The position numbers were made by a program, and so were the translations under genes. From positions 1 through 29,809 of the forward strand of contig CBFGRG010000001.1 of the NCBI GenBank assembly GCA_965651105.1: a stretch of DNA of 29,809 nt, read 5' to 3'. This document shows, one piece after another, positions 1 through 29,809 of this stretch (the first letter of the stretch is position 1; each line of letters begins with the position of its first letter). The DNA comes from an uncultured bacterium. Lineage in GTDB: Bacteria > Chloroflexota > Chloroflexia > Thermomicrobiales > UBA6265. Under the pieces are notes generated by a model that did not search any database, had not been told where the DNA came from, and saw only the letters and a list, made by a program, of their open reading frames with translations.

Positions 1-294
1 CGATTGAACGCGCTCGATGCGCCGGTGCGGCAACCACTCGAACCGCAGGTACCAGACGAGCATCAAGCCCGTGGCGACGATCCAGAATCCATGGAGCGCC
101 CAGATCGGGCCCGGTGGCAGGCTGTAGACGTAGATCGCGTGGATCACGTTGCCGGCGTTCATGATGAGAATGTGACCAAGGCTGTAGGACGCCAGGTCTC
201 GCGTGCGGATCGCCTTGAGCAGCATCGGCAGCGCGCCGAACATGAACATGAAGGTGGAAACTGAGCCGGCAATGACCGGCAGGCTGGTGTTCAC
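1..294 (-). CDS. SemiSWEET/PQ-loop-like small membrane protein (about 3 TM helices), 3' end runs off the window
   Basis: Not in the ORF track because it has no stop in the window. Manual translation from GTG at 294 (AGGA 9 nt upstream): MNTSLPVIAGSVSTFMFMFGALPMLLKAIRTRDLASYSLGHILIMNAGNVIHAIYVYSLPPGPIWALHGFWIVATGLMLVWYLRFEWLPHRRIERVQS. Three hydrophobic segments; LPMLLKAIRTRD..SYS resembles the PQ-loop LPQxxKxxxTK pattern. Confidence 0.75.
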   Translation of the reverse strand, partial: MNTSLPVIAGSVSTFMFMFGALPMLLKAIRTRDLASYSLGHILIMNAGNVIHAIYVYSLPPGPIWALHGFWIVATGLMLVWYLRFEWLPHRRIERVQS

Positions 295-339
295 GGTGAT
301 ACATCCTGGAAGAGGTCAAACGTTTGGTGCGACCACCAA

Positions 340-552
340 TCAGGCCGCGCCCGTTGTTCCGAAGGTGACTGGCGGCTCGTCAACGATCGTCGGGCGACTA
401 CCCTCGATCCAGCGTCCGAGCCGGACGAGACGGGCACCGAGGGTGTGACGCCAGGGAGGCACGTCGACTCCCGCCGGCAGTGGATGGACGATGGCGCGAA
501 TGTCGTTGCGCTTCGCTTCGATCAGGACGGGGAAATACTCGAACTGGATCAT
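340..552 (-). CDS. small hypothetical protein (70 aa), member 3 of a tandem small-ORF set
   Basis: Track ORF 340..624 trimmed to ATG 552, which has GGAG about 11 nt upstream. MIQFEYFPVLIEAKRNDIRAI... aligns in register with the 855..1067 ORF. Confidence 0.65.
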   Translation of the reverse strand: MIQFEYFPVLIEAKRNDIRAIVHPLPAGVDVPPWRHTLGARLVRLGRWIEGSRPTIVDEPPVTFGTTGAA

Positions 553-640
553 CGCGTTGTGTTCTCCGTGGAAGGCCGGACCTTTCATCGTCCGGACATT
601 TGGTATCGGTGGCACGCTCGTCATCGAGCGCGGTTCGGGA

Positions 641-817
641 TCAGGCTGGGTTCGGCACCGGGCGAGGGCGGCGAATCCGGATCAGCCGGCTCGAGACGGC
701 AATGCCGCGAGCCAGCCGCCGGAAGATACTGATGCGATGTGCATCGGCCCGAATGCTCTCTCGTCGCTCTCGCTCGAGCGCCTCAATGAAGTCCAGCGGT
801 GAGTATGGAGTCAGCAT
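641..817 (-). CDS. small hypothetical protein (58 aa), member 2 of a tandem small-ORF set
   Basis: Below the 60-aa track cutoff. Manual translation: MLTPYSPLDFIEALERERRESIRADAHRISIFRRLARGIAVSSRLIRIRRPRPVPNPA. Fills the gap between the two similar ORFs. RBS spacing (AAGGA, 15 nt) is long. Confidence 0.55.
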   Translation of the reverse strand: MLTPYSPLDFIEALERERRESIRADAHRISIFRRLARGIAVSSRLIRIRRPRPVPNPA

Positions 818-854
818 GGCGTGGACATTCTTTCCTTGGGTTTACTCTGCCTTC

Positions 855-1067
855 TCAGGCACTGGTTTCCTGCGGGATGAGGGTCGGCTCAGCATGGAGC
901 CGCCGGGTGATTCGCTGGGTGAGCCGCAGCAATGCATGCACGGCTCCCCTGGCCGAGGGATATCGCCGCAATGGCCCGAGCTCTGTGCGGACCGTCGGCT
1001 TCCCCAGTGAACGCAACGCGTCCTGCCGCGGCTCGACCAACGCGAACGTGATTTCAGACGGGATCAT
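855..1067 (-). CDS. small hypothetical protein (70 aa), member 1 of a tandem small-ORF set
   Basis: MIPSEITFALVEPRQDALRSL...; GGAG 12 nt upstream; first ORF downstream of the repeat promoter at 1204-1248. Confidence 0.65.
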   Translation of the reverse strand: MIPSEITFALVEPRQDALRSLGKPTVRTELGPLRRYPSARGAVHALLRLTQRITRRLHAEPTLIPQETSA

Positions 1068-1118
1068 CCTTGTCGTCTACTCCGTGTGTCTGGTGACAAT
1101 CCACCATCGAACGTCGCG

Positions 1119-1186
1119 CCAGGCGGAGCCGGCTCCCAGGGCACAGGACGCAGTCGTTGCGCCGGAGAGCCGGCTTTCCAGCCTGG
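1119..1186 (-). other. long imperfect inverted repeat in the predicted 5' leader
   Basis: CCAGGC (1119-1124) pairs with GCCTGG (1181-1186), enclosing AGCCGGCTC/GAGCCGGCT and further paired segments. Folded by eye only. Confidence 0.4.
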
Positions 1187-1203
1187 TTTCAGGACCCGCA
1201 CAC

Positions 1204-1248
1204 ATCCTACGGGCCAGCCATCAAGGGATCGTCAACAGCTACGTCAAC
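1204..1248 (-). promoter_or_regulatory. SARP-type activator site A: three direct repeats plus -10
   Basis: Minus strand reads TTGACG-TAGCTG-TTGACG-ATCCC-TTGATG-GCTGGCCCG-TAGGAT. Same hexamers and spacers as 5181-5225. Confidence 0.7.
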
Positions 1249-1256
1249 ACGGGCAG

Positions 1257-2360
1257 TCAGCTCGCAAGACGGTAGAACCTGAAGAAGTCGTGCTCGATCG
1301 GGAGCACCTCGACCCGCTGGAACCCGGCCTGCTCGGCGTAGTCCCGCAGCGTATCGGCGCGCATCACCGTACCCGTGGCCGCCGAGGGTGTGTCGACCAT
1401 CCCGACCGGAAGACAATGGAGGATGCTGAAGCCGTACATGTACCGCTCGACGTCATCGCCAGGCGCCGCGAATGTCTCCGCGACCTTCTCGTCCACGATC
1501 AGCACCGATCCACCGTCACGAACCAGCCGACGCATCGATCGGAGCACGCCGACCGGGTCGGACATGTCATGAATGCACTCCACCGCCATCGCGAAGTCGT
1601 ACCCGCCGGCCGGATCGGCCTGGCTGGCATCGATGGCATGGAAGGTCACCCGATCGTCCACGCCTTCGGCCCTGGCGTTGACGCGAGCGGCGTCGACGGA
1701 CGCTTCGTCGAGATCGAACCCGTCGACCCGAACCCCGGGAAAGGCGTTGGCAAGCGCAATGCTCGACCAGCCGAGACCGGTGCCGACGTCCGCAATCCGT
1801 GCCGGACGCTGGCTATCCTGCAGCCGCGCGTGGACATCCGGCATCGCGGGGATCCACTCCTGGGCGAGGAGATGCAGGAACTGCGGGTAGGTCGTCCCGG
1901 CCTGGCCTTCGGCGAGATCGGCGCCATAGTCTTCATAAGGAACGCCGCCCCCGGTCCGGTAGGCCTCCAGCAGCGCGGGCAGCGGCGCCACACAGCCGGC
2001 GAAGATCTGGGCGATGGGCGCCATCGCCAGCAGGCTTGTCGGGTCGGCGAGCACGGTCTCGTACCCGTCCGGGAGCTTGTAGCGGCGCGCTGACGGATCA
2101 CCGTCGGCCTCCTCCACGGCAAGTATTCCGGTCACCGCCTGCTGTTCGAGCCACTCGCGAGCGTAGCGCTCGGCCGTACCGGTGCGCTCGGCCAGCGTCT
2201 GGCTTGTCGCCGGGCCGTTCTGGGCGAGATCGCGGTAGTACCCCAGACGGTCTCCGAGATAGACCGAGAAGAGGTCCATCGCCGCGATCACCGAAGAGAA
2301 CAGTCGCTCCGCCAGCACGTCGGAAGACACAGGTGTGGTCGTGGTCGTCGTATTGTCCAT
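1257..2360 (-). CDS. class I SAM-dependent methyltransferase with N-terminal winged-helix dimerisation domain (Rv2258c-like architecture)
   Basis: YLGDRLG..ERYAREWL N-domain; motif I ADVGTGLG; DGFDLD; ECIHDM; RBS AAGGAG. Confidence 0.93.
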   Translation of the reverse strand: MDNTTTTTTPVSSDVLAERLFSSVIAAMDLFSVYLGDRLGYYRDLAQNGPATSQTLAERTGTAERYAREWLEQQAVTGILAVEEADGDPSARRYKLPDGYETVLADPTSLLAMAPIAQIFAGCVAPLPALLEAYRTGGGVPYEDYGADLAEGQAGTTYPQFLHLLAQEWIPAMPDVHARLQDSQRPARIADVGTGLGWSSIALANAFPGVRVDGFDLDEASVDAARVNARAEGVDDRVTFHAIDASQADPAGGYDFAMAVECIHDMSDPVGVLRSMRRLVRDGGSVLIVDEKVAETFAAPGDDVERYMYGFSILHCLPVGMVDTPSAATGTVMRADTLRDYAEQAGFQRVEVLPIEHDFFRFYRLAS

Positions 2361-2432
2361 GTCAACTCCTTATATTCGGTGTCAATCAACCAGTCACCGG
2401 GCACACCATCGTGCACCCGCTGAGGCACGAGA

Positions 2433-3533
2433 TCAGGCCGTAAGCCGATAGAAGCGCCAGACATCGTTCTCGATCGGCAGGACTTCAATCTCGCGGAACC
2501 CGGCCTCTTCGGCGTATCGCCGGAGAACATCCGGCCGCATGACCGTTCCGGTCGCTGCCGACGGCTCTTCGCTGAGTCCCACGGGGAGGCAATGCAGCAC
2601 GCTCGCCGCGTACATCAATCGTTCAATCGGGTCGCCCGGCGCGATGAATGTCTCCGCGACTCGCTCATCGCCGATCAGCACGGTACCGCCCGCCCCGACC
2701 ATGCGGCGCATCGCGGCGAGCGCGCCAACCGGATTCGCCATGTCATGGATCGTTTCGATCGCGAAGGCGAAATCGTATTCGGCACCAGGCGCCGGGTCCG
2801 CAGCATCACGGACGTGGAAGTGCACGCGGTCGCCTACTCCCGCGCGCTCGGCGTTGGCCCTGGCGGACTCGATCGACGCAGCGTCAAGGTCGAATCCATC
2901 GACCCGCACATGCGGGTAGCCCTGGGCGAGCGCAATCGTCGACCAGCCGGTGCCGCAGCCAATGTCGGCCACGCGCGCGGGCTGTGCGGAGTCCCGCAGG
3001 CGGGCATCGATGTCGGGAAGCGCCGGGATCCACTCCTGCGCGAGGAGGTTGATGTAGAGCACCCGATTCGCCTCGCCCATGCCTTCTCGCAGGTCGTCGC
3101 CGTACGCCTCGAACGGAATTCCGGCACCGGTTCGATAGGCATCCTCCAGCAACGGCAGCGTGGAGATCAAACCGAGAAACTGCCTCGCCAGCGGTGCCAC
3201 GTACGCCAGGTTGTCCCTGTCGGTGAGCGCGACATCGTGACCGGCAGGCAGGGAATAGCGACGGGACTCAGGTTCGCCAGTATCGGTGACGTCCAGGATG
3301 CCGGTGACAGCCTGCTGCTCGAGCCACTCGCGGGTGTAACGCTCCGCCGTGCCGGCGGCCTCGGCCAGCTCGGCGGGCGTTGCCTCGCCCAGGTTCTTGA
3401 GCGCGCGGTAGAAACCGAGGCGATCGCCGAGATAGATGGTGGTGAGGTCTGCGACGTCCAGCGCCGCTCCAAAGACCCGTTCCGCGAGCACCTGGCTGCG
3501 CTCCTCGGCCGATTGGGCTTGTATCGTGATCAT
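2433..3533 (-). CDS. class I SAM-dependent methyltransferase, paralog of 1257..2360
   Basis: YLGDRLG..ERYTREWLEQQAVTGIL; ADIGCGTG; DGFDLD; ETIHDM; C-terminal LHCLPVG..ATGTVMR shared with the neighbour. Confidence 0.93.
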   Translation of the reverse strand: MITIQAQSAEERSQVLAERVFGAALDVADLTTIYLGDRLGFYRALKNLGEATPAELAEAAGTAERYTREWLEQQAVTGILDVTDTGEPESRRYSLPAGHDVALTDRDNLAYVAPLARQFLGLISTLPLLEDAYRTGAGIPFEAYGDDLREGMGEANRVLYINLLAQEWIPALPDIDARLRDSAQPARVADIGCGTGWSTIALAQGYPHVRVDGFDLDAASIESARANAERAGVGDRVHFHVRDAADPAPGAEYDFAFAIETIHDMANPVGALAAMRRMVGAGGTVLIGDERVAETFIAPGDPIERLMYAASVLHCLPVGLSEEPSAATGTVMRPDVLRRYAEEAGFREIEVLPIENDVWRFYRLTA

Positions 3534-3553
3534 GGTGAAATCGTTCCCCTTTG

Positions 3554-5002
3554 CTACAGGGTGCGTTGACCTCCGGAATTCGTCGCTCGAGCGGCGACGG
3601 GTTGGATGTTCTGGTTAACGTGGAAGACATTGTCCGGATCGTATCGAGCCTTGATCGCCGCGAGGCGATCGAAGTTGCCACGGTAGGCTGCGCGCAGCCG
3701 TTGCGGGCCTTCCTCCATCATCATGTTGACGTAGGCGCCTCCGGCCGAGAACGGGTGGAGCGCCCGCCAGTAGTCGCGCGCCCACGCGGTGATTCGCTCG
3801 GCGTTGGCCGGATCGGGGTCAACCCCGACAATCACCTTCGCCCACGTCACGTCGCGATAGCTGAAGGCGGTTTCGTCGCGTCCAACCCGGCTCACGGCGC
3901 CATTGATCGGGTAGAGGTGCATGGTCGATTTCGGCGAAGGCAGGGCACTGCCAAACTCGACGTGACGGTCGATCGCCTCGTCCGGAAGGTCGCGCACGAA
4001 GTCGGCTTTCCAGTACCATTGCTCGCCTGGCGGGTATAACGGATCGAAGGCGCTCTGCAGCGCCGGGAATGGCACTTCCTCCGCGCCGTGCAGCGCCGGG
4101 GTGCCAACCCCGAGTGCCGGGGCGATCGCGTCTGCCGCGCGGTCTTCCGGGCCCAGGTAGCACCAGACGACCGCGCACATCGTCTGCCCATGCAGCTCTT
4201 CGGGGAAATCCGGTGCAGGTGGCACCGAGAGGAACGCGAAGAAGCCGCTGAGCTCGTCTGGCGCGTCGACGATGAAGTCGCGATACCAGCGCATGACCTC
4301 CGCCGATTGTTCGATCGGCCAGAGCGTCCGCCCAGCGGTCACCGTATGGACCGGGTGCAATCGGAACAGGAACGAGGTGACGACGCCGAAGTTGCCGCCG
4401 CCACCCCGCAGCGCCCAGAACAGGTCGGGATGCTCGCTCGCGCTCGCCGTGACGAAGCTGCCGTCGGCGAGCACCACGTCGGCGGCCAGCAGGCTGTCGA
4501 TCGTCAGGCCGTATTTGCGGCTCAGATGCCCCACCCCACCGCCCAGCGTGAGCCCGGCAACCCCGGTCGTGGAGATCATGCCGCTCGGGACCGCGAGCCC
4601 GAACGCGTGGGTAGCATGGTCAACCTCGGCCCATGTGCAGCCGGCATCGACTCGCGCGGTCCGGGCCTCCGGATCGACGCGGATCCCCTTCATCAGCGAC
4701 AGGTCGAGCACCACGCCGCCATCGACCGAGCCGAGCCCTGCGCCATTGTGTCCGCCACCGCGAATGGCGAGATCGAAGTGATGCGTTCGGGTCAGGTCGA
4801 CCGTGGCAATGACATCGGCCACGTCGACAGCTCGCACGATGAGCGCGGGGCGCTTGTCGATCATGGCGTTGTAGAGGGCGCGCGCCGGGTCGTATTCCGC
4901 GTCGCCGGGGCGAATCACGTCGCCCCGGATGGCGCCGCCGAACCTCGCCAGAGCGTCGGCGGCTGCCGTAGATTCGGTCCCTTCCGGGTGCAGCAGGGCC
5001 AT
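3554..5002 (-). CDS. FAD-binding oxidoreductase, VAO/PCMH family with C-terminal BBE domain
   Basis: Start moved to ATG 5002 (GGAAAGGAG RBS). RGGGHNGAG covalent-FAD His motif; GVAGLTLGGG; DLFWALRGGGGNFGVVT; RLAAIKARYDPDNVF. Confidence 0.93.
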   Translation of the reverse strand: MALLHPEGTESTAAADALARFGGAIRGDVIRPGDAEYDPARALYNAMIDKRPALIVRAVDVADVIATVDLTRTHHFDLAIRGGGHNGAGLGSVDGGVVLDLSLMKGIRVDPEARTARVDAGCTWAEVDHATHAFGLAVPSGMISTTGVAGLTLGGGVGHLSRKYGLTIDSLLAADVVLADGSFVTASASEHPDLFWALRGGGGNFGVVTSFLFRLHPVHTVTAGRTLWPIEQSAEVMRWYRDFIVDAPDELSGFFAFLSVPPAPDFPEELHGQTMCAVVWCYLGPEDRAADAIAPALGVGTPALHGAEEVPFPALQSAFDPLYPPGEQWYWKADFVRDLPDEAIDRHVEFGSALPSPKSTMHLYPINGAVSRVGRDETAFSYRDVTWAKVIVGVDPDPANAERITAWARDYWRALHPFSAGGAYVNMMMEEGPQRLRAAYRGNFDRLAAIKARYDPDNVFHVNQNIQPVAARATNSGGQRTL

Positions 5003-5180
5003 TGTGGCTCCTTTCCGGCCGGGGTGGCGGTGCTCCGTCCATAGACACTGCCATCCCCGACACCGGACAACTCCGGCAGGTGACCGCAAGGACGCCAGGC
5101 GGTCGTCACCGGAATCGAATTGGTCCTGACGGCCGGCCCTTGAGTTCCGGCTGCCGGACATCGTCTCGTCCTCACAACCG

Positions 5181-5225
5181 AGTATTGGCACCGAGCATCA
5201 ACGTAACGTCAACGCTTACGTCAAT
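5181..5225 (-). promoter_or_regulatory. SARP-type activator site B: three direct repeats plus -10
   Basis: Minus strand reads TTGACG-TAAGCG-TTGACG-TTACG-TTGATG-CTCGGTGCC-AATACT. Lies in the divergent intergenic region next to the SARP gene. Confidence 0.7.
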
Positions 5226-5248
5226 CCGAACAGGTCGAGGCGTACAAT
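5220..5248 (+). promoter_or_regulatory. candidate sigma70-type promoter of the SARP regulator
   Basis: TACAAT at 5243-5248. The position 17 nt upstream (5220-5225, GTCAAT) coincides with the outermost repeat of site B. Confidence 0.4.
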
Positions 5249-5293
5249 GGCGCAGGGCCTACATCGTTCGCCATCGCGACAGGATCCGGTACC

Positions 5294-8278
5294 GTGGCAC
5301 CATTGAAGCTTTCCCTGCTGGGGCCGCTGCATGTCGAGCGTGACGGCCAACCGATCTCTGGCCCGGTATATGCCAAGGTGCTGGCGCTGCTGGTCTTCCT
5401 TGCGGTCGAGTCGGACCGCCCGCACCAGCGTTCCGCGCTGGCTGCGCTGCTCTGGCCCGACCAGTCGGAGGATCGCGCTCGCCACAGCCTTCGCCAGGCA
5501 CTCAGCACGCTGCGCCGGGCGGTCGACGCCGGGGCGCAGCACCCATCGATAACCGTCACCCGCAACACGGTGACGTTCAATCGCGATGGCGGACACGACG
5601 TGGATGTGATCGAGCTGATGAGCCTGCTGGACGCCTCGGACCGGCACGATCACGACGACGCGGCGACCTGCGCGTCGTGCGCTGACCGGCGCGAGCGCGC
5701 CGTGGCGCTCTACCGGGGCGATCTGGTCGATGGGTTCACCATTCCCGACAGCGACGTGTTCGAGGACTGGGTGCAGGTCTGGCGCCAGCGCTTCCGCGAG
5801 CGGGTGGTGACTGCGCTCGACGACATCTCGACGTGGCATGAACGGATGGGCCGCCGCGACCTGGCGATCTCGGCGGTCCGGCGCCAGCTGGAGCTGGACC
5901 CCTGGCGTGAACCGGGGCATCGCCGCTTGATGGATCTGCTCTGGCAGGACGGCAACCGCGCCGGCGCGCTCGCCCAGTTCGAACGCTGTCGCGACCTCCT
6001 GGATGCCGAGGTCGGAGTCGAGCCCGAGCCGGAGACCATCGCGCTGTACGAGCGGATACGCGACGGAACACCTCACGCCGCCACCACCGGGACCGATTCC
6101 GTCGGCGCGGCGCGGCCGCTCCCCGCCCCGGCCACTCGCCTCGTCGGGCGCACACGCGAGCTGGAGGAAATCACCGACCTGCTCGAGCAACGCGGCTGCA
6201 GGCTGCTGACGCTGGCCGGACCCGGCGGCGTCGGCAAGACACGACTGGCGCTGCACATCGCGCACGAACGCGCCAGGCGTCGCGGCGAAATCGTCGGCGT
6301 GGTCCCGCTCACCCACGTTCACGACGCCGACGGCATCTGCGCGGCGATCGCCGACACCTTTGGGCTATCGGTGCAGCCGTCCCGGCCGATCCTGGCGCAA
6401 ATCGCGGGGTGGCTCCACGGGCGCGACGTCTTCCTGGTCATGGACAACGCCGAACACCTCACCGCCGAGATGGACGTGCTCTCGGACCTGCTGGCGGCCG
6501 AGCCGGGCCTGACCTTGCTCGTGACGACGCGGGAGCGCATTCGGCTCGCCGCGGAGTGGGTCTACGAAGTCCGCGGGATGAGCGTGCCGACAAATCCGGA
6601 TACCGACGCGTTCGAGGGTTACGACGCGGTCGAGCTGTTCATGGAGCGTGTTCGGCAGGTGCGCCCGGGAGCGCCGCTCCGGCACGATGAGCGACCAGAC
6701 GCGATCCGCATCTGCCAGCTCGTTTCGGGCTTCCCACTGGCCCTGGAGCTCGCGGCCGCATGGGCCGCGACCCTGCCGCTCGAGCGCATCGCGAGCGAAA
6801 TCCAGGAAAATCTCGATTTCCTCGCGGCAACCACGCGGGACCTCCCCGATCGCCACGCCAGCCTGCGCGCCGTGTTCTCGTCATCGTGGGAAATGCTCTC
6901 CCCCATCGAGCAGACAGCGTGGCGCCGCCTCTCGGTGTTCGACGATGGCTTCGATCTCGCCGCTGCCAGGGAAGTCACCGGTACGGATCTCGCCACGCTC
7001 GCGAACCTGATCAACAAATCGCTGCTGTCGCGCCTCGACCTCGACCGGTATCTCCTCCACCAGTTGCTGCGACAGTACGGGGACGAACTGCTCCAGCAGA
7101 ACCCGGAGGAGTATCGCGACACCCGGGACCTGCACGCGCGGCACTTTCTCGGCAGGCTCGCGGGGATGGAGGAGGCGCTCACAGGTCGCGACCAGCCGCA
7201 GGCGCTGGAGACGATAGAGGATATGCTCGGCAACCTCCGATCGGCGTGGTCATGGGCGGCGAAAGGCGAGGCGATCGACGAGATGGTCGCGGCGGCGCAC
7301 GCATTCTGGCTCTATCACGCGATCCGCGGCCGGATGGGAGAGGGTGCGGCAACCTTTGGAGAGATGCTCGAAGCGCTCGAACGCCGAGCCTGCGAAGGCG
7401 ATACAGAGAGCTGCGGGCGGACACTGGCCCTTGCCCGGGTGTACACCGGCGGGTTCCGCAGCGGGCTCGGGCGCTACGATGAGGGCATCGAGCTCCTGCG
7501 AGACGGCATCGCGACCCTCCGCGAATGCGGAACCGGCCGGGATCTGGGGCTGGCCCTCAACATGCTCGCCGCCGCGCTGACGATGAAGGGCCGCGATACC
7601 GAGGTCCGTGATTGCCTGCAGGAGAGCCTCGAAGCCTCCGAGCGCGCGGGCGACCGATGGACGACGGCGTTCGCGCTGAACGATCTCGGCATGTTGCTGC
7701 ACAAGCATTTCGGGGATGACGACGCCTCGCGGCACTGCGAACGCAGTCGCACCATCTTCCGGCAGATCGGCGATGCGCGCGGCCAGGCCTTCGCCGCCCA
7801 CAACCTCGGCATCATCGCTTTCGAGCAAGGCCGGTATCGCCGCGCGATGGCGCTTCACCACGAGGCGAAGTCGCTCCGATCGGAGATCAACGACACATGG
7901 GGCGTCGCGACATCGCTGGTGCAAATCGGCGTCGTCTCCCGTGCCACGGGCGCAACCGACGCAGCTCGCCGCGAGCTCACGCGCGCCCTCCGTGTCGCCT
8001 GGGAGAGCTCGATCGTGCCGGTCGTGCTGGAAGCGCTCGTCGAGCTCGCCGGGCTGGATATCGACATGGGCACGGCCGACGACACCGAAGGGACGCTCGC
8101 CGCTCTTGCCGCGCATCCGGTGTTGCCGAGACACATGCGGCCGCGACTGGAGCACCTGATGGCGCTCGCCGGCGTCGAGCCCGCATGGCCGGAGCCCGAT
8201 GCCGAAGACAACCGATGGGCAACTCAGGCGGTGGACCGGCTCGCGCGCCGAGCGCTGGCCGGTGGCGTCACCACCTGA
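5294..8278 (+). CDS. AfsR/SARP-family transcriptional regulator: OmpR-type wHTH + BTAD + NB-ARC/STAND ATPase + TPR repeats
   Basis: LSLLGPLHV..ALLVFLA..LLWPD..SLRQALSTLRR; LELDPWRE..LMDLL..G.RAGALAQFE (BTAD); Walker A GPGGVGKT; Walker B LVMDNAEHL; GFPLALELAA; Ala/Leu-rich TPR C-terminus. Confidence 0.93.
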   Translation: MAPLKLSLLGPLHVERDGQPISGPVYAKVLALLVFLAVESDRPHQRSALAALLWPDQSEDRARHSLRQALSTLRRAVDAGAQHPSITVTRNTVTFNRDGGHDVDVIELMSLLDASDRHDHDDAATCASCADRRERAVALYRGDLVDGFTIPDSDVFEDWVQVWRQRFRERVVTALDDISTWHERMGRRDLAISAVRRQLELDPWREPGHRRLMDLLWQDGNRAGALAQFERCRDLLDAEVGVEPEPETIALYERIRDGTPHAATTGTDSVGAARPLPAPATRLVGRTRELEEITDLLEQRGCRLLTLAGPGGVGKTRLALHIAHERARRRGEIVGVVPLTHVHDADGICAAIADTFGLSVQPSRPILAQIAGWLHGRDVFLVMDNAEHLTAEMDVLSDLLAAEPGLTLLVTTRERIRLAAEWVYEVRGMSVPTNPDTDAFEGYDAVELFMERVRQVRPGAPLRHDERPDAIRICQLVSGFPLALELAAAWAATLPLERIASEIQENLDFLAATTRDLPDRHASLRAVFSSSWEMLSPIEQTAWRRLSVFDDGFDLAAAREVTGTDLATLANLINKSLLSRLDLDRYLLHQLLRQYGDELLQQNPEEYRDTRDLHARHFLGRLAGMEEALTGRDQPQALETIEDMLGNLRSAWSWAAKGEAIDEMVAAAHAFWLYHAIRGRMGEGAATFGEMLEALERRACEGDTESCGRTLALARVYTGGFRSGLGRYDEGIELLRDGIATLRECGTGRDLGLALNMLAAALTMKGRDTEVRDCLQESLEASERAGDRWTTAFALNDLGMLLHKHFGDDDASRHCERSRTIFRQIGDARGQAFAAHNLGIIAFEQGRYRRAMALHHEAKSLRSEINDTWGVATSLVQIGVVSRATGATDAARRELTRALRVAWESSIVPVVLEALVELAGLDIDMGTADDTEGTLAALAAHPVLPRHMRPRLEHLMALAGVEPAWPEPDAEDNRWATQAVDRLARRALAGGVTT

Positions 8279-8293
8279 CGCCGCAACGTCGCA

Positions 8294-8336
8294 ACCCGGT
8301 GCCGATGCGCAGTGCCTCGCGTCGTGGCACCCGGGT
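8294..8336. terminator. GC-rich hairpin between convergent genes (possible bidirectional terminator, no U-tract)
   Basis: ACCCGGTGC-CGATGCG pairs with CGCGTCG-TG-GCAC-CCGGGT between the stops at 8278 and 8360. Confidence 0.35.
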
Positions 8337-8359
8337 CACGCTCTGAAAAACCGGTGGGG

Positions 8360-9007
8360 CTACCGCGTCGCCCACAGCAGGCCGCGCTCGACGATCGTCT
8401 GGGCCTCCGGCACTTCGAAGTCAGCATCGACGTGGCCCAGCGAGCAGTAGAAGACCTTGCCCTCACCATACTTGCGTTTCCACACAACCGGCATCACCGT
8501 GCCCTCGATCCAGGGCGCATGCTCCCCGGAAAACGTGGTCGTCGCCAGGACCTCGTTCGACGGGTCGACATGCATCAGGTACTGCTCCGAGTGCATCGCG
8601 AAATCGCTCAGCCCGGCGGTGATGGGGTCGTCGTGGTTGGTGATGTTCACCGTGTAGTCGATGATGTTGCCGGGGTGCGCGACCCACTGGCCCCCACAGG
8701 CGAACTGGTACTCGGTGCTGGCACGGAAGGCATCGCCCATACCGCCATGCCAACCCCCGAGGCCGGCCCCGGCCTTGACCGCGCCAAGCAGCCCGGCCTC
8801 CTGCTCCTTCGTAATCTCGCTCTGGGTGTAGACGGGCACGATCAGGTCGTACCGGGCCATGCGATCGGTATCGGCGAGCACGTCGAGCGTCTCGACCAGG
8901 TCAACCTCGTACCCATGTCCTTCCAGGATCCGGGCGAACCGCTTCGCCGTGAGCTCGGGCTCGTGCCCCTGCCAACCGCCGTAAAATATCAGCGCCTGCT
9001 TCGCCAT
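8360..9007 (-). CDS. ThuA-like domain protein (class I glutamine amidotransferase-like fold)
   Basis: Start at the ATG run after GGAGG (9007; 9010 and 9013 also possible). [13 protein letters not shown]; GWHGG; GGQWVAHPG; EQYLMHVDP; [10 protein letters not shown]. Confidence 0.9.
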
Positions 9008-9089
9008 CATCATCCTCCACACTTCCACCCGCTCGCCACGTCGCGCGGCGCCGAGCGCGTCACTATTTCGATTTCGCCTCAGGTAGCGC

Positions 9090-10433
9090 TCACGCCCGAC
9101 CAGCGAAGCGTATGACCAGATCGTAAATGAACTGCGTGCCGAAGGCGAGATCGTCGACGTGCACGCGCTCATTGTGACCATGGACGAGCCCATCGTAGAG
9201 TTGCAGGCGCTCGGTCGGCAGGTTCGGGAAGAAGCCGTAAACCTTCACGCCGGGAATCAGCGGCGCATCGGTCCCGCCCGAGGACATCGTCGGAATCACC
9301 GCAGCGCCAGGGTCGAGCTCGGCGACCGTCTCGACGATCGCATCGAAAAAGGACGATTCGGCGTCGGCGGCCGTTCCACCATCCGGCGAGACAATCTCGA
9401 TCGACGCGAGATCGCCCACCACCGCCTGCACCTCGGCCCGGAACGCCTCCGGATCCTGTCCAGGGAGCACACGGCCGTCGATATCGACCACGATCTCGCC
9501 GGGGATCACGTTGATCCGCTGCCCGCCGTGGATCATCGTTGGCACCGCCGTGTTGCGGGTGGTCGCCCGCAGCGTCAGCAGCTCGTCTTCATTGAATGGC
9601 AGCTTCGCCAGATCGTCCCACGCGACATCGTCGCGCGCGAGCAGATTCCGGACCGTCTCGGCCAGATCCCCGCCGACCGTATCAGCGATCGTTGTCAGCA
9701 TCGTCCGCACCGTCGGGGTGAAGACGGTCGGCGCCTGCCAGGCGTGGAGTCGCAGGAGCGCCTCACCGAGCCTGCTCATGGCGGTCTCGTCGAGCGGCAC
9801 CGAAGCGTGCCCCGGCGTGCCGGTGACGACCATCCGCAGGTGCGTCGAGCCCTTCTCCGCCACCTGGCAACCGTAGAACCGATGTCCTTCGACCTCTATC
9901 GGCGCGCCGCCGCCCTCATTGATCGCGAACTCGGCGTCGATCAGGTCGCGGTGATGCTTCCACATCCAGTCCGCGCCGAACGCGCCGCCCTCCTCCTCGT
10001 CCGCGAATGCGACGAAGATGACATCGCGATCGAGCGGGACGTTGCGCTCCTTCAGCGCCAGCATCACGGCCAGCTCGGCGGCGACCTGCCCCTTCATGTC
10101 GAGCGCGCCGCGTCCCCAGATATAGTCGTCAACCAGCTCGCCCCCGAACGGATCCCGCTCCCAGCGCTCCGGCTCGACCGTGACTACGTCGGTGTGGCCC
10201 ATCAGCATGATCGGTCGGCCAACAGGATTGTCCGCCCGCAGGCGCGCGACGAGCGTGGCGCGATTCGGTGCCGATTCGAGCACATCCACCTCGTCGAAGC
10301 CCGCCCCCCGCAGAATCGACGCGATGTGGTCGGCAGCCAGTTTCTCGTTGCCCGGTGGGCTCATGGTATTGAGGCGCAGCAGCGCCTGCAGGTGCTCGAC
10401 CGCGCTCTCGCGCAGGGCAGGATCGACATTCAT
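9090..10433 (-). CDS. M20/M25/M40 family metallopeptidase/amidohydrolase (ArgE/DapE/ACY1-like)
   Basis: GHTDVV; GRGALDMKG; DEEEGG; NEGG; AEKG; GGTD; HGHNER. Start ATG 10433 or GTG 10439; the track's 721-aa version over-extends into the antisense strand of SCO. Confidence 0.92.
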
Positions 10434-10585
10434 ACTCACAGGCTTGCCTCGAAACGCGGCCGGCATCGCCGGCACCGACAGGTTGCACGGGCACATCCTA
10501 CACGCGGTCAGGCAGGCGTGCCGATCCTCGCCGGGCTCAGGGGTATCGCCGGTCGGTTCAATCGCCTCTTGTCGACTCCGGGCCG

Positions 10586-10594
10586 TGGTAGCAT
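10586..10594 (+). promoter_or_regulatory. candidate extended -10 promoter for the SCO/PCuAC operon
   Basis: TG-G-TAGCAT, 46 nt upstream of the SCO ATG. Confidence 0.35.
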
Positions 10595-10640
10595 GCTGGC
10601 GATGGGCCGAATCACGCGGCGGTTCGCCGGAAAGTGACAC

Positions 10641-11270
10641 ATGACCGAACTTCTCAAGGACAAGCCGTGGGTGCTCGGGCTGCTGGTGATGGGCGTCGCC
10701 CTTGCCGGTTTCGGGGTTTGGAACCTGACGAGCGAGACGCCGTATGAATGGCACGGCGCGGCGTACGATCCGCCTCGCAGCGGTGTCGACTTCACCCTGA
10801 CTGACACCGAAGGCGAACCGCTCTCGACGACCGAGCTCGAGGGCAAGATCGTGTTGCTCTACTTCGGATACACCTACTGTCCCGACTTTTGCCCCGCCAC
10901 GCTGACCGACTTCCAGCGCATCAAGCAGGACCTCGGCGACGATGCCGACCAGGTCGCCTTCGTCATGGTCACCGTCGATCCTGAGCGCGATACTCCCGAG
11001 CGCATGAAGGAGTATCTGGAGTTCTTCGACGAAACCTTCATCGGGCTGACCGGATCCGAAGAGGAGCTGGCGCCGATCAAGGACCAGTTCGGCATCATTT
11101 CCATGGCGGGTGATGCGACGCCCCAGAGCGACGGCGACCAGGTCTACTGGGTCGACCACTCGACCAAGGTCTACGCTCTCGACAAGGATGGGAATCTCGC
11201 GCTCGAGTACGCGTTTGGCGCCGACCCTGCCGATATCACCGAGGACGTCGAGCACCTGATCGACTCCTGA
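10641..11270 (+). CDS. SCO family (SCO1/SenC/PrrC) copper chaperone, N-terminal membrane anchor
   Basis: YFGYTYCPDFCP (CxxxC); VTVDPERDTP; conserved His in VDHS. Confidence 0.93.
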   Translation: MTELLKDKPWVLGLLVMGVALAGFGVWNLTSETPYEWHGAAYDPPRSGVDFTLTDTEGEPLSTTELEGKIVLLYFGYTYCPDFCPATLTDFQRIKQDLGDDADQVAFVMVTVDPERDTPERMKEYLEFFDETFIGLTGSEEELAPIKDQFGIISMAGDATPQSDGDQVYWVDHSTKVYALDKDGNLALEYAFGADPADITEDVEHLIDS

Positions 11271-11301
11271 CGATCACCGATCGACCCGAAAGGACACGCT
11301 C

Positions 11302-11907
11302 ATGGCCACCCGACGCTTCCTGACGATCACCGCCACGCTCGTCGCGATCCTTGCGACCGCACTCGCCGGGTCACTCGTTGCGGCCGAGCACGACCACGAG
11401 CATGCCCACGCAACACCGGACGCGCACGATCATCATGACGAGCACCACGCGGACGAGATGGGCGGAACCGGCACGGGTGTGGTGTACATGACCATCGAAA
11501 ACACCGGAGACGACGACGACGCGCTCCTCGGCGGCAGCACCGACCGCGCGCAGACGGTGGAAGTGCACGAGATGCGCGTCCAGGACGACATCGGCATCAT
11601 GGTGCCGCACGATGGCCCGCTCGTGATCCCGGCCGGCGAGTCGGTCGCGCTCGAGCCGGCAGGGCTGCACATCATGTTGATCGACCTCAACGACGACATT
11701 CGACTCGGCGACACCTTCGACCTGACCCTCGAATTCGAACAGGCAGGCGAGGTGACCATCCCCGTGACGGCGGCGCTCGATGCCGAGGACGCCGAGGGCG
11801 AGTCGATCGAAGCCGGTGACCTCGAGATCAGCGGTGTCTGGAGTCGCCCTGCGCCGCGCATCGATGGCGCGTCGCCGGCAACACCCGATGCCTCCCCGGC
11901 CGCCTGA
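11302..11907 (+). CDS. copper chaperone PCu(A)C, secreted, with His-rich N-terminal tract
   Basis: Signal peptide; YMTIEN; EVHEM-x10-M-x21-HIM matches the H(M)X10MX21HXM Cu(I) motif; RBS GAAAGGA. Confidence 0.9.
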   Translation: MATRRFLTITATLVAILATALAGSLVAAEHDHEHAHATPDAHDHHDEHHADEMGGTGTGVVYMTIENTGDDDDALLGGSTDRAQTVEVHEMRVQDDIGIMVPHDGPLVIPAGESVALEPAGLHIMLIDLNDDIRLGDTFDLTLEFEQAGEVTIPVTAALDAEDAEGESIEAGDLEISGVWSRPAPRIDGASPATPDASPAA

Positions 11908-11912
11908 CCCCG

Positions 11913-12356
11913 ATGCCTGACGAGGTCCCCCCGAACGCCGCCACCAGCGACGATGCACCAGCACCGCCGGAACGCCTGGACCGTTCGCGGCGGCTGTTGC
12001 TCGCTATCGGCGCGATCGGGCTGCTGCTGACCGTCTCGCTGGGCGGCTTCGCGCTGCTGTGGGATGGCAGCGAGCCGGGTGGCCTGACGCTGGTGATCCC
12101 GAACGGCGTCGCGGCGACGCTGGACTACCCGACGATCGATTCGGCGATCGCGGTGCCGACGGAGCTGGTGTTCGAGCGCGGCGAAGTGTTGACCATCCGC
12201 AACGAGGACTCGGCCGCGAACCGGGCGGGTCCGTGGGTGCTCGGCGCCGGCGAGACGTTGCGCATGAAATTCGACACGCCCGGCGAGTACACCTACCTCT
12301 GCACCGTCGACGAGTCGGAAAACGTCACCGTCACCGTGCTGGAGCGCGGCACCTGA
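11913..12356 (+). CDS. membrane-anchored cupredoxin-fold-like protein
   Basis: One TM helix, then GEVLTIRNED...GETLRMKFDTPGEYTYLCTV, a typical cupredoxin strand pattern. Follows PCuAC with a 5-nt gap. Confidence 0.7.
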   Translation: MPDEVPPNAATSDDAPAPPERLDRSRRLLLAIGAIGLLLTVSLGGFALLWDGSEPGGLTLVIPNGVAATLDYPTIDSAIAVPTELVFERGEVLTIRNEDSAANRAGPWVLGAGETLRMKFDTPGEYTYLCTVDESENVTVTVLERGT

Positions 12357-12374
12357 TCGCGACGGGCCGTAGGG

Positions 12375-12380
12375 TAAAAT
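12375..12380 (+). promoter_or_regulatory. candidate -10 element for the tRNA gene
   Basis: TAAAAT 28 nt upstream of the tRNA; no convincing -35. Confidence 0.35.
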
Positions 12381-12408
12381 GGCAACGCGTCGCCGAGCGA
12401 GGCGACAG

Positions 12409-12492
12409 GCCGAATTGGTGGAATTGGCAGACACGCCAGCCTTAGGAGCTGGTGCCCGCGAGGGTGTGTGGGTTCGAGTCCCGCGTTCGGCA
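12409..12492 (+). tRNA. tRNA-Leu (anticodon TAG), CCA not fully encoded
   Basis: Acceptor stem GCCGAAT/GTTCGGC; D-loop TGGTGGAATTGGCAGAC; anticodon arm CCAGC-CT-TAG-GA-GCTGG; long variable arm; T-arm GTGGG-TTCGAGT-CCCGC; discriminator A. Confidence 0.97.
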
Positions 12493-12548
12493 CCGAGCAA
12501 TCAATTGGTTCAACGAATGGTTTTCCCGCGAGGACCGGGTTGCGCTGG

Positions 12549-12893
12549 CTATCCGGAATAGACGCGCACGCGCGCGAACTTTCCGCCGGAAACCCGGATC
12601 ACGTTGGCGCCGCACTGTGGGTGCCGCCCGCCATCGTGGTCGATCATCACCGCCTCCCATTCGAGGCAGGCCTCGTCGCCGACGGTGAGCTCACCGACGA
12701 TCTCAACCTCCAGCCCCGGGAACTGCGCGATCGCGTCCTCGTAGAACCGGCGAATCTCGTCATGTCCGCGCAGGCTGGCACCGGGCGCGACGAGCTCGGC
12801 GTCCTCGTGGAAATGGGCCAGGATCGCCTCGATATCTCGCGAGCATTCCGCTCGCCAATAGGCTTCGGCAACCTCACGTGGGGAACTCGCCAT
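12549..12893 (-). CDS. nuclear transport factor 2 / SnoaL-like protein
   Basis: REVAEAYWRAECSRDIEAILAHFHEDA..LRGHDEIRRFY..GDEACLEW..GKFARVRVY pattern; RBS GAGGAGG. Confidence 0.8.
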   Translation of the reverse strand: MASSPREVAEAYWRAECSRDIEAILAHFHEDAELVAPGASLRGHDEIRRFYEDAIAQFPGLEVEIVGELTVGDEACLEWEAVMIDHDGGRHPQCGANVIRVSGGKFARVRVYSG

Positions 12894-13017
12894 CGTCCGT
12901 GCCCTCCTCGTCTCGACCGCTCGGCTGGCTCGTGTTTTGGATGATGTTCAGATACCGCACCGCCAGCGAGCCGTCAAGTCAGTCCGATCCGGGCGCGCAC
13001 GAACCCTATGGCCCCGG

Positions 13018-13887
13018 TCAGGCTCCAGTGCCCCAGCCGAGCCGCCGCCACGCTGATGCGGGCAGGATCTGGTCGACTCGCTCCAGCACCCAGTCGGGCC
13101 GGTCGGTCGGGGCGATCCCGGCCAGCATCGCCGGCGTCGTCTCGCCCGTCAGCACAAGCGCCGAAGGCATTCCCGCGTCGAGCGCCATGCGGATATCGGT
13201 CATCAGCCGGTCGCCGATCATCACACAGCGCTCCGCCGGCAGCTCCAGCCGCGCCAGCGCCGCCGCGAGCATGTACGGGTCGGGCTTGCCCGTATGCCGC
13301 CGCAGCGTCGTGCCGGTGCATCCCTCGACCGCGCCGATGATCGCCGCCGCGTCCGGCTCGCCCCGGCCACCGGGAAACGGGCAGAACCGGTCGGGATTGG
13401 TCGCCACCAGAAAGGCGCGACCCTCGGTGCGGATCGCGTCAAAGGCGATCTGCAGCTTCCGGTAGTCGAACCCCCGGTCGTAACTGGCGATCACGATGTC
13501 GATCTCGCGCGGATCTTCCGACATCCGGATCCCGGCAGCGGAGAGCGCATCCTTCAACGGCTGCTCGCTGATCGGGAACACCGTCGCCTCGGGGTGGTGC
13601 GCCAGCAGCCAGGCGGTCATCGTGTCGACCGTGTTCAGCACCTGCTCGGGCGTGGCAGCGATCCCGAACCGCGCCAGCTTGTGCACATACTCGGCGGGCG
13701 AGCTGGTCGGATTGTTGGAGAGGAACAGCACCTTCCGGTCGAGGGCGGCCAGCGCCTCGATCAGCCGCCTCGCGCCAGGCAGCGGGTCATCGCCGAGATA
13801 GATCGTGCCGTCGAGGTCAAAAACATACCCGTCCAGCAACTTGTCCGGACGGGCTGCTCCCGCGATGGATGTCGATTCCGACTGCAT
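13018..13887 (-). CDS. HAD-IIA family phosphatase (NagD/AraL-like)
   Basis: Motif I DLDGTIY; motif II SNN; TNPD; GKP; motif IV GDRLMTDI; LVLTG. Confidence 0.92.
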   Translation of the reverse strand: MQSESTSIAGAARPDKLLDGYVFDLDGTIYLGDDPLPGARRLIEALAALDRKVLFLSNNPTSSPAEYVHKLARFGIAATPEQVLNTVDTMTAWLLAHHPEATVFPISEQPLKDALSAAGIRMSEDPREIDIVIASYDRGFDYRKLQIAFDAIRTEGRAFLVATNPDRFCPFPGGRGEPDAAAIIGAVEGCTGTTLRRHTGKPDPYMLAAALARLELPAERCVMIGDRLMTDIRMALDAGMPSALVLTGETTPAMLAGIAPTDRPDWVLERVDQILPASAWRRLGWGTGA

Positions 13888-13995
13888 TTCTGCTCACTCT
13901 CTCATCACCGATCGCAAAAACTCCGGGCACCATCCCGGCGCCGCGACCTGCCCTCAGCATACCCAGCCTGACCAGAGCGCGCTGCACATTCGTCG

Positions 13996-14009
13996 TGCAC
14001 ATCGGTGCA
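13996..14009. promoter_or_regulatory. palindromic operator 1 (TGCAC-ATCG-GTGCA), putative SorC-family site
   Basis: Perfect TGCAC-N4-GTGCA in the divergent HAD/AraM intergenic region; recurs at 18526, 19507 and 22105. Confidence 0.7.
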
Positions 14010-14025
14010 GGACGAGACTCAGTCA

Positions 14026-14055
14026 TTGACACCCCATCTGCTTCATACGTAGCCT
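14026..14055 (+). promoter_or_regulatory. sigma70-type promoter for the araM-like/derI-like operon
   Basis: TTGACA-N18-TAGCCT. Confidence 0.55.
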
Positions 14056-14116
14056 CATTTCATGACCCGGCGTCGATTGGCCGCGTCCACTCCCGGGATG
14101 CACACGGAGCACGAAC

Positions 14117-15490
14117 ATGACCTTGCGAAACGACCGGCCGCCTGTCCAGCGCGCGCTCGCCGGCGCCTCCACCACGCGCCAGATCGTGATGCGCGCCGGC
14201 GCGCTCGCCGAAACGGGGCGGCTCGCGCGGGAGATGTTCCCCGGTCGCACCGCGGTAATCGTCGCCGACGGAAACACGTTTCGGGTCGCCGGTGAGTGGG
14301 TCCAGGCATCGCTGCGCGATGCTGACGTGTCGATCGCCGAGCCGATCGTGTTCCCGGCCGAGCCGACGCTCCGGCCGGATGTGAGCAATGTCGCGACGAT
14401 CCTCACGCATCTCGGTCCGGACACCGTGCCCGTCGCCGTCGGCTCGGGCACGATCAACGACCTGACGAAGCGCGCCGCCCACGAGGCCGGTCTCCCCTAC
14501 CTGGTGGTGGCCACGGCCGCATCGATGGACGGCTACACCGCCTCCGGCGCGGCCCTGATCGCCGATGGGGTAAAGCAGACATTCCCGTGCGCGGCGCCCG
14601 AAGCGGTGATAGCCGACCTCGATGTGCTCGCGGCGGCGCCGGAGGGCATGACCGCGTCAGGCTACGGCGACCTGATCGGCAAGGTCACGGCCGGCGCCGA
14701 CTGGATCCTGGCCGACGCCCTCGGCATCGAGCCGATCCTGCCCGACGTGTGGGAGATGGTTCAGGGACCGCTGCCCGGCATGATCGCCGATCCCGAACGA
14801 TATTTCCGGGGCGAGCGGGACGAAATCGAGCAGCTCTTCGGCGGTCTGGTGATCACCGGGCTCGCGATCCAGGCCGCCGGCGTCACGCGCCCCGCCTCGG
14901 GCAGCGAGCACCAGTTCAGTCACCTCTGGGAGATGCGCGGGCTCGAGCACCAGGGCGAGCTGGTATCCCACGGCAAGAAGGTCGGCCTCGGCACGATCGT
15001 CTCGACCACGATCTACGAGCGCCTGCTGGCCACCCCGGTCGACCGGCTGGACATCGATCGCGCGGTCGCGGCATGGCCGAGCTGGCCCGAGATGGAGGCG
15101 ATCATCCGGCGCAGCCACGACCACCCCGCGCTGGTCGAGAAGGCACTGGAGGAGTGCCGCGCCAAGCACCTGACGCCGGACGCGCTCGGCGACCGACTGA
15201 CCCGGCTTCGGGACCAGTGGCCGGAGCTCGCGCCGAAACTGCGCGACCAGCTGCTGCCGGTCGGCCAGCTGCGAAGCCTGCTCAGGCAGGCACACTGCCC
15301 CACCCGCCCCGAGGACATCGGGCTCACCCTGACGCAGCTGCGCGAGAGCTACCTCACCGCTGGCCACATCCGCCGCCGGTACACCGTTTTCGACATCGTG
15401 CACGAGGCGGGCCTGCTCAACACGATCGTGGACGACATCTTCTCGCCCGGCGGTCCCTGGGAGACATCTGAAGGAGACGCGACGCCATGA
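14117..15490 (+). CDS. sn-glycerol-1-phosphate dehydrogenase family protein (AraM/EgsA-like, dehydroquinate-synthase-like fold)
   Basis: GSGTINDLTK; TAASMDGY; GYGDLIGK..ADW; SGSEHQFSH; HGKKVG metal-binding His motifs; RBS GGAG. Confidence 0.9.
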   Translation: MTLRNDRPPVQRALAGASTTRQIVMRAGALAETGRLAREMFPGRTAVIVADGNTFRVAGEWVQASLRDADVSIAEPIVFPAEPTLRPDVSNVATILTHLGPDTVPVAVGSGTINDLTKRAAHEAGLPYLVVATAASMDGYTASGAALIADGVKQTFPCAAPEAVIADLDVLAAAPEGMTASGYGDLIGKVTAGADWILADALGIEPILPDVWEMVQGPLPGMIADPERYFRGERDEIEQLFGGLVITGLAIQAAGVTRPASGSEHQFSHLWEMRGLEHQGELVSHGKKVGLGTIVSTTIYERLLATPVDRLDIDRAVAAWPSWPEMEAIIRRSHDHPALVEKALEECRAKHLTPDALGDRLTRLRDQWPELAPKLRDQLLPVGQLRSLLRQAHCPTRPEDIGLTLTQLRESYLTAGHIRRRYTVFDIVHEAGLLNTIVDDIFSPGGPWETSEGDATP

Positions 15491-15990
15491 ACACGGACCG
15501 ATTCGTCCTCGCGATCGGCGCCGACAACGCCGGGGCCGACCTGAAAAACACGATTCGTGACGCGCTCGCCGGCGACGATCGGGTTGAGATTGTGGATTAC
15601 GGCGTCGCCAGCGCCGACGATGACACCGCCTATCCACACATCGGGCTGAACGTCGCCCGGGCGATTGCAGAAGGACAGGCGCGCCGCGGCCTGCTGATCT
15701 GCGGCACGGGCATTGGCATGGCGATTTCGGCGAACAAGGTTCCCGGCGTCCGCGCCACCGTCGCGCACGACTCGTATTCGGTCGAGAGGTCGGTGCTCTC
15801 CAACAACTGCCAGGTGCTGACCCTCGGAGCCCGCGTGGTCGGCCCCGAGCTGGCGCAACGCCTGGTGCGGGAATGGCTGTCATATGAGTTCGACGAAGGT
15901 TCAGCCTCAGCCCAAAAGGTCGCCGTGATCAGCGATTACGAGATCGCGCACGGCGGTTCGCGCCACGCCGAGCGAGACCAGGGCTGCTGA
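15487..15990 (+). CDS. RpiB/LacA/LacB family sugar-phosphate isomerase, DerI/EryI (D-erythrulose-4-phosphate isomerase)-like
   Basis: ICGTGIGMAISANKVPGVRA core; GADNAG, AHDSYSVERSVLSNNCQVL and SASAQKV variants; ATGA overlap with the upstream gene. Confidence 0.88.
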   Translation: MNTDRFVLAIGADNAGADLKNTIRDALAGDDRVEIVDYGVASADDDTAYPHIGLNVARAIAEGQARRGLLICGTGIGMAISANKVPGVRATVAHDSYSVERSVLSNNCQVLTLGARVVGPELAQRLVREWLSYEFDEGSASAQKVAVISDYEIAHGGSRHAERDQGC

Positions 15991-16000
15991 CGGGCACGCA

Positions 16001-17536
16001 TCAGGCACGGCTGAGATCGCTCAGCGCTCGCTGCTGCTCCGTCGTCCGCTCGTACAGCTCGCGATAGATCGCATATCCGGCGTCGTAGACCGAGGCGCGG
16101 TCCGGGTTCGGATCGACCCGCCGCGCGATCCGCGTCCAGCCGCCGACAAGGCGCTCCTCCGAGTCAACGATGCCTGACGCCAGCCCGGCGAGCATCGCAT
16201 CGCCATAGGACGCCCCGAGCGTGCGCTCGGGGATCAGTTGCGACACGCCGGTGATGTCGCTGACGATCTGCACCCACACGTCGCCCTGCGTGCCGCCGCC
16301 GACCGCGATAATCGAGTCCGGCATGGCTCCGGCTTCAGCCATGATCTCGAGGTGGTGCCGCACGCCGTACCCGACCCCCTCCAGGATCGACCGGTAGAGG
16401 TGACCGCGCGTGTGACGCAGCGTGAGTCCGGCGAACATGCCGCGGGCATCGGGATTGTGCAGCGGGGTGCGCTCGCCGGCGAAATACGGTAGGCAGATCA
16501 CCCCCTCGCTGCCGGCCGGGACAGCGTCCGCGAGATCGCACAGTTGACCATAGGCGCTCTCGCCAGTCTCCGCTTCCTTCCTGCGCTCGTCACCGGCCAG
16601 CTCCTCCCGAAACCACTTCGTTATCAGGCCGGACGTCGCCATCCCGCCCATGATCGCGCGGCGCCCCGGCAGGCTGTACGCTGCCGGCCACAGGCGAGGA
16701 TCGGTCCTGTGCTCCGCAACGAGGTTCAGCAGAAAGAAGGTGCTGCCATACATCAGCATCATCTGACCCGGCTCGACCACCCCCACACTCAGCGACTCGG
16801 CGGCCACGTCGATTGTGCCCGGCGTAACGGGGATGCCCTCCGGCAAGCCCGTTTCGGCGCTGGCAGCGGCTGTGACGTACCCTGCAATCTCGTTGGTGTC
16901 CAGTAACCGTGGCAGCCGATCGAGCCCGATGATGTCCCCGGCGAAGCGATCATCCCACTCCAGCCGCTCGATATTGAAGAGTGGATTGAACGCCGACGCC
17001 GTGTGGCGGTCGATCACATGCTCGCCTGTGAGGCGATAGACGATGTAGTCGCTTGACGAATGCACCATCGCCGTGCGGGCGAACAGCTCCGGCTCGTGTC
17101 TGCGCAGCCACAGGATCTTGGGTCCCACCGCCTGAGTGCTGAGCGGCATCCCGCCCAACGCGAAGATCGCCTCGGCACCGTGGCGCTCCTCCAGCCAGGC
17201 GATCTCTGCCGTGGCGCGCGTGTCGATCCCATAGAGCACCGCCGGTCGCAGCGGATGGCCGTCGGCGTCGAGCGGCAACATGCAGGGTCCGATCGCGCTG
17301 ATTGCGACCGCCCCGACATCGGCACTCCGGTTGCTGTCCTTCAGCAGCCGCTGGCAAATCTCCACGAACTCGCCCCACCAGAGCCCGTCGGCGTCGTGCT
17401 CGGCCCAACCTGGTCTGGGAAAGCTGGTGTCATGGTGCACAACTGTCGAGGCGACGACGTCCCCTTCAGACGTACACAGCACGCCTTTCGAGCTGGACGT
17501 GCCGATATCGACGCCGAGCAGCAGTGTCCCAGCCAT
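16001..17536 (-). CDS. FGGY-family carbohydrate/polyol kinase (xylulokinase-like, substrate unknown)
   Basis: LGVDIGTSSSKG; PGWAEHD; IDTRA; GPKILWL; PYFAGERTP..DARG; AVGGG. Start ATG 17536 after GAGAGGA. Confidence 0.93.
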   Translation of the reverse strand: MAGTLLLGVDIGTSSSKGVLCTSEGDVVASTVVHHDTSFPRPGWAEHDADGLWWGEFVEICQRLLKDSNRSADVGAVAISAIGPCMLPLDADGHPLRPAVLYGIDTRATAEIAWLEERHGAEAIFALGGMPLSTQAVGPKILWLRRHEPELFARTAMVHSSSDYIVYRLTGEHVIDRHTASAFNPLFNIERLEWDDRFAGDIIGLDRLPRLLDTNEIAGYVTAAASAETGLPEGIPVTPGTIDVAAESLSVGVVEPGQMMLMYGSTFFLLNLVAEHRTDPRLWPAAYSLPGRRAIMGGMATSGLITKWFREELAGDERRKEAETGESAYGQLCDLADAVPAGSEGVICLPYFAGERTPLHNPDARGMFAGLTLRHTRGHLYRSILEGVGYGVRHHLEIMAEAGAMPDSIIAVGGGTQGDVWVQIVSDITGVSQLIPERTLGASYGDAMLAGLASGIVDSEERLVGGWTRIARRVDPNPDRASVYDAGYAIYRELYERTTEQQRALSDLSRA

Positions 17537-17677
17537 GGCAGCGGCTTCCTCTCTCAACGAATCGATGCGATCTATCCGGTTCCGAACACGCCTCCGGCAA
17601 TGCGTCGGCTGCAGACATGCCGCCCGACTGGGCCGTCCCCGGGAGCGGCACGACGAGGCGTGGACGCAGCGGCTGGA

Positions 17678-18412
17678 TCAGTTGCCATCCAGATGCGCGA
17701 GCAACGCGGTCGGATAATCTGAAGTCACTGAATCCATGCCTCGCCCAATCGCGCTTTCGAGGTCATCGACGGTGTCGCACGGGCCGCCGCCAACGGTGAG
17801 CCCGTGCTCGTGGGCGCGCGCCACAAGCTCGGCAGCGGTCTCCCGATATCGATGCAGGTTGACTTGCGTACAGCCGAGTCGCCGCGCCGTGCCGATCGAA
17901 TCAGGATCGTCAGGCCGGGCGATGAATGCGGTCGCCAACGTTGGAGCGAGCCGCCGGACCGCCTCGACTGCCCCCACCTCGAACGAGGTGACGAGCGATT
18001 GTCGCTCTATGCCGCGCGCGCGAATCTCGTCGACGATCCCTTTGGCGATCCGTTCAATCCGCTCAGGCGTGTCCTTCTTGATCTCGAACTGGAGGACCTC
18101 GAACGTCGCGAGCACGTCAAGCGCCTCGGCCAGTGTCGGCACGCCCACCGGCTCCGACCAGGACGGGCAGGTGCCACGTGCGTCGAGTGCGGCAAGCTCC
18201 GCGGCGGAAAAGCTCTCGACCGCGCCGGTCGCGTTGGTGGTTCGATCGACCGTCGCGTCATGGATGACGACCAGCACATCGTCGCGGGAGATCCGGACAT
18301 CGAACTCGACCCGCCCCAACCCGAGCTGCCGGGCGTACTCGAAACCTGCGATCGTGTTCTCCGGCGACTCACCCATGGCGCCACGATGGCCAATGATCTG
18401 GATGCGCTTCAC
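17678..18412 (-). CDS. cytoplasmic glycerophosphodiester phosphodiesterase (GDPD, UgpQ-like) 1
   Basis: GTG 18412 after GGAGG; IGHRGA..PENT; EFDV; IHDATVDRTT; EIK; no signal peptide. Confidence 0.92.
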   Translation of the reverse strand: MKRIQIIGHRGAMGESPENTIAGFEYARQLGLGRVEFDVRISRDDVLVVIHDATVDRTTNATGAVESFSAAELAALDARGTCPSWSEPVGVPTLAEALDVLATFEVLQFEIKKDTPERIERIAKGIVDEIRARGIERQSLVTSFEVGAVEAVRRLAPTLATAFIARPDDPDSIGTARRLGCTQVNLHRYRETAAELVARAHEHGLTVGGGPCDTVDDLESAIGRGMDSVTSDYPTALLAHLDGN

Positions 18413-18525
18413 CCGTACCTCCCGCCTGTGAATCGGCGCCCCGGTCACGCTCCCGGACACCATCTGGATCGTGTCGATCGGTGCCAGCATACCCGCAGAG
18501 ACGGCATGTTCTTGCACGATTTGCA

Positions 18526-18539
18526 TGCACATCCGTGCA
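18526..18539. promoter_or_regulatory. palindromic operator 2 (TGCAC-ATCC-GTGCA)
   Basis: Perfect motif 114 nt upstream of the corrected GDPD1 start. Confidence 0.7.
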
Positions 18540-18665
18540 GATCGTGATATGAATCGGTGTCACGACTTGCGCGTTCGGCTTCTTGCTTCGGGAGTCTCTT
18601 CGCTTCCGGCGGAGGGCAGGGTCAGCTCAAATTGCGCCCATCAGCAGTCCGCCGCGAGAGCTGGA

Positions 18666-19394
18666 TCACCGGGCCGCCAGCAGCCGCAACATCTCCGTCG
18701 GCACGTCGGAGGTCGCAGCATCGACTCCCCAGTCCAGGCAGCGCTCAAGCGCCTCGGGCGTGTTGCACTGAAACCCGACCACACGCACGCCTTCTCGGTG
18801 CGCCGCGGCGACCATCTCCCGGGAGCTCGTATTCAGAGAGACGTCCACCTGGGTGCACCCCATCCTGAGCGCGTTCTCGAGATAATCAGGGGTATCGAAC
18901 GCGCCAATATAGGCTCGTGCCTGGTCCGGTGCGAGGCGGCCGATCGTCTCGACCGCGTGAACCTCGAACGAAGACACGATCACTCGAGATTCGAGGTGAC
19001 GATCCTGGACCATGCCCAGTACCGCCTCGGCAAGGCGCTCCATGCGCTCGTCGGTGTCCTTCTTGATCTCGATCTGGATCGTACCCATGTCCCCCAGGGC
19101 ATCAAGCACCGACTCCAGGGTGGGCACCCCCACCCGCTCCGGCCAATCCGGCAATGACGCCCGCGCATCGAGCGCGGCCAGCTCCTCGGCGGTAAACGCA
19201 CCCACCGGTCCGGAGCCATCGGTCGTTCGATCGACCGTGCCATCGTGGATCACGACGAGCTGACCGTCCTTGCTGAGATGGACATCGAGCTCGACGGCCG
19301 AAAGCCCGAGCTGCCGAGCGTGACGAAATCCCGGAATCGTGTTCTCGGGCACCTCATTTCGCGCCCCCCTGTGCCCAACGATCTGAAATGTCAC
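18666..19394 (-). CDS. cytoplasmic glycerophosphodiester phosphodiesterase (GDPD, UgpQ-like) 2
   Basis: Start GTG 19394 (or TTG 19397) after AGAGGGGAG; VGHRGA..PENT; ELDV; IHDGTVDRTT; EIK. The track's 509-aa version over-extends into the antisense strand of the regulator. Confidence 0.92.
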   Translation of the reverse strand: MTFQIVGHRGARNEVPENTIPGFRHARQLGLSAVELDVHLSKDGQLVVIHDGTVDRTTDGSGPVGAFTAEELAALDARASLPDWPERVGVPTLESVLDALGDMGTIQIEIKKDTDERMERLAEAVLGMVQDRHLESRVIVSSFEVHAVETIGRLAPDQARAYIGAFDTPDYLENALRMGCTQVDVSLNTSSREMVAAAHREGVRVVGFQCNTPEALERCLDWGVDAATSDVPTEMLRLLAAR

Positions 19395-19506
19395 CAAAAC
19401 GCTCTCCCCTCTGTGCTGCTCCGTCACGCGACCGGCAGGCGGTCGATATCGTGCACAGCGGCAGGTTCGCATACTCGCACAGGCCATATTGGTGCACAAT
19501 AGTTTT

Positions 19507-19520
19507 CGCACGGATGTGCA
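19507..19520. promoter_or_regulatory. palindromic operator 3 (CGCAC-GGAT-GTGCA; minus strand TGCACATCCGTGCG)
   Basis: One mismatch to operator 2; lies between divergent GDPD2 and the SorC-family regulator. Confidence 0.65.
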
Positions 19521-19571
19521 TGGGGCATGACCGACAAGACGTGGCGAGAACGTCGCCGGGAGATACCTGTC

Positions 19572-20561
19572 ATGAGCGATCAACCGATCGAGGTGGAGCG
19601 GACCGAAGGACACTCGGCGTCGGTAGCGACGAACGCCGAGATCATCACCTCCGTGGCGCGACTCTACTATCTCGAACGGCTGGGGCAGGCAGAGATCGCG
19701 TCGATCTACGGCGTGTCTCGATCGACAATCTCGCGAATGTTGACGGCGGCACGGGAGCTCGGCATCGTGCGCATCACGGTGGACGACTACGATCCGCGGG
19801 ATCGCGAGGCAGAGCGGCAGCTGACCAGCCAGTTCGGGCTGCGGCATGCGGTCGTGGTGCGGTCGGTCGAAGGCTCGGATGTCGCCACCCGGCGGGCCGT
19901 CGGGTACTTCGGCGCGCCGGAAGTCGAGGGCTGGATCGAGTCGAGCCACATCGTCGGCGTCGCCGGCGGTCGTTCGATCGGGGAGCTGCTGCGCGCGATC
20001 GGCCACAGAAGCCAGCCACAGGACCTCAAGGTTGTGCAGCTGATGGGCATGATCGGCTCCAGCCCGAGCAGTGTCGACGCGTCCGAGCTGAGCCGAATCC
20101 TCGCCAGCCGGTTTCACGGCGAGTTCCACAACATCAGCGCGCCGGCCTTCGTGAAGGACAAGCGCACGCGGGACCTCTTTCTCTCCCACTCCCAAATCCA
20201 GTCCGTCTGGAGTCGGTTCGAAGCGCTCGACCTCGCGTTTATCGGCATCGGCACCCTCGAGGACTCGGTTTTTGTCGAACGCAAGGTGCTCGATGATTCC
20301 GAGCTGGCGAAAGCAAGGCGCTCAGGCGCGGTCGGCGAGATTTGCGGACGCTTCTTCGACCAATCCGGGCAGGAGTGCGACTCGCCGTTCCGGAACCGCG
20401 TCGTCAGCATCGAGCTCGACGCACTTCGGAAAGGGAAAGAGGTGGTTGGTGTGACCACCGGCGCCTCGCGCGGCGAAGCTGTCCGCGCGGCGCTTCGCGG
20501 CGGACTTGTGCACTCACTGGTGATGGACGACACCTGCGCGCGGAGCGTGCTCGACGGGTGA
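19572..20561 (+). CDS. SorC/DeoR(Bsu)-family sugar-phosphate-binding transcriptional regulator
   Basis: ARLYYLERLGQAEIASIYGVSRSTISRMLTAARELGIVRI HTH; GVAGGRSI; GIG; GAVGEICGRFFD sugar-binding domain. Start ATG 19572 (GGAG, 9 nt) preferred over 19527. Confidence 0.93.
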   Translation: MSDQPIEVERTEGHSASVATNAEIITSVARLYYLERLGQAEIASIYGVSRSTISRMLTAARELGIVRITVDDYDPRDREAERQLTSQFGLRHAVVVRSVEGSDVATRRAVGYFGAPEVEGWIESSHIVGVAGGRSIGELLRAIGHRSQPQDLKVVQLMGMIGSSPSSVDASELSRILASRFHGEFHNISAPAFVKDKRTRDLFLSHSQIQSVWSRFEALDLAFIGIGTLEDSVFVERKVLDDSELAKARRSGAVGEICGRFFDQSGQECDSPFRNRVVSIELDALRKGKEVVGVTTGASRGEAVRAALRGGLVHSLVMDDTCARSVLDG

Positions 20562-20587
20562 CTCCTGCCGGGTCGATCCCGGGTACG

Positions 20588-21952
20588 CTACATCAGCACC
20601 TCTTCCGGCAGGACCCGGGCGAAGGGGGCCGTGCGCGGTGAGGCGTCATGGATGGCCGATGGAGCCGGCTCCCCGGCCTCGACCATGCGACTCACCAGCC
20701 GCTGCTTCAGGTGGTCGGCCACAGCACGGTGCGATTCGAGCCCGACCAGGTTGTTCAGCTCGTAGGGATCCACCTCCAGATCGTAAAGATACGTTTCCGT
20801 GTACTCGTCCGCGCCCGGAGCCGAACGCCCGTTGAGCCCCAGTGCGGTGACGGAGTATTTCCAGCGGGGCGTGCGGATGGCACGACCAATTTCGCTCTCG
20901 CTGATCTGGATAAAGACTTCGTTGCGCCACTCGCTCCGAGCACGCTGGCCGTCGCGAACGAGCGGCACGATCGATCGGCCCTGCATCGCCTCGGGCACGT
21001 CAATCCCGGCCGCATCGAGCAGCGTGGGCGGAAGGTCGATGAGACTGACCAGCTCGGCCACCTCGCCGCCACCGAAGAAACCGGGGCCGGTCAGCACGGT
21101 CGGCACCCGGACCGATGCATCCTGGCAGGATCGCTTGTACTCCCGCTCGTTTCCGCGCGTCTTGAAGTGGCAGCCGTGATCCGATGTGAAGAGGATGATC
21201 GTGTTGTCCCGCAGCCCGAGGCTCTTGAGGGCATCGAGCAGCCGGCCGTAGGCTTCATCCAGCCGTTTGATCATGCCCCAGTACCCGGCGATCTGCCGGT
21301 GCGCCGATCCGCCGAGCGCGGCCAGATCCGGTGGCAGCCAGCGCCCCTGGTAGCGCTCGCGGTAGCCATCCGGCGCCGGGTAGTCATCGGTGCGATTTTG
21401 GTGGTGCGGTTCCAGGTAGGAGCAGAAGAGGAAGAATGGCTCGTCGCGGTGGTCACTGACGAAGCGGATCGCCGCGTCGGTTTGGGCATCGACCCTGTAC
21501 CCGGGCAGGGTGACCTCCCGTTCCGCTTCGTCGTAGACCGTGAACCAGTATGGCTCGGAAGTATGTTCGAGGGTGTTCGCGGCAAGCCAGGTCGCATAGC
21601 CGCCTCGCTCCTCCGCGGACACCGGGTCGCCACTCGCGAGGTGCCATTTGCCGATGTAGCCCGTATGGTACCCGGCGTCGGCGAAATAATTGGCGAGCGT
21701 CGGCATGTCGCTCGGTAGCGCCATGGCGTCGTTTTTCCAGACACCGGTGCGGGTGGCGTAGAGACCCGTCTGCAGCGACGACCTGGCAGGACCACACACG
21801 GGCTGACAGGTGATCGACGTGTTCACATGCGTGCCCTGTCGTGCAATTCGGTCCAGATTCGGTGTCAACTCAAGCGGGTTGCCGTGCAGGCCGGTCGAGT
21901 CCCACCGCTGCTGATCCGTCAGGAACACAATCACGTTTGGTCGTTCGCTCAT
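20588..21952 (-). CDS. formylglycine-dependent sulfatase family hydrolase 1 (cytoplasmic)
   Basis: PNVIVFLTDQQR; CGPARSSLQTG (CxPxR); GKWH; PH; TSDHG. Start ATG 21952. Confidence 0.92.
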   Translation of the reverse strand: MSERPNVIVFLTDQQRWDSTGLHGNPLELTPNLDRIARQGTHVNTSITCQPVCGPARSSLQTGLYATRTGVWKNDAMALPSDMPTLANYFADAGYHTGYIGKWHLASGDPVSAEERGGYATWLAANTLEHTSEPYWFTVYDEAEREVTLPGYRVDAQTDAAIRFVSDHRDEPFFLFCSYLEPHHQNRTDDYPAPDGYRERYQGRWLPPDLAALGGSAHRQIAGYWGMIKRLDEAYGRLLDALKSLGLRDNTIILFTSDHGCHFKTRGNEREYKRSCQDASVRVPTVLTGPGFFGGGEVAELVSLIDLPPTLLDAAGIDVPEAMQGRSIVPLVRDGQRARSEWRNEVFIQISESEIGRAIRTPRWKYSVTALGLNGRSAPGADEYTETYLYDLEVDPYELNNLVGLESHRAVADHLKQRLVSRMVEAGEPAPSAIHDASPRTAPFARVLPEEVLM

Positions 21953-22104
21953 TCCTTCAAGACTCCTCTCCTGTGCGATCGTCGCTGACCTCCGGCCAAT
22001 GCATCCTGCCGGAATCGCACACCGTCGCCTGAGCCGACGCTGCTGGCCCATCAGGATGTACGGTCATCAAGTCACAGCGTGGCACAGAATGGCACGCTTG
22101 TAGC

Positions 22105-22118
22105 TGCACATGTGTGCA
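22105..22118. promoter_or_regulatory. palindromic operator 4 (TGCAC-ATGT-GTGCA)
   Basis: Perfect motif in the divergent sulfatase/sulfatase region, which also holds extra TGCAC half-sites at 22115, 22166, 22175 and 22189. Confidence 0.7.
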
Positions 22119-22133
22119 CACCCCTCTTTCTGT

Positions 22134-22163
22134 TTGACGCTGTCCGATGCGTGCTGCTAGCGT
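22134..22163 (+). promoter_or_regulatory. sigma70-type promoter for the sulfatase2-ABC-phoD unit
   Basis: TTGACG-N18-TAGCGT, same spacing as the promoter at 14026. Confidence 0.55.
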
Positions 22164-22272
22164 GGTGCACACGTTGCACGAACGGATTTGCACGCGCATC
22201 GCTCCGCGAGCCGCACACAGCGATCGACGGCATCCTCGAGCGGGCATTGCAGCAGACGAGGCAGCAGCCACC

Positions 22273-23724
22273 TTGACCACCACGTGGAGACCCAACATCG
22301 TCGTCTTGATGGCCGACGACCACCGGGGCACGGAGATGAGTCACCTGCCTCACGGGCAGGCCCGGACGCCGGTGCTCGATGCCCTCGCAGCACGTGGCGT
22401 CTCGTTCGACGGCGCTCACTGCCAGGGATCGATGATCCGGGCCGTTTGCGTGCCGAGCCGCGCCAGCCTCATGACCGGACGGAATATCTTCGCGTCGTCC
22501 AGCGACCCGACCGGCGGCGACTTCCAATGCGCCATCACCATTCCGCCCGACCTCGAAACCTTCCCCGAAGCGCTCCGCCGCGCCGGGTATCGCACCCACG
22601 CCGTGGGCAAGTGGCACAACGACACCGCGTCATTCCAGCGCTCCTTCTCCAGCGGCGACGCGATCATGTTCCTGGGCATGAGCGATCACCATGAGGTACC
22701 GACGTGGACCTATGATCCTGACGGCGAATACGCAGGCGCGAACGCCTGGAACTTCGATGAGCCACATACGGAAGAGGACACGGCCGGGAGCTATGTGTAC
22801 CGCGAAGGCTTTTCCAGCGACATCTTCGCGGACGCCGCGATCGACTTCCTCGGTCAGGACCACGGCGACGATCCGTTCCTGATGTACGTCGCCTTCACCG
22901 CCCCCCACGACCCGCGCACGCCCCCGCCGGGATGGGAGGTCGACCCTCAATCGATCGAGTTGCCGCCCAACTTCCTGCCCGAACATCCCTTCGACAACGG
23001 AGAGATGGAGGTGCGGGACGAGCTGCTGGCGGAATTCCCGCGCTCCGAAGCGGAAATCCGGCAGCACATCGCCGACTACTACGGCATGATTGCCCACCTC
23101 GATCACACGATTGGTCGCATCGTCGGCGCGATCGAGGAGCACGGCCTGGCTGACGACACCGTGATCATCTACACCGGCGACCACGGGTTGGCGGTGGGCC
23201 AGCACGGCCTGATGGGCAAGCAGAACCTTTACGAGCACAGCCTCCGCGTCCCGCTGGTGATAGCCGGTCCCGGCGTTCCGGCCACCGGTGTCGTCCACGG
23301 ACTTTCATGGCACGCGGATACCACGGCGACGATCTATGCGCTCGCGGGCTTGCCGCCCAACCCATCGGCGGAAGGCACCTCACTGATCGACAGCAACGGA
23401 GTCATTGCCGCACCTCGGCGGACACTTGGGGCCGCCTACGAGTACAGCCAGCGATCGTTTCGGGACCATCGGCACAAGCTCATCCGCTACTGGAAGGTCC
23501 GGGACACTGTCCCGAATCCAGGCACCACGCCGGGAACCGACATGGTCCAGCTCTATGACCTCGAGCGCGACCCGTGGGAGATGGACAACCTCGCGGACGA
23601 CCCGAGTTACGCGGAGACCCTCGAGCGCCTCAATCACGGGCTCCAACAGTGGCAGCGAGATGTCGACGATGTCCAGCTCGCTTTCCACCCAGGGATCGGT
23701 GACGCGACAGGAGCATGTTCATGA
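22273..23724 (+). CDS. formylglycine-dependent sulfatase family hydrolase 2 (cytoplasmic)
   Basis: Probable TTG start at 22273 (GAGG upstream); PNIVVLMADDHR; CVPSRASLMTG; GKWH; APHDP; TGDHG; GKQNLYE. Confidence 0.92.
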   Translation: MTTTWRPNIVVLMADDHRGTEMSHLPHGQARTPVLDALAARGVSFDGAHCQGSMIRAVCVPSRASLMTGRNIFASSSDPTGGDFQCAITIPPDLETFPEALRRAGYRTHAVGKWHNDTASFQRSFSSGDAIMFLGMSDHHEVPTWTYDPDGEYAGANAWNFDEPHTEEDTAGSYVYREGFSSDIFADAAIDFLGQDHGDDPFLMYVAFTAPHDPRTPPPGWEVDPQSIELPPNFLPEHPFDNGEMEVRDELLAEFPRSEAEIRQHIADYYGMIAHLDHTIGRIVGAIEEHGLADDTVIIYTGDHGLAVGQHGLMGKQNLYEHSLRVPLVIAGPGVPATGVVHGLSWHADTTATIYALAGLPPNPSAEGTSLIDSNGVIAAPRRTLGAAYEYSQRSFRDHRHKLIRYWKVRDTVPNPGTTPGTDMVQLYDLERDPWEMDNLADDPSYAETLERLNHGLQQWQRDVDDVQLAFHPGIGDATGACS

Positions 23725-23873
23725 GCGTTTGACGATTGGGGCACCGATGTACGGGACATTACAGGGGCCACGGGGCTGAACGTTCGCAACGGATCAGCAT
23801 CGTATCCATGGGGAGGCAAATACCGGCATCGAGCAGGCAGTCCGCGGAGTAGCCCAGACAGGAGACCACGGCA

Positions 23874-25184
23874 ATGACCAGGATGAATCGACGACGTTTC
23901 ACAAGTAGCGCGGTGGCGGCTGGCGCGGCGGCGGCCGTTGGTGGCGCGGCGAGCGCGTCGTCCCCGAAGCGGAGTGCCGCCCCGGCGGTGATACGGGCGC
24001 AGAACGCCCCCGTCGAGATCGTCTTCTCCAACATCTGGGGAACGCCGCCGGGTGGTGACGCCCCGGAAAACAAGCACCCGGTCGACCTGGTGATCGAGGC
24101 GTTCAACGAGCAGAGCACCGACGTCAAGGTCACGGGCCGCGTCGACGGCGGGTACTACGAGGGGCTCCAAAAGCTCCAGGCCGAGCTTGCGGCGGGATCT
24201 CCACCCGCCCTGTGCATCACCCCGTGGAACAGCATCAACTGGGCCGATGCAGGGCTCGGCATCATCAACCTTGAAGACATCGCCGGTGACGAGGTTGCCG
24301 AAGTCTTCGGGAACCTCAAGGATCAGGTGATCCCGTTGGTGCAGATCGATGGGAAGACCAAGGGCGTGCCGTACGCGTTTTCGACCCCGGTTGTCTATTA
24401 CAACAACGATATCCTCGCCGACGCGGGTGTCGCGGCCGAGGATCTGTTCCAGAGCTGGGCTTCGTACAGTGAGGAAGGTCTCAAGGTCCAGGCGGCGACC
24501 GACGGCAATCCGATCTTCGGGTTCCTTGGCGATAGCCAATGGACAGCCCAGAGCCTCATCCAGTGCAATGGCGGCTTTGTGCTGAACGAAAATGGCGAGC
24601 CTGTGATGGACAGCCCGGAGGCCATTGCGGCAATGCAGGCGGTTGCCGACATGGATAGCCAGGGGCTGTATGACAGGTCGACGGCGAGTGAGGTGCGTGC
24701 ATCGTTCACCGCTGGCTCCACTGCGTCGTGGATCGGCAGCATCGCCTCGCTCGGTGGGCTCAAGAACACGGTCACCTACGACCTTCAGACGTCGACATTC
24801 CCGGTGTTCGACGACAAGCCGCGCATGATGTCGAGTGGTGGATCGTTCATCGGGGTCTACGCGCGCGAGGAAGAGCAACAGCAGGCGGCCTGGGAGTTCC
24901 TCAAGTTCGCGTTGTCGGAAGAGGGGTACTCGATCTGGATGCAGACGGGCTATCTCAACGCGACCAAGTACGACCTTCCCATCATCGAGGGCCAGGAAGC
25001 GGCGTACACCCAGCTCGAAGAGGGTCTGACCCGCGAGACGCCGTGGCCGACTGCGCGCGGCGGCGAGCTGCTGGCGATCTGGCAGAACTACGTGTCCCGT
25101 ATCTGGGCAAATGACATCAGTGCCGAGGAAGGGTGCCAGCAAGCGGTCGAGGAGATCAACGCGGTTATCGAATCAGCTGGCTGA
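23874..25184 (+). CDS. ABC transporter substrate-binding protein (family 1, UgpB-like), Tat signal
   Basis: MNRRRF Tat motif; PYAFSTPVVYYN; SGGS; TGYL; RBS CAGGAG. Confidence 0.88.
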   Translation: MTRMNRRRFTSSAVAAGAAAAVGGAASASSPKRSAAPAVIRAQNAPVEIVFSNIWGTPPGGDAPENKHPVDLVIEAFNEQSTDVKVTGRVDGGYYEGLQKLQAELAAGSPPALCITPWNSINWADAGLGIINLEDIAGDEVAEVFGNLKDQVIPLVQIDGKTKGVPYAFSTPVVYYNNDILADAGVAAEDLFQSWASYSEEGLKVQAATDGNPIFGFLGDSQWTAQSLIQCNGGFVLNENGEPVMDSPEAIAAMQAVADMDSQGLYDRSTASEVRASFTAGSTASWIGSIASLGGLKNTVTYDLQTSTFPVFDDKPRMMSSGGSFIGVYAREEEQQQAAWEFLKFALSEEGYSIWMQTGYLNATKYDLPIIEGQEAAYTQLEEGLTRETPWPTARGGELLAIWQNYVSRIWANDISAEEGCQQAVEEINAVIESAG

Positions 25185-25217
25185 TCACTCGCGCCAGGAA
25201 ACGAAAGGACTGCAGAC

Positions 25218-26507
25218 ATGTCTGGCATCACCCGACGAACCCTCATTGGCCGCGCGGGAGCAGCCGGCGCGGCACTCGCGGGAGGCGCATCGCTTGCCGG
25301 CCTCTCGCCCGCGGTCATGGCAGCGCAGGACGTGACCGAGATCACGTTCTACAACATCTGGGGAACGCCGCCGGGCGGCGAAACCTCGGACACCAAGCAT
25401 CCGGTCGATCAGGTCATCGACGCATTCAATGAGCAAAGCACCGACATCAAGGTGACCGGGGAAACGCCGGGGAACTACTTCGAAACGCTCCAGAAGGCGC
25501 AGGCGCAGATCGCCGCCGGCGATGCGCCCGCGCTGATCACGACGCCATGGGCGAACATCAACTACGCCTACGAAGGGCTCGGGATCATTCCGCTCGAGGA
25601 CATCGCCGGCGACGAGGTGGCAGAAGCGTTCAGCGCCTTCCAGGAGCAGGTCATACCGCTGGTCCAGGTCGATGGCAACACCGTGGGCATGCCCTACGCA
25701 TTCTCCTGCCCGGTCATCTACTACAACGCGGATGTCTTCGAAGAGGCCGGCGTGGATCCGGACGAGATGTTCGCGACGTGGGCCAGCGTGCTGGAACAGG
25801 GACCGGCCATTCAGGAAGTGCTGGACGGCAATCCGATCATTGGCGAGATCACCAATCCCGACTGGCCCGCCCAGAGCATCATCCAAAGCAACGGAGGAAC
25901 GGTGCTCGATGACGACGGCGTGCCGGTGATGGACAGTCCGGAAGCCATCGAAGCGCTCCAGGCGATCGCCGATCTCGACAACGCGGGCCTGTATGACCGG
26001 TCCACCACTGCTGAGCGACGCGCGTCGTTCCTCGGCGGATCGACGGCCTGCATCATCGGGAGCATCGCGTCGCTGGGGGGCCTGCAAAACAACGCAACGT
26101 TCAACCTGCAGACCCACACCTTCCCGACCTTCGGCGACAAGCCGCGCAGGATGGCAAGCGGCGGCTCCTTCATTGGGATCTACGCCCGCGAGGAAGAGCA
26201 GCAGCAGGCGGCATGGGAATACCTCAAGTTCGCCATGTCCGAGGAGGGCTACGGTATCTGGATGCAGACGGGATACCTCAACCCCACCACCTACGACCTG
26301 CCTCGCCTCGAAGGCCAGGAGGCGGCCTACACCCAGCTCGATGAAGGCCTCACGCCCGAGACGCCGTGGCCGACCGCGCGCGGCGGCGAGCTCCAGGCGA
26401 TCTGGGGCGATTTCGTCGCCCGGATCTGGGCAAACGACATGAGTGCCGAAGACGGCTGCGCACAAGCGGTCGAGGAGCTCACGGCCATGATCGAACAGGC
26501 GAGTTAA
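25218..26507 (+). CDS. ABC transporter substrate-binding protein (family 1, UgpB-like), Tat signal, paralog of 23874..25184
   Basis: ITRRTL Tat motif; GNYFE; PYAFSCPVIYYN; SGGS; TGYL; RBS GAAAGGA. Confidence 0.88.
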   Translation: MSGITRRTLIGRAGAAGAALAGGASLAGLSPAVMAAQDVTEITFYNIWGTPPGGETSDTKHPVDQVIDAFNEQSTDIKVTGETPGNYFETLQKAQAQIAAGDAPALITTPWANINYAYEGLGIIPLEDIAGDEVAEAFSAFQEQVIPLVQVDGNTVGMPYAFSCPVIYYNADVFEEAGVDPDEMFATWASVLEQGPAIQEVLDGNPIIGEITNPDWPAQSIIQSNGGTVLDDDGVPVMDSPEAIEALQAIADLDNAGLYDRSTTAERRASFLGGSTACIIGSIASLGGLQNNATFNLQTHTFPTFGDKPRRMASGGSFIGIYAREEEQQQAAWEYLKFAMSEEGYGIWMQTGYLNPTTYDLPRLEGQEAAYTQLDEGLTPETPWPTARGGELQAIWGDFVARIWANDMSAEDGCAQAVEELTAMIEQAS

Positions 26508-26535
26508 GCCGCCTCGAACGGACCGAAAACCGTCT

Positions 26536-26582
26536 CACGGCCCACCACTCGTTCGCCTCGGCTGAACTGGTGGTGGGTCGTG
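26536..26582 (+). other. intercistronic stem-loop after the SBP genes
   Basis: CACGGCCCACCACTCGTTCG pairs with ...GAACTGGTGGTGGGTCGTG (about 19 of 20 pairs, counting G-U); no U-tract. Confidence 0.55.
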
Positions 26583-26627
26583 CGAGGGGCACAGCAATCA
26601 CTTCACACCACGGGGCAAGGAAGCTGG

Positions 26628-27581
26628 ATGGCGAGCATTCGCGTCACAACCCAGGGCGACACGTCGCCGAGCGACGTCAAGCGCCAGCGGTTCACCTGGT
26701 ACAGGATCAGGGAGGGCGCGACGCCCTATCTGCTCATCGCACCATTGCTGATCCTGGTGGCGATTTTCATTTACTGGCCACTGTTGTATTCGACGTATCT
26801 CTCGTTCTTTGACTGGAACTTCGTTCGCCCCGACAAGGACTTCGTCGGTTGGGACAACTACACCCAGCTGTGGGGTGATCCGCGCTTCATGCGCGCACTC
26901 AACGGAACGTGGATCTATTTCGTCACGCTGATTCCGATCCAGGTCTTTCTTCCACTCGGGCTGGCCATGCTCCTTTGGCCGATCCGACGTGCCCCCGGAC
27001 AGCACGCCTACCGCGTCGTCCTCTTTTCCCCAACGGTGGTCGCGTGGTCGGTGGGCGCGGTGATGTGGCTGTGGATCTTCAATCCGCTGCAGGGCCTGCT
27101 CAACAAGGTGCTCGCCGAGTTCGGTGTGGAGCGCATCAACTGGCTTTCGGATCGTGACACCGCGATCTGGACCGTGATCGTGGTGGCGACGTGGAAGACG
27201 CTGGGCTTCAACCTGCTGCTCTACCTGGCCGCGCTCGAGGCGGTGCCGCACGACTATGTCGAGGCGGCGTCACTGGATGGCGCCAGCAAGTGGCAGATCA
27301 TGAAAACCATCCGCTTCCCGCTCATCACACCGACATTCTTCTTCGTGCTCGTCACCACCGTGATCTCGGTGAACGACGACGTCTTCGGCGCGATCAACGT
27401 GCTCACGGAGGGAGGTCCATTCGAATCCACCACCAACATCGTCTATTACCTCTATGAGCAGGGATTCAGGTACTTCCAGATCGGTGACGCGAGTGCTGTT
27501 TCCATCATCATCTTCATCGCCACGGTCTTCCTGACCTGGCTGCAATTCCGCTTCATCGAAGGACGCGTGCATTATGGCTAG
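26628..27581 (+). CDS. carbohydrate ABC transporter permease (UgpA/MalF-like)
   Basis: ATG 26628 after AAGGA; FVGWDNY; GLLN..WLSD; EAA motif YVEAASLDGAS; YYLYEQGF. Confidence 0.93.
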   Translation: MASIRVTTQGDTSPSDVKRQRFTWYRIREGATPYLLIAPLLILVAIFIYWPLLYSTYLSFFDWNFVRPDKDFVGWDNYTQLWGDPRFMRALNGTWIYFVTLIPIQVFLPLGLAMLLWPIRRAPGQHAYRVVLFSPTVVAWSVGAVMWLWIFNPLQGLLNKVLAEFGVERINWLSDRDTAIWTVIVVATWKTLGFNLLLYLAALEAVPHDYVEAASLDGASKWQIMKTIRFPLITPTFFFVLVTTVISVNDDVFGAINVLTEGGPFESTTNIVYYLYEQGFRYFQIGDASAVSIIIFIATVFLTWLQFRFIEGRVHYG

Positions 27582-28446
27582 CATGGTGACCGCACCCAGG
27601 TCCCGAGCCGCGCAACGGGGAGACCGCGCGAGCAATTTCGTCGTGCACGTGGTCATCATCACGATCTGCGTGCTGACCATCTTCCCATTCTTCTGGATGT
27701 TCTCCACCTCCTTCAAGCAGGCGAACGAGGTCTTTACCAAAGACATCCAGCTGATCCCCCTGAACCCGACGTTGAGGAACTATCCGGATGCCTTCAGCTA
27801 CTTCCCGGTCGCGAACTGGTTCTGGAACAGCTTCGCCATCTCTGTGTTGACGACAGTGGGCAAGCTGGCGATCAGCATACCCGCGGCGTTCGCCTTCTCT
27901 CGGCTGCGATTCCCCGGTCGATCATTCTTTTTCGCCGTGGTCCTTGCGACGATGATTGTGCCCGGCGTGACGCACATCGTTCCGAATTATGTGCTCGTCT
28001 CGAATCTGGGGTGGCTCAACTCCTGGGCGGGTGTCGTGATCCCGTCCCTGCCAGCCACGGCCTTCTACATGTTCCTCATTCGTCAAAGCGTGATGACCCT
28101 GCCGCAGGAGCTGATCGACGCCGGCCGCCTCGATGGCGCCTCGACCCTCCAGCTGCTCTGGCAGATCGTCATCCCGAACATCCGGCCCGCCATCGCTGTC
28201 GTCAGCATCCTGTCATTCCTCGGGGCGTGGAACCAGTACCTGTGGCCGCTGCTGGTGTTGAACGATTTCGAATCGAAGACACTGGCCGTGGGCATGCAGT
28301 TCTTCACGTCGAACACCGAGTCGGCCCAGCTCTGGGGACCGATGATGGCGACCGCCGCGATCGCGACCATCCCGCCGCTGCTCATCTTCGCCCTTGCCCA
28401 AAAACAGATCATCTCCACGTTCGTCACCTCGGGCATCAAGGGCTAG
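27574..28446 (+). CDS. carbohydrate ABC transporter permease (UgpE/MalG-like)
   Basis: 8-nt overlap with the upstream gene; PFFWMFSTSFK; AFAFSRLRFPGR; ELIDAGRLDGA; WNQYLWPL; SGIKG C-terminus. Confidence 0.93.
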   Translation: MASMVTAPRSRAAQRGDRASNFVVHVVIITICVLTIFPFFWMFSTSFKQANEVFTKDIQLIPLNPTLRNYPDAFSYFPVANWFWNSFAISVLTTVGKLAISIPAAFAFSRLRFPGRSFFFAVVLATMIVPGVTHIVPNYVLVSNLGWLNSWAGVVIPSLPATAFYMFLIRQSVMTLPQELIDAGRLDGASTLQLLWQIVIPNIRPAIAVVSILSFLGAWNQYLWPLLVLNDFESKTLAVGMQFFTSNTESAQLWGPMMATAAIATIPPLLIFALAQKQIISTFVTSGIKG

Positions 28447-28477
28447 AGCCCACGGTGACGCCAGAAAGAGGCCCATT

Positions 28478-29809
28478 GTGACCGAACGAGACCTTGCCAG
28501 CCGCCTGCTCGCACACGTGCGCGAGCAGGCCGAAGCCCTGCCCGTCGCCGGAATGCGTGAGCGAGTCTTCAACCGTCGGACATTCCTCTTCGGTACCTCG
28601 GTATCCGGATTGGCGTTTACCCGAACGGTCGGCGCCACGCAGACGGCGAGTCCAGGTGCCTCCCCGGTGGCGGATCCAGCGACGAGAGAACACCTCTTCT
28701 CGCTCGGTATCGCCTCCGGCGATCCCACCCCTGATGGGGTCGTGCTGTGGACCCGCCTTGCGCCCCGCCCCTTCGATCCCGATGGCGGCATGGGCACGGC
28801 GCCGGTGGAAGTAGAGTGGGAGGTCGGATCGGACGAGGGGATGACCTCGATCGTCCAGCATGGGACCACCACCGCCCAAGCCGAGTGGGCGCATTCCGTC
28901 CATGTCGAGGTGACCGGCCTGAAGCCGGCAACATGGTACTGGTACCGCTTCCGCGTCGGCGACGTTGAAACCGCCATCGGCCGCACGCGCACCGCCCCGG
29001 CCACTGGCGACGGGGTCGACCGCCTTCGGTTCGCGTTCGCATCCTGCCAACGCTGGGACGTCGGACTCTACACCGGCTATCGCGACATGGCGTCCCAGGA
29101 CATCGACCTCGTGGTGCATCTGGGCGACTACATCTATGAGTCCGCACACAGCAGCCGCGACATCCTGCGCGAGGGGGATTACCCGGTCTCGGCGATGCTG
29201 GAGATTCGGACGCTCGAGAGCTATCGCTCGCGTTACGCCCTCTACAAGCTCGACCCGGACCTGCAGGCTGCGCATCAGCGGGCGCCATGGATCGTCACGT
29301 GGGATGACCACGAAGTGAACAACAACGTCTTTGGCATCATCAACAGGGACGAGCCGGCGGCACAGGCACTGCTCGAGCGGCGAGCCGCGGCATATCAGGC
29401 CTACTACGAGCATCAGCCACTCCGTGCGGCGGCGCGCCCCACCGGACCGGACCTCCAGCTCTACCGCCGGCTCTCCTTCGGCAACCTGCTCGACTTCAAC
29501 GTGCTCGACACGCGCCAGTATCGCTCTCCGCAGGGCATCGCCTGCGACGACGAGACCCGCGCCGCGAACGATGGCTTCTGCCCGGATTCGCTCGACCCCG
29601 AGCGGACGATGCTCGGCGCCGACCAGAAGCGGTGGCTGCTCGACGGCTTCGACGCCACCACCGCGCGGTGGAGCGTGCTGGCACAGCAGGTTCCTTTCGC
29701 GCGCATCGACAACGACGCCGCTCCGGACGTCGCGAGCTTCGGTGGCAAGGAGATGGACAAGTGGGACGGGTACGCCCACGAGCGCGAAGAGGTCGCGGCG
29801 GCCATGGCC
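28478..29809 (+). CDS. phoD: PhoD-family alkaline phosphatase/phosphodiesterase, Tat-exported, 3' end runs off the window
   Basis: Not in the track because it has no stop in the window. From GTG 28478 (alternative ATG 28553): ...FNRRTFL (Tat)...FSLGIASGDPTPDGVVLWTRLAP...YWYRF..GRTRTAP..FAFASCQ..HLGDYIYE..WDDHEV..LDTRQYR..MLGADQKRWL..WDGY; frame open to 29809. Confidence 0.95.
   Translation, partial: MTERDLASRLLAHVREQAEALPVAGMRERVFNRRTFLFGTSVSGLAFTRTVGATQTASPGASPVADPATREHLFSLGIASGDPTPDGVVLWTRLAPRPFDPDGGMGTAPVEVEWEVGSDEGMTSIVQHGTTTAQAEWAHSVHVEVTGLKPATWYWYRFRVGDVETAIGRTRTAPATGDGVDRLRFAFASCQRWDVGLYTGYRDMASQDIDLVVHLGDYIYESAHSSRDILREGDYPVSAMLEIRTLESYRSRYALYKLDPDLQAAHQRAPWIVTWDDHEVNNNVFGIINRDEPAAQALLERRAAAYQAYYEHQPLRAAARPTGPDLQLYRRLSFGNLLDFNVLDTRQYRSPQGIACDDETRAANDGFCPDSLDPERTMLGADQKRWLLDGFDATTARWSVLAQQVPFARIDNDAAPDVASFGGKEMDKWDGYAHEREEVAAAMA

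Follow-up and report, generated by a model that had tools for sequence, protein, structure and literature searches.

In Streptomyces, the regulator AfsR activates afsS through the afs box, and AfsS, which has no DNA-binding domain, binds AfsR and raises the affinity of AfsR for its promoter (PMC10832544). The hallmark of AfsS-like proteins is a sequence of about 12 residues that occurs two to five times within the protein (PMC10832544). At the promoters of SARP targets, direct repeats are spaced by one or two turns of the helix, and 8 bp separate the 3' repeat from the -10 element (PMC10936776). A SARP-STAND regulator with a small-protein target is already known, in other words. What is new at the locus described here is that the small proteins belong to an unrelated, unnamed family, that the host is a member of the Chloroflexota and that the target has been multiplied into a conserved trio, and we therefore consider the arrangement to be a variant of the known design.

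The locus lies in the window, by which we mean the whole 29,809 nucleotide stretch of DNA that was analyzed; it is a whole contig of an 83%-complete, 3.4 Mb metagenome-assembled genome (MAG) of a compost bacterium. The resemblance to AfsR-AfsS has several components. [quoted passage not shown] Other loci of the same small-protein family have the small gene immediately 3' of a STAND gene, just as afsS follows afsR. The differences are equally clear. AfsS has no sequence similarity to the small proteins of the window; direct reading of the three proteins (orfA, orfB and orfC) found no internal repeats, the family consensus being a single helix-loop-helix; and instead of internal repeats the window has three separate paralogous genes. 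In addition, the host belongs to the Chloroflexota rather than the Actinomycetota, the box has three repeats, and partnership with the regulator is something that we can only infer. Judged by their sequences, the window proteins are not AfsS homologs.

The three small minus-strand ORFs reported by the first-pass annotation are present as described: orfA (855-1067, 70 aa), orfB (641-817, 58 aa) and orfC (340-552, 70 aa). They occupy three different reading frames with gaps of 37 and 88 nt between them, and each ATG is preceded, at about 11-12 nt, by GGAG or AAGGA (GGAG at about 12 nt for orfA). A longer, 94-aa reading of orfC from position 624 is possible; we place the start at the ATG at 552, because the orthologs begin at the equivalent Met. 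The middle ORF had been said to be missed by annotation, and in agreement with this orfB appears in the gene calls of only one of ten same-species contigs. On these ten contigs an antisense ORF of 122 aa (+907-1275) is usually called over orfA; this candidate was ruled out as a real gene, its codon score being negative. Small proteins are routinely missed by annotation, and orfB and orfA, the latter hidden beneath a spurious antisense call, are examples of this.

Upstream of the trio, and on the same strand, are two paralogous methyltransferase genes and an oxidase gene. Methyltransferase 1 (MT1; 1257-2360, minus) has an Rv2258c-like winged HTH and a class I SAM methyltransferase domain, and methyltransferase 2 (2433-3533, minus) also has an Rv2258c-like winged HTH. 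The BBE/FAD-linked oxidase (3554-5002, minus) is given here with its start from public gene calls; a GTG at 5191 was considered as an alternative, but it is upstream of the predicted -10 and therefore cannot be the oxidase start. Divergent from these genes is an AfsR-like STAND regulator (5294-8278, plus) comprising a winged-helix DNA-binding domain and BTAD, NB-ARC and TPR domains. On the other side of the trio, beginning 45 nt after orfC, is the gene for a SemiSWEET-like protein with three transmembrane segments (1-294, minus), which is cut by the window edge and encodes 107 aa on full contigs; it matches the NCBIfam model SemiSWEET_2 only weakly (E 9e-4; the cut-off is 80 bits). On same-species contigs that extend past the left window edge there are two more STAND genes, convergent with each other; the first encodes 961 aa with an XRE-type HTH at the N-terminus, and the second 979 aa. 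Together with the SARP-STAND, the locus therefore has as many STAND regulators as small proteins, three of each. The list of neighbors is completed by ThuA and an M20 peptidase, alongside the BBE oxidase, the class I methyltransferases, the three-TM carrier and the STAND regulators.

Just past the stop codon of MT1 and directly ahead of orfA is a SARP-type box, site A (TTGACGTAGCTGTTGACGATCCCTTGATG; 1219-1247, minus), composed of the three direct repeats TTGACG-N6-TTGACG-N5-TTGATG. The box hexamers begin 12 and 11 nt apart, and the third heptamer, TTGATGG, is followed after exactly 8 bp by the -10-like hexamer TAGGAT (1204-1209, minus). A second perfect box (5196-5224, minus) precedes the oxidase operon, where the third heptamer is TTGATGC and the hexamer AATACT again follows after exactly 8 bp. 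Both boxes match the published SARP geometry (PMC10936776). When up to three mismatches were allowed, the window contained two matches to the box pattern, both of them perfect, against 0.01 expected, and the first-pass annotation was thus correct in placing a site directly upstream of the array. Across the whole MAG there are exactly two perfect boxes, those of the oxidase operon and the array, and the next best match has two mismatches. A scan of positions 1-1400 revealed neither a consensus sigma-70 promoter nor an intrinsic terminator; the lack of a sigma-70 consensus is as expected, because the promoter would be activator-dependent.

Comparison with related species showed how far the box of the array extends. 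In the sister species L080, a perfect box is found ahead of that species' own A-B-C array (TTGATGT, 8 bp, TAAAGT), and its 18 central bases are identical to those of site A, while the orfC proteins of the two species are 44% identical. By contrast, neither L034 nor L036 has a separate box before its array: in L036 the only box is that before the BBE gene, with one mismatch, and L034 is without any recognizable copy. The earlier proposal that the array has its own SARP-type promoter consequently stands for the window species, on the geometry of site A and its perfect copy in L080, and does not extend to L034 and L036. Based on this perfect, conserved box of SARP geometry here and in L080, the array is very probably a direct SARP target in both species; in the other species the array just forms the end of the oxidase operon. 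The locus represents a clean test case, with one AfsR-like regulator, two identical boxes genome-wide and a small-protein trio that is one of only two predicted targets.

The first-pass annotation had also described the three proteins as divergent paralogs of one uncharacterized family. Its gapless match of orfA and orfC over their first 21 residues (M1, I2, E5, L10, E12, R/K14, L/I18, R19) is right by direct reading. Pairwise BLASTP among the three proteins produced no alignment at E<=100, however, and the likeness is therefore not significant at the pairwise level. The evidence for paralogy comes from profiles. An HMM of 90 family members, from which orfA and orfB had been left out, was run over every stop-to-stop frame in the whole genome; after the established members, its top matches were orfA (21.4 bits, E 6.5e-4) and orfB (19.3 bits, E 2.9e-3). 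None of 3000 composition-preserving shuffles reached the score of either protein (19.8 for orfA versus a shuffle maximum of 12.0; 16.2 for orfB versus 9.9). Alignment with hhalign to the family alignment A3 gave E-values of 8e-7 for orfA and 3e-7 for orfB. On the strength of the HMM, shuffle and hhalign results the paralogy claim holds, and we regard orfA, orfB and orfC as real, diverged copies of one unnamed family of two-helix proteins of about 70 residues.

Other searches defined the reach of these relationships. OrfB matched the family member P0086 by BLASTP (E 2e-10), and orfC, with E 2.7e-45 to itself, had relatives at E 4e-16 to 4e-10 when 192 genomes of the order were searched in six frames, among them paralogs in the same genome. 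A wider profile was needed for the other two copies, as a profile of ten orfC-like members alone recovered neither orfA (E 5) nor orfB. A word-index search with orfA returned only its own 90% cluster, and a DNA-level search of 40 relatives gave no match to the array.

The family consensus consists of an N-terminal helix, M...(E/D)(Y/F).P..(I/V)E..(R/Q).(D/Y)LR.L, a Pro/Arg linker, a second helix, R.R(L/I)G..(L/I)(V/I)R(L/F)G.W(I/V/L)EG.(R/C)P(E/D), and a variable Pro-rich tail. In its general form the second-helix motif is R-x-R-(L/I)-G-x-x-(L/I)-(V/I)-R-x-G-x-W-x-x-G. In each protein the N-terminal two thirds are kept and the last 10-20 residues vary; the variable tail has no invariant residue. 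OrfC is the canonical member of the trio, with the second-helix motif LG..LVRLGRWIEG intact (LGARLVRLGRWIEG). In orfA and orfB this helix is degenerate and lacks G-x-W, yet it is aligned in frame. OrfA retains the N-terminal helix motif and matches the A-type N-terminus M...(E/D).(T/S)(F/Y)E...RQADLRAL, as seen in P0039 and P0049, and orfB has the B-type N-terminus ML.PYSPLDF.EAL..ERR of P0086 and P0070.

AlphaFold2, run for orfC on an alignment of 79 sequences, predicted helices at residues 4-21 and 33-50 and a loose tail, with moderate confidence (pLDDT 68, pTM 0.31). The family comprises basic proteins whose two amphipathic helices are followed by a loose, proline-rich tail. It has no matching model in Pfam or NCBIfam, with no domain of any kind detected, and a PDB profile search, Foldseek against the AFDB clusters and searches of the ESM Atlas (all clusters and named clusters only) returned nothing informative. 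The proteins contain no enzymatic, DNA-binding, transmembrane or signal sequence. A relationship to the c-di-GMP binding motif of MshEN was also considered. That motif is a tandem of the 24-residue unit RLGxx(L/V/I)(L/V/I)xxG(L/V/I)(L/V/I)xxxxLxxxLxxQ. Only its first 10 positions resemble the family consensus, orfC has T in place of the Arg of the motif, and the profile comparison with the MshE N-terminal domain (5htl) gave E 1.2; the candidate was rejected.

Members of the family are numerous. An exhaustive search of 1.84 billion representatives with the A2 profile (10 sequences) identified 82 matching clusters at E<=1e-3, and 79 of the 82 representatives are 61-102 aa long and matched end to end. 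With the A3 profile, matches at E<=1e-4 were found in 78 of the 192 genomes of the order, about 40%, a count that includes one genome flagged unpublished (G015); nothing else reported here draws on flagged genomes. The MAG itself has about ten members: three on contig C1, one on C426, two on C67, one on C346 and two to three on C228. A typical member is encoded by an ORF of its own, about 60-100 aa long, that follows a larger gene on the same strand and is often present in tandem copies; tandem arrays also occur in G190, G118, G153, G002 and G109. These analyses define a conserved, selected family of about 70 residues, without a Pfam or NCBIfam model, in about 40% of the searched genomes of the order.

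The trio itself is not peculiar to the window. At least six other contigs have an A-B-C trio after BBE oxidase and methyltransferase genes and before a SemiSWEET-like gene, and the trio follows BBE/methyltransferase genes in L034, L036, L026, L041, L052 and L078-L080. In L034 a SARP-STAND is divergent from BBE-MT-MT-A-B-C, and L036 has the order BBE-MT-MT-A-B-B2-SemiSWEET with a convergent STAND. L026 (genome G005) has a methyltransferase gene followed by four small ORFs, and L041 (G190) and L052 (G184) have a methyltransferase gene, three small ORFs and then SemiSWEET. The cassette is also present in the sister species L077-L080. The SemiSWEET-like gene follows the family array in the contigs of the window species, L036, L041, L052, L077/L078 and G009. 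Together, these comparisons point to a conserved trio at the 3' end of a cassette that also comprises genes for a BBE oxidase, for one or two methyltransferases and for a carrier resembling SemiSWEET.

These contigs were also informative about the condition of the three copies. In L034 and L036 all three have the full second-helix motif. The 58-aa form of orfB recurs in L078 and L079, and the degenerate forms of the second helix, including that of orfA, are shared with these sister species, and they are therefore inherited states and not assembly artifacts. We also considered whether the three ORFs were fragments of a single broken gene left in three frames. This was rejected, as each of the ORFs can be aligned in frame over its whole length with separate, complete members of the family, and other species keep the trio.

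Selection on the trio was estimated as dN/dS by the Nei-Gojobori method against the sister species L078 and L079. OrfB, whose 58 codons align without gaps with 58-aa orthologs in both species, gave dN/dS values of 0.23-0.28, and orfC gave 0.24-0.39; for comparison, the SemiSWEET-like gene gave 0.20-0.34. For orfB and orfC the annotated frame had the lowest value and the other frames ranged from 0.8 to 3.3, except for the antisense frame that shares third codon positions, an exception that is the expected effect of that sharing. Per codon, genome-trained log-odds scores of codon usage were 0.32 for orfC, 0.16 for orfB and 0.07 for orfA, compared with 0.28-0.51 for neighboring genes and negative values for antisense ORFs. 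The dN/dS values indicate that orfB and orfC are under purifying selection. OrfA, which is weakly constrained, differed, with a dN/dS of 0.70 against L078 and no frame preference, and it has no counterpart in L079. Purifying selection was accordingly seen in two of the three.

The behavior of orfA raises a separate and partial alternative, in which only orfC, and perhaps orfB, is functional and orfA is a decaying duplicate that is open by chance, so that the locus would hold a pair and a remnant. In keeping with decay, beyond the dN/dS value, the absent frame preference and the absence from L079, orfA scores lowest in codon usage, no longer has the G-x-W motif and is only 34% identical to its L078 ortholog, compared with 71% for orfB and 60% for orfC. 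Two of its three within-species SNPs are non-synonymous (one synonymous and two non-synonymous, versus three and one in orfB; too few for a test), and further protein variants of orfA occur within the species. Against this, the ORF has remained open over about 70 codons with the same "..SA" end in L078 despite a dS near 0.9, an A-type gene is the first in every trio cassette examined, the SARP box lies directly ahead of orfA, and its N-terminal helix still matches the family profile. We think that decay of orfA is possible, although on balance doubtful.

We propose the following for the window species. The divergent AfsR-like SARP-STAND would switch on the trio, and probably the carrier gene too, through the second copy of the regulator's three-repeat box, 8 bp from the -10-like hexamer. 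The small proteins would then act as protein-binding partners in the signaling circuit of the cassette, as AfsS does for AfsR; they may bind a STAND regulator or another signaling protein and tune its output, rather than serve as substrates. OrfB and orfC are the constrained copies, and orfA is a fast-evolving and possibly dispensable one. A protein-binding role suits basic helix-loop-helix modules with a flexible tail, and since AfsS is the closest worked example we rank the reading as AfsS-like partners first. Taken as a whole, the statement that the window has a coding trio of paralogs of a new family, switched on by the SARP-STAND and serving as AfsS-like, non-DNA-binding partners in a regulator circuit, is one that we advance tentatively, at somewhat below an even chance.

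The wider genomic settings of the family bear directly on this proposal. Neighbor classes were assigned from 51 fetched family loci. In at least 6 of the 51 the small gene is directly after a LuxR-type STAND (AAA_16 or NB-ARC, with TPR and GerE); loci with the small gene directly 3' of such a regulator are L038, L074, L061, L062, L065 and L073, and in G003 a LuxR-TPR regulator is two genes upstream. Seven loci have the BBE/MT cassette. In the largest class, 16 loci, DUF2089-HTH, SHOCT-like and toastrack (DUF4097) genes precede the small gene, which is then followed by an MFS_3 transporter. At three loci the small gene follows an isochorismatase, with start and stop overlapping, at another three it follows a WbaP-type sugar transferase, and in the remainder the preceding gene encodes a penicillin-binding protein, a DUF2079 protein or another product. 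Most family loci are without an adjoining STAND, an observation that we counted against the partner reading.

STANDs make up about 1% of the genes in these genomes, with 34 AAA_16 matches in this MAG. STAND genes being this common, their proximity to the small genes within 5 kb is enriched only mildly, about twofold. At about 1% of genes, however, the arrangement directly after a STAND is enriched, although the loci are not independent and perhaps represent four or five separate arrangements. The co-occurrence with BTAD/LuxR STAND regulators that the first-pass annotation proposed as a check was therefore borne out in part: the trio cassette carries a SARP-STAND and at least 6 of the 51 loci are directly after a LuxR-type STAND, but the association is not general, as 16 of the 51 are in DUF2089/toastrack-MFS operons and others follow isochorismatase, BBE oxidase or membrane enzymes. 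The first-pass annotation also saw in the small proteins possible ligands of the TPR domain of this regulator; a predicted complex of residues 560-994 of the SARP-STAND, containing the TPR domain, with orfC received a score of 0.00, a "no answer" that is evidence neither way.

In a more far-reaching version of the proposal, the family would supply the STAND transcription factors (NB-ARC/AAA_16 plus TPR) of the Chloroflexota with cytoplasmic protein ligands or co-factors of a new class. At this locus the paralogs would be matched to the three STANDs (the SARP-STAND and the two convergent XRE-HTH-AAA_16-TPR proteins), with the variable tails deciding which goes with which. Such a layer of feed-forward or feedback control would parallel AfsS while having evolved independently of it. 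We view this version as distinctly unlikely. If the small proteins were partners of STANDs, the AfsR-AfsS principle would reach beyond Streptomyces and there would be a handle on the tuning of bacterial NLR-like transcription factors.

The 16 loci with toastrack genes support a different role, in which the small proteins are membrane-proximal accessory or regulatory subunits whose Arg/Trp-rich amphipathic helices sit at the inner membrane face and modulate the downstream SemiSWEET-like or MFS transporter, or envelope machinery. Ravi et al. 2024 (PMC11237479) propose that toastrack/SHOCT operons are membrane-stress, sub-membrane signaling systems. At the 16 loci the family member is an extra small gene between the toastrack and MFS_3 genes of such operons; no mention of it was found in the passages of that paper that were consulted. 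Like SHOCT, the family protein is bi-helical; no Pfam SHOCT model matches the family, however, and the window cassette has neither a toastrack nor a DUF2089 gene. The next co-directional gene is a transporter at 22 of the 51 loci (MFS_3 in 16 and SemiSWEET-like in 6), other members follow membrane enzymes (the WbaP-type sugar transferase, the penicillin-binding protein and the DUF2079 protein), and in the window the gap between orfC and the carrier gene is short. The small proteins have no transmembrane segment, however, L034 and L079 have the small genes without a SemiSWEET-like gene, and members also follow soluble enzymes (isochorismatase, BBE oxidase) and precede soluble ones (DinB and a TrpB-like PALP enzyme). 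A membrane-accessory role is, in our view, unlikely.

The layout of the cassette also recalls a small biosynthetic cluster, in that a SARP of the pathway type is combined with tailoring-type enzymes, small genes in tandem and a small carrier. The small proteins could accordingly be RiPP-like precursors or substrates under their own SARP activator; the BBE oxidase and the two methyltransferases would then act on the variable C-terminal tails, or on arginines, before export. The division of the proteins into conserved N-terminal two thirds and a variable end agrees with this. On the other hand, the conserved parts are two basic helices and not a typical leader, the tail lacks any invariant residue, and no RiPP maturase, recognition element or leader peptidase was recognizable in the window or the syntenic contigs. 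The family is also found in many operons without tailoring enzymes, including non-biosynthetic ones, and a pore of SemiSWEET size is an unlikely peptide exporter. Based on these points we consider a precursor role very unlikely.

A tentative comparison may also be drawn with the RRNPPA systems (Rap-Phr, PlcR-PapR, AimR-AimP), in which, as here, a TPR regulator adjoins small genes whose products vary most in the C-terminal tail, and a small carrier gene is adjacent. The window proteins differ in being without a signal peptide or known processing and in being folded two-helix proteins rather than short pro-peptides, and the regulators here are STAND NTPases instead of RRNPPA proteins.

Assembled metatranscriptome data provided a last view of the array. 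In three of four runs of one study of compost, contigs covered the array; carried-over DNA is a possible source of such contigs, which are compatible with expression of the array. One of these contigs spans positions 202-1805.

Immediately beyond the left end of the window, the same-species contig L005 encodes two convergent STAND proteins (961 and 979 aa), each with AAA_16 and TPR domains (L005:6723-9608 and L005:9811-12213, both on the minus strand). The N-terminus of the first is an XRE-type HTH. In a sister species (L079) and at a further locus (L036), the array is likewise followed by convergent STAND genes resembling the L005 pair. Based on this recurrence 3' of the array, as many as three STAND regulators belong to the cassette.

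The array itself differs in composition in L079. The 346 nt separating the methyltransferase gene from orfB there (L079:226-571) contain neither an orfA-like ORF nor a SARP box, so that this species seems either to have lost orfA or never to have acquired it.

Members of the orfA-C family were also identified in several other operons. At sixteen loci (e.g., L054:6651-11151), a small family member belongs to a conserved operon that also encodes a DUF2089 protein of Zn-ribbon-HTH-SHOCT architecture, a SHOCT-like protein and a toastrack DUF4097 protein before it and an MFS_3 transporter after it; this operon is spread over several genera of the order. Three genomes (L062, L065 and L073) share a conserved arrangement in which a family member comes after a LuxR-type STAND gene and precedes genes for a TrpB-like PALP enzyme and for a second conserved protein. 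A third arrangement pairs a family member with an isochorismatase-family gene, the stop of which overlaps the family member's start, both in the window's own genome (C67; L030:2768-3561) and in another genome of the order (G004:C150; L028:3287-4146), and this overlap suggests that the two are translationally coupled. A second, weaker family member lies just 3' of the first on C67. Next to it is a divergent gene that, from its N-terminal sequence, encodes a putative HTH-type regulator. Elsewhere in the own genome, two, possibly three, very divergent family members (77 and 78 aa) are in tandem after ABC-transporter-like genes (C228:4922-5482, plus strand).

In the public annotation of most same-species contigs, orfA is replaced by an antisense ORF of 122 aa (window 907-1275, plus strand), whose negative codon-usage score makes it look like a mis-call. 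For the BBE oxidase, the longest ORF begins at a GTG at 5191 (minus strand), upstream of the predicted -10 (5186-5181). Its true start must therefore lie 3' of this, either at the ATG at 5161 or at that at 5002, the latter being the start in public calls.

A box with two mismatches (TTGACG..CTGACG..TTGACG) at C446:27-55 (plus strand) of the own genome, followed 8 bp on by TAATCT, could represent a third SARP target, weaker than the other two. Downstream of it are an ORF of 94 aa and a gene whose product, judged by its N-terminal sequence, looks like a cytochrome P450.

Follow-up and report, generated by a model that had tools for sequence, protein, structure and literature searches.

Candidate SARP-type promoters, probably read by a divergently encoded AfsR-like regulator, in an uncultured Chloroflexota bacterium

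Two nearly identical triple-repeat sites in a 29,809-nucleotide stretch of DNA (the window) from an uncultured member of the Chloroflexota are likely to be SARP-type, activator-dependent promoters read by the AfsR-like SARP-STAND protein that is encoded divergently beside one of them. This assignment draws directly on sequence geometry, on protein architecture, on the retention of a box next to the SARP gene in orthologs and on the co-variation of repeat and SARP. The source genome (G000) is a compost MAG of the order Thermomicrobiales (3.4 Mb, 538 contigs), and the window lies on its contig C1.

Sites A and B and the genes behind them

Both sites lie on the minus strand, site A at 1204..1247 (TTGACG 1247-1242, TTGACG 1235-1230, TTGATG 1224-1219 and a −10-like TAGGAT at 1209-1204; weight-matrix score 40.0) and site B at 5181..5224 (TTGACG 5224-5219, TTGACG 5212-5207, TTGATG 5201-5196 and a −10-like AATACT at 5186-5181; score 37.7). 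They share the pattern TTGACG-N6-TTGACG-N5-TTGATG-N9-(−10-like hexamer). Re-reading the coordinates on the minus strand bore out the repeats given in the preliminary description, with 18/18 hexamer bases the same and repeat periods of 12 and 11 in both sites; only the outer ends placed there at 1248 and 5225 required a trivial correction, as they fall one base past the first T. Outside the hexamers, the sites also agree in the “TA” after hexamer 1 and the “G” before hexamer 2, and their similarity was recorded as repeat family D13 (74% over 38 nt). Since spacers and flanks differ, with agreement limited to the hexamers and these three further bases, recent duplication was ruled out as the cause of the likeness. 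With up to three mismatches allowed, the pattern matches twice in the window against 0.01 matches expected, and a scan of the whole genome for the triple pattern, which had been proposed as a check, returned exactly two full-pattern matches in 538 contigs, A and B themselves.

In published SARP targets the direct repeats are spaced by 11 or 22 bp and the 3′ repeat is 8 bp from the −10 element; the afs box at the afsS promoter covers −40 to −19, the −35 element occupying −38 to −33 and the −10 element −12 to −7 (PMC10936776). Triple heptamers are documented for DnrI, ActII-ORF4, and others (PMC10972967). The SARP geometry first proposed for A and B proved equal to that of the afs box in its 11-bp phasing, its 8-bp distance and its −35-like repeat: at each site TTGATG(G/C) is followed by 8 nt and then by TAGGAT or AATACT, and the middle hexamer, like the −35-like hexamer of the afs box, is 20 bp from the −10. 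The repeat periods at orthologous sites are 11/11 or 12/11, and N9 follows the 3′ hexamer in 19/19 weight-matrix sites, the −10 being assigned by sequence only. In contrast to the two repeats of the afs box, there are three here, the distal one at 12 bp, and the repeat word is TTGAYG rather than the afs word. Logan contigs from four compost metatranscriptome runs cross both sites; this coverage is thin and partly DNA-like (one run), and it yielded no transcription starts.

Site B, with a predicted +1 near 5174, GAGGA at 5173-5169 and an ATG at 5161, stands before three minus-strand genes. The first (3554..5161) encodes an EncM-like FAD-dependent oxygenase of the BBE/FAD_binding_4 family (E 3e-111 to EncM, 6fye), the second (MT2, 2433..3533) a SAM methyltransferase with an Rv2258c-like wHTH, as identified by domain search, and the third (MT1, 1257..2360) a SAM methyltransferase paralogous to MT2, with TnmJ and Rv2258c as its closest solved relatives. 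The site A box begins 10 nt past the MT1 stop codon (1259-1257), with a +1 predicted from the −10 sequence near 1197. Behind it, also on the minus strand, are small ORFs of 70 aa (855..1067, the first behind the site) and 58 aa (641..817), both conserved in genome G005, a third of 94 aa (340..624) that is 42–50% identical to a G005 ORF ~930 nt behind a box, and a PQ-loop/SemiSWEET-like membrane protein gene (1..294) that runs off the contig end. In genome G006, the ortholog of this last gene is directly behind a triple box divergent from the SARP gene. No Pfam family was found for the small ORFs, even at E 1, and a search of Rfam with the long leader behind site A and the other box contigs gave no match, the only hit being a tRNA (12409-12494). 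AfsR likewise has a main target that codes for a small protein (AfsS), comparable with the three small ORFs that site A faces.

The divergently encoded regulator

Domain search and alignment (Pfam and phmmer) identify the 994-aa protein encoded at 5294..8278 (plus strand) as an AfsR-type large SARP, in agreement with its earlier description as a STAND-SARP. It comprises an OmpR-type wHTH, a BTAD (PF03704, 80.8 bits against a cut-off of 22.1, residues 125-256), an NB-ARC (NOD) domain (31.7 bits, residues 289-532) and a TPR region (TPR_12, 60.9 bits, residues 791-858). The Pfam score for Trans_reg_C is 22.4 bits, under the cut-off of 26.2; residues 4-260 align by phmmer to EmbR (2fez, E 4e-10) and AfsR (8hvr, E 7e-9). 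The recognition helix, residues 62-75, is ARHSLRQALSTLRR, and the Walker A motif GPGGxGKTR is invariant among the SARP orthologs. AfsR of Streptomyces coelicolor (PDB 8hvr, 8k60, 8jke; PMC10936776) has the same SARP-NOD-arm/TPR order in 993 aa. Its backbone-contacting residues Trp74, Arg87, Ser91, Arg94, and Lys95 correspond here to Trp54, Arg67, Ser71, Arg74, and Arg75, whereas its base-contacting residues Thr88 and Arg92 differ (here Gln68 and Thr72). The present protein is further distinguished from AfsR by an HxH...CxxC insert after the wHTH (residues 118-129), by its Chloroflexota host and by low identity (E ~1e-8, SARP domain).

Three direct repeats over the −35 region, in promoters adjoining the regulator gene, are also found with ActII-ORF4, DnrI, FdmR1, and VlmI (PMC10972967); those promoters are divergent or cluster-internal, and their targets include tailoring-type oxygenases and methyltransferases, as here. 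However, these regulators are small SARPs in recognisable actinomycete biosynthetic clusters, whereas here the SARP is large, at least five boxes lie scattered over other contigs, and no core biosynthetic genes were seen. The repeat words of pathway-specific small SARPs are of the TCGAGxx type.

In the mechanism that we propose, SARP protomers would bind the TTGAYG repeats head to tail, at approximately −27/−22, −38/−33, and −50/−45 if +1 is 7 nt below the −10, with the two promoter-proximal protomers in the register that AfsR takes on its own box at −40 to −19. On the afs box, the SARP dimer takes the place of a −35 hexamer as the docking surface for sigma region 4 (“sigma adaptation”), which would explain why a good −35-like hexamer is found here 20 bp from the −10, a useless distance. 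Through ATP and a signal, the NOD-TPR part presumably gates SARP activity. Site B would drive expression of the EncM-like oxygenase and the two methyltransferases, and site A, which no terminator separates from MT1, would drive or boost that of three small proteins and the PQ-loop carrier.

Conservation of the box and its possible readers

The preliminary description had staked its proposal on the motif recurring upstream of orthologs, and a TTGAC- or TTCAC-type box is indeed present beside the SARP gene in 9/9 close SARP relatives with readable upstream DNA (G006, G019, G021, G058, L053, L055, L058, L066, and L089, from several Chloroflexota orders). These boxes are on the opposite strand, 25–360 nt upstream of the SARP start, and consist of repeats with an 11-bp period, then N9, then TAnnnT. 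Boxes move together with their gene units: despite a rearranged gene order in G006, one box is retained by the PQ-loop unit and one by the EncM-methyltransferase unit. Across 917 kb of homolog loci, eight weight-matrix matches score ≥14, five of them in the divergent SARP promoter position. Linkage of the box to the regulator gene is thus kept in nine relatives, with a reverse exception in G003 (see below). Counts over the 61 relatives cover two unpublished genomes, G015 and G048; neither has a box, and neither underlies any claim made here.

At more distantly related SARP-STAND genes the corresponding position holds other repeats, so the sequence of the repeat goes with the regulator. Of 33 SARP-STAND loci, 13 have a −10 and an exact hexamer recurring at 11 bp in divergent orientation to the SARP gene (0.3 in shuffled sequences and 0.6 in random segments), and the words vary by regulator (CTGATA, TTTTGC, TGTCAC, GATTCA, ATAATG, and others). 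The SARPs with a TTGAC box all have the helix motif H(S/N)LxQAL, mostly with an arginine before it.

We consider it unlikely that another genus-wide winged-helix protein, i.e. an OmpR/PhoB response regulator or the paralogous C275 SARP, reads the boxes instead of, or besides, the adjacent SARP. The case for such a reader comes from G003, a genome of the same genus (94% complete, 2 contigs) with four strict boxes, one of them perfect (TTGACG-N6-TTGACG-N5-TTGATG-N9-TAAGGT), at loci orthologous to the G000 boxes on contigs C273, C205, and C446. No ortholog of the C1-type SARP was found in G003, where a search with the DNA-binding domain gave only the C275 type (E 0.008), and no regulator gene was found adjoining the four boxes. 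This genome encodes eight OmpR-type regulators, and its only BTAD gene is of the C275 paralog type, ~30% identical to the C1 SARP and differing from it in the helix at positions 64, 67, 68, and 72. Boxes without a C1-type SARP imply that some other protein may read the box, at least in G003, and geometry alone cannot tell SARP sites from PhoB-type sites, since PhoB/PhoP boxes (OmpR family) likewise consist of direct repeats at 11-bp phasing in place of the −35 element, and the winged helix that binds them has the same fold.

However, no response-regulator gene stands next to a box at any box examined, and the genes behind the boxes, with no linked receiver-domain regulator, are not a phosphate-related, Pho-type set. 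The box instead occupies the divergent promoter of C1-type SARP genes across several orders, a linkage that is specific across genomes, and a genus-level response regulator would leave unexplained both this and the repeats that other SARP-STANDs have of their own in that position. The candidacy of the C275 paralog is weakened by its differing helix and by the lack of a TTGACG box near its gene in G000, G002, G003, and G007; in G002, a C275 ortholog (80% identity) is present without any strict box. Furthermore, synteny of G003 with the window breaks at ~13,030, beside a tRNA-Leu gene, so this MAG may simply lack a variable island. Footprinting of the cupin gene does not discriminate between regulators, because true orthologs among the 61 relatives occur in G003 and G007 only, both with a box, and two orthologs are too few.

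It is very improbable that the adjacent SARP, on binding the boxes, chiefly represses or autoregulates its own divergent promoter instead of activating the minus-strand units. A weak candidate −10 for that promoter, TACAAT (5243..5248, plus strand), lies 18 nt from the distal repeat of site B, before the SARP gene, and one metatranscriptome contig starts at 5264, which is weak evidence on the SARP promoter. Nevertheless, the distance to plus-strand −10-like hexamers varies among orthologs (18, 20, and 28 nt), and autoregulation by overlap of the distal repeat with the SARP’s own promoter was rejected on this variation, whereas N9 to the minus-strand −10 is fixed in every ortholog. No SARP gene lies divergent to site A or to any of the five dispersed boxes, and characterised SARPs are activators (PMC10972967). 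Hardly credible is an ordinary housekeeping-sigma promoter with tandem −35-like or UP-like elements, the likeness of A and B being due to chance or common descent: TTGACG is one position off the consensus −35 TTGACA and each site has a plausible −10, but none of the spacers to it (9, 20, and 32 bp) is workable, the full pattern has the expectation of 0.01 given above, the strict two-repeat pattern gives 24 matches, confined to few genomes, against 3 in a reversed control, orthologous sites keep the hexamers alone, with drifting spacers, and the words in that position at other SARP-STAND genes do not resemble a −35.

Extent of the regulon and its significance

Binding and activation by the adjacent SARP thus remains our preferred reading, but the view that the two sites define its regulon had to be given up, because a weight-matrix scan of G000 revealed five more boxes of the same geometry on other contigs (C75, C205, C273, and C446); the occurrence of the box in G003, which lacks a detected SARP ortholog, also goes against it. 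All seven G000 boxes are intergenic and aimed at a downstream gene or a contig end. The genes behind the five further boxes are a second EncM-like oxygenase, a P450-GrpB pair, a ~93-aa ORF, an aminotransferase and, probably, a cupin. The SARP at 5294-8278 probably also serves these five boxes.

A broader proposal, which we advance tentatively and with some doubt, would put this SARP in command of a regulon scattered over at least seven promoters and make it a member of a Chloroflexota-wide class, with a specificity switch at helix position 64 and a metal/redox input through the HxH...CxxC insert. Such a regulon would comprise two EncM-like oxygenases, methyltransferases, a P450, an aminotransferase, a cupin, a carrier and three AfsS-like small proteins, and the class would be one of SARP-STAND regulators with operators readable straight from sequence. 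At helix position 64, histidine occurs with TTGAC, aspartate with TTTTGC, and threonine with TTCAC.

Reviews describe SARPs as occurring exclusively in actinobacteria (PMC10972967). The earlier placement of the operator “outside streptomycetes” was true but understated, as the host belongs to the Chloroflexota and is not an actinomycete. The mechanism itself is already known and is not new; by sequence comparison, however, the AfsR design, i.e. its architecture together with its promoter register, is present in the Chloroflexota, a phylum in which it had not been studied before. The Chloroflexota are largely uncultured, and gene regulation in the phylum is almost unknown. As the boxes are long, phased, and adjoin regulator genes, regulons should be predictable from MAGs alone, and G000 yields a concrete predicted regulon of seven promoters. 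Natural regulator-box pairs of this kind offer starting material for working out a SARP recognition code and for building orthogonal activator/promoter parts.

Paired triple-repeat boxes and the genes around them

Both sites lie on the minus strand, site A reading TTGACG (1247–1242), N6, TTGACG (1235–1230), N5, TTGATG (1224–1219), N9, TAGGAT (1209–1204), and site B TTGACG (5224–5219), N6, TTGACG (5212–5207), N5, TTGATG (5201–5196), N9, AATACT (5186–5181). All 18 hexamer bases and both periods (12 and 11) are the same; beyond the hexamers the sites share “TA” behind the first hexamer and “G” ahead of the second, the remainder differs, and overall likeness is 74% across 38 nt. With up to three mismatches allowed, the triple pattern has two matches in the window versus 0.01 expected, and exactly two in the whole host genome (G000; 3.41 Mb, 538 contigs, 83% complete). 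The preliminary description of two near-identical triple-repeat sites is thus borne out. The leaders behind the boxes have no Rfam match, and metatranscriptome contigs run across both sites and define no transcription start.

Site B precedes an EncM-like FAD/BBE oxygenase gene (minus strand, ATG at 5161; E 3e-111), followed by two paralogous Rv2258c/TnmJ-like methyltransferase genes, also on the minus strand. Site A starts 10 nt past the stop codon of the second methyltransferase gene and is followed on the minus strand by small ORFs of 70 aa (855–1067), 58 aa (641–817), and 94 aa (340–624), then by a PQ-loop membrane protein gene cut by the contig end. A Pfam search of the three ORFs found no family. 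They are real genes, each with a counterpart downstream of a box in G005, a genome of the same genus. The ORFs (340–1067) are tandem, Arg-rich, and conserved in G005 (locus L023), and the 94-aa ORF shares a terminal motif, (L/I)xR(L/A)G(R/H)W(I/L)(E/Q)G, with the G005 counterparts of the last two. Their position recalls that of AfsS, the small-protein target of AfsR.

The divergent gene adjoining site B (5294–8278, plus strand) encodes a 994-aa protein with Pfam matches to Trans_reg_C (weak), BTAD, NB-ARC, and TPR, residues 1–260 of which can be aligned to EmbR and AfsR. AfsR has 993 aa in the order SARP (1–270), NOD, arm, TPR (PMC10936776). We assign the window protein as an AfsR-type large SARP because of its domains, the EmbR/AfsR alignment, and the match to AfsR in length and order. 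On the plus strand TACAAT (5243–5248) is the likely −10 of its gene; one metatranscriptome contig (run X16) starts at 5264, and depth in runs X15 and X16 is near zero from about 4800 to 5263. Where the winged helix meets BTAD, residues 118–129 (window 5645–5680) form an H-x-H-x(5-6)-C-x-x-C motif. The four closest orthologs have it unchanged and a subclade of Chloroflexota SARP-STANDs also carries it, but AfsR, EmbR, and the paralog type encoded on contig C275 of the host genome lack it; this insert may serve as a zinc or redox site.

Register of the repeats relative to AfsR targets

SARP targets carry direct repeats spaced by 11 or 22 bp, and 8 bp separate the 3′ repeat from the −10 (PMC10936776); DnrI, ActII-ORF4, VlmI, and FdmR1 have sites made of three heptamers (PMC10972967). 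The afs box extends from −40 to −19, its upstream repeat overlapping the −35 element (−38 to −33); at this promoter sigma region 4 rests on the SARP dimer, outside the −35 groove, and the extended spacer is regarded as one cause of low basal activity (PMC10936776). With +1 placed 7 nt below the −10, the hexamers of sites A and B would fall at −27/−22 (proximal) and −38/−33 (middle). This is the register of afsS, with the −35-like middle hexamer 20 bp from the −10, and the SARP geometry claimed on first inspection matches the published afs/SARP spacing (PMC10936776). AfsR residues correspond to window SARP residues plus 20. The AfsR backbone contacts are kept in the window SARP (W54, R67, S71, R74, R75), whereas the base-reading positions T88 and R92 are replaced by Q68 and T72, as expected because the repeat word differs from that of AfsR.

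Boxes in the host genome and beside orthologous regulators

A weight matrix built from such sites finds seven boxes in the host genome, all intergenic and correctly oriented, so that sites A and B, taken at first to define the regulon, are joined by five others. One is a triple (contig C446, 39–70; TTGACG-N6-CTGACG-N5-TTGACG-N9-TAATCT) ahead of an ORF of about 93 aa; the others lie ahead of a P450-GrpB pair (C446, 431–462), an aminotransferase gene (C75, 1188–1219), and a second EncM-like gene divergent from an aldo-keto reductase gene (C205, 1992–2023). The last (C273, 86–117) points off its contig, divergent from an amidohydrolase gene, and its equivalent in the relatives G003 and G007 lies ahead of a cupin gene. 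The strict two-repeat pattern plus −10 has 24 matches in 9 of 61 relatives, versus 3 for the reversed control, all 24 confined to the window's own taxonomic family. The relative G002 has a methyltransferase ortholog (62% identity; L133, G002:C500, ~1150–1320) without a TTGACG box, preceded by a gene with a LuxR-type HTH at its end; because of these two features, the methyltransferase would be under a different regulator there.

The closest homologs of the window SARP are patchy in distribution and 41–44% identical, G006 and G019 belonging to the same family and G058 to another; G021 carries a further SARP fragment, 51% identical across the DNA-binding domain. All four have a box in the divergent promoter adjoining the SARP gene. 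In G006, whose genes are rearranged compared with the window although each unit retains its box, TTGACG-N6-TTGACG-N5-ATGATC-N9-TAGCCT faces the PQ-loop gene and TTGACG-N5-TTGATG-N9-TAGAGT lies ahead of EncM-like and methyltransferase genes. The boxes of G019 and G058 read TTGACG-N5-TTGACG-N9-TAGACT and TTGAGC-N5-TTGATG-N5-TTGATA-N9-TAGGGT, and that of G021, facing a methyltransferase gene, TTGACG-N5-CTGACG-N5-TTGACG-N9-TAGGAT. A weight-matrix scan of 80 named homolog loci (917 kb, drawn from 185,579 species genomes) gave eight matches scoring at least 14, five of them on the strand opposite a SARP gene and 25–360 nt upstream of its start: L053 (Chloroflexales), L058 (Anaerolineales), L066 and L055 (Chloroflexia), and L089 (Herpetosiphonaceae, TTCACG). 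The preliminary description had named absence of the motif upstream of orthologs as grounds for rejection; it is present in these four genomes and five loci. The TTGACG box of L058 faces a gene (3090–5225) for a Ser/Thr protein kinase with a PD40 beta-propeller, recalling the AfsK-AfsR pairing in Streptomyces; in L053 the gene faced by the box encodes a small SARP-like protein.

The geometry extends to regulators with other repeat words. For each of 33 SARP-STAND genes we searched 300 nt of upstream sequence for any hexamer repeated at 11 bp, followed by 8–10 nt and nAnnnT. In divergent orientation the exact rule holds at 13 of the 33 loci (0.3 in shuffled sequence, 0.6 in random segments), and with one mismatch at 20 (3.7 and 1.8, respectively). 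The words vary by regulator (CTGATA, TTTTGC, TGTCAC, (C/T)ATACG, GATTCA, ATAATG, ACCTGT, AACGTT). TTGAC-box regulators, mostly one clade of the tree, all have the helix motif H(S/N)LxQAL, with Arg mostly just before it; the helix of L126, which differs from that of the window SARP essentially by H64D, goes with TTTTGC repeats, and that of L089, with T64, with TTCACG. Constant geometry with a regulator-matched word makes the strongest computational case for the SARP, rather than another factor, as the reader of the box.

Boxes without the SARP, and assignment of the regulator

G003, a congeneric genome (94% complete, two contigs), has four strict boxes (L019 7161–7192 and 9743–9774; L020 5018–5049; L021 5202–5233), one of them a perfect 12/11 triple ahead of the cupin gene, at loci orthologous to the C273, C205, and C446 boxes. 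A search for BTAD genes in G003 found a single one, the ortholog of the second SARP of the host genome (contig C275), and no ortholog of the window SARP. Synteny between the window and G003:C2 begins only at about 13,030–13,034, just beyond tRNA-Leu (12409–12494; anticodon tag). Window 1–12.9 kb, which contains all of the SARP cluster, thus resembles a variable segment or island missing there in G003. One possibility is that the island, but not the boxes, was lost from G003 or from the strain that was assembled. In G003 one box is followed by an EncM-like gene (L019 5518–6953) that is split into two frames with a 1-nt gap between HSPs, which would reflect a pseudogene or an indel error of long-read sequencing.

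A different protein may instead read the box in this genus, G003 having eight OmpR-type regulators and one C275-type SARP besides its four boxes; however, no regulator gene adjoins these boxes. The case for the C275-type SARP (in G003 63% identical to the C275 protein and ~30% to the window SARP) is weakened by its different helix (N64, Y67, K68, L72), its distant position in the tree, the lack of a box close to the gene in each of four genomes, and its presence in G002 (80% identity), which yet has no strict box.

We consider it likely, from comparative sequence evidence, that sites A and B are SARP boxes read by the neighboring AfsR-like regulator; our confidence stops there mainly because the G003 boxes without the SARP leave two readings. 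The earlier interpretation holds in kind, as to the adjacent regulator, and falls short in scope (seven boxes) and host. The host is not an actinomycete: the named relatives recovered by SARP alignment are Chloroflexota MAGs, the G003 contig being labeled “uncultured Chloroflexia bacterium MFD01721.bin.1.124” and one same-order genome Thermomicrobiales. The window is found in metagenome runs from compost, manure, and soil.

The mechanism itself is already known. A 2024 review describes SARPs as exclusive to actinobacteria (PMC10972967), and the top results of a full-text literature search included none joining SARPs with Chloroflexi/Chloroflexota. Of interest are the phylum, the exactly conserved afsS-type register, a readable predicted regulon of seven promoters, and the natural regulator-box pairs.

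Follow-up and report, generated by a model that had tools for sequence, protein, structure and literature searches.

A cluster of about 14 genes in an uncultured, soil-type Chloroflexota bacterium appears to stand under a common DNA switch, and most likely serves to take up sugar alcohols linked to phosphate, fragments of lipid head groups for example, and then to break them down. With a probability of about 0.55, the cluster is read here as a substrate-induced phosphodiester regulon repressed by a SorC-family protein, with a proposed route of uptake, cleavage and oxidation that we infer at every step. It occupies positions 13018-29809 of the window, that is, of the whole analysed stretch of 29,809 nucleotides, and belongs to a MAG of 3.4 Mb that is 83% complete. 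All gene families that an earlier note had listed for the cluster were confirmed by Pfam and NCBIfam profile searches. Its labels "UgpB/A/E-like", "AraM-type" and "DerI-like" hold as best-match resemblance but not as equivalence, every score lying below the curated equivalog cut-off. No account of such a cluster was found within the literature searched, in line with its description as undescribed. A canonical glpK-glpD pair (GlpK on contig C31) and a housekeeping RpiA (contig C94) are encoded elsewhere in the MAG, and thus the enzymes of the cluster are dedicated extras.

Gene content and the shared operator

The features are as follows, with operators given without strand.

13018-13887, minus: HAD-IIA phosphatase, AraL/NagD/PGP-like (Pfam Hydrolase_6 and Hydrolase_like), divergent from the dehydrogenase
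13983-14009: operator O1, TGCACA-N7-TGCACA-N3-GTGCA, combining the 14-bp palindrome with a direct half-site
14117-15490, plus: AraM/G1PDH-like NAD(P) dehydrogenase, 457 aa (Pfam Fe-ADH_2 PF13685, 5.1e-33)
15487-15990, plus: RpiB-family isomerase resembling the EryI/DerI type, its start overlapping the dehydrogenase stop
16001-17536, minus: XylB-like FGGY kinase (Pfam FGGY_N and FGGY_C)
17678-18490, minus: GDPD1, predicted cytoplasmic UgpQ-like glycerophosphodiesterase (Pfam GDPD 4.5e-31; alternative start 18532)
18513-18539: operator O2, TGCACG-N7-TGCACA-N3-GTGCA
18666-19394, minus: GDPD2, predicted cytoplasmic UgpQ-like glycerophosphodiesterase (Pfam GDPD 3.9e-41)
19451-19520: operator O3, imperfect sites at 19451-19480 and 19492-19520, abutting the SorC start codon
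19527-20561, plus: SorC/DeoR(Bacillus)/LsrR-family regulator (Pfam Sugar-bind PF04198, 1.7e-60, and an N-terminal helix-turn-helix)
20588-21952, minus: sulfatase 1, Cys-type, CGPAR (Pfam Sulfatase 5.8e-57)
22080-22195: operators O4 (exact palindrome at 22105-22118 plus an upstream half-site) and O5 (22165-22195, three TGCAC-type half-sites)
22147-23724, plus: sulfatase 2, Cys-type, CVPSR (Pfam Sulfatase 1.3e-49; true start possibly 22273)
23874-25184, plus: SBP1, CUT1-family solute-binding protein with an RR-type signal peptide
25218-26507, plus: SBP2, a paralogue 68% identical to SBP1, with an RR-type signal peptide
26580-27581 and 27574-28446, plus: two ABC permeases, UgpA-like and UgpE-like (Pfam BPD_transp_1)
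28553-29809, plus: predicted Tat-exported PhoD phosphodiesterase/phosphatase (PhoD_N 8.5e-34, PhoD 3.7e-83), truncated by the contig end

The 14-bp palindrome TGCAC-N4-GTGCA marks four intergenic regions of the cluster. With up to one mismatch it is matched six times against 1.24 expected, a count reached by no shuffle, and the intergenic matches comprise three exact copies and one near copy. Across the whole MAG only four exact copies occur, three of them in the cluster and the remaining one within an ORF. Half-sites are likewise concentrated between genes, with 20 per 1317 nt of intergenic DNA as against 26 per 15475 nt of coding DNA. The O3 sequence CGCACGGATGTGCA differs from the motif by one mismatch. 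In relatives, the motif is retained at the corresponding divergent promoters of L001/L081, L003 and L004; the composite O1 site is repeated in L001/L081, and L081 bears an exact site in the intergenic region matching that of O3. No operator was found upstream of the SBP genes in L081, which counts against the regulon as read here. The statistics, the genome-wide specificity and the conservation in relatives bear out the claim that one predicted operator links the cluster genes into one regulon.

The regulator scores below every NCBIfam equivalog cut-off. It combines a helix-turn-helix and a Sugar-bind effector domain with repeated half-sites near target promoters, as is typical of SorC/DeoR(Bacillus)/CggR/LsrR proteins, and is probably autoregulated, judging from the sequence.

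Both sulfatases carry operators here, and sulfatase 2 heads the transporter operon, yet counterparts were not found in the cluster of the nearest relative, L001/L081. The two are 29% identical, score below all equivalog cut-offs, and no signal peptide was found in either. With the C-x-P-x-R signature in both and two FGE-sulfatase maturation genes elsewhere in the MAG (contigs C324 and C317), they have the marks of type I (formylglycine) sulfatases.

Predicted import and cleavage of phosphodiesters

The importer resembles the Ugp type. The best solved relatives of SBP1 include Thermus and M. tuberculosis UgpB-type proteins (about 1e-15), and those of SBP2 are the Escherichia coli UgpB structures 6x84 and 4aq4 (about 1e-18). 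UgpB, UgpA and UgpE are the best-scoring named models, although all scores fall short of the equivalog cut-offs: SBP1 and SBP2 reach 45 and 71 bits against UgpB (cut-off 411), and the permeases 170 bits against UgpA (cut-off 335) and 164 against UgpE (cut-off 297). As with Ugp importers, a predicted cytoplasmic UgpQ-type GDPD is linked to the transporter, here in two copies. Signal peptides were found in neither GDPD, and the best model for both is PRK09454, which we take to be UgpQ-type. GDPD2 opens with a GTG codon, as read from the sequence, preceded by the ribosome-binding site GGGGAGAG. A dedicated ATPase of the UgpC kind was not seen, as the Pfam search of the window returned no ABC_tran gene; CUT1 systems commonly share an ATPase encoded elsewhere.

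The arrangement GDPD / SorC-SBP-permease-permease is found by itself in L107, a Casimicrobiaceae MAG, and in L108, which fits phosphodiester uptake followed by cytoplasmic cleavage. Across L107, L108 and L109 the SBP operon always has a GDPD as its partner. Import and cytoplasmic diester hydrolysis are thus supported as the conserved core of the predicted system. This part of the earlier interpretation stands, whereas its "complete route" was overstated, since the substrate and the roles of the HAD and FGGY enzymes are tentative and the cluster holds no ATPase.

PhoD shows a PhoD_N and a PhoD domain together with the twin-arginine motif NRRTFLFG; its NCBIfam equivalog score is 444.9 against a cut-off of 1000, for a gene truncated by the contig end. 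In L004, L006 and L008, three Thermomicrobiales loci, PhoD follows a permease gene and precedes the dehydrogenase gene, with no more than 10 nt between neighbours, which supports the proposed membership of PhoD in the unit. In a further relative (G001) the genes beyond PhoD are unrelated.

These components might also form a pure phosphorus-scavenging island analogous to Ugp/UgpQ/PhoD, in which GDPD, HAD phosphatase and PhoD release phosphate and the carbon enzymes merely clear by-products. Such systems classically consist of PhoD, an importer of the Ugp kind, GDPDs resembling UgpQ and a phosphatase, and sulfatase-fold enzymes can act as promiscuous phosphoesterases. We consider this improbable, as the regulator is of the sugar-phosphate SorC type with its own operator, no Pho-type arrangement is visible, and both sulfatases retain the CxPxR signature. 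Moreover, the dedicated dehydrogenase, isomerase and kinase of the cluster indicate that the carbon is used.

The dehydrogenase and its companion enzymes

The dehydrogenase shows the Fe-ADH_2 fold, with an SG-EH-SH motif and a putative Asp/His/His metal site, as in EgsA/AraM proteins. Its best solved structure is 9h4x, deposited as a glycerol-1-phosphate (G1P) dehydrogenase (E 6.5e-47) and presumably AraM. The alignment preserves SMDGY, GDxxGK and RPASGxEHxxSH, with about 40% identity read from it over residues 46-304, the cluster protein having 457 aa as against 414 for the 9h4x chain. Against the NCBIfam G1PDH model NF002022 only residues 21-301 align, giving 156.6 bits (equivalog cut-off 413). 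Residues D138, H265, H269, H285, K189, R258, R419 and R421 show conservation of 95% or more among 81 family members, the first four being putative metal ligands.

The divergent HAD-IIA phosphatase exceeds the cut-off of TIGR01460 HAD-SF-IIA (121 against 100), and its PDB matches include the Mycobacterium tuberculosis glycerol-3-phosphate phosphatase 4i9f (E 3.8e-21). In 45 of 79 loci the dehydrogenase gene has a homologous phosphatase gene within 7 kb, and in Propionibacteriaceae an AraB ribulokinase stands beside the pair. The AraM-like dehydrogenase and HAD-IIA phosphatase are a widespread, uncharacterised pair. The same two families meet in AraM and AraL of the Bacillus subtilis ara operon; the cluster differs in having no arabinose genes and no PcrB, and its setting is one of uptake and degradation instead of lipid synthesis.

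An anabolic role, in which the dehydrogenase and phosphatase produce either G1P or, by way of a polyol phosphate, the free polyol for an ether-type lipid or compatible solute, has to be weighed here. Such a pairing is typical of polyol synthesis. AraM, the only characterised relative, supplies G1P for heptaprenylglyceryl phosphate in Bacillus subtilis (PMC4244643). This anabolic role is nonetheless very improbable: a search of the MAG (83% complete) for PcrB/GGGPS gave no homologue, so that no known anabolic use of G1P is apparent, and the dehydrogenase and HAD genes have their operator in common with the importer, GDPDs and PhoD. Furthermore, the genes found nearby across phyla encode importers, GDPDs, GlpD-like dehydrogenases and repressors.

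Among 120 other genomes of the order, the dehydrogenase occurs in 8 and the SBP in 12, with both in 7 and the SBP without the dehydrogenase in five; in 5 of the 7 the two genes lie on one contig, 2-12 kb apart. Together with the gene neighbourhoods and the family tree, these counts support a physical and phylogenetic coupling of the AraM-like dehydrogenase to the importer and the predicted GDPDs. In a midpoint-rooted FastTree of the family, read without support values, each of the two main clades has loci where GDPD adjoins the dehydrogenase, as would be expected had the link arisen twice. One clade holds operons of Verrucomicrobiota, Bacteroidota and Planctomycetota, in which the dehydrogenase adjoins GDPD in the company of a GlpT-like antiporter, a GlpD-like dehydrogenase and HAD-IIA. 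The dehydrogenase of the window falls in the other, Terrabacteria clade, where the usual neighbours are FGGY, RpiB and GpsA, not GDPD.

The isomerase is the sole RpiB in the MAG. It scores 159.9 bits against the EryI/DerI model NF051858, below the equivalog cut-off of 240, and 181.1 against TIGR02133 "RPI_actino", above the cut-off of 168.2; the EryI/DerI assignment is accordingly one of best-match resemblance. Its motifs GADNAG, LSNNCQVL and GSASAQKV match 3qd5 and 3sdw and partly 5ifz, presumably Brucella RpiB, and are common to 26/26 RpiBs linked to the dehydrogenase family. An RpiB of this type makes a four-carbon branch likely, beside or in place of plain G1P; the overlap of its start with the dehydrogenase stop and the uniformity of the 26 linked RpiBs point to a C4 substrate. 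The FGGY kinase reaches 309 bits against XylB (cut-off 380) and 164 against GlpK, and its best PDB match is the uncharacterised FGGY kinase 3ifr.

A regulon for four-carbon polyols of the erythritol or threitol type would go further: free polyols would be imported and converted by the FGGY kinase, dehydrogenase and RpiB to erythrose-4-phosphate, with the GDPDs and PhoD as side activities. The RpiB seems to lack the canonical His (HN[ND], here SN[ND]) and the GGRHxxR phosphate-binding motif, and these substitutions are common to all dehydrogenase-linked RpiBs. FGGY, RpiB and HAD form the predominant dehydrogenase context in Actinobacteria, Planctomycete loci hold an RbtT/DalT polyol transporter, and the related GDPD-SBP locus L109, the only place where an AP_endonuc_2 gene was seen, has with it an extra TIM barrel of the family of EryC. 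The SorC family includes EryD. Additionally, the RpiB is nearest to a fungal RpiB-like group that includes Yarrowia EYI1, required for erythritol use (PMC5992420). We still regard this as unlikely, though less so than the other alternatives. The minimal conserved partner of the importer is a GDPD and no polyol enzyme, the order includes five genomes in which the SBP occurs without the dehydrogenase, and the best solved SBP relatives are UgpB-type. The Pfam search of the window revealed no homologues of EryB (GlpD-type), EryC (AP_endonuc_2) or TpiA2, and where this dehydrogenase stands in operons of PVC bacteria and Bacteroidota, it is accompanied by GlpT-like phosphate antiporters but by no RpiB.

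Among the points that run counter to the favoured phosphodiester regulon are the place of the dehydrogenase in the Terrabacteria clade, the scores below cut-off of the Ugp, G1PDH and DerI assignments, and the RpiB, which conversion of G1P to DHAP does not need. A phosphatase acting beside a kinase within a single catabolic regulon would also seem futile.

Proposed route and known systems

In the phosphodiester regulon as we picture it, five or six transcription units would be repressed by the SorC-family protein at TGCAC-N4-GTGCA operators and induced by substrate. Phosphodiester or phosphomonoester material would be trimmed outside the cell by Tat-exported PhoD; a glycerophosphodiester-type compound would enter through the Ugp-like CUT1 ABC system with its two paralogous binding proteins and be cut by the two cytoplasmic UgpQ-like GDPDs. 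Products beyond the ordinary GlpK/GlpD route would pass to four dedicated enzymes. The AraM-like dehydrogenase, working in the breakdown direction, would most likely oxidise sn-glycerol-1-phosphate to DHAP or, alternatively, a tetritol phosphate to a tetrulose phosphate, which the EryI/DerI-type RpiB could turn into erythrose-4-phosphate. The XylB-like FGGY kinase might re-phosphorylate released free polyol or ketose, and the HAD-IIA phosphatase might free phosphate or keep polyol phosphate from accumulating. Both Cys-type sulfatases were probably added in this lineage, suggesting that some substrates also bear sulfate esters. Teichoic acids, archaeal lipids and necromass as sources are conjecture.

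The predicted system is related to two known kinds, namely Ugp/GlpQ/PhoD scavenging and erythritol-type catabolism. With Ugp of Escherichia coli and Mycobacterium tuberculosis (UgpB-UgpAE-UgpC and UgpQ) it has in common a CUT1-type SBP, two permeases and a cytoplasmic GDPD, and its proteins find their closest NCBIfam or PDB matches in UgpB, UgpA, UgpE and UgpQ. It differs in scores far below the equivalog cut-offs, in having two paralogous SBPs and no ATPase gene, in a SorC repressor and operator where Ugp has PhoB control, and in being joined to a G1PDH-like dehydrogenase, RpiB, FGGY kinase and HAD phosphatase. In Bacillus subtilis, Tat-exported PhoD and GlpQ recycle teichoic acid under phosphate starvation; a Tat-exported PhoD and a GDPD are found in both systems, but GlpQ is secreted whereas the GDPDs of the cluster appear cytoplasmic, and PhoPR control is not evident.

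The erythritol pathway of Brucella and Rhizobium comprises EryA, EryB, EryC, TpiA2, RpiB/EryI and EryD, and the threitol/erythritol pathway of Mycobacterium smegmatis includes DerK and DerI. The cluster resembles them in its FGGY kinase, its SorC-family regulator and an RpiB most like EryI/DerI; in place of EryB, EryC and TpiA2 it has an Fe-ADH_2 dehydrogenase, and it adds phosphodiester import and cleavage. The common logic would be oxidation of a polyol phosphate followed by isomerisation to erythrose-4-phosphate (PMC5992420, in part).

If the proposed route is true, a relative of the archaeal enzyme for mirror-image glycerol phosphate is used for breakdown; the literature searched assigns no such role to any AraM-like enzyme. 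In work on G1P uptake through GpxB/UgpB in marine Rhodobacterales, a UgpB-type protein binds G1P as well as G3P, and bacteria import G1P and use it for growth, the catabolic enzyme not having been identified (PMC12718374). That work ends at transport, whereas the dehydrogenase of the cluster offers a predicted candidate for the intracellular step after G1P uptake.

Gene content and limits of the cluster

The host MAG comprises 3.41 Mb in 538 contigs and is 83% complete, and the window makes up the whole of its contig C1. With a GC content of about 65%, the window carries genes whose nearest public relatives are Chloroflexota of the Thermomicrobiales/Sphaerobacteraceae type. Genes were chosen on third-position GC together with domain hits, and families were assigned by Pfam and NCBIfam; every gene family named in the earlier note was recovered in this way. 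The features of the cluster are as follows.

Genes of the cluster (window coordinates, strand, assignment)
13018-13887 (-): HAD-IIA phosphatase (Pfam/NCBIfam)
14117-15490 (+): dehydrogenase, Fe-ADH_2, 457 aa; best curated model G1P (sn-glycerol-1-phosphate) dehydrogenase, 156.6 bits (cut-off 413)
15487-15990 (+): RpiB, its ATG overlapping the dehydrogenase stop
16001-17536 (-): FGGY kinase, XylB-like (Pfam/NCBIfam)
17678-18490 and 18666-19394 (both -): two glycerophosphodiesterases (GDPDs), without signal peptide
19527-20561 (+): SorC regulator (Pfam/NCBIfam)
20588-21952 (-) and 22147-23724 (+): two divergent sulfatases of the Cys type, without signal peptide
23874-26507: importer binding proteins SBP1 and SBP2, both with an RR-type signal peptide
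Two permeases (Pfam/NCBIfam)
From 28553: PhoD, with an RRTFLFG motif, interrupted by the contig end

No ABC ATPase gene was found in the window. The genes lying past PhoD in G001, the genome of the nearest relative, were considered as further members and rejected, as they encode unrelated DUF2298, PMT_2 and formyltransferase proteins; PhoD is therefore taken as the right-hand boundary. The left half of the window, outside the cluster, is likewise unrelated and holds methyltransferases, an FAD oxidase, a SARP regulator, ThuA, an M20 peptidase, SCO1 and PCuAC; within positions 1-8278, the regulator is a SARP/AfsR-like protein of 994 aa, the oxidase is of the BBE/VAO type, and two of the methyltransferases are paralogous. 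Additionally, a SnoaL_2-like gene of 114 aa (12549-12893) shares the - strand with the HAD gene, begins 124 nt downstream of it and may be co-transcribed with it.

A shared operator

The proposal that a single operator links these genes was upheld by the statistics, by genome-wide specificity and by conservation in relatives. The palindrome TGCAC-N4-GTGCA occurs in four divergent or leading intergenic regions of the cluster, usually with an extra TGCAC(A/G) half-site 13-14 nt upstream. With up to one mismatch allowed, 6 sites match where 1.24 are expected, and no shuffle attained 6; those in intergenic DNA comprise the three exact copies and a single near one. The half-site is about nine times denser in intergenic than in coding DNA of the cluster. 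Genome-wide, the MAG holds four exact copies, three of them in the cluster; the fourth, on contig C24, sits within a 459-aa ORF and was rejected as an operator and taken as a chance occurrence. The three-part form is found in the MAG only at this cluster. Moreover, the nearest relative's orthologous cluster (L001/L081) has the same composite site at its HAD|dehydrogenase promoter and again at GDPD|SorC, and palindromes are also present at divergent promoters of two further related loci, L003 and L004. SorC may be autoregulated, since one site of the window directly adjoins its start codon. A promoter and terminator scan of the window returned fewer promoter-like sites than shuffled sequences did and is thus uninformative for this phylum.

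Neighbourhoods of the importer and the dehydrogenase

The two SBP genes form a tandem duplication with a period of 1323 nt, and their products are 68% identical. Homologues of SBP2 make up a fairly narrow family, mostly from Thermomicrobiales. The earlier description of both proteins as UgpB-like is a best-hit resemblance: UgpB proteins head the solved relatives of SBP2 and rank high among those of SBP1, but the matches reach only E ~1e-15 to 1e-19. The nearest relative's cluster (L081) corresponds to that of the window minus the sulfatases and shares the duplication. Locus L108 and a Casimicrobiaceae MAG (L107) have a minimal unit, just GDPD | SorC-SBP-permease-permease with one SBP. In a related Thermomicrobiales cluster, L109, the set is complete and is joined by a third SBP and an AP_endonuc_2 gene, a xylose-isomerase-like TIM barrel that we take to belong to the family of EryC; these additions (L109:4830-7155) are placed between the GDPDs and SorC. 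Judged by gene order, the transporter's constant partner is a predicted cytoplasmic GDPD, and this constancy is the strongest argument for a phosphodiester as the imported compound.

The dehydrogenase belongs to a family of 6,367 database proteins at E <= 1e-30, whose members are automatically named G1P dehydrogenase. Its assignment as an AraM-type G1P dehydrogenase gains from its nearest solved structure, 9h4x (E 6.5e-47), a G1P dehydrogenase that is presumably B. subtilis AraM, even though the curated cut-off is missed. Across 81 family members, conservation reaches 95% or more at the putative metal ligands and at several basic residues. ORFs were clustered over 79 dehydrogenase loci, and partners were counted within 7 kb of the dehydrogenase.

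Families within 7 kb of the dehydrogenase (number among 79 loci)
HAD-IIA: 45
FGGY: 35
RpiB: 24
GlpT-like antiporter: 16
GlpD-like dehydrogenase: 15
GpsA-like dehydrogenase: 14
SorC: 13
GDPD: at least 11
DeoR: 9
RbtT/DalT polyol transporter: 7

The family tree (FastTree) has two main clades, PVC/Bacteroidota and Terrabacteria. Operons of the former run SorC/DeoR-(GlpD-like)-GDPD-dehydrogenase-GlpT-like-HAD, and the context in the latter is HAD-FGGY-RpiB-(GpsA). Within the Terrabacteria clade, the window's enzyme falls in a subclade from Thermomicrobiales, in which the ABC importer, the GDPDs and PhoD have joined in addition; in the loci L004, L006 and L008, the dehydrogenase comes directly after PhoD, with a gap of about 10 nt at most. 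The link to GDPDs in both main clades thus fits two separate origins, on a tree that is midpoint-rooted and read without support values. The cluster of the window stands out in uniting the two types of context under one defined operator, with PhoD, two SBPs and two sulfatases. Across 120 other genomes of the order, the dehydrogenase occurs in 8, seven of which belong to the window's own family, the SBP in 12 and both in 7; five of these seven carry the two on one contig, 2-12 kb apart, the genomes being related and not independent samples. Such a patchy distribution (8/120) is consistent with an accessory, niche-linked trait.

An AraB-type ribulokinase, scoring above the AraB equivalog cut-off, adjoins the dehydrogenase/HAD pair in Propionibacteriaceae (L015:11374-13038) and in the Singulisphaera locus L071 (L071:14953-16638), an arrangement that echoes araB...araL-araM of Bacillus subtilis. 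A 368-aa ORF between RpiB and HAD in L015 gave no Pfam match.

Candidate substrates and their proposed fate

The MAG encodes housekeeping counterparts of the cluster enzymes elsewhere, namely a canonical GlpK (686 bits) beside a GlpD fragment on contig C31 and RpiA on contig C94. The cluster enzymes are therefore extras, and the cluster RpiB is the sole RpiB in the MAG. PcrB/GGGPS was not found in the MAG, which is weak evidence in a genome 83% complete, and so the genome shows no anabolic use of a known kind for G1P. An anabolic role is rated very improbable.

The nearest matches of the RpiB are fungal RpiB-like proteins (3qd5 and 3sdw, 168 bits), followed by 5ifz, and it is far less like RpiB of E. 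coli (99 bits) or M. tuberculosis (51 bits). It carries the motifs GADNAG, LSNNCQVL and GSASAQKV at places where canonical RpiB presumably has the His-containing GxDHxG, HN(D/N) and GGRHxxR, and the same substitutions are present in all 26 RpiBs linked to the dehydrogenase. The resemblance to DerI proposed earlier is supported, although the curated DerI model is missed (159.9 bits against a cut-off of 240). Erythritol use in Yarrowia requires EYI1, a fungal member of the RpiB group that is similar to Brucella EryI (PMC5992420). Given this EryI/DerI-type signal, plain conversion of G1P to DHAP is unlikely to be all that happens in this lineage. Furthermore, L081 has two genes just upstream of HAD (L081:6204-8458), one of the PdxA family and one for a four-carbon acid-sugar kinase of the DUF1537 type (SBD_N/NBD_C), a further signal of four-carbon metabolism beside the cluster; both are absent from the window. 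A regulon for free tetritols would suit the isomerase and has the importer's constant GDPD partner to account for; it is considered unlikely.

The best reading is a SorC-repressed, substrate-induced regulon for polyol-phosphate products. The earlier observation is confirmed, and its interpretation as a scavenging regulon is supported in part: sequence and comparison establish which genes are present, the operator and the conserved gene order, while all catalytic steps, their direction and the effector are what we infer. Substrates would be trimmed outside the cell by PhoD, taken up via the Ugp-like importer and cleaved inside by the GDPDs, and the resulting polyol phosphates, G1P and/or a tetritol phosphate, would be oxidised or isomerised. 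The HAD phosphatase and the FGGY kinase might balance free polyol and phosphate. Pure phosphorus scavenging could employ PhoD, the GDPDs and the phosphatase alike, and the dehydrogenase-RpiB pair stands beside them; this alternative appears quite improbable.

Archaeal lipids are built on a glycerol-1-phosphate backbone; the same compound forms the repeating unit in lipoteichoic acid and the free head group in phosphatidylglycerol. Its uptake by bacteria via GpxB and UgpB and their growth on it have been described, the catabolic enzyme not being named (PMC12718374, 2025). The Phaeobacter G1P proteome table of that study contains no induced dehydrogenase of the Fe-ADH type, which neither supports nor refutes the role considered here. 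A literature search for a catabolic role of AraM/G1PDH-like enzymes, or for their links to erythritol or glycerophosphodiesters, found none. Tentatively, and as a possibility only, the AraM-like enzyme might be the sn-glycerol-1-phosphate dehydrogenase that bacterial G1P catabolism has so far lacked. Paired with an importer of the Ugp-like or GlpT-like kind and with GDPDs whose stereochemistry fits, it would enable bacteria of at least five phyla to feed on glycerol phosphate of the 'wrong' hand, as found in phosphatidylglycerol head groups, lipoteichoic acid and archaeal lipids, and the Terrabacteria scaffold would extend to four-carbon polyol phosphates via an EryI-type isomerase. In this cluster and its relatives, which span several phyla, G1P entry has a concrete candidate that comprises a dehydrogenase, GDPDs, binding proteins and a regulator whose operator is defined. 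Should the substrate be a four-carbon polyol phosphate, the route would be of an erythritol/threitol type distinct from the Brucella and Mycobacterium pathways. Either outcome would give a function to thousands of proteins now labelled 'G1P dehydrogenase'.

As for the sulfatases, the MAG has two FGE genes, which could mature them. Three PVC-type loci (L063, L041 and L051) have distant sulfatases (24-29% identical) in the vicinity of the same dehydrogenase, and their presence there may be due to chance, these phyla being rich in sulfatases.

Follow-up and report, generated by a model that had tools for sequence, protein, structure and literature searches.

A long AraM-type dehydrogenase and a HAD-IIA phosphatase in a probable phosphodiester-scavenging gene cluster of a soil-type Chloroflexota genome

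A HAD-IIA phosphatase and a long AraM-type dehydrogenase, encoded divergently in a soil-type Chloroflexota genome (83% complete), probably belong to a phosphodiester-scavenging regulon under a local SorC-type regulator. We consider it very likely that the role of the dehydrogenase is catabolic or one of salvage, not of lipid synthesis, and we estimate at about one half the probability that, within a phosphodiester-scavenging pathway, it oxidises to DHAP the glycerol phosphate that GDPDs release (most likely sn-glycerol-1-phosphate, G1P). The link of the dehydrogenase to GDPDs is the new contribution of the window, by which we mean the whole stretch of 29,809 nucleotides that was analysed. Bacteria were reported in 2025 to import G1P and to grow on it (PMC12718374), which raised the question of the intracellular enzyme; the present cluster and the GDPD fusions among its relatives offer testable candidates.

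Results

The first-pass annotation had placed a HAD-IIA phosphatase and an AraM-like dehydrogenase back to back, and matches to Pfam, TIGR01460 and the PDB confirmed both genes and their positions, with a 229-bp spacer from which the two diverge. The features of the window are as follows:

13018..13887, minus strand: HAD-IIA phosphatase (AraL-like class), 289 aa; Hydrolase_6 and Hydrolase_like, both ~E 1e-23
13996..14009: palindrome TGCACATCGGTGCA, putative operator; exact, in the middle of the phosphatase/dehydrogenase spacer
14117..15490, plus strand: AraM-type Fe-ADH_2 dehydrogenase, long form (G1PDH-like), 457 aa; PF13685, E 5e-33
15487..15990, plus strand: RpiB-type sugar-phosphate isomerase; PF02502, E 9e-47; ATGA overlap with the dehydrogenase stop
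16001..17557, minus strand: FGGY carbohydrate kinase, XylB-like, not GlpK; FGGY_N and FGGY_C
17678..18412, minus strand: GDPD (GDPD_s), ~244 aa, UgpQ-like, no signal peptide; PF03009, E 4.5e-31
18526..18539: palindrome TGCACATCCGTGCA, exact; upstream of the GDPD/kinase operon
18666..19397, minus strand: second GDPD (GDPD_l), ~243 aa, cytoplasmic; PF03009, E 3.9e-41
19507..19520: palindrome with one mismatch, between the GDPD_l and SorC starts
19527..20561, plus strand: SorC/EryD/CggR-family regulator (HTH and sugar-binding domain); PF04198, E 1.7e-60
20588..22051, minus strand: sulfatase-family hydrolase (Cys-type; PehA/choline-sulfatase-like), no signal peptide; PF00884, E 6e-57
22105..22118: palindrome TGCACATGTGTGCA, exact; divergent sulfatase spacer (sulfatase/importer promoter)
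22147..23724, plus strand: second hydrolase of the sulfatase family, opening the importer operon; PF00884, E 1e-49
23874..26507, plus strand: two Tat-signal solute-binding proteins, distantly UgpB-like; SBP_bac_8 and SBP_bac_1, RR signal motifs
26580..28446, plus strand: two ABC permeases; BPD_transp_1 in both
28394..29809, running past the window end, plus strand: PhoD phosphodiesterase/phosphatase, Tat signal; PhoD E 4e-83, PhoD_N

The phosphatase scores 121 against the HAD-SF-IIA model TIGR01460 (cut-off 100.15) and carries catalytic motif I (DxDxT) as DLDGT at residue 24 and motif IV (GDxxxxD) as GDRLMTD at residue 225. Upon searching the PDB, we obtained the best score with a Thermotoga NagD-like p-nitrophenyl phosphatase, along with matches to M. 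tuberculosis Rv1692 and mammalian PGP (4i9f, E 4e-21; 7po7, E 1e-17). For the dehydrogenase, the closest solved structure is B. subtilis AraM (PDB 9h4x) both by sequence (E 6.5e-47) and by fold (Foldseek E 5e-22; TM 0.86 on target), and the top Foldseek matches of its AF2 model (pLDDT 90.4) are AraM and archaeal G1PDHs; a literature search found no paper on the AraM structure. The protein keeps the G1PDH motifs GSGT, SMDG (136), GYGD (182), RPASGSEH (258–265) and SHG (284), the last four of which align with their counterparts in AraM and in the M. jannaschii and Pyrobaculum G1PDHs, so that the whole signature common to AraM and the archaeal enzymes (SxDG, GxGD, RPxSGSEH, HG) is present; homology with GldA and G1PDH suggests its Asp/His/His metal ligands. 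Against the G1PDH equivalog model NF002022 the dehydrogenase reaches 156.6 bits, under the cut-off of 413, a result which, as the model is centred on archaeal EgsA, lowers the likelihood of G1PDH membership without excluding it. Furthermore, the protein is 60–120 aa longer than AraM or archaeal G1PDHs, with extra helices that sit in the C-terminal domain of the AF2 model. Judged by sequence, this long form is widespread, its clade numbering more than 1000 representatives (50% identity level, E below 1e-30), and we know of no enzyme activity for any of its members. A second Fe-ADH gene of the genome (L002) has no bearing on the dehydrogenase described here, its product being an ordinary Fe-ADH with ADH_Fe_C.

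The pair does not stand alone: rpiB overlaps the dehydrogenase stop and, going by this ATGA overlap, is translationally coupled to the dehydrogenase gene, and the FGGY kinase gene follows next. RpiB scores 181.1 against the ribose-5-phosphate isomerase model TIGR02133 (cut-off 168.2) and 159.9 against the erythrulose-4-phosphate isomerase (DerI) model NF051858 (cut-off 240). Because RpiA is encoded on another contig of the genome, a housekeeping isomerase was ruled out and the cluster RpiB was taken as accessory. The kinase stays under the XylB cut-off (TIGR01312; 309 versus 380), and in the PDB it matches 3ifr best, an entry of unknown specificity. A role as glycerol kinase was likewise ruled out, since a canonical GlpK (686 bits) is found on another contig; together with a GlpD-like gene, it provides the genome with its own glycerol route elsewhere, suggesting that the dehydrogenase serves something that these enzymes cannot handle.

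Pfam and PDB searches bore out the two GDPDs and the Ugp-like ABC importer (23874–28446) that had been proposed for the window, and a Pfam scan of every long ORF in it agreed with the reported lack of arabinose genes, as no AraA or AraD family member was found. The gene models needed correction. A "long GDPD" of 509 aa had arisen because a TTG too far upstream was taken as the start: the true protein begins at 19397/19394, preceded by the ribosome-binding site GGGGAGAG, and the supposed 270-aa N-terminal domain was rejected for its odd composition, its lack of any domain and the presence of the SorC gene on the opposite strand. This SorC-type regulator, overlooked at first, has orthologues of 52–77% identity in loci L004–L009, L013, L014, L032 and L081. 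The start of GDPD_s was re-set to the GTG at 18412, downstream of a GGGAGG ribosome-binding site. The two binding proteins score 71 and 45 bits against the UgpB model NF008211 (cut-off 411), with UgpB proteins as the best PDB matches of the second (E 7e-19), and the two GDPDs score 114 and 135 against the UgpQ model NF006989 (cut-off 264). The sulfatase-family hydrolases carry CGPAR (20588..22051, for which every NCBIfam model stays under its cut-off) and CVPSR (22147..23724) motifs, and PhoD carries RRTFL; secretion of the GDPDs or sulfatases was ruled out by their N-termini. No gene for an importer ATPase (UgpC) was found within the window, which ends inside PhoD. An Rfam scan of the window returned a tRNA only, and a scan for promoters and terminators gave nothing above chance.

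A 14-bp palindrome, TGCAC-N4-GTGCA, is shared between the transcription units, occurring exactly in three promoter regions of the cluster and with one mismatch in a fourth. Sites with at most one mismatch were observed 6 times versus 1.24 expected, a number reached in 0 of 100 shuffles, and the palindrome also lies upstream of the dehydrogenase orthologue in L005, L006, L010, L011 and L013. We suggest that this putative operator is bound by the SorC protein.

Upon checking co-occurrence, we found that 56 of 80 related loci, spread over several phyla, carry a HAD-IIA gene no more than 10 kb from the dehydrogenase, with phosphatase orthologues of 55–77% identity. Of the 50 loci with 3 kb or more of flanking sequence on each side, 38 carry one within 5 kb; as related loci share context by kinship, these and the other neighbour counts do not represent independent events. 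The pairing is far above chance. In a tree of 94 proteins, the Chloroflexota/Thermomicrobiales clade to which the window belongs is linked, in 12 of its 15 rows, to a GDPD or PhoD no more than 6 kb away, and fusions of a GDPD to the dehydrogenase fall in a separate Planctomycetota/Verrucomicrobiota (PVC) clade. The fusion is, by its sequences, a conserved architecture: at least 13 clusters have diverged to 43–52% identity at ~98% coverage, with catalytic residues invariant in both domains. In a Horticoccus sp. genome record, a GDPD gene and the start of the dehydrogenase gene share 4 nt. The gene order SBP-permease-permease-PhoD-dehydrogenase, with HAD-GDPD divergent, recurs in L014 (from genome G007, flagged as unpublished) and in the public loci L017, L020 and L032. 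Neighbouring genes further include GpsA-like (18/80 loci) and GlpD-like (12/80) ones.

No PcrB/GGGPS was found in the window, consistent with the first-pass annotation, nor did PF01884, which in control searches was found in B. subtilis and archaea, match in the host genome (83% complete) or in five other carrier genomes, including Rubrobacter marinus with its complete chromosome record. Among 151 genomes of the class, the dehydrogenase gene is patchy, with 11 carriers (5 of 18 genomes in the family), and 0 of these 11 had a PcrB/GGGPS match.

Discussion

The earlier proposal of a catabolic role, on G1P or a longer polyol phosphate, over archaeal-type lipid synthesis thus finds support in five independent lines of evidence, namely the lack of a PcrB/GGGPS match, the shared palindrome, the local SorC regulator, the GDPD fusions and the separate glycerol route. 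We infer the substrate of the dehydrogenase, which way the flux runs and what the phosphatase does as follows. Secreted PhoD would attack polymers outside the cell, and the Ugp-like ABC system with its two binding proteins would bring in glycerophosphodiesters or glycerol phosphates, the diesters being split by the two cytoplasmic UgpQ-like GDPDs. Any sn-glycerol-3-phosphate could enter the ordinary GlpD route encoded elsewhere, while G1P, which may stem from phosphatidylglycerol head groups, lipoteichoic-acid-type polymers or archaeal lipid backbones, would be oxidised to DHAP by the long AraM-type dehydrogenase with NAD(P)+. The HAD-IIA enzyme may constitute an alternative branch that draws phosphate from the same pool of polyol phosphates if the cell needs phosphorus instead of carbon, and the released alcohol or a longer polyol would most likely be handled by the FGGY kinase and RpiB.

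We regard it as an even bet that sn-G1P is the physiological substrate in the Chloroflexota/Thermomicrobiales clade. The closest characterised relative is AraM, a proven G1PDH whose signature motifs are kept; this, the GpsA-like and GlpD-like neighbours in related loci, the recurrent GDPD/PhoD linkage and the GDPD fusions all favour the proposed pathway. A marine bacterium uses G1P as sole carbon source for growth, with a UgpB that binds G1P and G3P about equally, and the main text and one supplementary file of that report name no intracellular G1P-oxidising enzyme (PMC12718374). Several observations count against G1P: the missed NF002022 cut-off together with the extra 60–120 aa, the kinases linked to the dehydrogenase, which are of the pentulose type and not GlpK, and the coupled RpiB, which recurs across the loci and for which DHAP is not a substrate. 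In addition, oxidation alone leaves it unexplained why a phosphatase should be the most constant partner. What characterised GDPDs of the GlpQ/UgpQ type set free is sn-G3P instead of G1P, and a G1P-releasing GDPD is hypothetical.

The main rival, which we find unlikely, is that the dehydrogenase acts on a longer polyol phosphate whose 2-ketose phosphate product then feeds RpiB. Here, the FGGY kinase would phosphorylate a C4/C5 sugar alcohol (erythritol, threitol or ribitol), or the phosphate ester would come from GDPD-type cleavage of teichoic-acid fragments; the AraM-like enzyme would oxidise the terminal 1,2-diol, RpiB would yield erythrose-4-phosphate or ribose-5-phosphate for the pentose-phosphate pathway, and the HAD enzyme would clear a toxic phosphorylated by-product. 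Such a scheme accounts for the ATGA overlap and for an RpiB that is accessory to a separate RpiA, and it agrees with the presence of RpiB in 39/80 and of an FGGY kinase in 54/80 loci (within 10 kb), with the missed G1PDH cut-off and with the additional C-terminal helices. It likewise fits the Actinomycetota/Dormibacterota clade, where an operon of HAD, AraB-like kinase and dehydrogenase occurs in 35/44 loci, with transketolase (9), an MDR polyol dehydrogenase (11) and DeoR/SorC regulators nearby. However, the clade of the host and the fusion clade are linked to GDPDs and not to an AraB-like kinase, and the cluster kinase shares only ~30% identity with its AraB-like counterpart in the actinobacterial operons. 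An RpiB-dehydrogenase fusion does exist, but in just one of the 120 best relatives, which leaves it unsupported as a conserved architecture, in contrast to the GDPD fusion. Moreover, EryB, EryC and EryH of the known erythritol route were not found in the window, RpiB passes the ribose-5-phosphate but fails the erythrulose-4-phosphate isomerase model, and we know of no Fe-ADH_2 enzyme that oxidises C4/C5 polyol phosphates.

That the pair instead makes a polyol, with DHAP reduced to G1P and glycerol released by the HAD enzyme as a redox sink or compatible solute, in parallel to the yeast Gpd/Gpp pair, seems improbable to us. Dehydrogenase and phosphatase are indeed the most constant pair, dehydrogenase/HAD pairs are a standard design of polyol-making routes, an AraL-AraM pair occurs in B. 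subtilis, and AraM and archaeal G1PDH were assayed in the reductive direction. Yet the importer, GDPDs, PhoD and kinase of the same regulon serve uptake and breakdown, a kinase encoded alongside would create a futile cycle, the GDPD fusions would supply the dehydrogenase with a phosphomonoester, and glycerol synthesis via G3P would require no new enzyme. Least probable of all is a supply of G1P for an ether lipid, as by AraM/PcrB in Bacillus, or for another G1P-containing polymer: it alone among the roles of bacterial homologues has been demonstrated by experiment (Guldan et al. 2008, 2011, as cited in PMC4244643), and the cytidylyltransferase-dehydrogenase fusion P0191 elsewhere in the family and a Streptomyces araM in a teichoic-acid-like cluster (PMC13118837) speak for it, but the searches for PcrB/GGGPS in the host, the five other carriers and the 11 class carriers found none, the patchy distribution is unfitting for a membrane-backbone enzyme, and neither a transferase nor a lipid gene is present in the window.

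Returning to G1P catabolism, we tentatively propose, at somewhat less than even odds, that long-form AraM-type enzymes are the missing bacterial catabolic sn-G1P dehydrogenases, working with stereo-complementary GDPDs and Ugp-type importers. If so, bacteria could assimilate the "other-handed" glycerol phosphate from lipoteichoic acids, phosphatidylglycerol heads and archaeal lipids, and a family long seen as a trace of archaeal-type lipid synthesis would chiefly serve recycling. Bacterial G1PDH homologues are commonly treated as evidence on the "lipid divide" and mixed membranes, and many such genomic inferences would need revision if the large long-form clade is catabolic. Given the large amounts of organic phosphorus stored in teichoic acids and phospholipid head groups, the cycling of phosphorus and carbon would be affected by a breakdown route that is stereo-complete.

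Comparison with known systems

B. subtilis AraM resembles the present dehydrogenase in its metal-ligand and signature motifs and likewise adjoins a HAD-IIA phosphatase; an FGGY kinase and an ABC importer are also encoded in its vicinity. The two differ in length (394 versus 457 aa) and in the extra C-terminal-domain helices, with 28% identity over the structural alignment, and, unlike the B. subtilis locus, the one described here lacks araA, araD and abfA, has no PcrB partner that could be found in the genome, and forms part of a regulon built on GDPDs, PhoD, a Ugp-like importer and a SorC regulator. Archaeal G1PDHs (EgsA; M. jannaschii 4rgq, Pyrobaculum 5fb3) have the same fold and catalytic motifs at ~19% identity and 330–350 aa, but are anabolic, universal in their lineages and partnered by GGGPS, whereas the dehydrogenase here is accessory (11/151 genomes) and sits in a catabolic-looking regulon.

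With E. coli Ugp (UgpBAEC and UgpQ) and B. subtilis GlpQ/PhoD, the cluster shares the logic of phosphodiester scavenging, that is, a binding-protein importer with UgpB proteins as closest solved relatives, small cytoplasmic GDPDs and a secreted PhoD. Unlike Ugp, it misses all NCBIfam equivalog cut-offs, has two binding proteins, two GDPDs and a local SorC-type regulator, and adds the AraM-like dehydrogenase, HAD-IIA, RpiB, the FGGY kinase and two Cys-type sulfatase-family enzymes. M. tuberculosis Rv1692 (a glycerol-3-phosphate phosphatase of polar-head recycling) and mammalian PGP/G3PP, whose substrate is glycerol phosphate left after phospholipid head groups have been broken down, belong to the same HAD-IIA class as the phosphatase but are not its closest relatives, as the Thermotoga NagD-like enzyme scores higher. 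Finally, the Brucella/Rhizobium erythritol pathway similarly brings together an FGGY kinase (EryA), RpiB (EryI), SorC (EryD) and a polyol-phosphate dehydrogenase; its dehydrogenase EryB is, however, of the GlpD type and from a different superfamily than the AraM-like enzyme, neither EryB nor EryC or EryH has a counterpart found in the window, and the GDPD, Ugp and PhoD context sets the present cluster apart from it.

Organization of the gene cluster

The window (66% G+C) comes from a 3.41-Mb MAG of 538 contigs that is 83% complete and whose nearest relatives are Thermomicrobiales and Chloroflexia MAGs. We mapped its genes by scanning every long open reading frame (ORF) against Pfam and NCBIfam. 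The resulting map bore out the first-pass annotation, which had described an AraL-like HAD-IIA phosphatase paired with an AraM-like dehydrogenase amid phosphodiester genes: both genes are real, intact, and divergently arranged, the AraA and AraD families of arabinose catabolism are absent from the window, and two glycerophosphodiester phosphodiesterases (GDPDs) are present together with the two solute-binding proteins and two permeases of a Ugp-like transporter.

Features of the cluster (window coordinates, strand)
12409-12494, +, tRNA-Leu(TAG)
13018-13887, -, HAD-IIA phosphatase
14117-15490, +, Fe-ADH_2 dehydrogenase, 457 aa
15487-15990, +, RpiB
16001-17557, -, FGGY kinase
17678-18412, -, GDPD; start codon 18412 behind a strong ribosome-binding site
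18666-19397, -, second GDPD; start codon 19397/19394 behind a strong ribosome-binding site
19527-20561, +, SorC/EryD/CggR-type regulator (PF04198, E 1.7e-60)
20588-22051, -, sulfatase-family hydrolase
22147-23724, +, second sulfatase-family hydrolase
23874-26507, +, two solute-binding proteins
26580-28446, +, two permeases
28394-end of window, +, PhoD

A 509-aa "long" GDPD was rejected as an ORF-calling artifact, its first 270 residues being arginine-rich, devoid of any domain, and of non-protein-like composition. With re-set starts, both GDPDs measure ~244 aa, the same size as Escherichia coli UgpQ, and the SorC-type gene occupies the DNA opposite the spurious N-terminal extension. Both solute-binding proteins and PhoD carry twin-arginine signals, and no signal peptide was found in either GDPD or either sulfatase-family protein. 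The dehydrogenase stop and the RpiB start overlap as ATGA, with a GGAGA ribosome-binding site within the dehydrogenase 3' end.

Three exact copies of the palindrome TGCAC-N4-GTGCA lie at 13996, in the center of the phosphatase/dehydrogenase spacer, at 18526, upstream of the GDPD-kinase operon, and at 22105, in the divergent sulfatase spacer, while a copy with one mismatch (19507) separates the second GDPD from the SorC gene. Allowing up to one mismatch, we counted 6 sites against 1.24 expected, a number reached in 0 of 100 shuffles. The same palindrome occurs just upstream of the orthologous dehydrogenase at five related loci (L005, L006, L010, L011, and L013), and we infer that it is bound by the SorC protein. 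The two divergent sulfatase-family genes (20588-23724) are of the Cys type (CxPxR). They have this palindromic operator in common with the phosphodiester genes, and the importer operon begins with the second of the two. Their products may be PehA-like phosphodiesterase/phosphonate-monoester hydrolases rather than sulfatases; two FGE-type maturation genes are located elsewhere in the source genome.

The tRNA-Leu(TAG) gene sits on the left margin of the cluster, with ~520 bp between it and the end of the phosphatase gene. Of 151 genomes sampled from the class, only 11 carry the long-form dehydrogenase gene, and within the same family 5 of 18 genomes do; given this patchiness, the cluster may be a mobile accessory island. 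Further upstream, region 1257-8278 encodes a tandem pair of paralogous methyltransferases, which have an Rv2258c-like winged helix, along with a BBE-type FAD oxidase and a SARP/BTAD-NB-ARC-TPR regulator of 994 aa. It has the appearance of a small gene set of the secondary-metabolite type, with no relation to the dehydrogenase cluster. An M20 peptidase ORF at 9090-11255 (-; 721 aa), which overlaps the end of a ThuA gene, has no Pfam match over its first ~330 residues, reflecting either a mis-set start or an unknown N-terminal domain.

A long-form dehydrogenase family with conserved partners

Bacillus subtilis AraM is a Ni2+-dependent sn-glycerol-1-phosphate (G1P) dehydrogenase. By sequence it is the closest solved relative of the window dehydrogenase (PDB 9h4x, E 6.5e-47), and an AlphaFold model of the latter (pLDDT 90) matched it with a Foldseek E value of 5e-22 and TM scores of 0.86 on AraM and 0.75 on the query, at 28% identity. 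Archaeal G1P dehydrogenases followed at ~19% identity. All motifs common to AraM and the archaeal enzymes are retained (GSGT 109, SMDG 136, GYGD 182, RPASGSEH 258-265, and SHG 284), and the score against the curated G1P dehydrogenase equivalog model is 156.6 bits versus a cut-off of 413. The protein belongs to a family of 430-470 aa, comprising 1052 representatives at 50% identity (E < 1e-30), with members in Chloroflexota, Actinomycetota, Dormibacterota, Planctomycetota, Verrucomicrobiota, and Armatimonadota; Acidobacteriota are also represented, among relatives of the fusion proteins described below. Carriers in culture include Horticoccus sp. 23ND18S-11, Rubrobacter marinus SCSIO 52915, and Pseudopropionibacterium massiliense.

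Across 80 related loci, which share their context through relatedness so that the counts are not independent events, genes found within 10 kb of the dehydrogenase were an FGGY kinase (54 loci), RpiB (39 loci), a GDPD (10 loci), an ABC importer (10 loci), and PhoD (4 loci). A HAD-IIA orthologue (55-77% identity) was present in 56 of the 80, in keeping with the pairing seen in the first pass. Where each flank extended to 3 kb or more (50 loci), the phosphatase lay within 5 kb in 38 and the kinase in 39. Other repeat neighbors were regulators of the SorC (17) and DeoR (11) types, an MDR dehydrogenase (11), and a transketolase (9). Paralogues of glycerol-3-phosphate dehydrogenase adjoin the long-form gene as well, NAD-dependent GpsA-like ones at 18/80 loci and FAD-dependent GlpD-like ones at 12/80 (L071, L081, and L077 are among these loci), so that as many as three types of glycerol-phosphate dehydrogenase occur side by side. 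Three representatives of these paralogues were scanned (L071, L077), and each fell under the NCBIfam equivalog cut-offs. The gene order of L014, a locus from an unpublished genome (solute-binding protein, two permeases, PhoD, and dehydrogenase, with phosphatase and GDPD divergent), recurs at the public loci L017, L020, and L032.

A quick-search tree of 94 long-form proteins, midpoint-rooted for drawing only, resolved four supported groups. In the Thermomicrobiales/Chloroflexota group, which includes the window, 12 of the 15 rows have a GDPD or PhoD no more than 6 kb away; an Actinomycetota/Dormibacterota group has an operon of HAD phosphatase, AraB-like kinase, and dehydrogenase in 35 of 44; a Planctomycetota/Verrucomicrobiota group includes the GDPD fusions; and the fourth contains other Chloroflexota. 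Like those for the loci, these row counts are not independent events. As the window FGGY kinase is only ~30% identical to its actinobacterial counterpart, the constant core is the phosphatase plus the dehydrogenase, with accessory enzymes varying by clade.

Several of the best 150 long-form representatives exceed the family norm in length, four of them through an N-terminal GDPD domain. A search with one such fusion recovered this architecture in at least 13 clusters (43-52% identity to the query, ~98% query coverage), the sole organism-named one being an Opitutaceae MAG. Neither the GDPD residues (HR, ExD, and HD) nor the dehydrogenase motifs vary among the fusion proteins, and judged by sequence the fusion is a real bifunctional enzyme and no gene-calling error. 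In a Horticoccus sp. record, the two activities are encoded by separate genes overlapping by 4 nt, with a SorC regulator ahead. Five further fusions are singletons, joining the dehydrogenase to a cytidylyltransferase (P0191), DUF1667 (P0152), an AraC DNA-binding domain (P0236), a SorC sugar-binding domain (P0179), or RpiB (P0142; one protein only among the best 120 relatives). The cytidylyltransferase fusion suggests that some family members feed CDP-glycerol-type synthesis. The conserved GDPD fusion provides the strongest evidence that the dehydrogenase substrate would be a phosphomonoester freed by a GDPD.

Proposed role in phosphodiester scavenging

We propose that secreted PhoD cleaves phosphodiester polymers, that the Ugp-like system would take up diesters or glycerol phosphates, and that the cytoplasmic GDPDs would split the imported diesters. 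Glycerol 3-phosphate would enter the GlpK/GlpD route encoded elsewhere in the genome, while the AraM-like enzyme would oxidize what GlpD cannot use, most simply G1P, to dihydroxyacetone phosphate; the HAD phosphatase would offer an alternative outcome, free phosphate plus a polyol. Both substrate and flux direction are our inference, and we put the probability that G1P is the substrate at roughly 0.5. A G1P-releasing GDPD is not known. A pure G1P route also leaves RpiB and the pentulose-type kinase without a job and only loosely explains the constant phosphatase. The scheme fits the growth of a marine bacterium on G1P and the binding of both enantiomers by its UgpB (PMC12718374), a study whose main text and one supplementary file leave the intracellular G1P enzyme unnamed.

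In the main alternative, the dehydrogenase would oxidize the terminal diol of a longer polyol phosphate, giving a 2-ketose phosphate that RpiB isomerizes. The ATGA coupling of the two genes, the accessory nature of this RpiB (RpiA is also encoded in the genome), and the kinases, transketolase, and polyol dehydrogenases that surround the gene in actinobacteria speak for such a route, yet for the window clade we consider it less likely than the G1P route, given the GDPD linkage and fusions, an RpiB fusion known from one protein only, and an RpiB that passes the ribose-5-phosphate isomerase model but fails that for erythrulose-4-phosphate isomerase. That the phosphatase and dehydrogenase together synthesize polyols appears improbable. 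An anabolic supply of G1P is highly improbable: PcrB/GGGPS (PF01884), the prenyltransferase using G1P in ether-lipid synthesis, was not found in the source genome (83% complete) or in five other carriers, including a Rubrobacter marinus genome with a complete chromosome record, and gave not even a weak match in any of the 11 long-form carriers among the 151 genomes of the class. A patchy accessory gene lacking the G1P-using transferase does not fit a membrane-backbone role, in agreement with the initial view that the enzyme serves something other than archaeal-type lipid synthesis.

Comparison with known systems

Our literature search found no paper giving the long-form family a catabolic role or describing GDPD fusions; neither the family itself nor its Bacillus member is new. 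Compared with known G1P dehydrogenases, the window enzyme is 60-120 aa longer, the surplus being modeled as helices of the C-terminal domain. Rv1692 and PGP are HAD-IIA glycerol-phosphate phosphatases, and the window phosphatase matched both in our search; the proposed release of free phosphate plus a polyol parallels their activity. What the window adds to these systems is the putative link to phosphodiester scavenging, a common operator together with a SorC regulator encoded in the cluster, and the evidence from fusions.

Follow-up and report, generated by a model that had tools for sequence, protein, structure and literature searches.

A 14-bp palindrome as the candidate operator of a SorC-family regulator in a phosphodiester gene cluster of an uncultured Chloroflexota lineage

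A contig of an uncultured Chloroflexota bacterium (29,809 nucleotides, hereafter the window) carries a gene cluster in which one 14-bp palindrome recurs between the genes, among them a gene for a SorC-family regulator. This raises the question whether that regulator reads the palindrome, and to what effect. Based on comparisons at the sequence level, we consider it probable (about 85%) that the DeoR-subclass SorC-family protein encoded at 19572-20561 uses the palindrome (family consensus TGCACATATGTGCA) as its operator. Four observations lead to this reading: the motif is rare, it is placed at promoters, it is kept along with the regulator gene in relatives, and it resembles the operator of DeoR.

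Sites, gene starts and putative promoters

The first-pass annotation had reported the palindrome in four promoter regions. This is borne out by an exhaustive scan, with three perfect matches to TGCAC-N4-GTGCA (operators 1, 2 and 4 in Table 1) and a fourth site with one mismatch (operator 3). In shuffled controls 0.06 perfect matches per window are expected, and three or more were reached in 0 of 100 shuffles; the rough first-pass estimate had been below 0.05. Two further one-mismatch matches, at 18844 and 21832, fall within genes; their spacers are G+C-rich, and neither reaches a score of 12 with a weight matrix for which only sites of relatives served as training set.

Table 1. Putative operators, putative promoter elements and genes of the cluster (scores from the relatives' weight matrix)
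Feature	Position	Strand	Remarks
HAD-IIA phosphatase gene	13018..13887	-	proposed regulon member
Putative -10 box TATGCT of HAD gene	13956..13961	-	predicted; 34 nt from operator 1
Auxiliary weak site or half-site TGCACATTCGTCG	13983..13995		beside operator 1, offset 13 bp; score 5.2
Operator 1 (putative) TGCACATCGGTGCA	13996..14009		between divergent HAD phosphatase gene and Fe-ADH_2-RpiB genes; score 18.6
Putative Fe-ADH_2-RpiB promoter TTGACA-N18-TAGCCT	14026..14055	+	starts 16 nt after operator 1
Genes for glycerol-1-phosphate-dehydrogenase-like Fe-ADH_2 protein and RpiB	14117..15990	+	
Xylulokinase-like FGGY kinase gene (16001-17557) and GDPD1 (17678-18414)	16001..18414	-	
Putative -10 box TATGCT	18486..18491		predicted; 34 nt from operator 2
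Auxiliary half-site TGCACGATTTGCA	18513..18525		beside operator 2, offset 13 bp; read from sequence
Operator 2 (putative) TGCACATCCGTGCA	18526..18539		for GDPD1-FGGY (minus strand); score 20.2
GDPD2	18666..19397	-	
Putative -10 box TATGCG	19468..19473		predicted; 33 nt from operator 3
Auxiliary site TGCACAATAGTTTT	19493..19506		abuts operator 3, offset 14 bp; score 6.2
Operator 3 (putative) CGCACGGATGTGCA	19507..19520		plus-strand reading, one mismatch; between GDPD2 (-) and regulator gene (+); score 14.6
SorC-family regulator gene, DeoR/SorC HTH subclass	19572..20561	+	proposed binder; Pfam, NCBIfam and structure matches
Sulfatase-family gene 1	20588..21954	-	
Operator 4 (putative) TGCACATGTGTGCA	22105..22118		between two divergent sulfatase genes; score 21.7, best in genome
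Putative promoter of sulfatase 2 and ABC genes, TTGACG-N18-TAGCGT	22134..22163	+	predicted, layout as at operator 1; starts 15 nt after operator 4
Secondary weaker site CGAACGGATTTGCA	22179..22192		74 bp downstream of operator 4, upstream of corrected sulfatase 2 start; score 9.6
Sulfatase-family gene 2, two solute-binding proteins, two permeases, PhoD	22273..29809	+	PhoD cut by contig end

The assertion that all four sites are intergenic once gene starts are corrected holds for the starts of GDPD1 (GTG 18414, behind GGGAGG, and not the ATG inside the motif), GDPD2 (TTG 19397), the regulator (ATG 19572), sulfatase 1 (ATG 21954) and sulfatase 2 (around TTG 22273). Intergenic DNA makes up only 8.2% of positions 13018-29809. 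Seven transcription directions had been counted, correctly: HAD, Fe-ADH_2-RpiB, GDPD1-FGGY, GDPD2, the regulator, sulfatase 1, and sulfatase 2 with the ABC genes and PhoD. GDPD1 and GDPD2, like the two sulfatase genes, are a paralog pair. No RNA family of Rfam was found in 12900-24000.

Each site has counterparts in other genomes. Operator 1 recurs in the corresponding intergenic region of G003, G005 and G006, and the adjoining TGCACATT is kept in G003. Operator 2, which precedes the corrected GDPD1 start by 111 nt, has a counterpart at the same position in G002 (L043:3001). Operator 3, the putative autoregulatory site of the regulator gene, forms an invariant island amid diverged intergenic DNA in an alignment of four genomes (A1), in which GTGCACA of the abutting auxiliary site is invariant as well. 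Operator 4, whose plus side leads to the ABC transporter and PhoD genes, is also kept in G002 (L015:5846). Many sites are paired, either as two palindromes that abut in tandem at an offset of 14 bp or as a palindrome with a half-site: of 19 secondary sites, 14 are offset by exactly +/-14 bp, two by 13 bp, and one each by 10, 23 and 24 bp.

A strict sigma-70 scan of the intergenic regions gave nothing useful, and promoter boxes were then predicted from conservation. Both hexamers of the putative Fe-ADH_2-RpiB promoter are conserved in G003 and G005, with a different spacer. Reckoned from the conserved -35 and -10-like boxes, the sites would lie at about -40 to -60. At the predicted plus-strand promoters the main palindrome would be centred near -59, clear of the core promoter, and ends 15-16 nt upstream of the conserved -35 boxes; the minus-strand promoters have no clear -35 box, and there the auxiliary site falls near -40.

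Distribution in the genome and conservation with the regulator gene

A motif common throughout the genome would point to another regulator or a methylation site, as the first-pass annotation had pointed out. The motif is rare: the genome (G000, 3.41 Mb) holds only four perfect matches, three of them in the window. A reversed control pattern also occurs four times, so that the signal consists in how the sites cluster, in their position between genes and in their A/T-rich spacer, and not in any genome-wide excess. With the matrix, four matches in the genome score at least 18 (0.8 expected), and three of these are window sites, which rank first, third and fourth genome-wide. The second rank is taken by C447:2268, on another contig, between an MgtC gene and a third GDPD gene (GDPD3); this GDPD-MgtC pair carries a site in G005 too. 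The fourth perfect match (C24:2522, spacer TGGA, adjoining a beta-lactamase-family gene) scores below 12 and was taken as chance, and no operator is claimed for matrix matches on C250, C306, C126 and C217, which lie within genes or beside unrelated genes.

The motif is conserved upstream of the regulator gene itself. It is present in nine of nine first-found relatives (50-88% identity of the ortholog). A further 14 ortholog loci (45-62% identity), not used for matrix training, all have it too, each with a site scoring at least 17 within 180 bp. The earlier proposal that the palindrome is the operator of 19572..20561, including an autoregulatory site, is thus supported by these orthologous loci together with the rarity of the motif and its near-DeoR operator sequence and geometry. 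As a side remark, to which no main claim is tied, a 29%-identical paralog also has a site, TGAACAATTGTGCA, upstream (L011 in G015 and L013 in G036, both unpublished genomes).

Relatives in which no ortholog was found give the complementary view. Three of them (G017, G012 and G022) have one high-scoring site each, beside unrelated genes, a number close to chance (0.2 per 3.4 Mb, over about 65 Mb). Regulator and target genes are gained and lost together, so co-occurrence cannot fully separate the regulator from another factor tied to the cluster. Cluster genes were looked for in five relatives of good completeness in which no regulator was found. None yielded the Fe-ADH_2 gene and only G017 yielded PhoD, which makes it the single informative case; no site scoring at least 12 was found near its PhoD gene.

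The regulator, the proposed regulon and the alternatives

The protein has the two parts expected of the family. Its C-terminal phosphosugar-binding domain is matched by Pfam Sugar-bind (PF04198, NagB-like; E 1.7e-60, residues 93-342 of the frame opening at 19527), the best NCBIfam match is Bacillus DeoR (181 bits, far under the equivalog cut-off of 420), and full-length matches extend to the solved SorC (2w48) and DeoR (8r7y) as well as to LsrR. In the N-terminal HTH domain, SRSTISR aligns with SRPTVSR of DeoR, the segment holding R34 and R39, which are reported to contact bases in DeoR; both arginines are conserved.

We propose that a dimer of N-terminal HTH domains reads each palindrome, and that a tetramer (dimer of dimers), as known for the family, would fit tandem palindromes or a palindrome with a half-site. 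Sites in the four window intergenic regions and on C447, each followed by a putative -35 box after 15-16 nt in one direction and by a -10-like TATGCT box after 33-34 nt in the other, would control seven transcription units in the window, the regulator included, plus the GDPD3 and MgtC genes. Such a regulon would comprise three GDPD phosphodiesterases, PhoD, an ABC importer with two binding proteins, the HAD phosphatase, the glycerol-1-phosphate-dehydrogenase-like enzyme, RpiB, the FGGY kinase and two sulfatase-family enzymes. By analogy with the family, the protein most likely represses these genes and would be freed by a phosphorylated intermediate of the pathway.

The alternative that survives best accepts the protein and its sites, and sees it as an activator or dual regulator. 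SorC of Klebsiella reportedly activates as well as represses. The position of the palindrome near -59, upstream of the -35 boxes, suits an activator too, as do the minus-strand promoters with their auxiliary site near -40 and no clear -35 box. Yet most characterised family members (DeoR, CggR, LsrR) are repressors, and DeoR of B. subtilis represses from a palindrome at -60 to -43 (PMC11229326). We regard an activating or dual role as rather unlikely, though by no means negligible.

A different regulator encoded elsewhere, e.g., a Pho response regulator, is far less probable as the binder. Such a candidate is suggested by the genes themselves, since Pho regulons typically include GDPD, PhoD and a Ugp-like ABC system, and Pho boxes (PhoB/PhoP) serve targets of similar kind (GDPD, PhoD, phosphoester uptake); in addition, one motif copy in G005 stands upstream of an OmpR-family response regulator, and the pstS promoter of G000 lies beyond the contig end. 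However, Pho boxes are direct repeats with a period of about 11 bp read by response regulators, whereas the palindrome is an inverted repeat that matches the DeoR operator. No site scoring at least 12 was found within 1.5 kb of pstS in the four relatives covered (G003, G006, G011 and G014), the contig of G000 ending inside pstS. Moreover, the motif is confined to genomes with a SorC ortholog, bar a chance-level number of matches. The response regulator in G005 is not specifically PhoB and the binding protein in G022 is TupA-like; the Pho link was dropped.

That the repeats are non-regulatory, i.e., leftovers of duplicated promoters (as the GDPD and sulfatase paralog pairs might suggest), a restriction-modification or methylation target (GTGCAC within the motif is a palindromic hexamer) or chance, is largely refuted by the conservation data and can hardly be entertained. 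The 14-mer is invariant across genera while its flanks have diverged, the bare pattern is neither over- nor under-represented in the genome as a whole, the sites occur only at the promoters of a single functional set of genes, and the region matches no Rfam family.

Under the operator reading, the SorC-family regulator gains an operator open to testing and a regulon with defined members, in an uncultured Chloroflexota lineage for which no characterised transcription factor was found. Five promoter regions and about twenty genes, the GDPD-MgtC pair on another contig among them, would come under one control. Genes of uncertain role (for the glycerol-1-phosphate-dehydrogenase-like enzyme, RpiB, the FGGY kinase and the two sulfatase-family enzymes) would join GDPD and PhoD in a single pathway, an aid in guessing the substrate. 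Conventional as a mechanism, the operator reading is well supported and outlines a small regulon that would serve phosphodiester scavenging. More tentatively, phosphodiester scavenging in this Chloroflexota family (GDPD, PhoD, ABC uptake and downstream polyol- or glycerol-phosphate enzymes) might be substrate-induced via a DeoR-like regulator and not a phosphate-starvation system, with an operator layout new for the regulator family, its palindromes abutting at 14 bp. If true, neighbouring dimers would sit on different helix faces, in a tetramer-DNA geometry unlike that of DeoR and CggR.

Comparison with known systems

A literature search for the motif string returned nothing relevant; comparison with curated SorC-family motifs had been recommended in the first-pass annotation. 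Among solved structures, SorC of Klebsiella pneumoniae (PDB 2w48) matches best in sequence (full length, E 2e-35); it has the same two-domain layout but regulates the sorbose operon, and no defined operator of it was found for comparison. LsrR of E. coli shares the family, full-length similarity and a phosphorylated effector, but the boxes reported for it, short words rich in A/T, bear no resemblance to the palindrome. CggR of B. subtilis, of the same family, acts as a tetramer on a two-part operator and is released by the phosphorylated intermediates FBP and DHAP, yet its DNA-binding domain is a winged helix, of the other subclass, and its operator has GGGAC-type repeats downstream of the transcription start.

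The closest likeness is to DeoR at the dra-nupC-pdp operator (PDB 8r7y; PMC11229326). Both systems use a 14-bp inverted repeat TGxACA-N2-TGTxCA, and on the 39-bp DeoR operator the relatives' matrix is positive only at the two half-operators, TGAACAAAATTTCA (12.6) and TTTACATATGTTCA (14.3). The DeoR palindrome is located upstream of its promoter, at -60 to -43, and the window palindromes would have a similar place, at a predicted -53 to -59 or so. In both systems the gene for a SorC-family protein with an HTH domain stands beside its known or proposed targets. The systems differ in the arms (TGCACA here, TGAACA in DeoR), in the spacing of paired sites (abutting at 14 bp here, half-operators spaced by 22 bp in DeoR), in extent (five putative operators and about nine transcription units compared to one operon) and in target genes (phosphodiester and polyol-phosphate genes compared to deoxyribonucleoside genes). 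The half-site code TGxACA of DeoR would thus hold across phyla, with one base changed.

Motif copies and corrected gene starts

Based on a pattern search of the window, perfect copies of the TGCAC-N4-GTGCA palindrome are present at 13996 (site 1), 18526 (site 2) and 22105 (site 4), with 0.06 perfect matches expected and three reached in none of 100 dinucleotide-preserving shuffles. The first-pass annotation had counted four palindromes; these three hold as perfect copies, while the fourth (site 3, 19507-19520, CGCACGGATGTGCA) has one mismatch. A search allowing one mismatch adds it to the list, along with two within-gene matches with G+C-rich spacers. The motif is not common genome-wide: across the assembly holding the window (3.41 Mb, 538 contigs, 66% G+C) there are just four perfect matches, and the window cluster accounts for three. 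The bare pattern does not exceed its reversed control (4 vs 4 in this genome, and no excess in 40 relatives either), and what distinguishes the sites is thus that they cluster, lie between genes and have an A/T-rich spacer.

Gene identities were assigned with Pfam and NCBIfam, and start sites from the reading frames. The longest open reading frames of GDPD1 and sulfatase 2 begin at ATGs in or beside operators (18412-18532, 22147-22275), so that automatic annotation would bury two sites inside genes. For GDPD1, the likely start is not the ATG inside the palindrome but GTG 18414, which sits behind GGGAGG and before the IIGHRG motif; for sulfatase 2, the 45 residues ahead of the likely start at about TTG 22273 are unconserved even in an 84%-identical ortholog. 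With corrected starts, all four sites are intergenic as proposed, and the count of seven transcription directions facing them was right. Each site precedes a start by 110-155 bp, although only 8.2% of the surrounding stretch is intergenic.

Genes of the cluster and secondary sites in the window
Feature	Position	Strand or orientation	Remark
HAD-IIA phosphatase	13018-13887	-	Pfam/NCBIfam
Partner of site 1	13 bp before site 1		TGCACATTCGTCG
Fe-ADH_2 protein, glycerol-1-phosphate dehydrogenase-like	14117-15490	+	457 residues; Pfam/NCBIfam
RpiB	15487-15990	+	Pfam/NCBIfam
Xylulokinase-like FGGY kinase	16001-17557	-	Pfam/NCBIfam
GDPD1 phosphodiesterase	start GTG 18414	-	5 bases after GGGAGG, just before IIGHRG
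Partner of site 2	13 bp before site 2		TGCACGATTTGCA
GDPD2 phosphodiesterase	start TTG 19397	-	GGGGAG precedes start
Partner of site 3	14 bp before site 3		TGCACAATAGTTTT
SorC-family regulator	start ATG 19572	+	GGGAG precedes start
Sulfatase 1	start ATG 21954	divergent from sulfatase 2	N-terminus MSERPNVIVF...
Separate secondary site	22179		74 bp after site 4
Sulfatase 2	start ~TTG 22273	divergent from sulfatase 1	frame reading
Two solute-binding proteins, two permeases, PhoD			Pfam/NCBIfam

The PhoD gene is interrupted by the contig end. In 13018-15990 the HAD-IIA phosphatase is accompanied by the glycerol-1-phosphate-dehydrogenase-like protein and RpiB. RpiB scores above the cut-off for actinobacterial ribose-5-phosphate isomerase but is similar to erythrulose-4-phosphate isomerase as well. 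The pathway substrate may be a polyol phosphate derived from teichoic acids or from lipid head groups.

Site anatomy and genome scan

Where a strong site has a secondary site nearby, the offset is exactly +/-14 bp in 14 of 19 cases, meaning that two palindromes abut; the partner sites in the window are weaker. On the plus side, TTGACA-N18-TAGCCT begins 16 nt after site 1 and TTGACG-N18-TAGCGT 15 nt after site 4, and on the minus side of sites 1-3 TATGCT or TATGCG is found 33-34 nt on, with an auxiliary half-site between. These boxes are putative assignments from sequence and would place the main palindrome at roughly -53 to -59. The putative site-1 promoter is kept in two relatives (G003 and G005), its spacer having diverged, and the regulator genes of both show the same site-then-promoter layout. 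There (L016:10056-10134 and L017:9180-9234, respectively) TTGACA-N18-TAGGGT ends 9 nt before the regulator ATG, suggesting an mRNA with little or no leader. In the window's own genome (19521-19571) and in the relative G002, the -10 position is instead occupied by a ribosome-binding site, CGGGAG.

A symmetrised weight matrix trained on relatives' sites only (consensus TGCACATATGTGCA, position 3 being C or A) identifies four sites scoring at least 18 in the window's genome, against 0.8 expected under a second-order Markov model. Among these, the perfect window sites come first, third and fourth; site 3 scores 14.6 (joint rank 8). Rank 2 is taken by a fifth operator copy at position 2268 of contig C447, flanked by an MgtC-family gene on one side and a third GDPD gene on the other (TGCACATATGTGCC, abutted by CGCACAAATGCGC; C447:2254-2281, L027). 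The divergent MgtC-GDPD pair with its site also occurs in G005 (L062:1416), and in another relative (G006) an MgtC homolog immediately follows PhoD within the cluster. Other strong motif copies precede the genes for a response regulator of the OmpR family and a kinase, beside an MMPL gene (G005, L033:3001), and the gene for an IclR-family regulator (G006, L034:3001 and 3029), and one separates a Tat-signal binding protein from an ECF sigma factor (G011, L038:1557). They may mark additional regulon members specific to a lineage, or be chance matches.

Conservation with the regulator gene and competing explanations

The proposal that the motif is the operator of the SorC-family gene at 19572-20561, including an autoregulatory site, is supported by its recurrence before the regulator's own gene across ortholog loci. 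Of 40 relatives, 9 have an ortholog (50-88% identity); these belong to the same family, and in every one of them the regulator gene is preceded by the motif, perfect or with a single mismatch. Their clusters share the gene set of GDPD, HAD, Fe-ADH_2-RpiB, FGGY, binding proteins, permeases and PhoD. In an independent test, 300 genomes of the class were searched, and orthologs proved confined to this same family (19/62 genomes vs 0/239 in other families). All 14 ortholog loci outside matrix training (45-62% identity) have a site scoring at least 17 located 16-180 bp ahead of the aligned start, the chance of which is ~2e-4 per locus. When the GDPD2-regulator spacer is aligned across four genomes of the genus, the tandem operator is an invariant island in otherwise diverged DNA. 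Three of four loci with 27-32% identical paralogs have no strong site (best 13.5, at L011); at the fourth (L013), a 29%-identical paralog in the unpublished genome G036 has TGAACAATTGTGCA upstream. In genus g2 (L019:9444-9554, L051, L053, L054), two tandem palindrome pairs 83-84 bp apart precede the regulator gene, an arrangement that could permit looping or separate control of the two divergent promoters.

Another cluster-linked factor might bind the motif instead, and co-occurrence alone cannot fully separate it from the regulator, since cluster and regulator are gained and lost together; strong sites in three genomes without an ortholog are about as numerous as chance predicts. As to the mode of action, family precedent and the DeoR-like site position favour repression, but the placement at about -59 at the plus-strand promoters would suit activation too. 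Several results speak against a Pho box, which the gene content of the cluster had suggested: the motif is palindromic, no site scoring at least 12 lies around pstS in four relatives that have the ortholog, and PhoD in G017, a genome in which the search found no regulator, lacks a site. Two apparent phosphate links were dropped after closer naming (NCBIfam) dissolved both. In the window's genome, PhoU and the pst genes are at the edge of their contig, which truncates pstS (C33:8790-13078). The conservation of the motif across genera, the background frequency of the bare pattern and the Rfam result (no matching family) are at odds with duplicated promoters, a methylation target or an RNA element as explanations.

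Taken together, the evidence supports a conventional local regulator-operator pair, predicted and newly described for a Chloroflexota family, and the predicted operator defines a phosphodiester-scavenging regulon.

Comparison with DeoR

The regulator carries the PF04198 sugar-binding domain and aligns over its full length with the solved structures of SorC (2w48, E 2e-35) and B. subtilis DeoR (8r7y, E 5e-29), as well as with LsrR. The published 39-bp operator of B. subtilis DeoR spans -60 to -21; its two half-operators are bound by a tetramer, with base contacts by R34 and R39, and DeoR is released by phosphosugar effectors (PMC11229326). Both arginines are kept in the window regulator. Comparison with this known SorC-family motif, as had been proposed, shows that the Chloroflexota matrix recognises both half-operators (left, TGAACAAAATTTCA, 12.6; right, TTTACATATGTTCA, 14.3), while every other offset scores negative, indicating that the motif has the DeoR frame. 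What is new relative to DeoR is a slightly altered half-site and the abutting-tandem layout: the arms read TGCACA in the Chloroflexota motif and TGAACA in B. subtilis, and paired sites are spaced by 14 bp compared to 22 bp in B. subtilis DeoR. TGAACA arms are present among the relatives' sites too.

Follow-up and report, generated by a model that had tools for sequence, protein, structure and literature searches.

The question raised by this locus is whether the RpiB/LacAB-family isomerase that it encodes acts on ribose 5-phosphate, in line with the name ribose-5-phosphate isomerase that its homologues carry in databases (the protein-atlas names are generic RpiB only), or on a four-carbon sugar phosphate, as a first-pass annotation had proposed from variant sequence motifs. 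The window, by which we mean the whole stretch of DNA that was analysed (29,809 nucleotides), holds the isomerase gene and its neighbours, whose positions and some of whose characteristics are summarized in Table 1. The start codon of the isomerase gene is considered sound because GAAGGAGA lies about 10 nt 5' of its ATG and because this ATG and the stop codon TGA of the preceding AraM-like gene overlap as ATGA, the two genes being translationally coupled.

Table 1. Features of the window that are discussed in this work, with positions counted from its first nucleotide.
Feature	Position	Strand	Characteristics
HAD-IIA phosphatase, AraL/NagD-like	13018..13887	-	Divergent from the AraM-like gene; Pfam Hydrolase_6 and Hydrolase_like
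Palindrome TGCACATCGGTGCA	13996..14009		Within the HAD/AraM-like divergent promoter; further copies at 18526-18539 and 22105-22118, one-mismatch copy at 19507-19520
AraM-like Fe-ADH_2 dehydrogenase, glycerol-1-phosphate dehydrogenase family	14117..15490	+	457 aa; PF13685
RpiB/LacAB-family isomerase, His-less, probably EryI/DerI type	15487..15990	+	167 aa; translation, profiles, alignment and tree
FGGY kinase, xylulokinase-like	16001..17557	-	Pfam FGGY_N and FGGY_C; convergent with the isomerase gene, downstream of GDPD1
GDPD1, cytoplasmic UgpQ-like glycerophosphodiester phosphodiesterase	17678..18532	-	PF03009; NF006989 below cut-off
GDPD2, UgpQ-like glycerophosphodiester phosphodiesterase	18666..19409	-	Profile matches; chosen start close to where the GDPD domain begins
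SorC/DeoR(Bacillus)-type sugar-binding regulator	19527..20561	+	PF04198
Two UgpB-like solute-binding proteins, two ABC permeases, PhoD-like phosphodiesterase	23874..29809	+	PhoD cut by the window end

The isomerase matches PF02502 (LacAB_rpiB; E 8.7e-47, 159 bits against a cut-off of 24.7) and TIGR00689 (125.4 against 88.3), which places it within the RpiB/LacA/LacB superfamily, and it falls below the cut-off of TIGR01120 for canonical RpiB (123.3 against 138.65). In its translation, GADNAG occupies residues 11–16, LSNNCQVL residues 104–111 and SASAQKV residues 139–145. A MAFFT alignment comprising the isomerase, E. coli RpiB (L106), Bacillus RpiB (L086) and more than 100 relatives sets these motifs against GCDHVG, QHNDTNVL and G-RHQQRV of the E. 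coli protein, so that the replacement of the canonical patterns G-x-D-H-x-G, x-H-N-[DN]-x-N and G-R-H-x-x-R, which the first-pass annotation had reported, is borne out by both translation and alignment. Judged from the aligned sequences, these differences from canonical RpiB are not due to chance.

The active-site residues of the isomerase are D13, N14, C72, T74, R101, S105, N106, R116, S141 and K144. The catalytic Cys72 together with Asp13, Thr74 and Asn106 of the RpiB active site are retained, and all four are common to the His-less relatives and the canonical group. At positions 14, 101, 105, 109, 141 and 144 (numbering of the window protein) the isomerase has Asn, Arg, Ser, Gln, Ser and Lys, whereas the canonical RpiBs (n = 21) have His14, His105, Asn109, His141 and Arg144 (5 of the rows are truncated and show gaps at 141 and 144). 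Both canonical histidines are therefore replaced, and the Arg/His/Arg phosphate clamp has given way to Ser/Ser/Lys (S105, S141 and K144) with an extra Arg101. Compared directly, E. coli RpiB/AlsB has the same fold and 42% identity, and the equivalents of its Cys66, Asp9, Thr68 and Asn100 are kept, whereas those of His10, His99, Arg133, His134 and Arg137 are replaced. In canonical RpiB one of the histidines opens the furanose ring, and a four-carbon substrate needs no ring opening.

A phylogenetic tree was constructed from 108 sequences, viz. 87 His-less proteins and 21 canonical RpiBs (one canonical row, L008, comes from the unpublished genome G030); the M. smegmatis DerI1 and DerI2 sequences are not among its rows. 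The smallest clade that joins the window protein and Sinorhizobium EryI consists of 87 rows, all of them His-less (SH-aLRT 99), and all 21 of the canonical RpiBs branch outside it. Clustering with canonical RpiB, which the first-pass annotation had named as the outcome that would speak against an EryI/DerI-type enzyme, is not seen, and its assignment to that type rather than to canonical RpiB stands. Ser105 and Arg101 are present in 87/87 members of the clade and Ser141 in 86/87. The window protein itself lies in a 43-row actinobacterial/Chloroflexota subclade.

The gene neighbourhoods follow the same division. Fifty-one of the 87 clade genes have a gene for a Dak-family kinase, a TIM paralogue or both as neighbours, which is the known erythrulose-phosphate module; an AraM-like gene is found near 20 of the 87, and transketolase/transaldolase genes occur within 4 kb of 6, whereas no Dak, TIM, AraM-like or transketolase/transaldolase context is seen for 20 of the 21 sequences outside the clade. 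The genes on an Arthrobacter plasmid are those for a Zn-ADH, an ABC transporter, Dak, the RpiB-like protein, a TIM-family protein, DeoR and an ADH; on a Klebsiella plasmid SorC, TIM and Dak genes face RpiB-like, tal and tkt genes; a Rhizobium locus contains oiaX, a four-carbon acid kinase, TIM and the RpiB-like gene; and the S. meliloti locus reads eryR-tpiB-rpiB (PMC3599248). Most of the actinobacterial relatives (55–63% identity) and two Thermomicrobiales orthologues show the arrangement Dak, RpiB-like, TIM. Closer to the window, same-order orthologues from the genomes G017 and G018 (74–76% identity, same motifs) lie immediately downstream of a Dak1-Dak2 kinase gene, and clustering with Dak and/or TIM is found for the orthologues in G017, G018 and L023. 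SorC-type regulators and FGGY kinases, which had been put forward at first pass as companions in the pathway, do recur beside members of the clade. The FGGY kinase of the window falls below every equivalog cut-off (TIGR01312 XylB, 309 against 380; best PDB match 3ifr). Orthology with EryA is not supported, its best model being XylB and the FGGYs beside other clade members being only 24–34% identical.

Comparison with described systems places the isomerase among enzymes of erythritol metabolism. EryI (RpiB) of the Brucella, Sinorhizobium and Rhizobium erythritol loci belongs to the same fold family and clade; the S. meliloti protein is 46% identical to the window isomerase, with Arg101, Ser105, Asn106 and Cys72 kept in both, and Sinorhizobium EryI, with GADSAG and KSNNAQ, has likewise lost both histidines. 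A structure titled only 'ribose 5-phosphate isomerase' (PDB 5ifz), which we take to be probably Brucella RpiB/EryI, carries GDSAG and LSNNAQ. For the third of the variant motifs proposed as DerI/EryI signatures a correction is needed: the rhizobial proteins and 5ifz have GPSAANV or GRSAGNV at this place, and SASAQKV belongs to the actinobacterial, Chloroflexota and fungal proteins (as in Coccidioides 3qd5 and on the Arthrobacter plasmid). In Brucella and rhizobia EryI has EryA, EryB, EryC and EryH (TIM-like) as its partners. The window contains none of these four; for the last three a domain scan of the window genes agrees with what had been noted earlier. Tetritol pathways with DerI1 and DerI2 have reportedly been described from M. 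smegmatis by Huang et al. in 2015 (JACS 137:14570). According to two papers that cite this work, these two proteins are RpiB-family D-erythrulose-4-phosphate isomerases that act after a Dak-family erythrulose kinase (PMC10733421, PMC12994016). The window differs from these pathways in having no Dak kinase, no LerI and no SDR/MDR-type polyol dehydrogenase.

The closest solved relative is the Coccidioides immitis 'RpiB' (PDB 3qd5, 3sdw, 3sgw; E 1.4e-48), a fungal protein that shares LSN[ND]xQVL and SASAQKV with the window isomerase. Its active site comprises Cys76, Gly81, Arg105, Ser109, Asn110, Arg120, Ser145 and Lys148 (PMC3212906); the residues that surround the catalytic Cys and the bound phosphate are all kept in the window protein, in which Asp17 to Asn14 is the sole change, and the set of Ser105, Ser141, Lys144 and Arg101 corresponds to the phosphate-binding set of this crystal structure. 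The authors of the structure could not model ribose 5-phosphate and suspected a substrate with a shorter chain (PMC3212906). By description, a further eukaryotic likeness is YALI0F01628g of Yarrowia lipolytica, an RpiB-like protein that is required for growth on erythritol (PMC5992420) and whose gene is clustered with those for a Dak-type erythrulose kinase and a TIM-like protein; by analogy, the Yarrowia genetics supports a role of the family in erythritol assimilation.

On account of its residues and motifs, its clade with EryI, the Dak/TIM neighbours of its orthologues, its likeness to the Coccidioides protein and the presence of a separate RpiA, we consider the isomerase to be probably of the DerI/EryI type, interconverting D-erythrulose 4-phosphate and D-erythrose 4-phosphate and thereby supplying the pentose phosphate pathway with a four-carbon unit. 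RpiA is encoded on contig C94 of the same genome, in which the isomerase is the only PF02502 protein, and PF02502 is patchily distributed among relatives (12/31 genomes, 4 of the 12, viz. G016, G022, G026 and G030, having the canonical type). A housekeeping ribose-5-phosphate isomerase was rejected in view of the RpiA gene and this patchy spread. The call is mainly an annotation correction, both TIGR02133 and most databases saying ribose-5-phosphate isomerase; the kind of enzyme is already known, and what is new is its wiring and its partners.

The equivalog for DerI, NF051858 (NCBIfam), gives the isomerase 159.9 bits, below its cut-off of 240, which the Dak/TIM-linked proteins of Arthrobacter (143.5 bits) and Klebsiella (179.3 bits) also fail to reach. 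This model is a rhizobial one, which L103 (257 bits) and L105 (253 bits) pass. For TIGR02133, 'ribose-5-phosphate isomerase, actinobacterial', the isomerase scores 181.1 bits against a cut-off of 168.2. This pass was discarded as a sign of ribose 5-phosphate activity: the model does not separate the DerI type from ribose-5-phosphate isomerases, for the Arthrobacter plasmid protein whose gene is flanked by those for a Dak kinase and a TIM paralogue scores higher still (204 bits). In M. tuberculosis RpiB (Rv2465c type) Glu and not Cys serves as the base; the structures of this protein (2vvo, 1usl, 2bes) match the isomerase with only 51 bits, and Cys72 is kept in the window protein.

These results bear on the reading closest to the database names, in which the AraM-like enzyme would oxidise ribitol 5-phosphate, e.g. 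from ribitol teichoic acid fragments released via PhoD and the GDPDs, and the isomerase would convert the resulting ribulose 5-phosphate to ribose 5-phosphate. Canonical RpiB is said to have a possible DerI activity (PMC10733421, which cites Barbier 2014). Specificity within the family may accordingly overlap, and this, like the TIGR02133 ('RPI_actino') pass, the database names and the occurrence in related modules of pentulose-kinase-like FGGYs, a true AraB ribulokinase (L124) and an RbtT/DalT-type polyol transporter of the MFS (L167, which also has a class II aldolase), would favour ribose 5-phosphate. We nevertheless regard this reading as unlikely, for the His14, His105 and Arg/His/Arg clamp of 21/21 canonical RpiBs are missing, RpiA is already in the genome, TIGR02133 and the M. 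tuberculosis structures score as given above, the clade is tied to four-carbon modules and not to pentose operons, and ribose 5-phosphate could not be fitted in the Coccidioides structure.

If the isomerase is of the DerI/EryI type, the source of its erythrulose 4-phosphate is hypothetical, since a Dak kinase, a TIM paralogue, EryB and EryC are lacking from the window. No Dak1 and no LerI/EryH-like TIM paralogue were found in the 83%-complete genome either, which has a single TIM. Other enzymes may have taken over from the Dak kinase and the TIM-like LerI/EryH in this lineage. The AraM-like protein scores below the cut-off of NF002022 (156.6 bits against 413), and its best PDB match is a glycerol-1-phosphate dehydrogenase (9h4x, E 6.5e-47); the phosphatase passes TIGR01460 HAD-SF-IIA (121 against a cut-off of 100). 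The coupled AraM-like dehydrogenase could yield the ketose phosphate by oxidising tetritol 4-phosphate or, alternatively, could oxidise a free tetritol whose product would then be phosphorylated by the FGGY kinase; together with the HAD-IIA phosphatase, this kinase may interconvert free and phosphorylated polyol. Like the first-pass annotation, we infer a tetritol-derived substrate, its possible origin from a tetritol phosphodiester and the AraM-like enzyme as the candidate oxidant.

Comparative context makes a hand-off from the AraM-like to the RpiB-like enzyme plausible. Coupled AraM-like/RpiB-like genes are present in five genomes of Thermomicrobiales and in about 15 loci from metagenomes, their adjacency being kept in G003, G005, G006 and G342 and in the metagenome loci L113, L115, L127, L134 and L186, and a module of all four families (RpiB-like, HAD-IIA, FGGY and AraM-like) is found in L124–126, L129, L132, L133, L143, L149 and L167; the module recurs in many soil metagenome contigs. 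In L186 the isomerase gene is followed by transketolase and transaldolase genes (confirmed by Pfam), and in L134 ORFs of the corresponding sizes occupy the same positions, a likeness of size and position only. The palindrome TGCACATCGGTGCA has 6 matches in the window at no more than one mismatch, where 1.24 are expected (0/100 shuffles reach 6), and it is a predicted operator common to the module and to the importer, PhoD and GDPD genes under the SorC-type regulator; GDPD1 translation probably begins downstream of the operator at 18526. The importer and PhoD genes belong to the same conserved cluster as the module. In Thermomicrobiales the module would be joined to a SorC-controlled scavenging of polyol-phosphate diesters by PhoD, the Ugp-like importer and two cytoplasmic GDPDs.

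Taken as a whole, the AraM-like, DerI-type, FGGY and HAD-IIA proteins might constitute an undescribed short route from a tetritol (phosphate) via erythrulose 4-phosphate to erythrose 4-phosphate. Here an enzyme of the G1PDH family would oxidise a D-configured polyol phosphate, no Dak, EryB/EryC or TIM-like isomerase would be needed, and in Thermomicrobiales the supply would come from cytoplasmic hydrolysis of imported polyol-phosphate diesters (e.g. teichoic-acid-like fragments). We offer this route tentatively, as a possibility with less than even chances. A literature search found no FGGY erythrulose kinase and no G1PDH-family tetritol-phosphate dehydrogenase. The AraM-like/HAD-IIA/FGGY/DerI-type set occurs without any of the other known tetritol-pathway enzymes. 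Difficulties are apparent as well: with G1PDH regiochemistry the AraM-like enzyme would turn tetritol 4-phosphate into erythrulose 1-phosphate, requiring a LerI-type step that is missing here, and some related modules hold the pentose/pentitol-type genes described above.

The first difficulty would be removed if the isomerase were a broader tetrulose-phosphate isomerase, taking L-erythrulose 1-phosphate (D-3-tetrulose 4-phosphate) to D-erythrulose 4-phosphate and on to D-erythrose 4-phosphate in place of LerI/EryH, with the AraM-like enzyme, like G1PDH, oxidising the carbon beside the phosphate ester. Each of the two steps is a 1,2-proton shift via an enediol, stereochemical reasoning leads from a D-configured tetritol 4-phosphate to erythrulose 1-phosphate, and no TIM paralogue was found in the AraM-like-linked loci examined, whereas Dak-linked loci often carry one. 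No precedent was found, however, for an RpiB-fold enzyme that performs the ketose-ketose step, the active-site residues are identical in Dak/TIM-linked and AraM-linked same-order orthologues, which argues for one unchanged reaction, and the step could be performed by the housekeeping TIM or by some unrecognised protein; we therefore think such a double activity improbable. B. subtilis AraM is reportedly (Guldan 2008) a reductase in its physiological role, converting DHAP to G1P. A biosynthetic direction, from erythrose 4-phosphate via erythrulose 4-phosphate and, with NAD(P)H, tetritol 4-phosphate to a free tetritol (e.g. a compatible solute, the FGGY kinase serving its re-use), would agree with that role, with the phosphatase as a conserved part of the module and with the reported formation of erythritol via erythritol 4-phosphate and a phosphatase in lactic acid bacteria (PMC12542623). 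Such a direction is nevertheless very improbable: the genes have an operator in common with those for the importer, PhoD and the GDPDs, all under a SorC-type regulator, and related modules carry polyol importers, several kinases, transketolase and transaldolase, a catabolic signature.

If the short route through erythrulose 4-phosphate is correct, it would represent the first catabolic role for the widespread bacterial AraL/AraM-type gene pair. Providing new access to the pentose phosphate pathway, it would be a fourth four-carbon polyol route beside those of the Brucella, Mycobacterium and apionate/threonate types, and it would suggest a role for bacterial AraM/AraL homologues outside lipid synthesis. 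The link with PhoD, the GDPDs and the Ugp-like importer points to recovery of carbon, and not only of phosphate, from polyol-phosphate polymers in compost. A point against the proposed pathway is that AraM-like genes are also found in the regulon with no isomerase gene nearby, viz. in L114, in G329 (whose contig stops at this gene) and in the unpublished genome G011, in which the AraM-like gene follows PhoD and the isomerase is on another contig. Sulfatases were considered as part of the pathway and set aside, as they were inserted in this lineage alone, and in G003 and G005 the SorC gene runs straight into those for the solute-binding proteins.

Our analyses place the RpiB/LacAB-family isomerase of the window with the erythritol-pathway isomerase EryI and outside the canonical RpiB proteins. 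The sequences compared were 80 named genome loci picked by similarity, relatives from the same order (Thermomicrobiales), and anchors from annotated records (viz. an Arthrobacter plasmid, a Rhizobium apionate-type locus, a Klebsiella plasmid, the S. meliloti erythritol locus, and E. coli K-12 rpiB). In maximum-likelihood analysis of 108 rows, 87 rows (SH-aLRT 99) make up the smallest clade that includes both S. meliloti EryI and the window protein; all 87 are His-less in their motifs, and the 21 rows outside the clade are all canonical; these counts describe a sample chosen by similarity to the query (17 rows by AraM-like linkage) and not the whole family. The tree thus bears out the EryI/DerI-type placement proposed in the first-pass annotation, whose three motifs, GADNAG (residues 11-16), LSNNCQVL (104-111), and SASAQKV (139-145), are all present and align with GCDHVG, QHNDTNVL, and G-RHQQRV in E. 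coli RpiB. The motifs divide the sample cleanly, canonical proteins carrying G.DH.G, xHN[DN].N, and G-RHxxR and the other group G.D[DENS]AG, [LK]SN[ND][AC]Q, and S.S..KV or G-.S..KV. In window-protein numbering, position 14 is His in 21/21 canonical rows and not His in the His-less clade; the respective residues of the His-less and canonical rows are Arg (87/87) and Met, Ala, Gln or Leu at position 101, Ser (87/87) and His (21/21) at 105, mostly Gln and Asn (21/21) at 109, Ser (86/87) and His at 141, and Lys (80/87) and Arg at 144. The S. meliloti protein is identified as EryI by its place in the erythritol locus, where a DeoR regulator and a TIM paralogue precede it, the arrangement of the eryR-tpiB-rpiB suboperon (PMC3599248). 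Its 3.7-Mb record (CP090106.1), which holds eryA, eryB, eryC, and eryR-tpiB-rpiB, bears the PLSDB label 'plasmid pSymB'. We take the S. meliloti erythritol locus to be chromosomal, and this replicon label looks wrong.

Among solved structures, the Coccidioides immitis 'RpiB' (3qd5/3sdw; E 1.4e-48) is the best relative of the isomerase. A second match, 5ifz (117 bits), entitled only 'ribose 5-phosphate isomerase', is presumably Brucella RpiB/EryI; the E. coli RpiB structure scores about 100 bits and that of M. tuberculosis only 51 bits. In the Coccidioides structure the phosphate is contacted only by Lys148, Ser109, and Ser145, with Arg105 as backing, Ser109 stands in place of the ring-opening His, and ribose-5-P could not be modelled into the protein by its authors, who suspected a substrate with a shorter chain (PMC3212906). 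By pairwise alignment, Coccidioides Cys76, Gly81, Arg105, Ser109, Asn110, Arg120, Ser145, Lys148, and Asp17 correspond to window C72, G77, R101, S105, N106, R116, S141, K144, and N14, so that all nine residues are common to the two proteins except for the change of Asp17 to Asn14. Three metagenome isomerases from loci with an AraM-like gene (L167:4278-4754, L149:49-525, and L155:121-612) have the catalytic Cys replaced by Gly (FGGTGLG) and retain the Ser/Asn/Ser/Lys pocket. The RpiB of M. tuberculosis likewise lacks this Cys and uses Glu as the base, and another residue may be the base in these three proteins.

The isomerase passes TIGR02133 'RPI_actino', an equivalog model for 'ribose-5-phosphate isomerase (actinobacterial)' (181 vs. 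a cut-off of 168), and fails both NF051858 'D-erythrulose-4-phosphate isomerase' (159.9 vs. 240) and TIGR01120 rpiB (123 vs. 139). Both rhizobial anchors pass NF051858. The Arthrobacter protein linked to Dak and TIM fails that model (143.5) and reaches 204 bits with TIGR02133, indicating that NF051858 is lineage-restricted and that TIGR02133 captures DerI-type proteins. Function is settled by neither model, and there is probably a systematic misnaming of DerI-type proteins in Actinomycetota and Chloroflexota. The Arthrobacter protein (L102:7998-8468, plasmid NZ_CP084551.1), whose gene is flanked by those of a Dak-family kinase and a TIM paralogue, is named ribose-5-phosphate isomerase in RefSeq.

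Within 4 kb, a Dak-family kinase and/or TIM paralogue is found in 51/87 clade members, an AraM-like gene in 20/87, and a transketolase or transaldolase in 6/87; none of these neighbours occurs within this distance in 20/21 canonical rows. The remaining canonical row, from a Pelosinus MAG (GSDHAG, AHNNSN, KHAQR), has a distant AraM-like gene (30% identity) and a transketolase within 3 kb. Most actinobacterial relatives (55-63% identity) have the Dak gene immediately 5' on the same strand. The order is Zn-ADH, ABC transporter, Dak, isomerase, TIM-family, DeoR, and ADH on the Arthrobacter plasmid and oiaX, four-carbon-acid kinase, TIM, and isomerase at the Rhizobium locus, and the Klebsiella plasmid has a SorC-type regulator, TIM and Dak facing the isomerase, tal, and tkt; routes of these three types end in erythrulose phosphates and erythrose-4-P (PMC10733421, PMC12994016, PMC5992420). 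Orthologues with 73-76% identity and the same active-site motifs lie directly 3' of a fused Dak1-Dak2 kinase in two Thermomicrobiales genomes (G017 and G018) and on contig L023. Their unchanged active site argues that these Dak-linked orthologues and the window protein would catalyze the same reaction, whichever partner provides the substrate. Assignment to the EryI/DerI kind, which rests on fold family, catalytic residues, the altered pocket, the clade with EryI, and the Dak/TIM association, is well supported by computation, and we infer that the enzyme would form erythrose-4-P from D-erythrulose-4-P.

The source was placed in Chloroflexota, order Thermomicrobiales, by the names of matching records. 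Its genome, an 83% complete MAG, has one TIM, and no Dak1 domain was found in it; the isomerase is its sole PF02502 gene. PF02502 genes occur in 12/31 relatives, of DerI type in eight (G000, G002, G003, G005, G006, G011, G017, and G018) and of canonical type in four (G016, G022, G026, and G030), and the isomerase gene is an accessory gene. Action on ribulose-5-P/ribose-5-P, as in ribitol phosphate use, would agree with the pentitol-type partners at some loci, and specificities in the family may overlap; with an RpiA gene on another contig of the same genome, we regard such action as unlikely. A true AraB ribulokinase is present at L124, and a class II aldolase with an RbtT/DalT-type MFS transporter at L167.

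The window contains no Dak, TIM-like, EryB or EryC gene; its cluster is summarized in the table. The isomerase ATG is preceded, at about 10 nt, by a Shine-Dalgarno-like GAAGGAGA and overlaps the TGA of the AraM-like gene (ATGA), so that the two genes are translationally coupled; this coupling is conserved.

Features of the window and dehydrogenase homologues at metagenome loci
Feature	Position	Strand	Remarks
HAD-IIA phosphatase	13018-13887	-	
AraM-like Fe-ADH_2 dehydrogenase	14117-15490	+	best PDB match 9h4x, G1P dehydrogenase, E 6.5e-47
Isomerase	15487-15990	+	167 residues; full-length PF02502 LacAB_rpiB domain
FGGY kinase, xylulokinase-like	16001-17557	-	
UgpQ-like GDPD 1	17678-18532	-	
UgpQ-like GDPD 2	18666 to about 19409	-	
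SorC-type regulator	19527-20561	+	
Sulfatase	20588-22051	-	
Sulfatase	22147-23724	+	
Two UgpB-like binding proteins, two permeases, PhoD	23874-29809	+	
GpsA-like / GlpD/EryB-like homologues	L149:9665-12468, L134:11222-14238, L155:3846-4904, L127:7569-8630, L167:13307-14380		

A search with the AraM-like protein as query gave 80 metagenome contigs. Nine of these loci (L124-126, L129, L132, L133, L143, L149, and L167) share the order isomerase, HAD-IIA, FGGY, AraM-like, FGGY and have no GDPDs, and the AraM-like gene precedes the isomerase at L113, L115, L127, L134, and L186. At L115 this pair lies beside GDPDs and an importer, with no FGGY or HAD within 8 kb, and at L114 (metagenome) neither isomerase nor FGGY is near the AraM-like gene. 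The latter gene ends an SBP-permease-permease-PhoD operon in G011 (an unpublished genome; L109) and in G329 (L111, where the contig ends inside it), which ties the dehydrogenase independently to the phosphodiester system; G011 has no isomerase or FGGY kinase nearby, its isomerase being on another contig. Transketolase and transaldolase lie directly 3' of the isomerase in the L186 pair (L186:8255-11533), and ORFs alike in size and place only (693 and 366 aa) occupy the same positions at L134:1920-5209, where genes for a HAD and a PGI-like protein come next; L127 also encodes a PGI-like protein, and Zn-ADHs occur at L155 and L186. Given GpsA-like (NAD) and GlpD/EryB-like (FAD) polyol-phosphate dehydrogenases beside the G1PDH-like enzyme at five loci, both polyol-phosphate enantiomers may be handled.

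Two routes to the isomerase substrate can be proposed. In the first, the AraM-like enzyme would oxidize tetritol-4-phosphate, freed by the GDPDs or made by FGGY from free polyol, to the ketose phosphate. Three points speak for this route: the G1PDH family uses polyol phosphate, the two genes are translationally coupled, and L115 has no kinase. At the carbon adjoining the phosphate ester, D-series sugar phosphates have the same configuration as sn-glycerol-1-P, and the GlpD-like EryB acts on the L-form, making a G1PDH-family enzyme a natural counterpart of EryB. Against this route, G1PDH regiochemistry, if strict, would yield erythrulose-1-P and require a LerI-type step; no TIM paralogue was seen in the AraM-linked metagenome loci examined. 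A bifunctional isomerase converting erythrulose-1-P to erythrose-4-P seems to us improbable. In the second route, the AraM-like enzyme would oxidize free tetritol, like glycerol dehydrogenases of the same superfamily, and the xylulokinase-like FGGY would phosphorylate D-erythrulose at C4, mirroring the D-threitol route of M. smegmatis with non-orthologous enzymes and no need of LerI. The HAD-IIA phosphatase might, speculatively, exchange polyol ends by dephosphorylation and rephosphorylation or remove toxic intermediates; operation in the biosynthetic direction is very improbable. The kind of isomerase is already known. Its pathway context, with AraM-like, FGGY, and HAD-IIA enzymes and without Dak, TIM-like, EryB or EryC, represents an uncharacterised variant recurring in soil bacteria.

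The phosphodiester origin suggested earlier from the sequence fits the Thermomicrobiales regulon and is not general to the module. The four divergent or intergenic promoter regions each carry the palindrome TGCAC-N4-GTGCA (at 13996, 18526, 19507 with one mismatch, and 22105), the window having 6 matches at ≤1 mismatch vs. 1.24 expected. G003 and G005 preserve the order HAD, AraM-like, isomerase, FGGY, two GDPDs, SorC, two SBPs, and permeases, and G006 and G342 preserve it with rearrangements. Among the relatives compared, the two divergent sulfatases (20588-23724) between SorC and the importer operon are found only in this genome; they are absent at this place from the same-genus G003 and G005, although the palindrome at 22105 sits between them. 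The copy at 18526-18539 overlaps the first ATG (18532) of the longest GDPD1 ORF (17678-18539 region). As residue 49 is the first of the GDPD domain, translation of GDPD1 probably starts 3' of this ATG.
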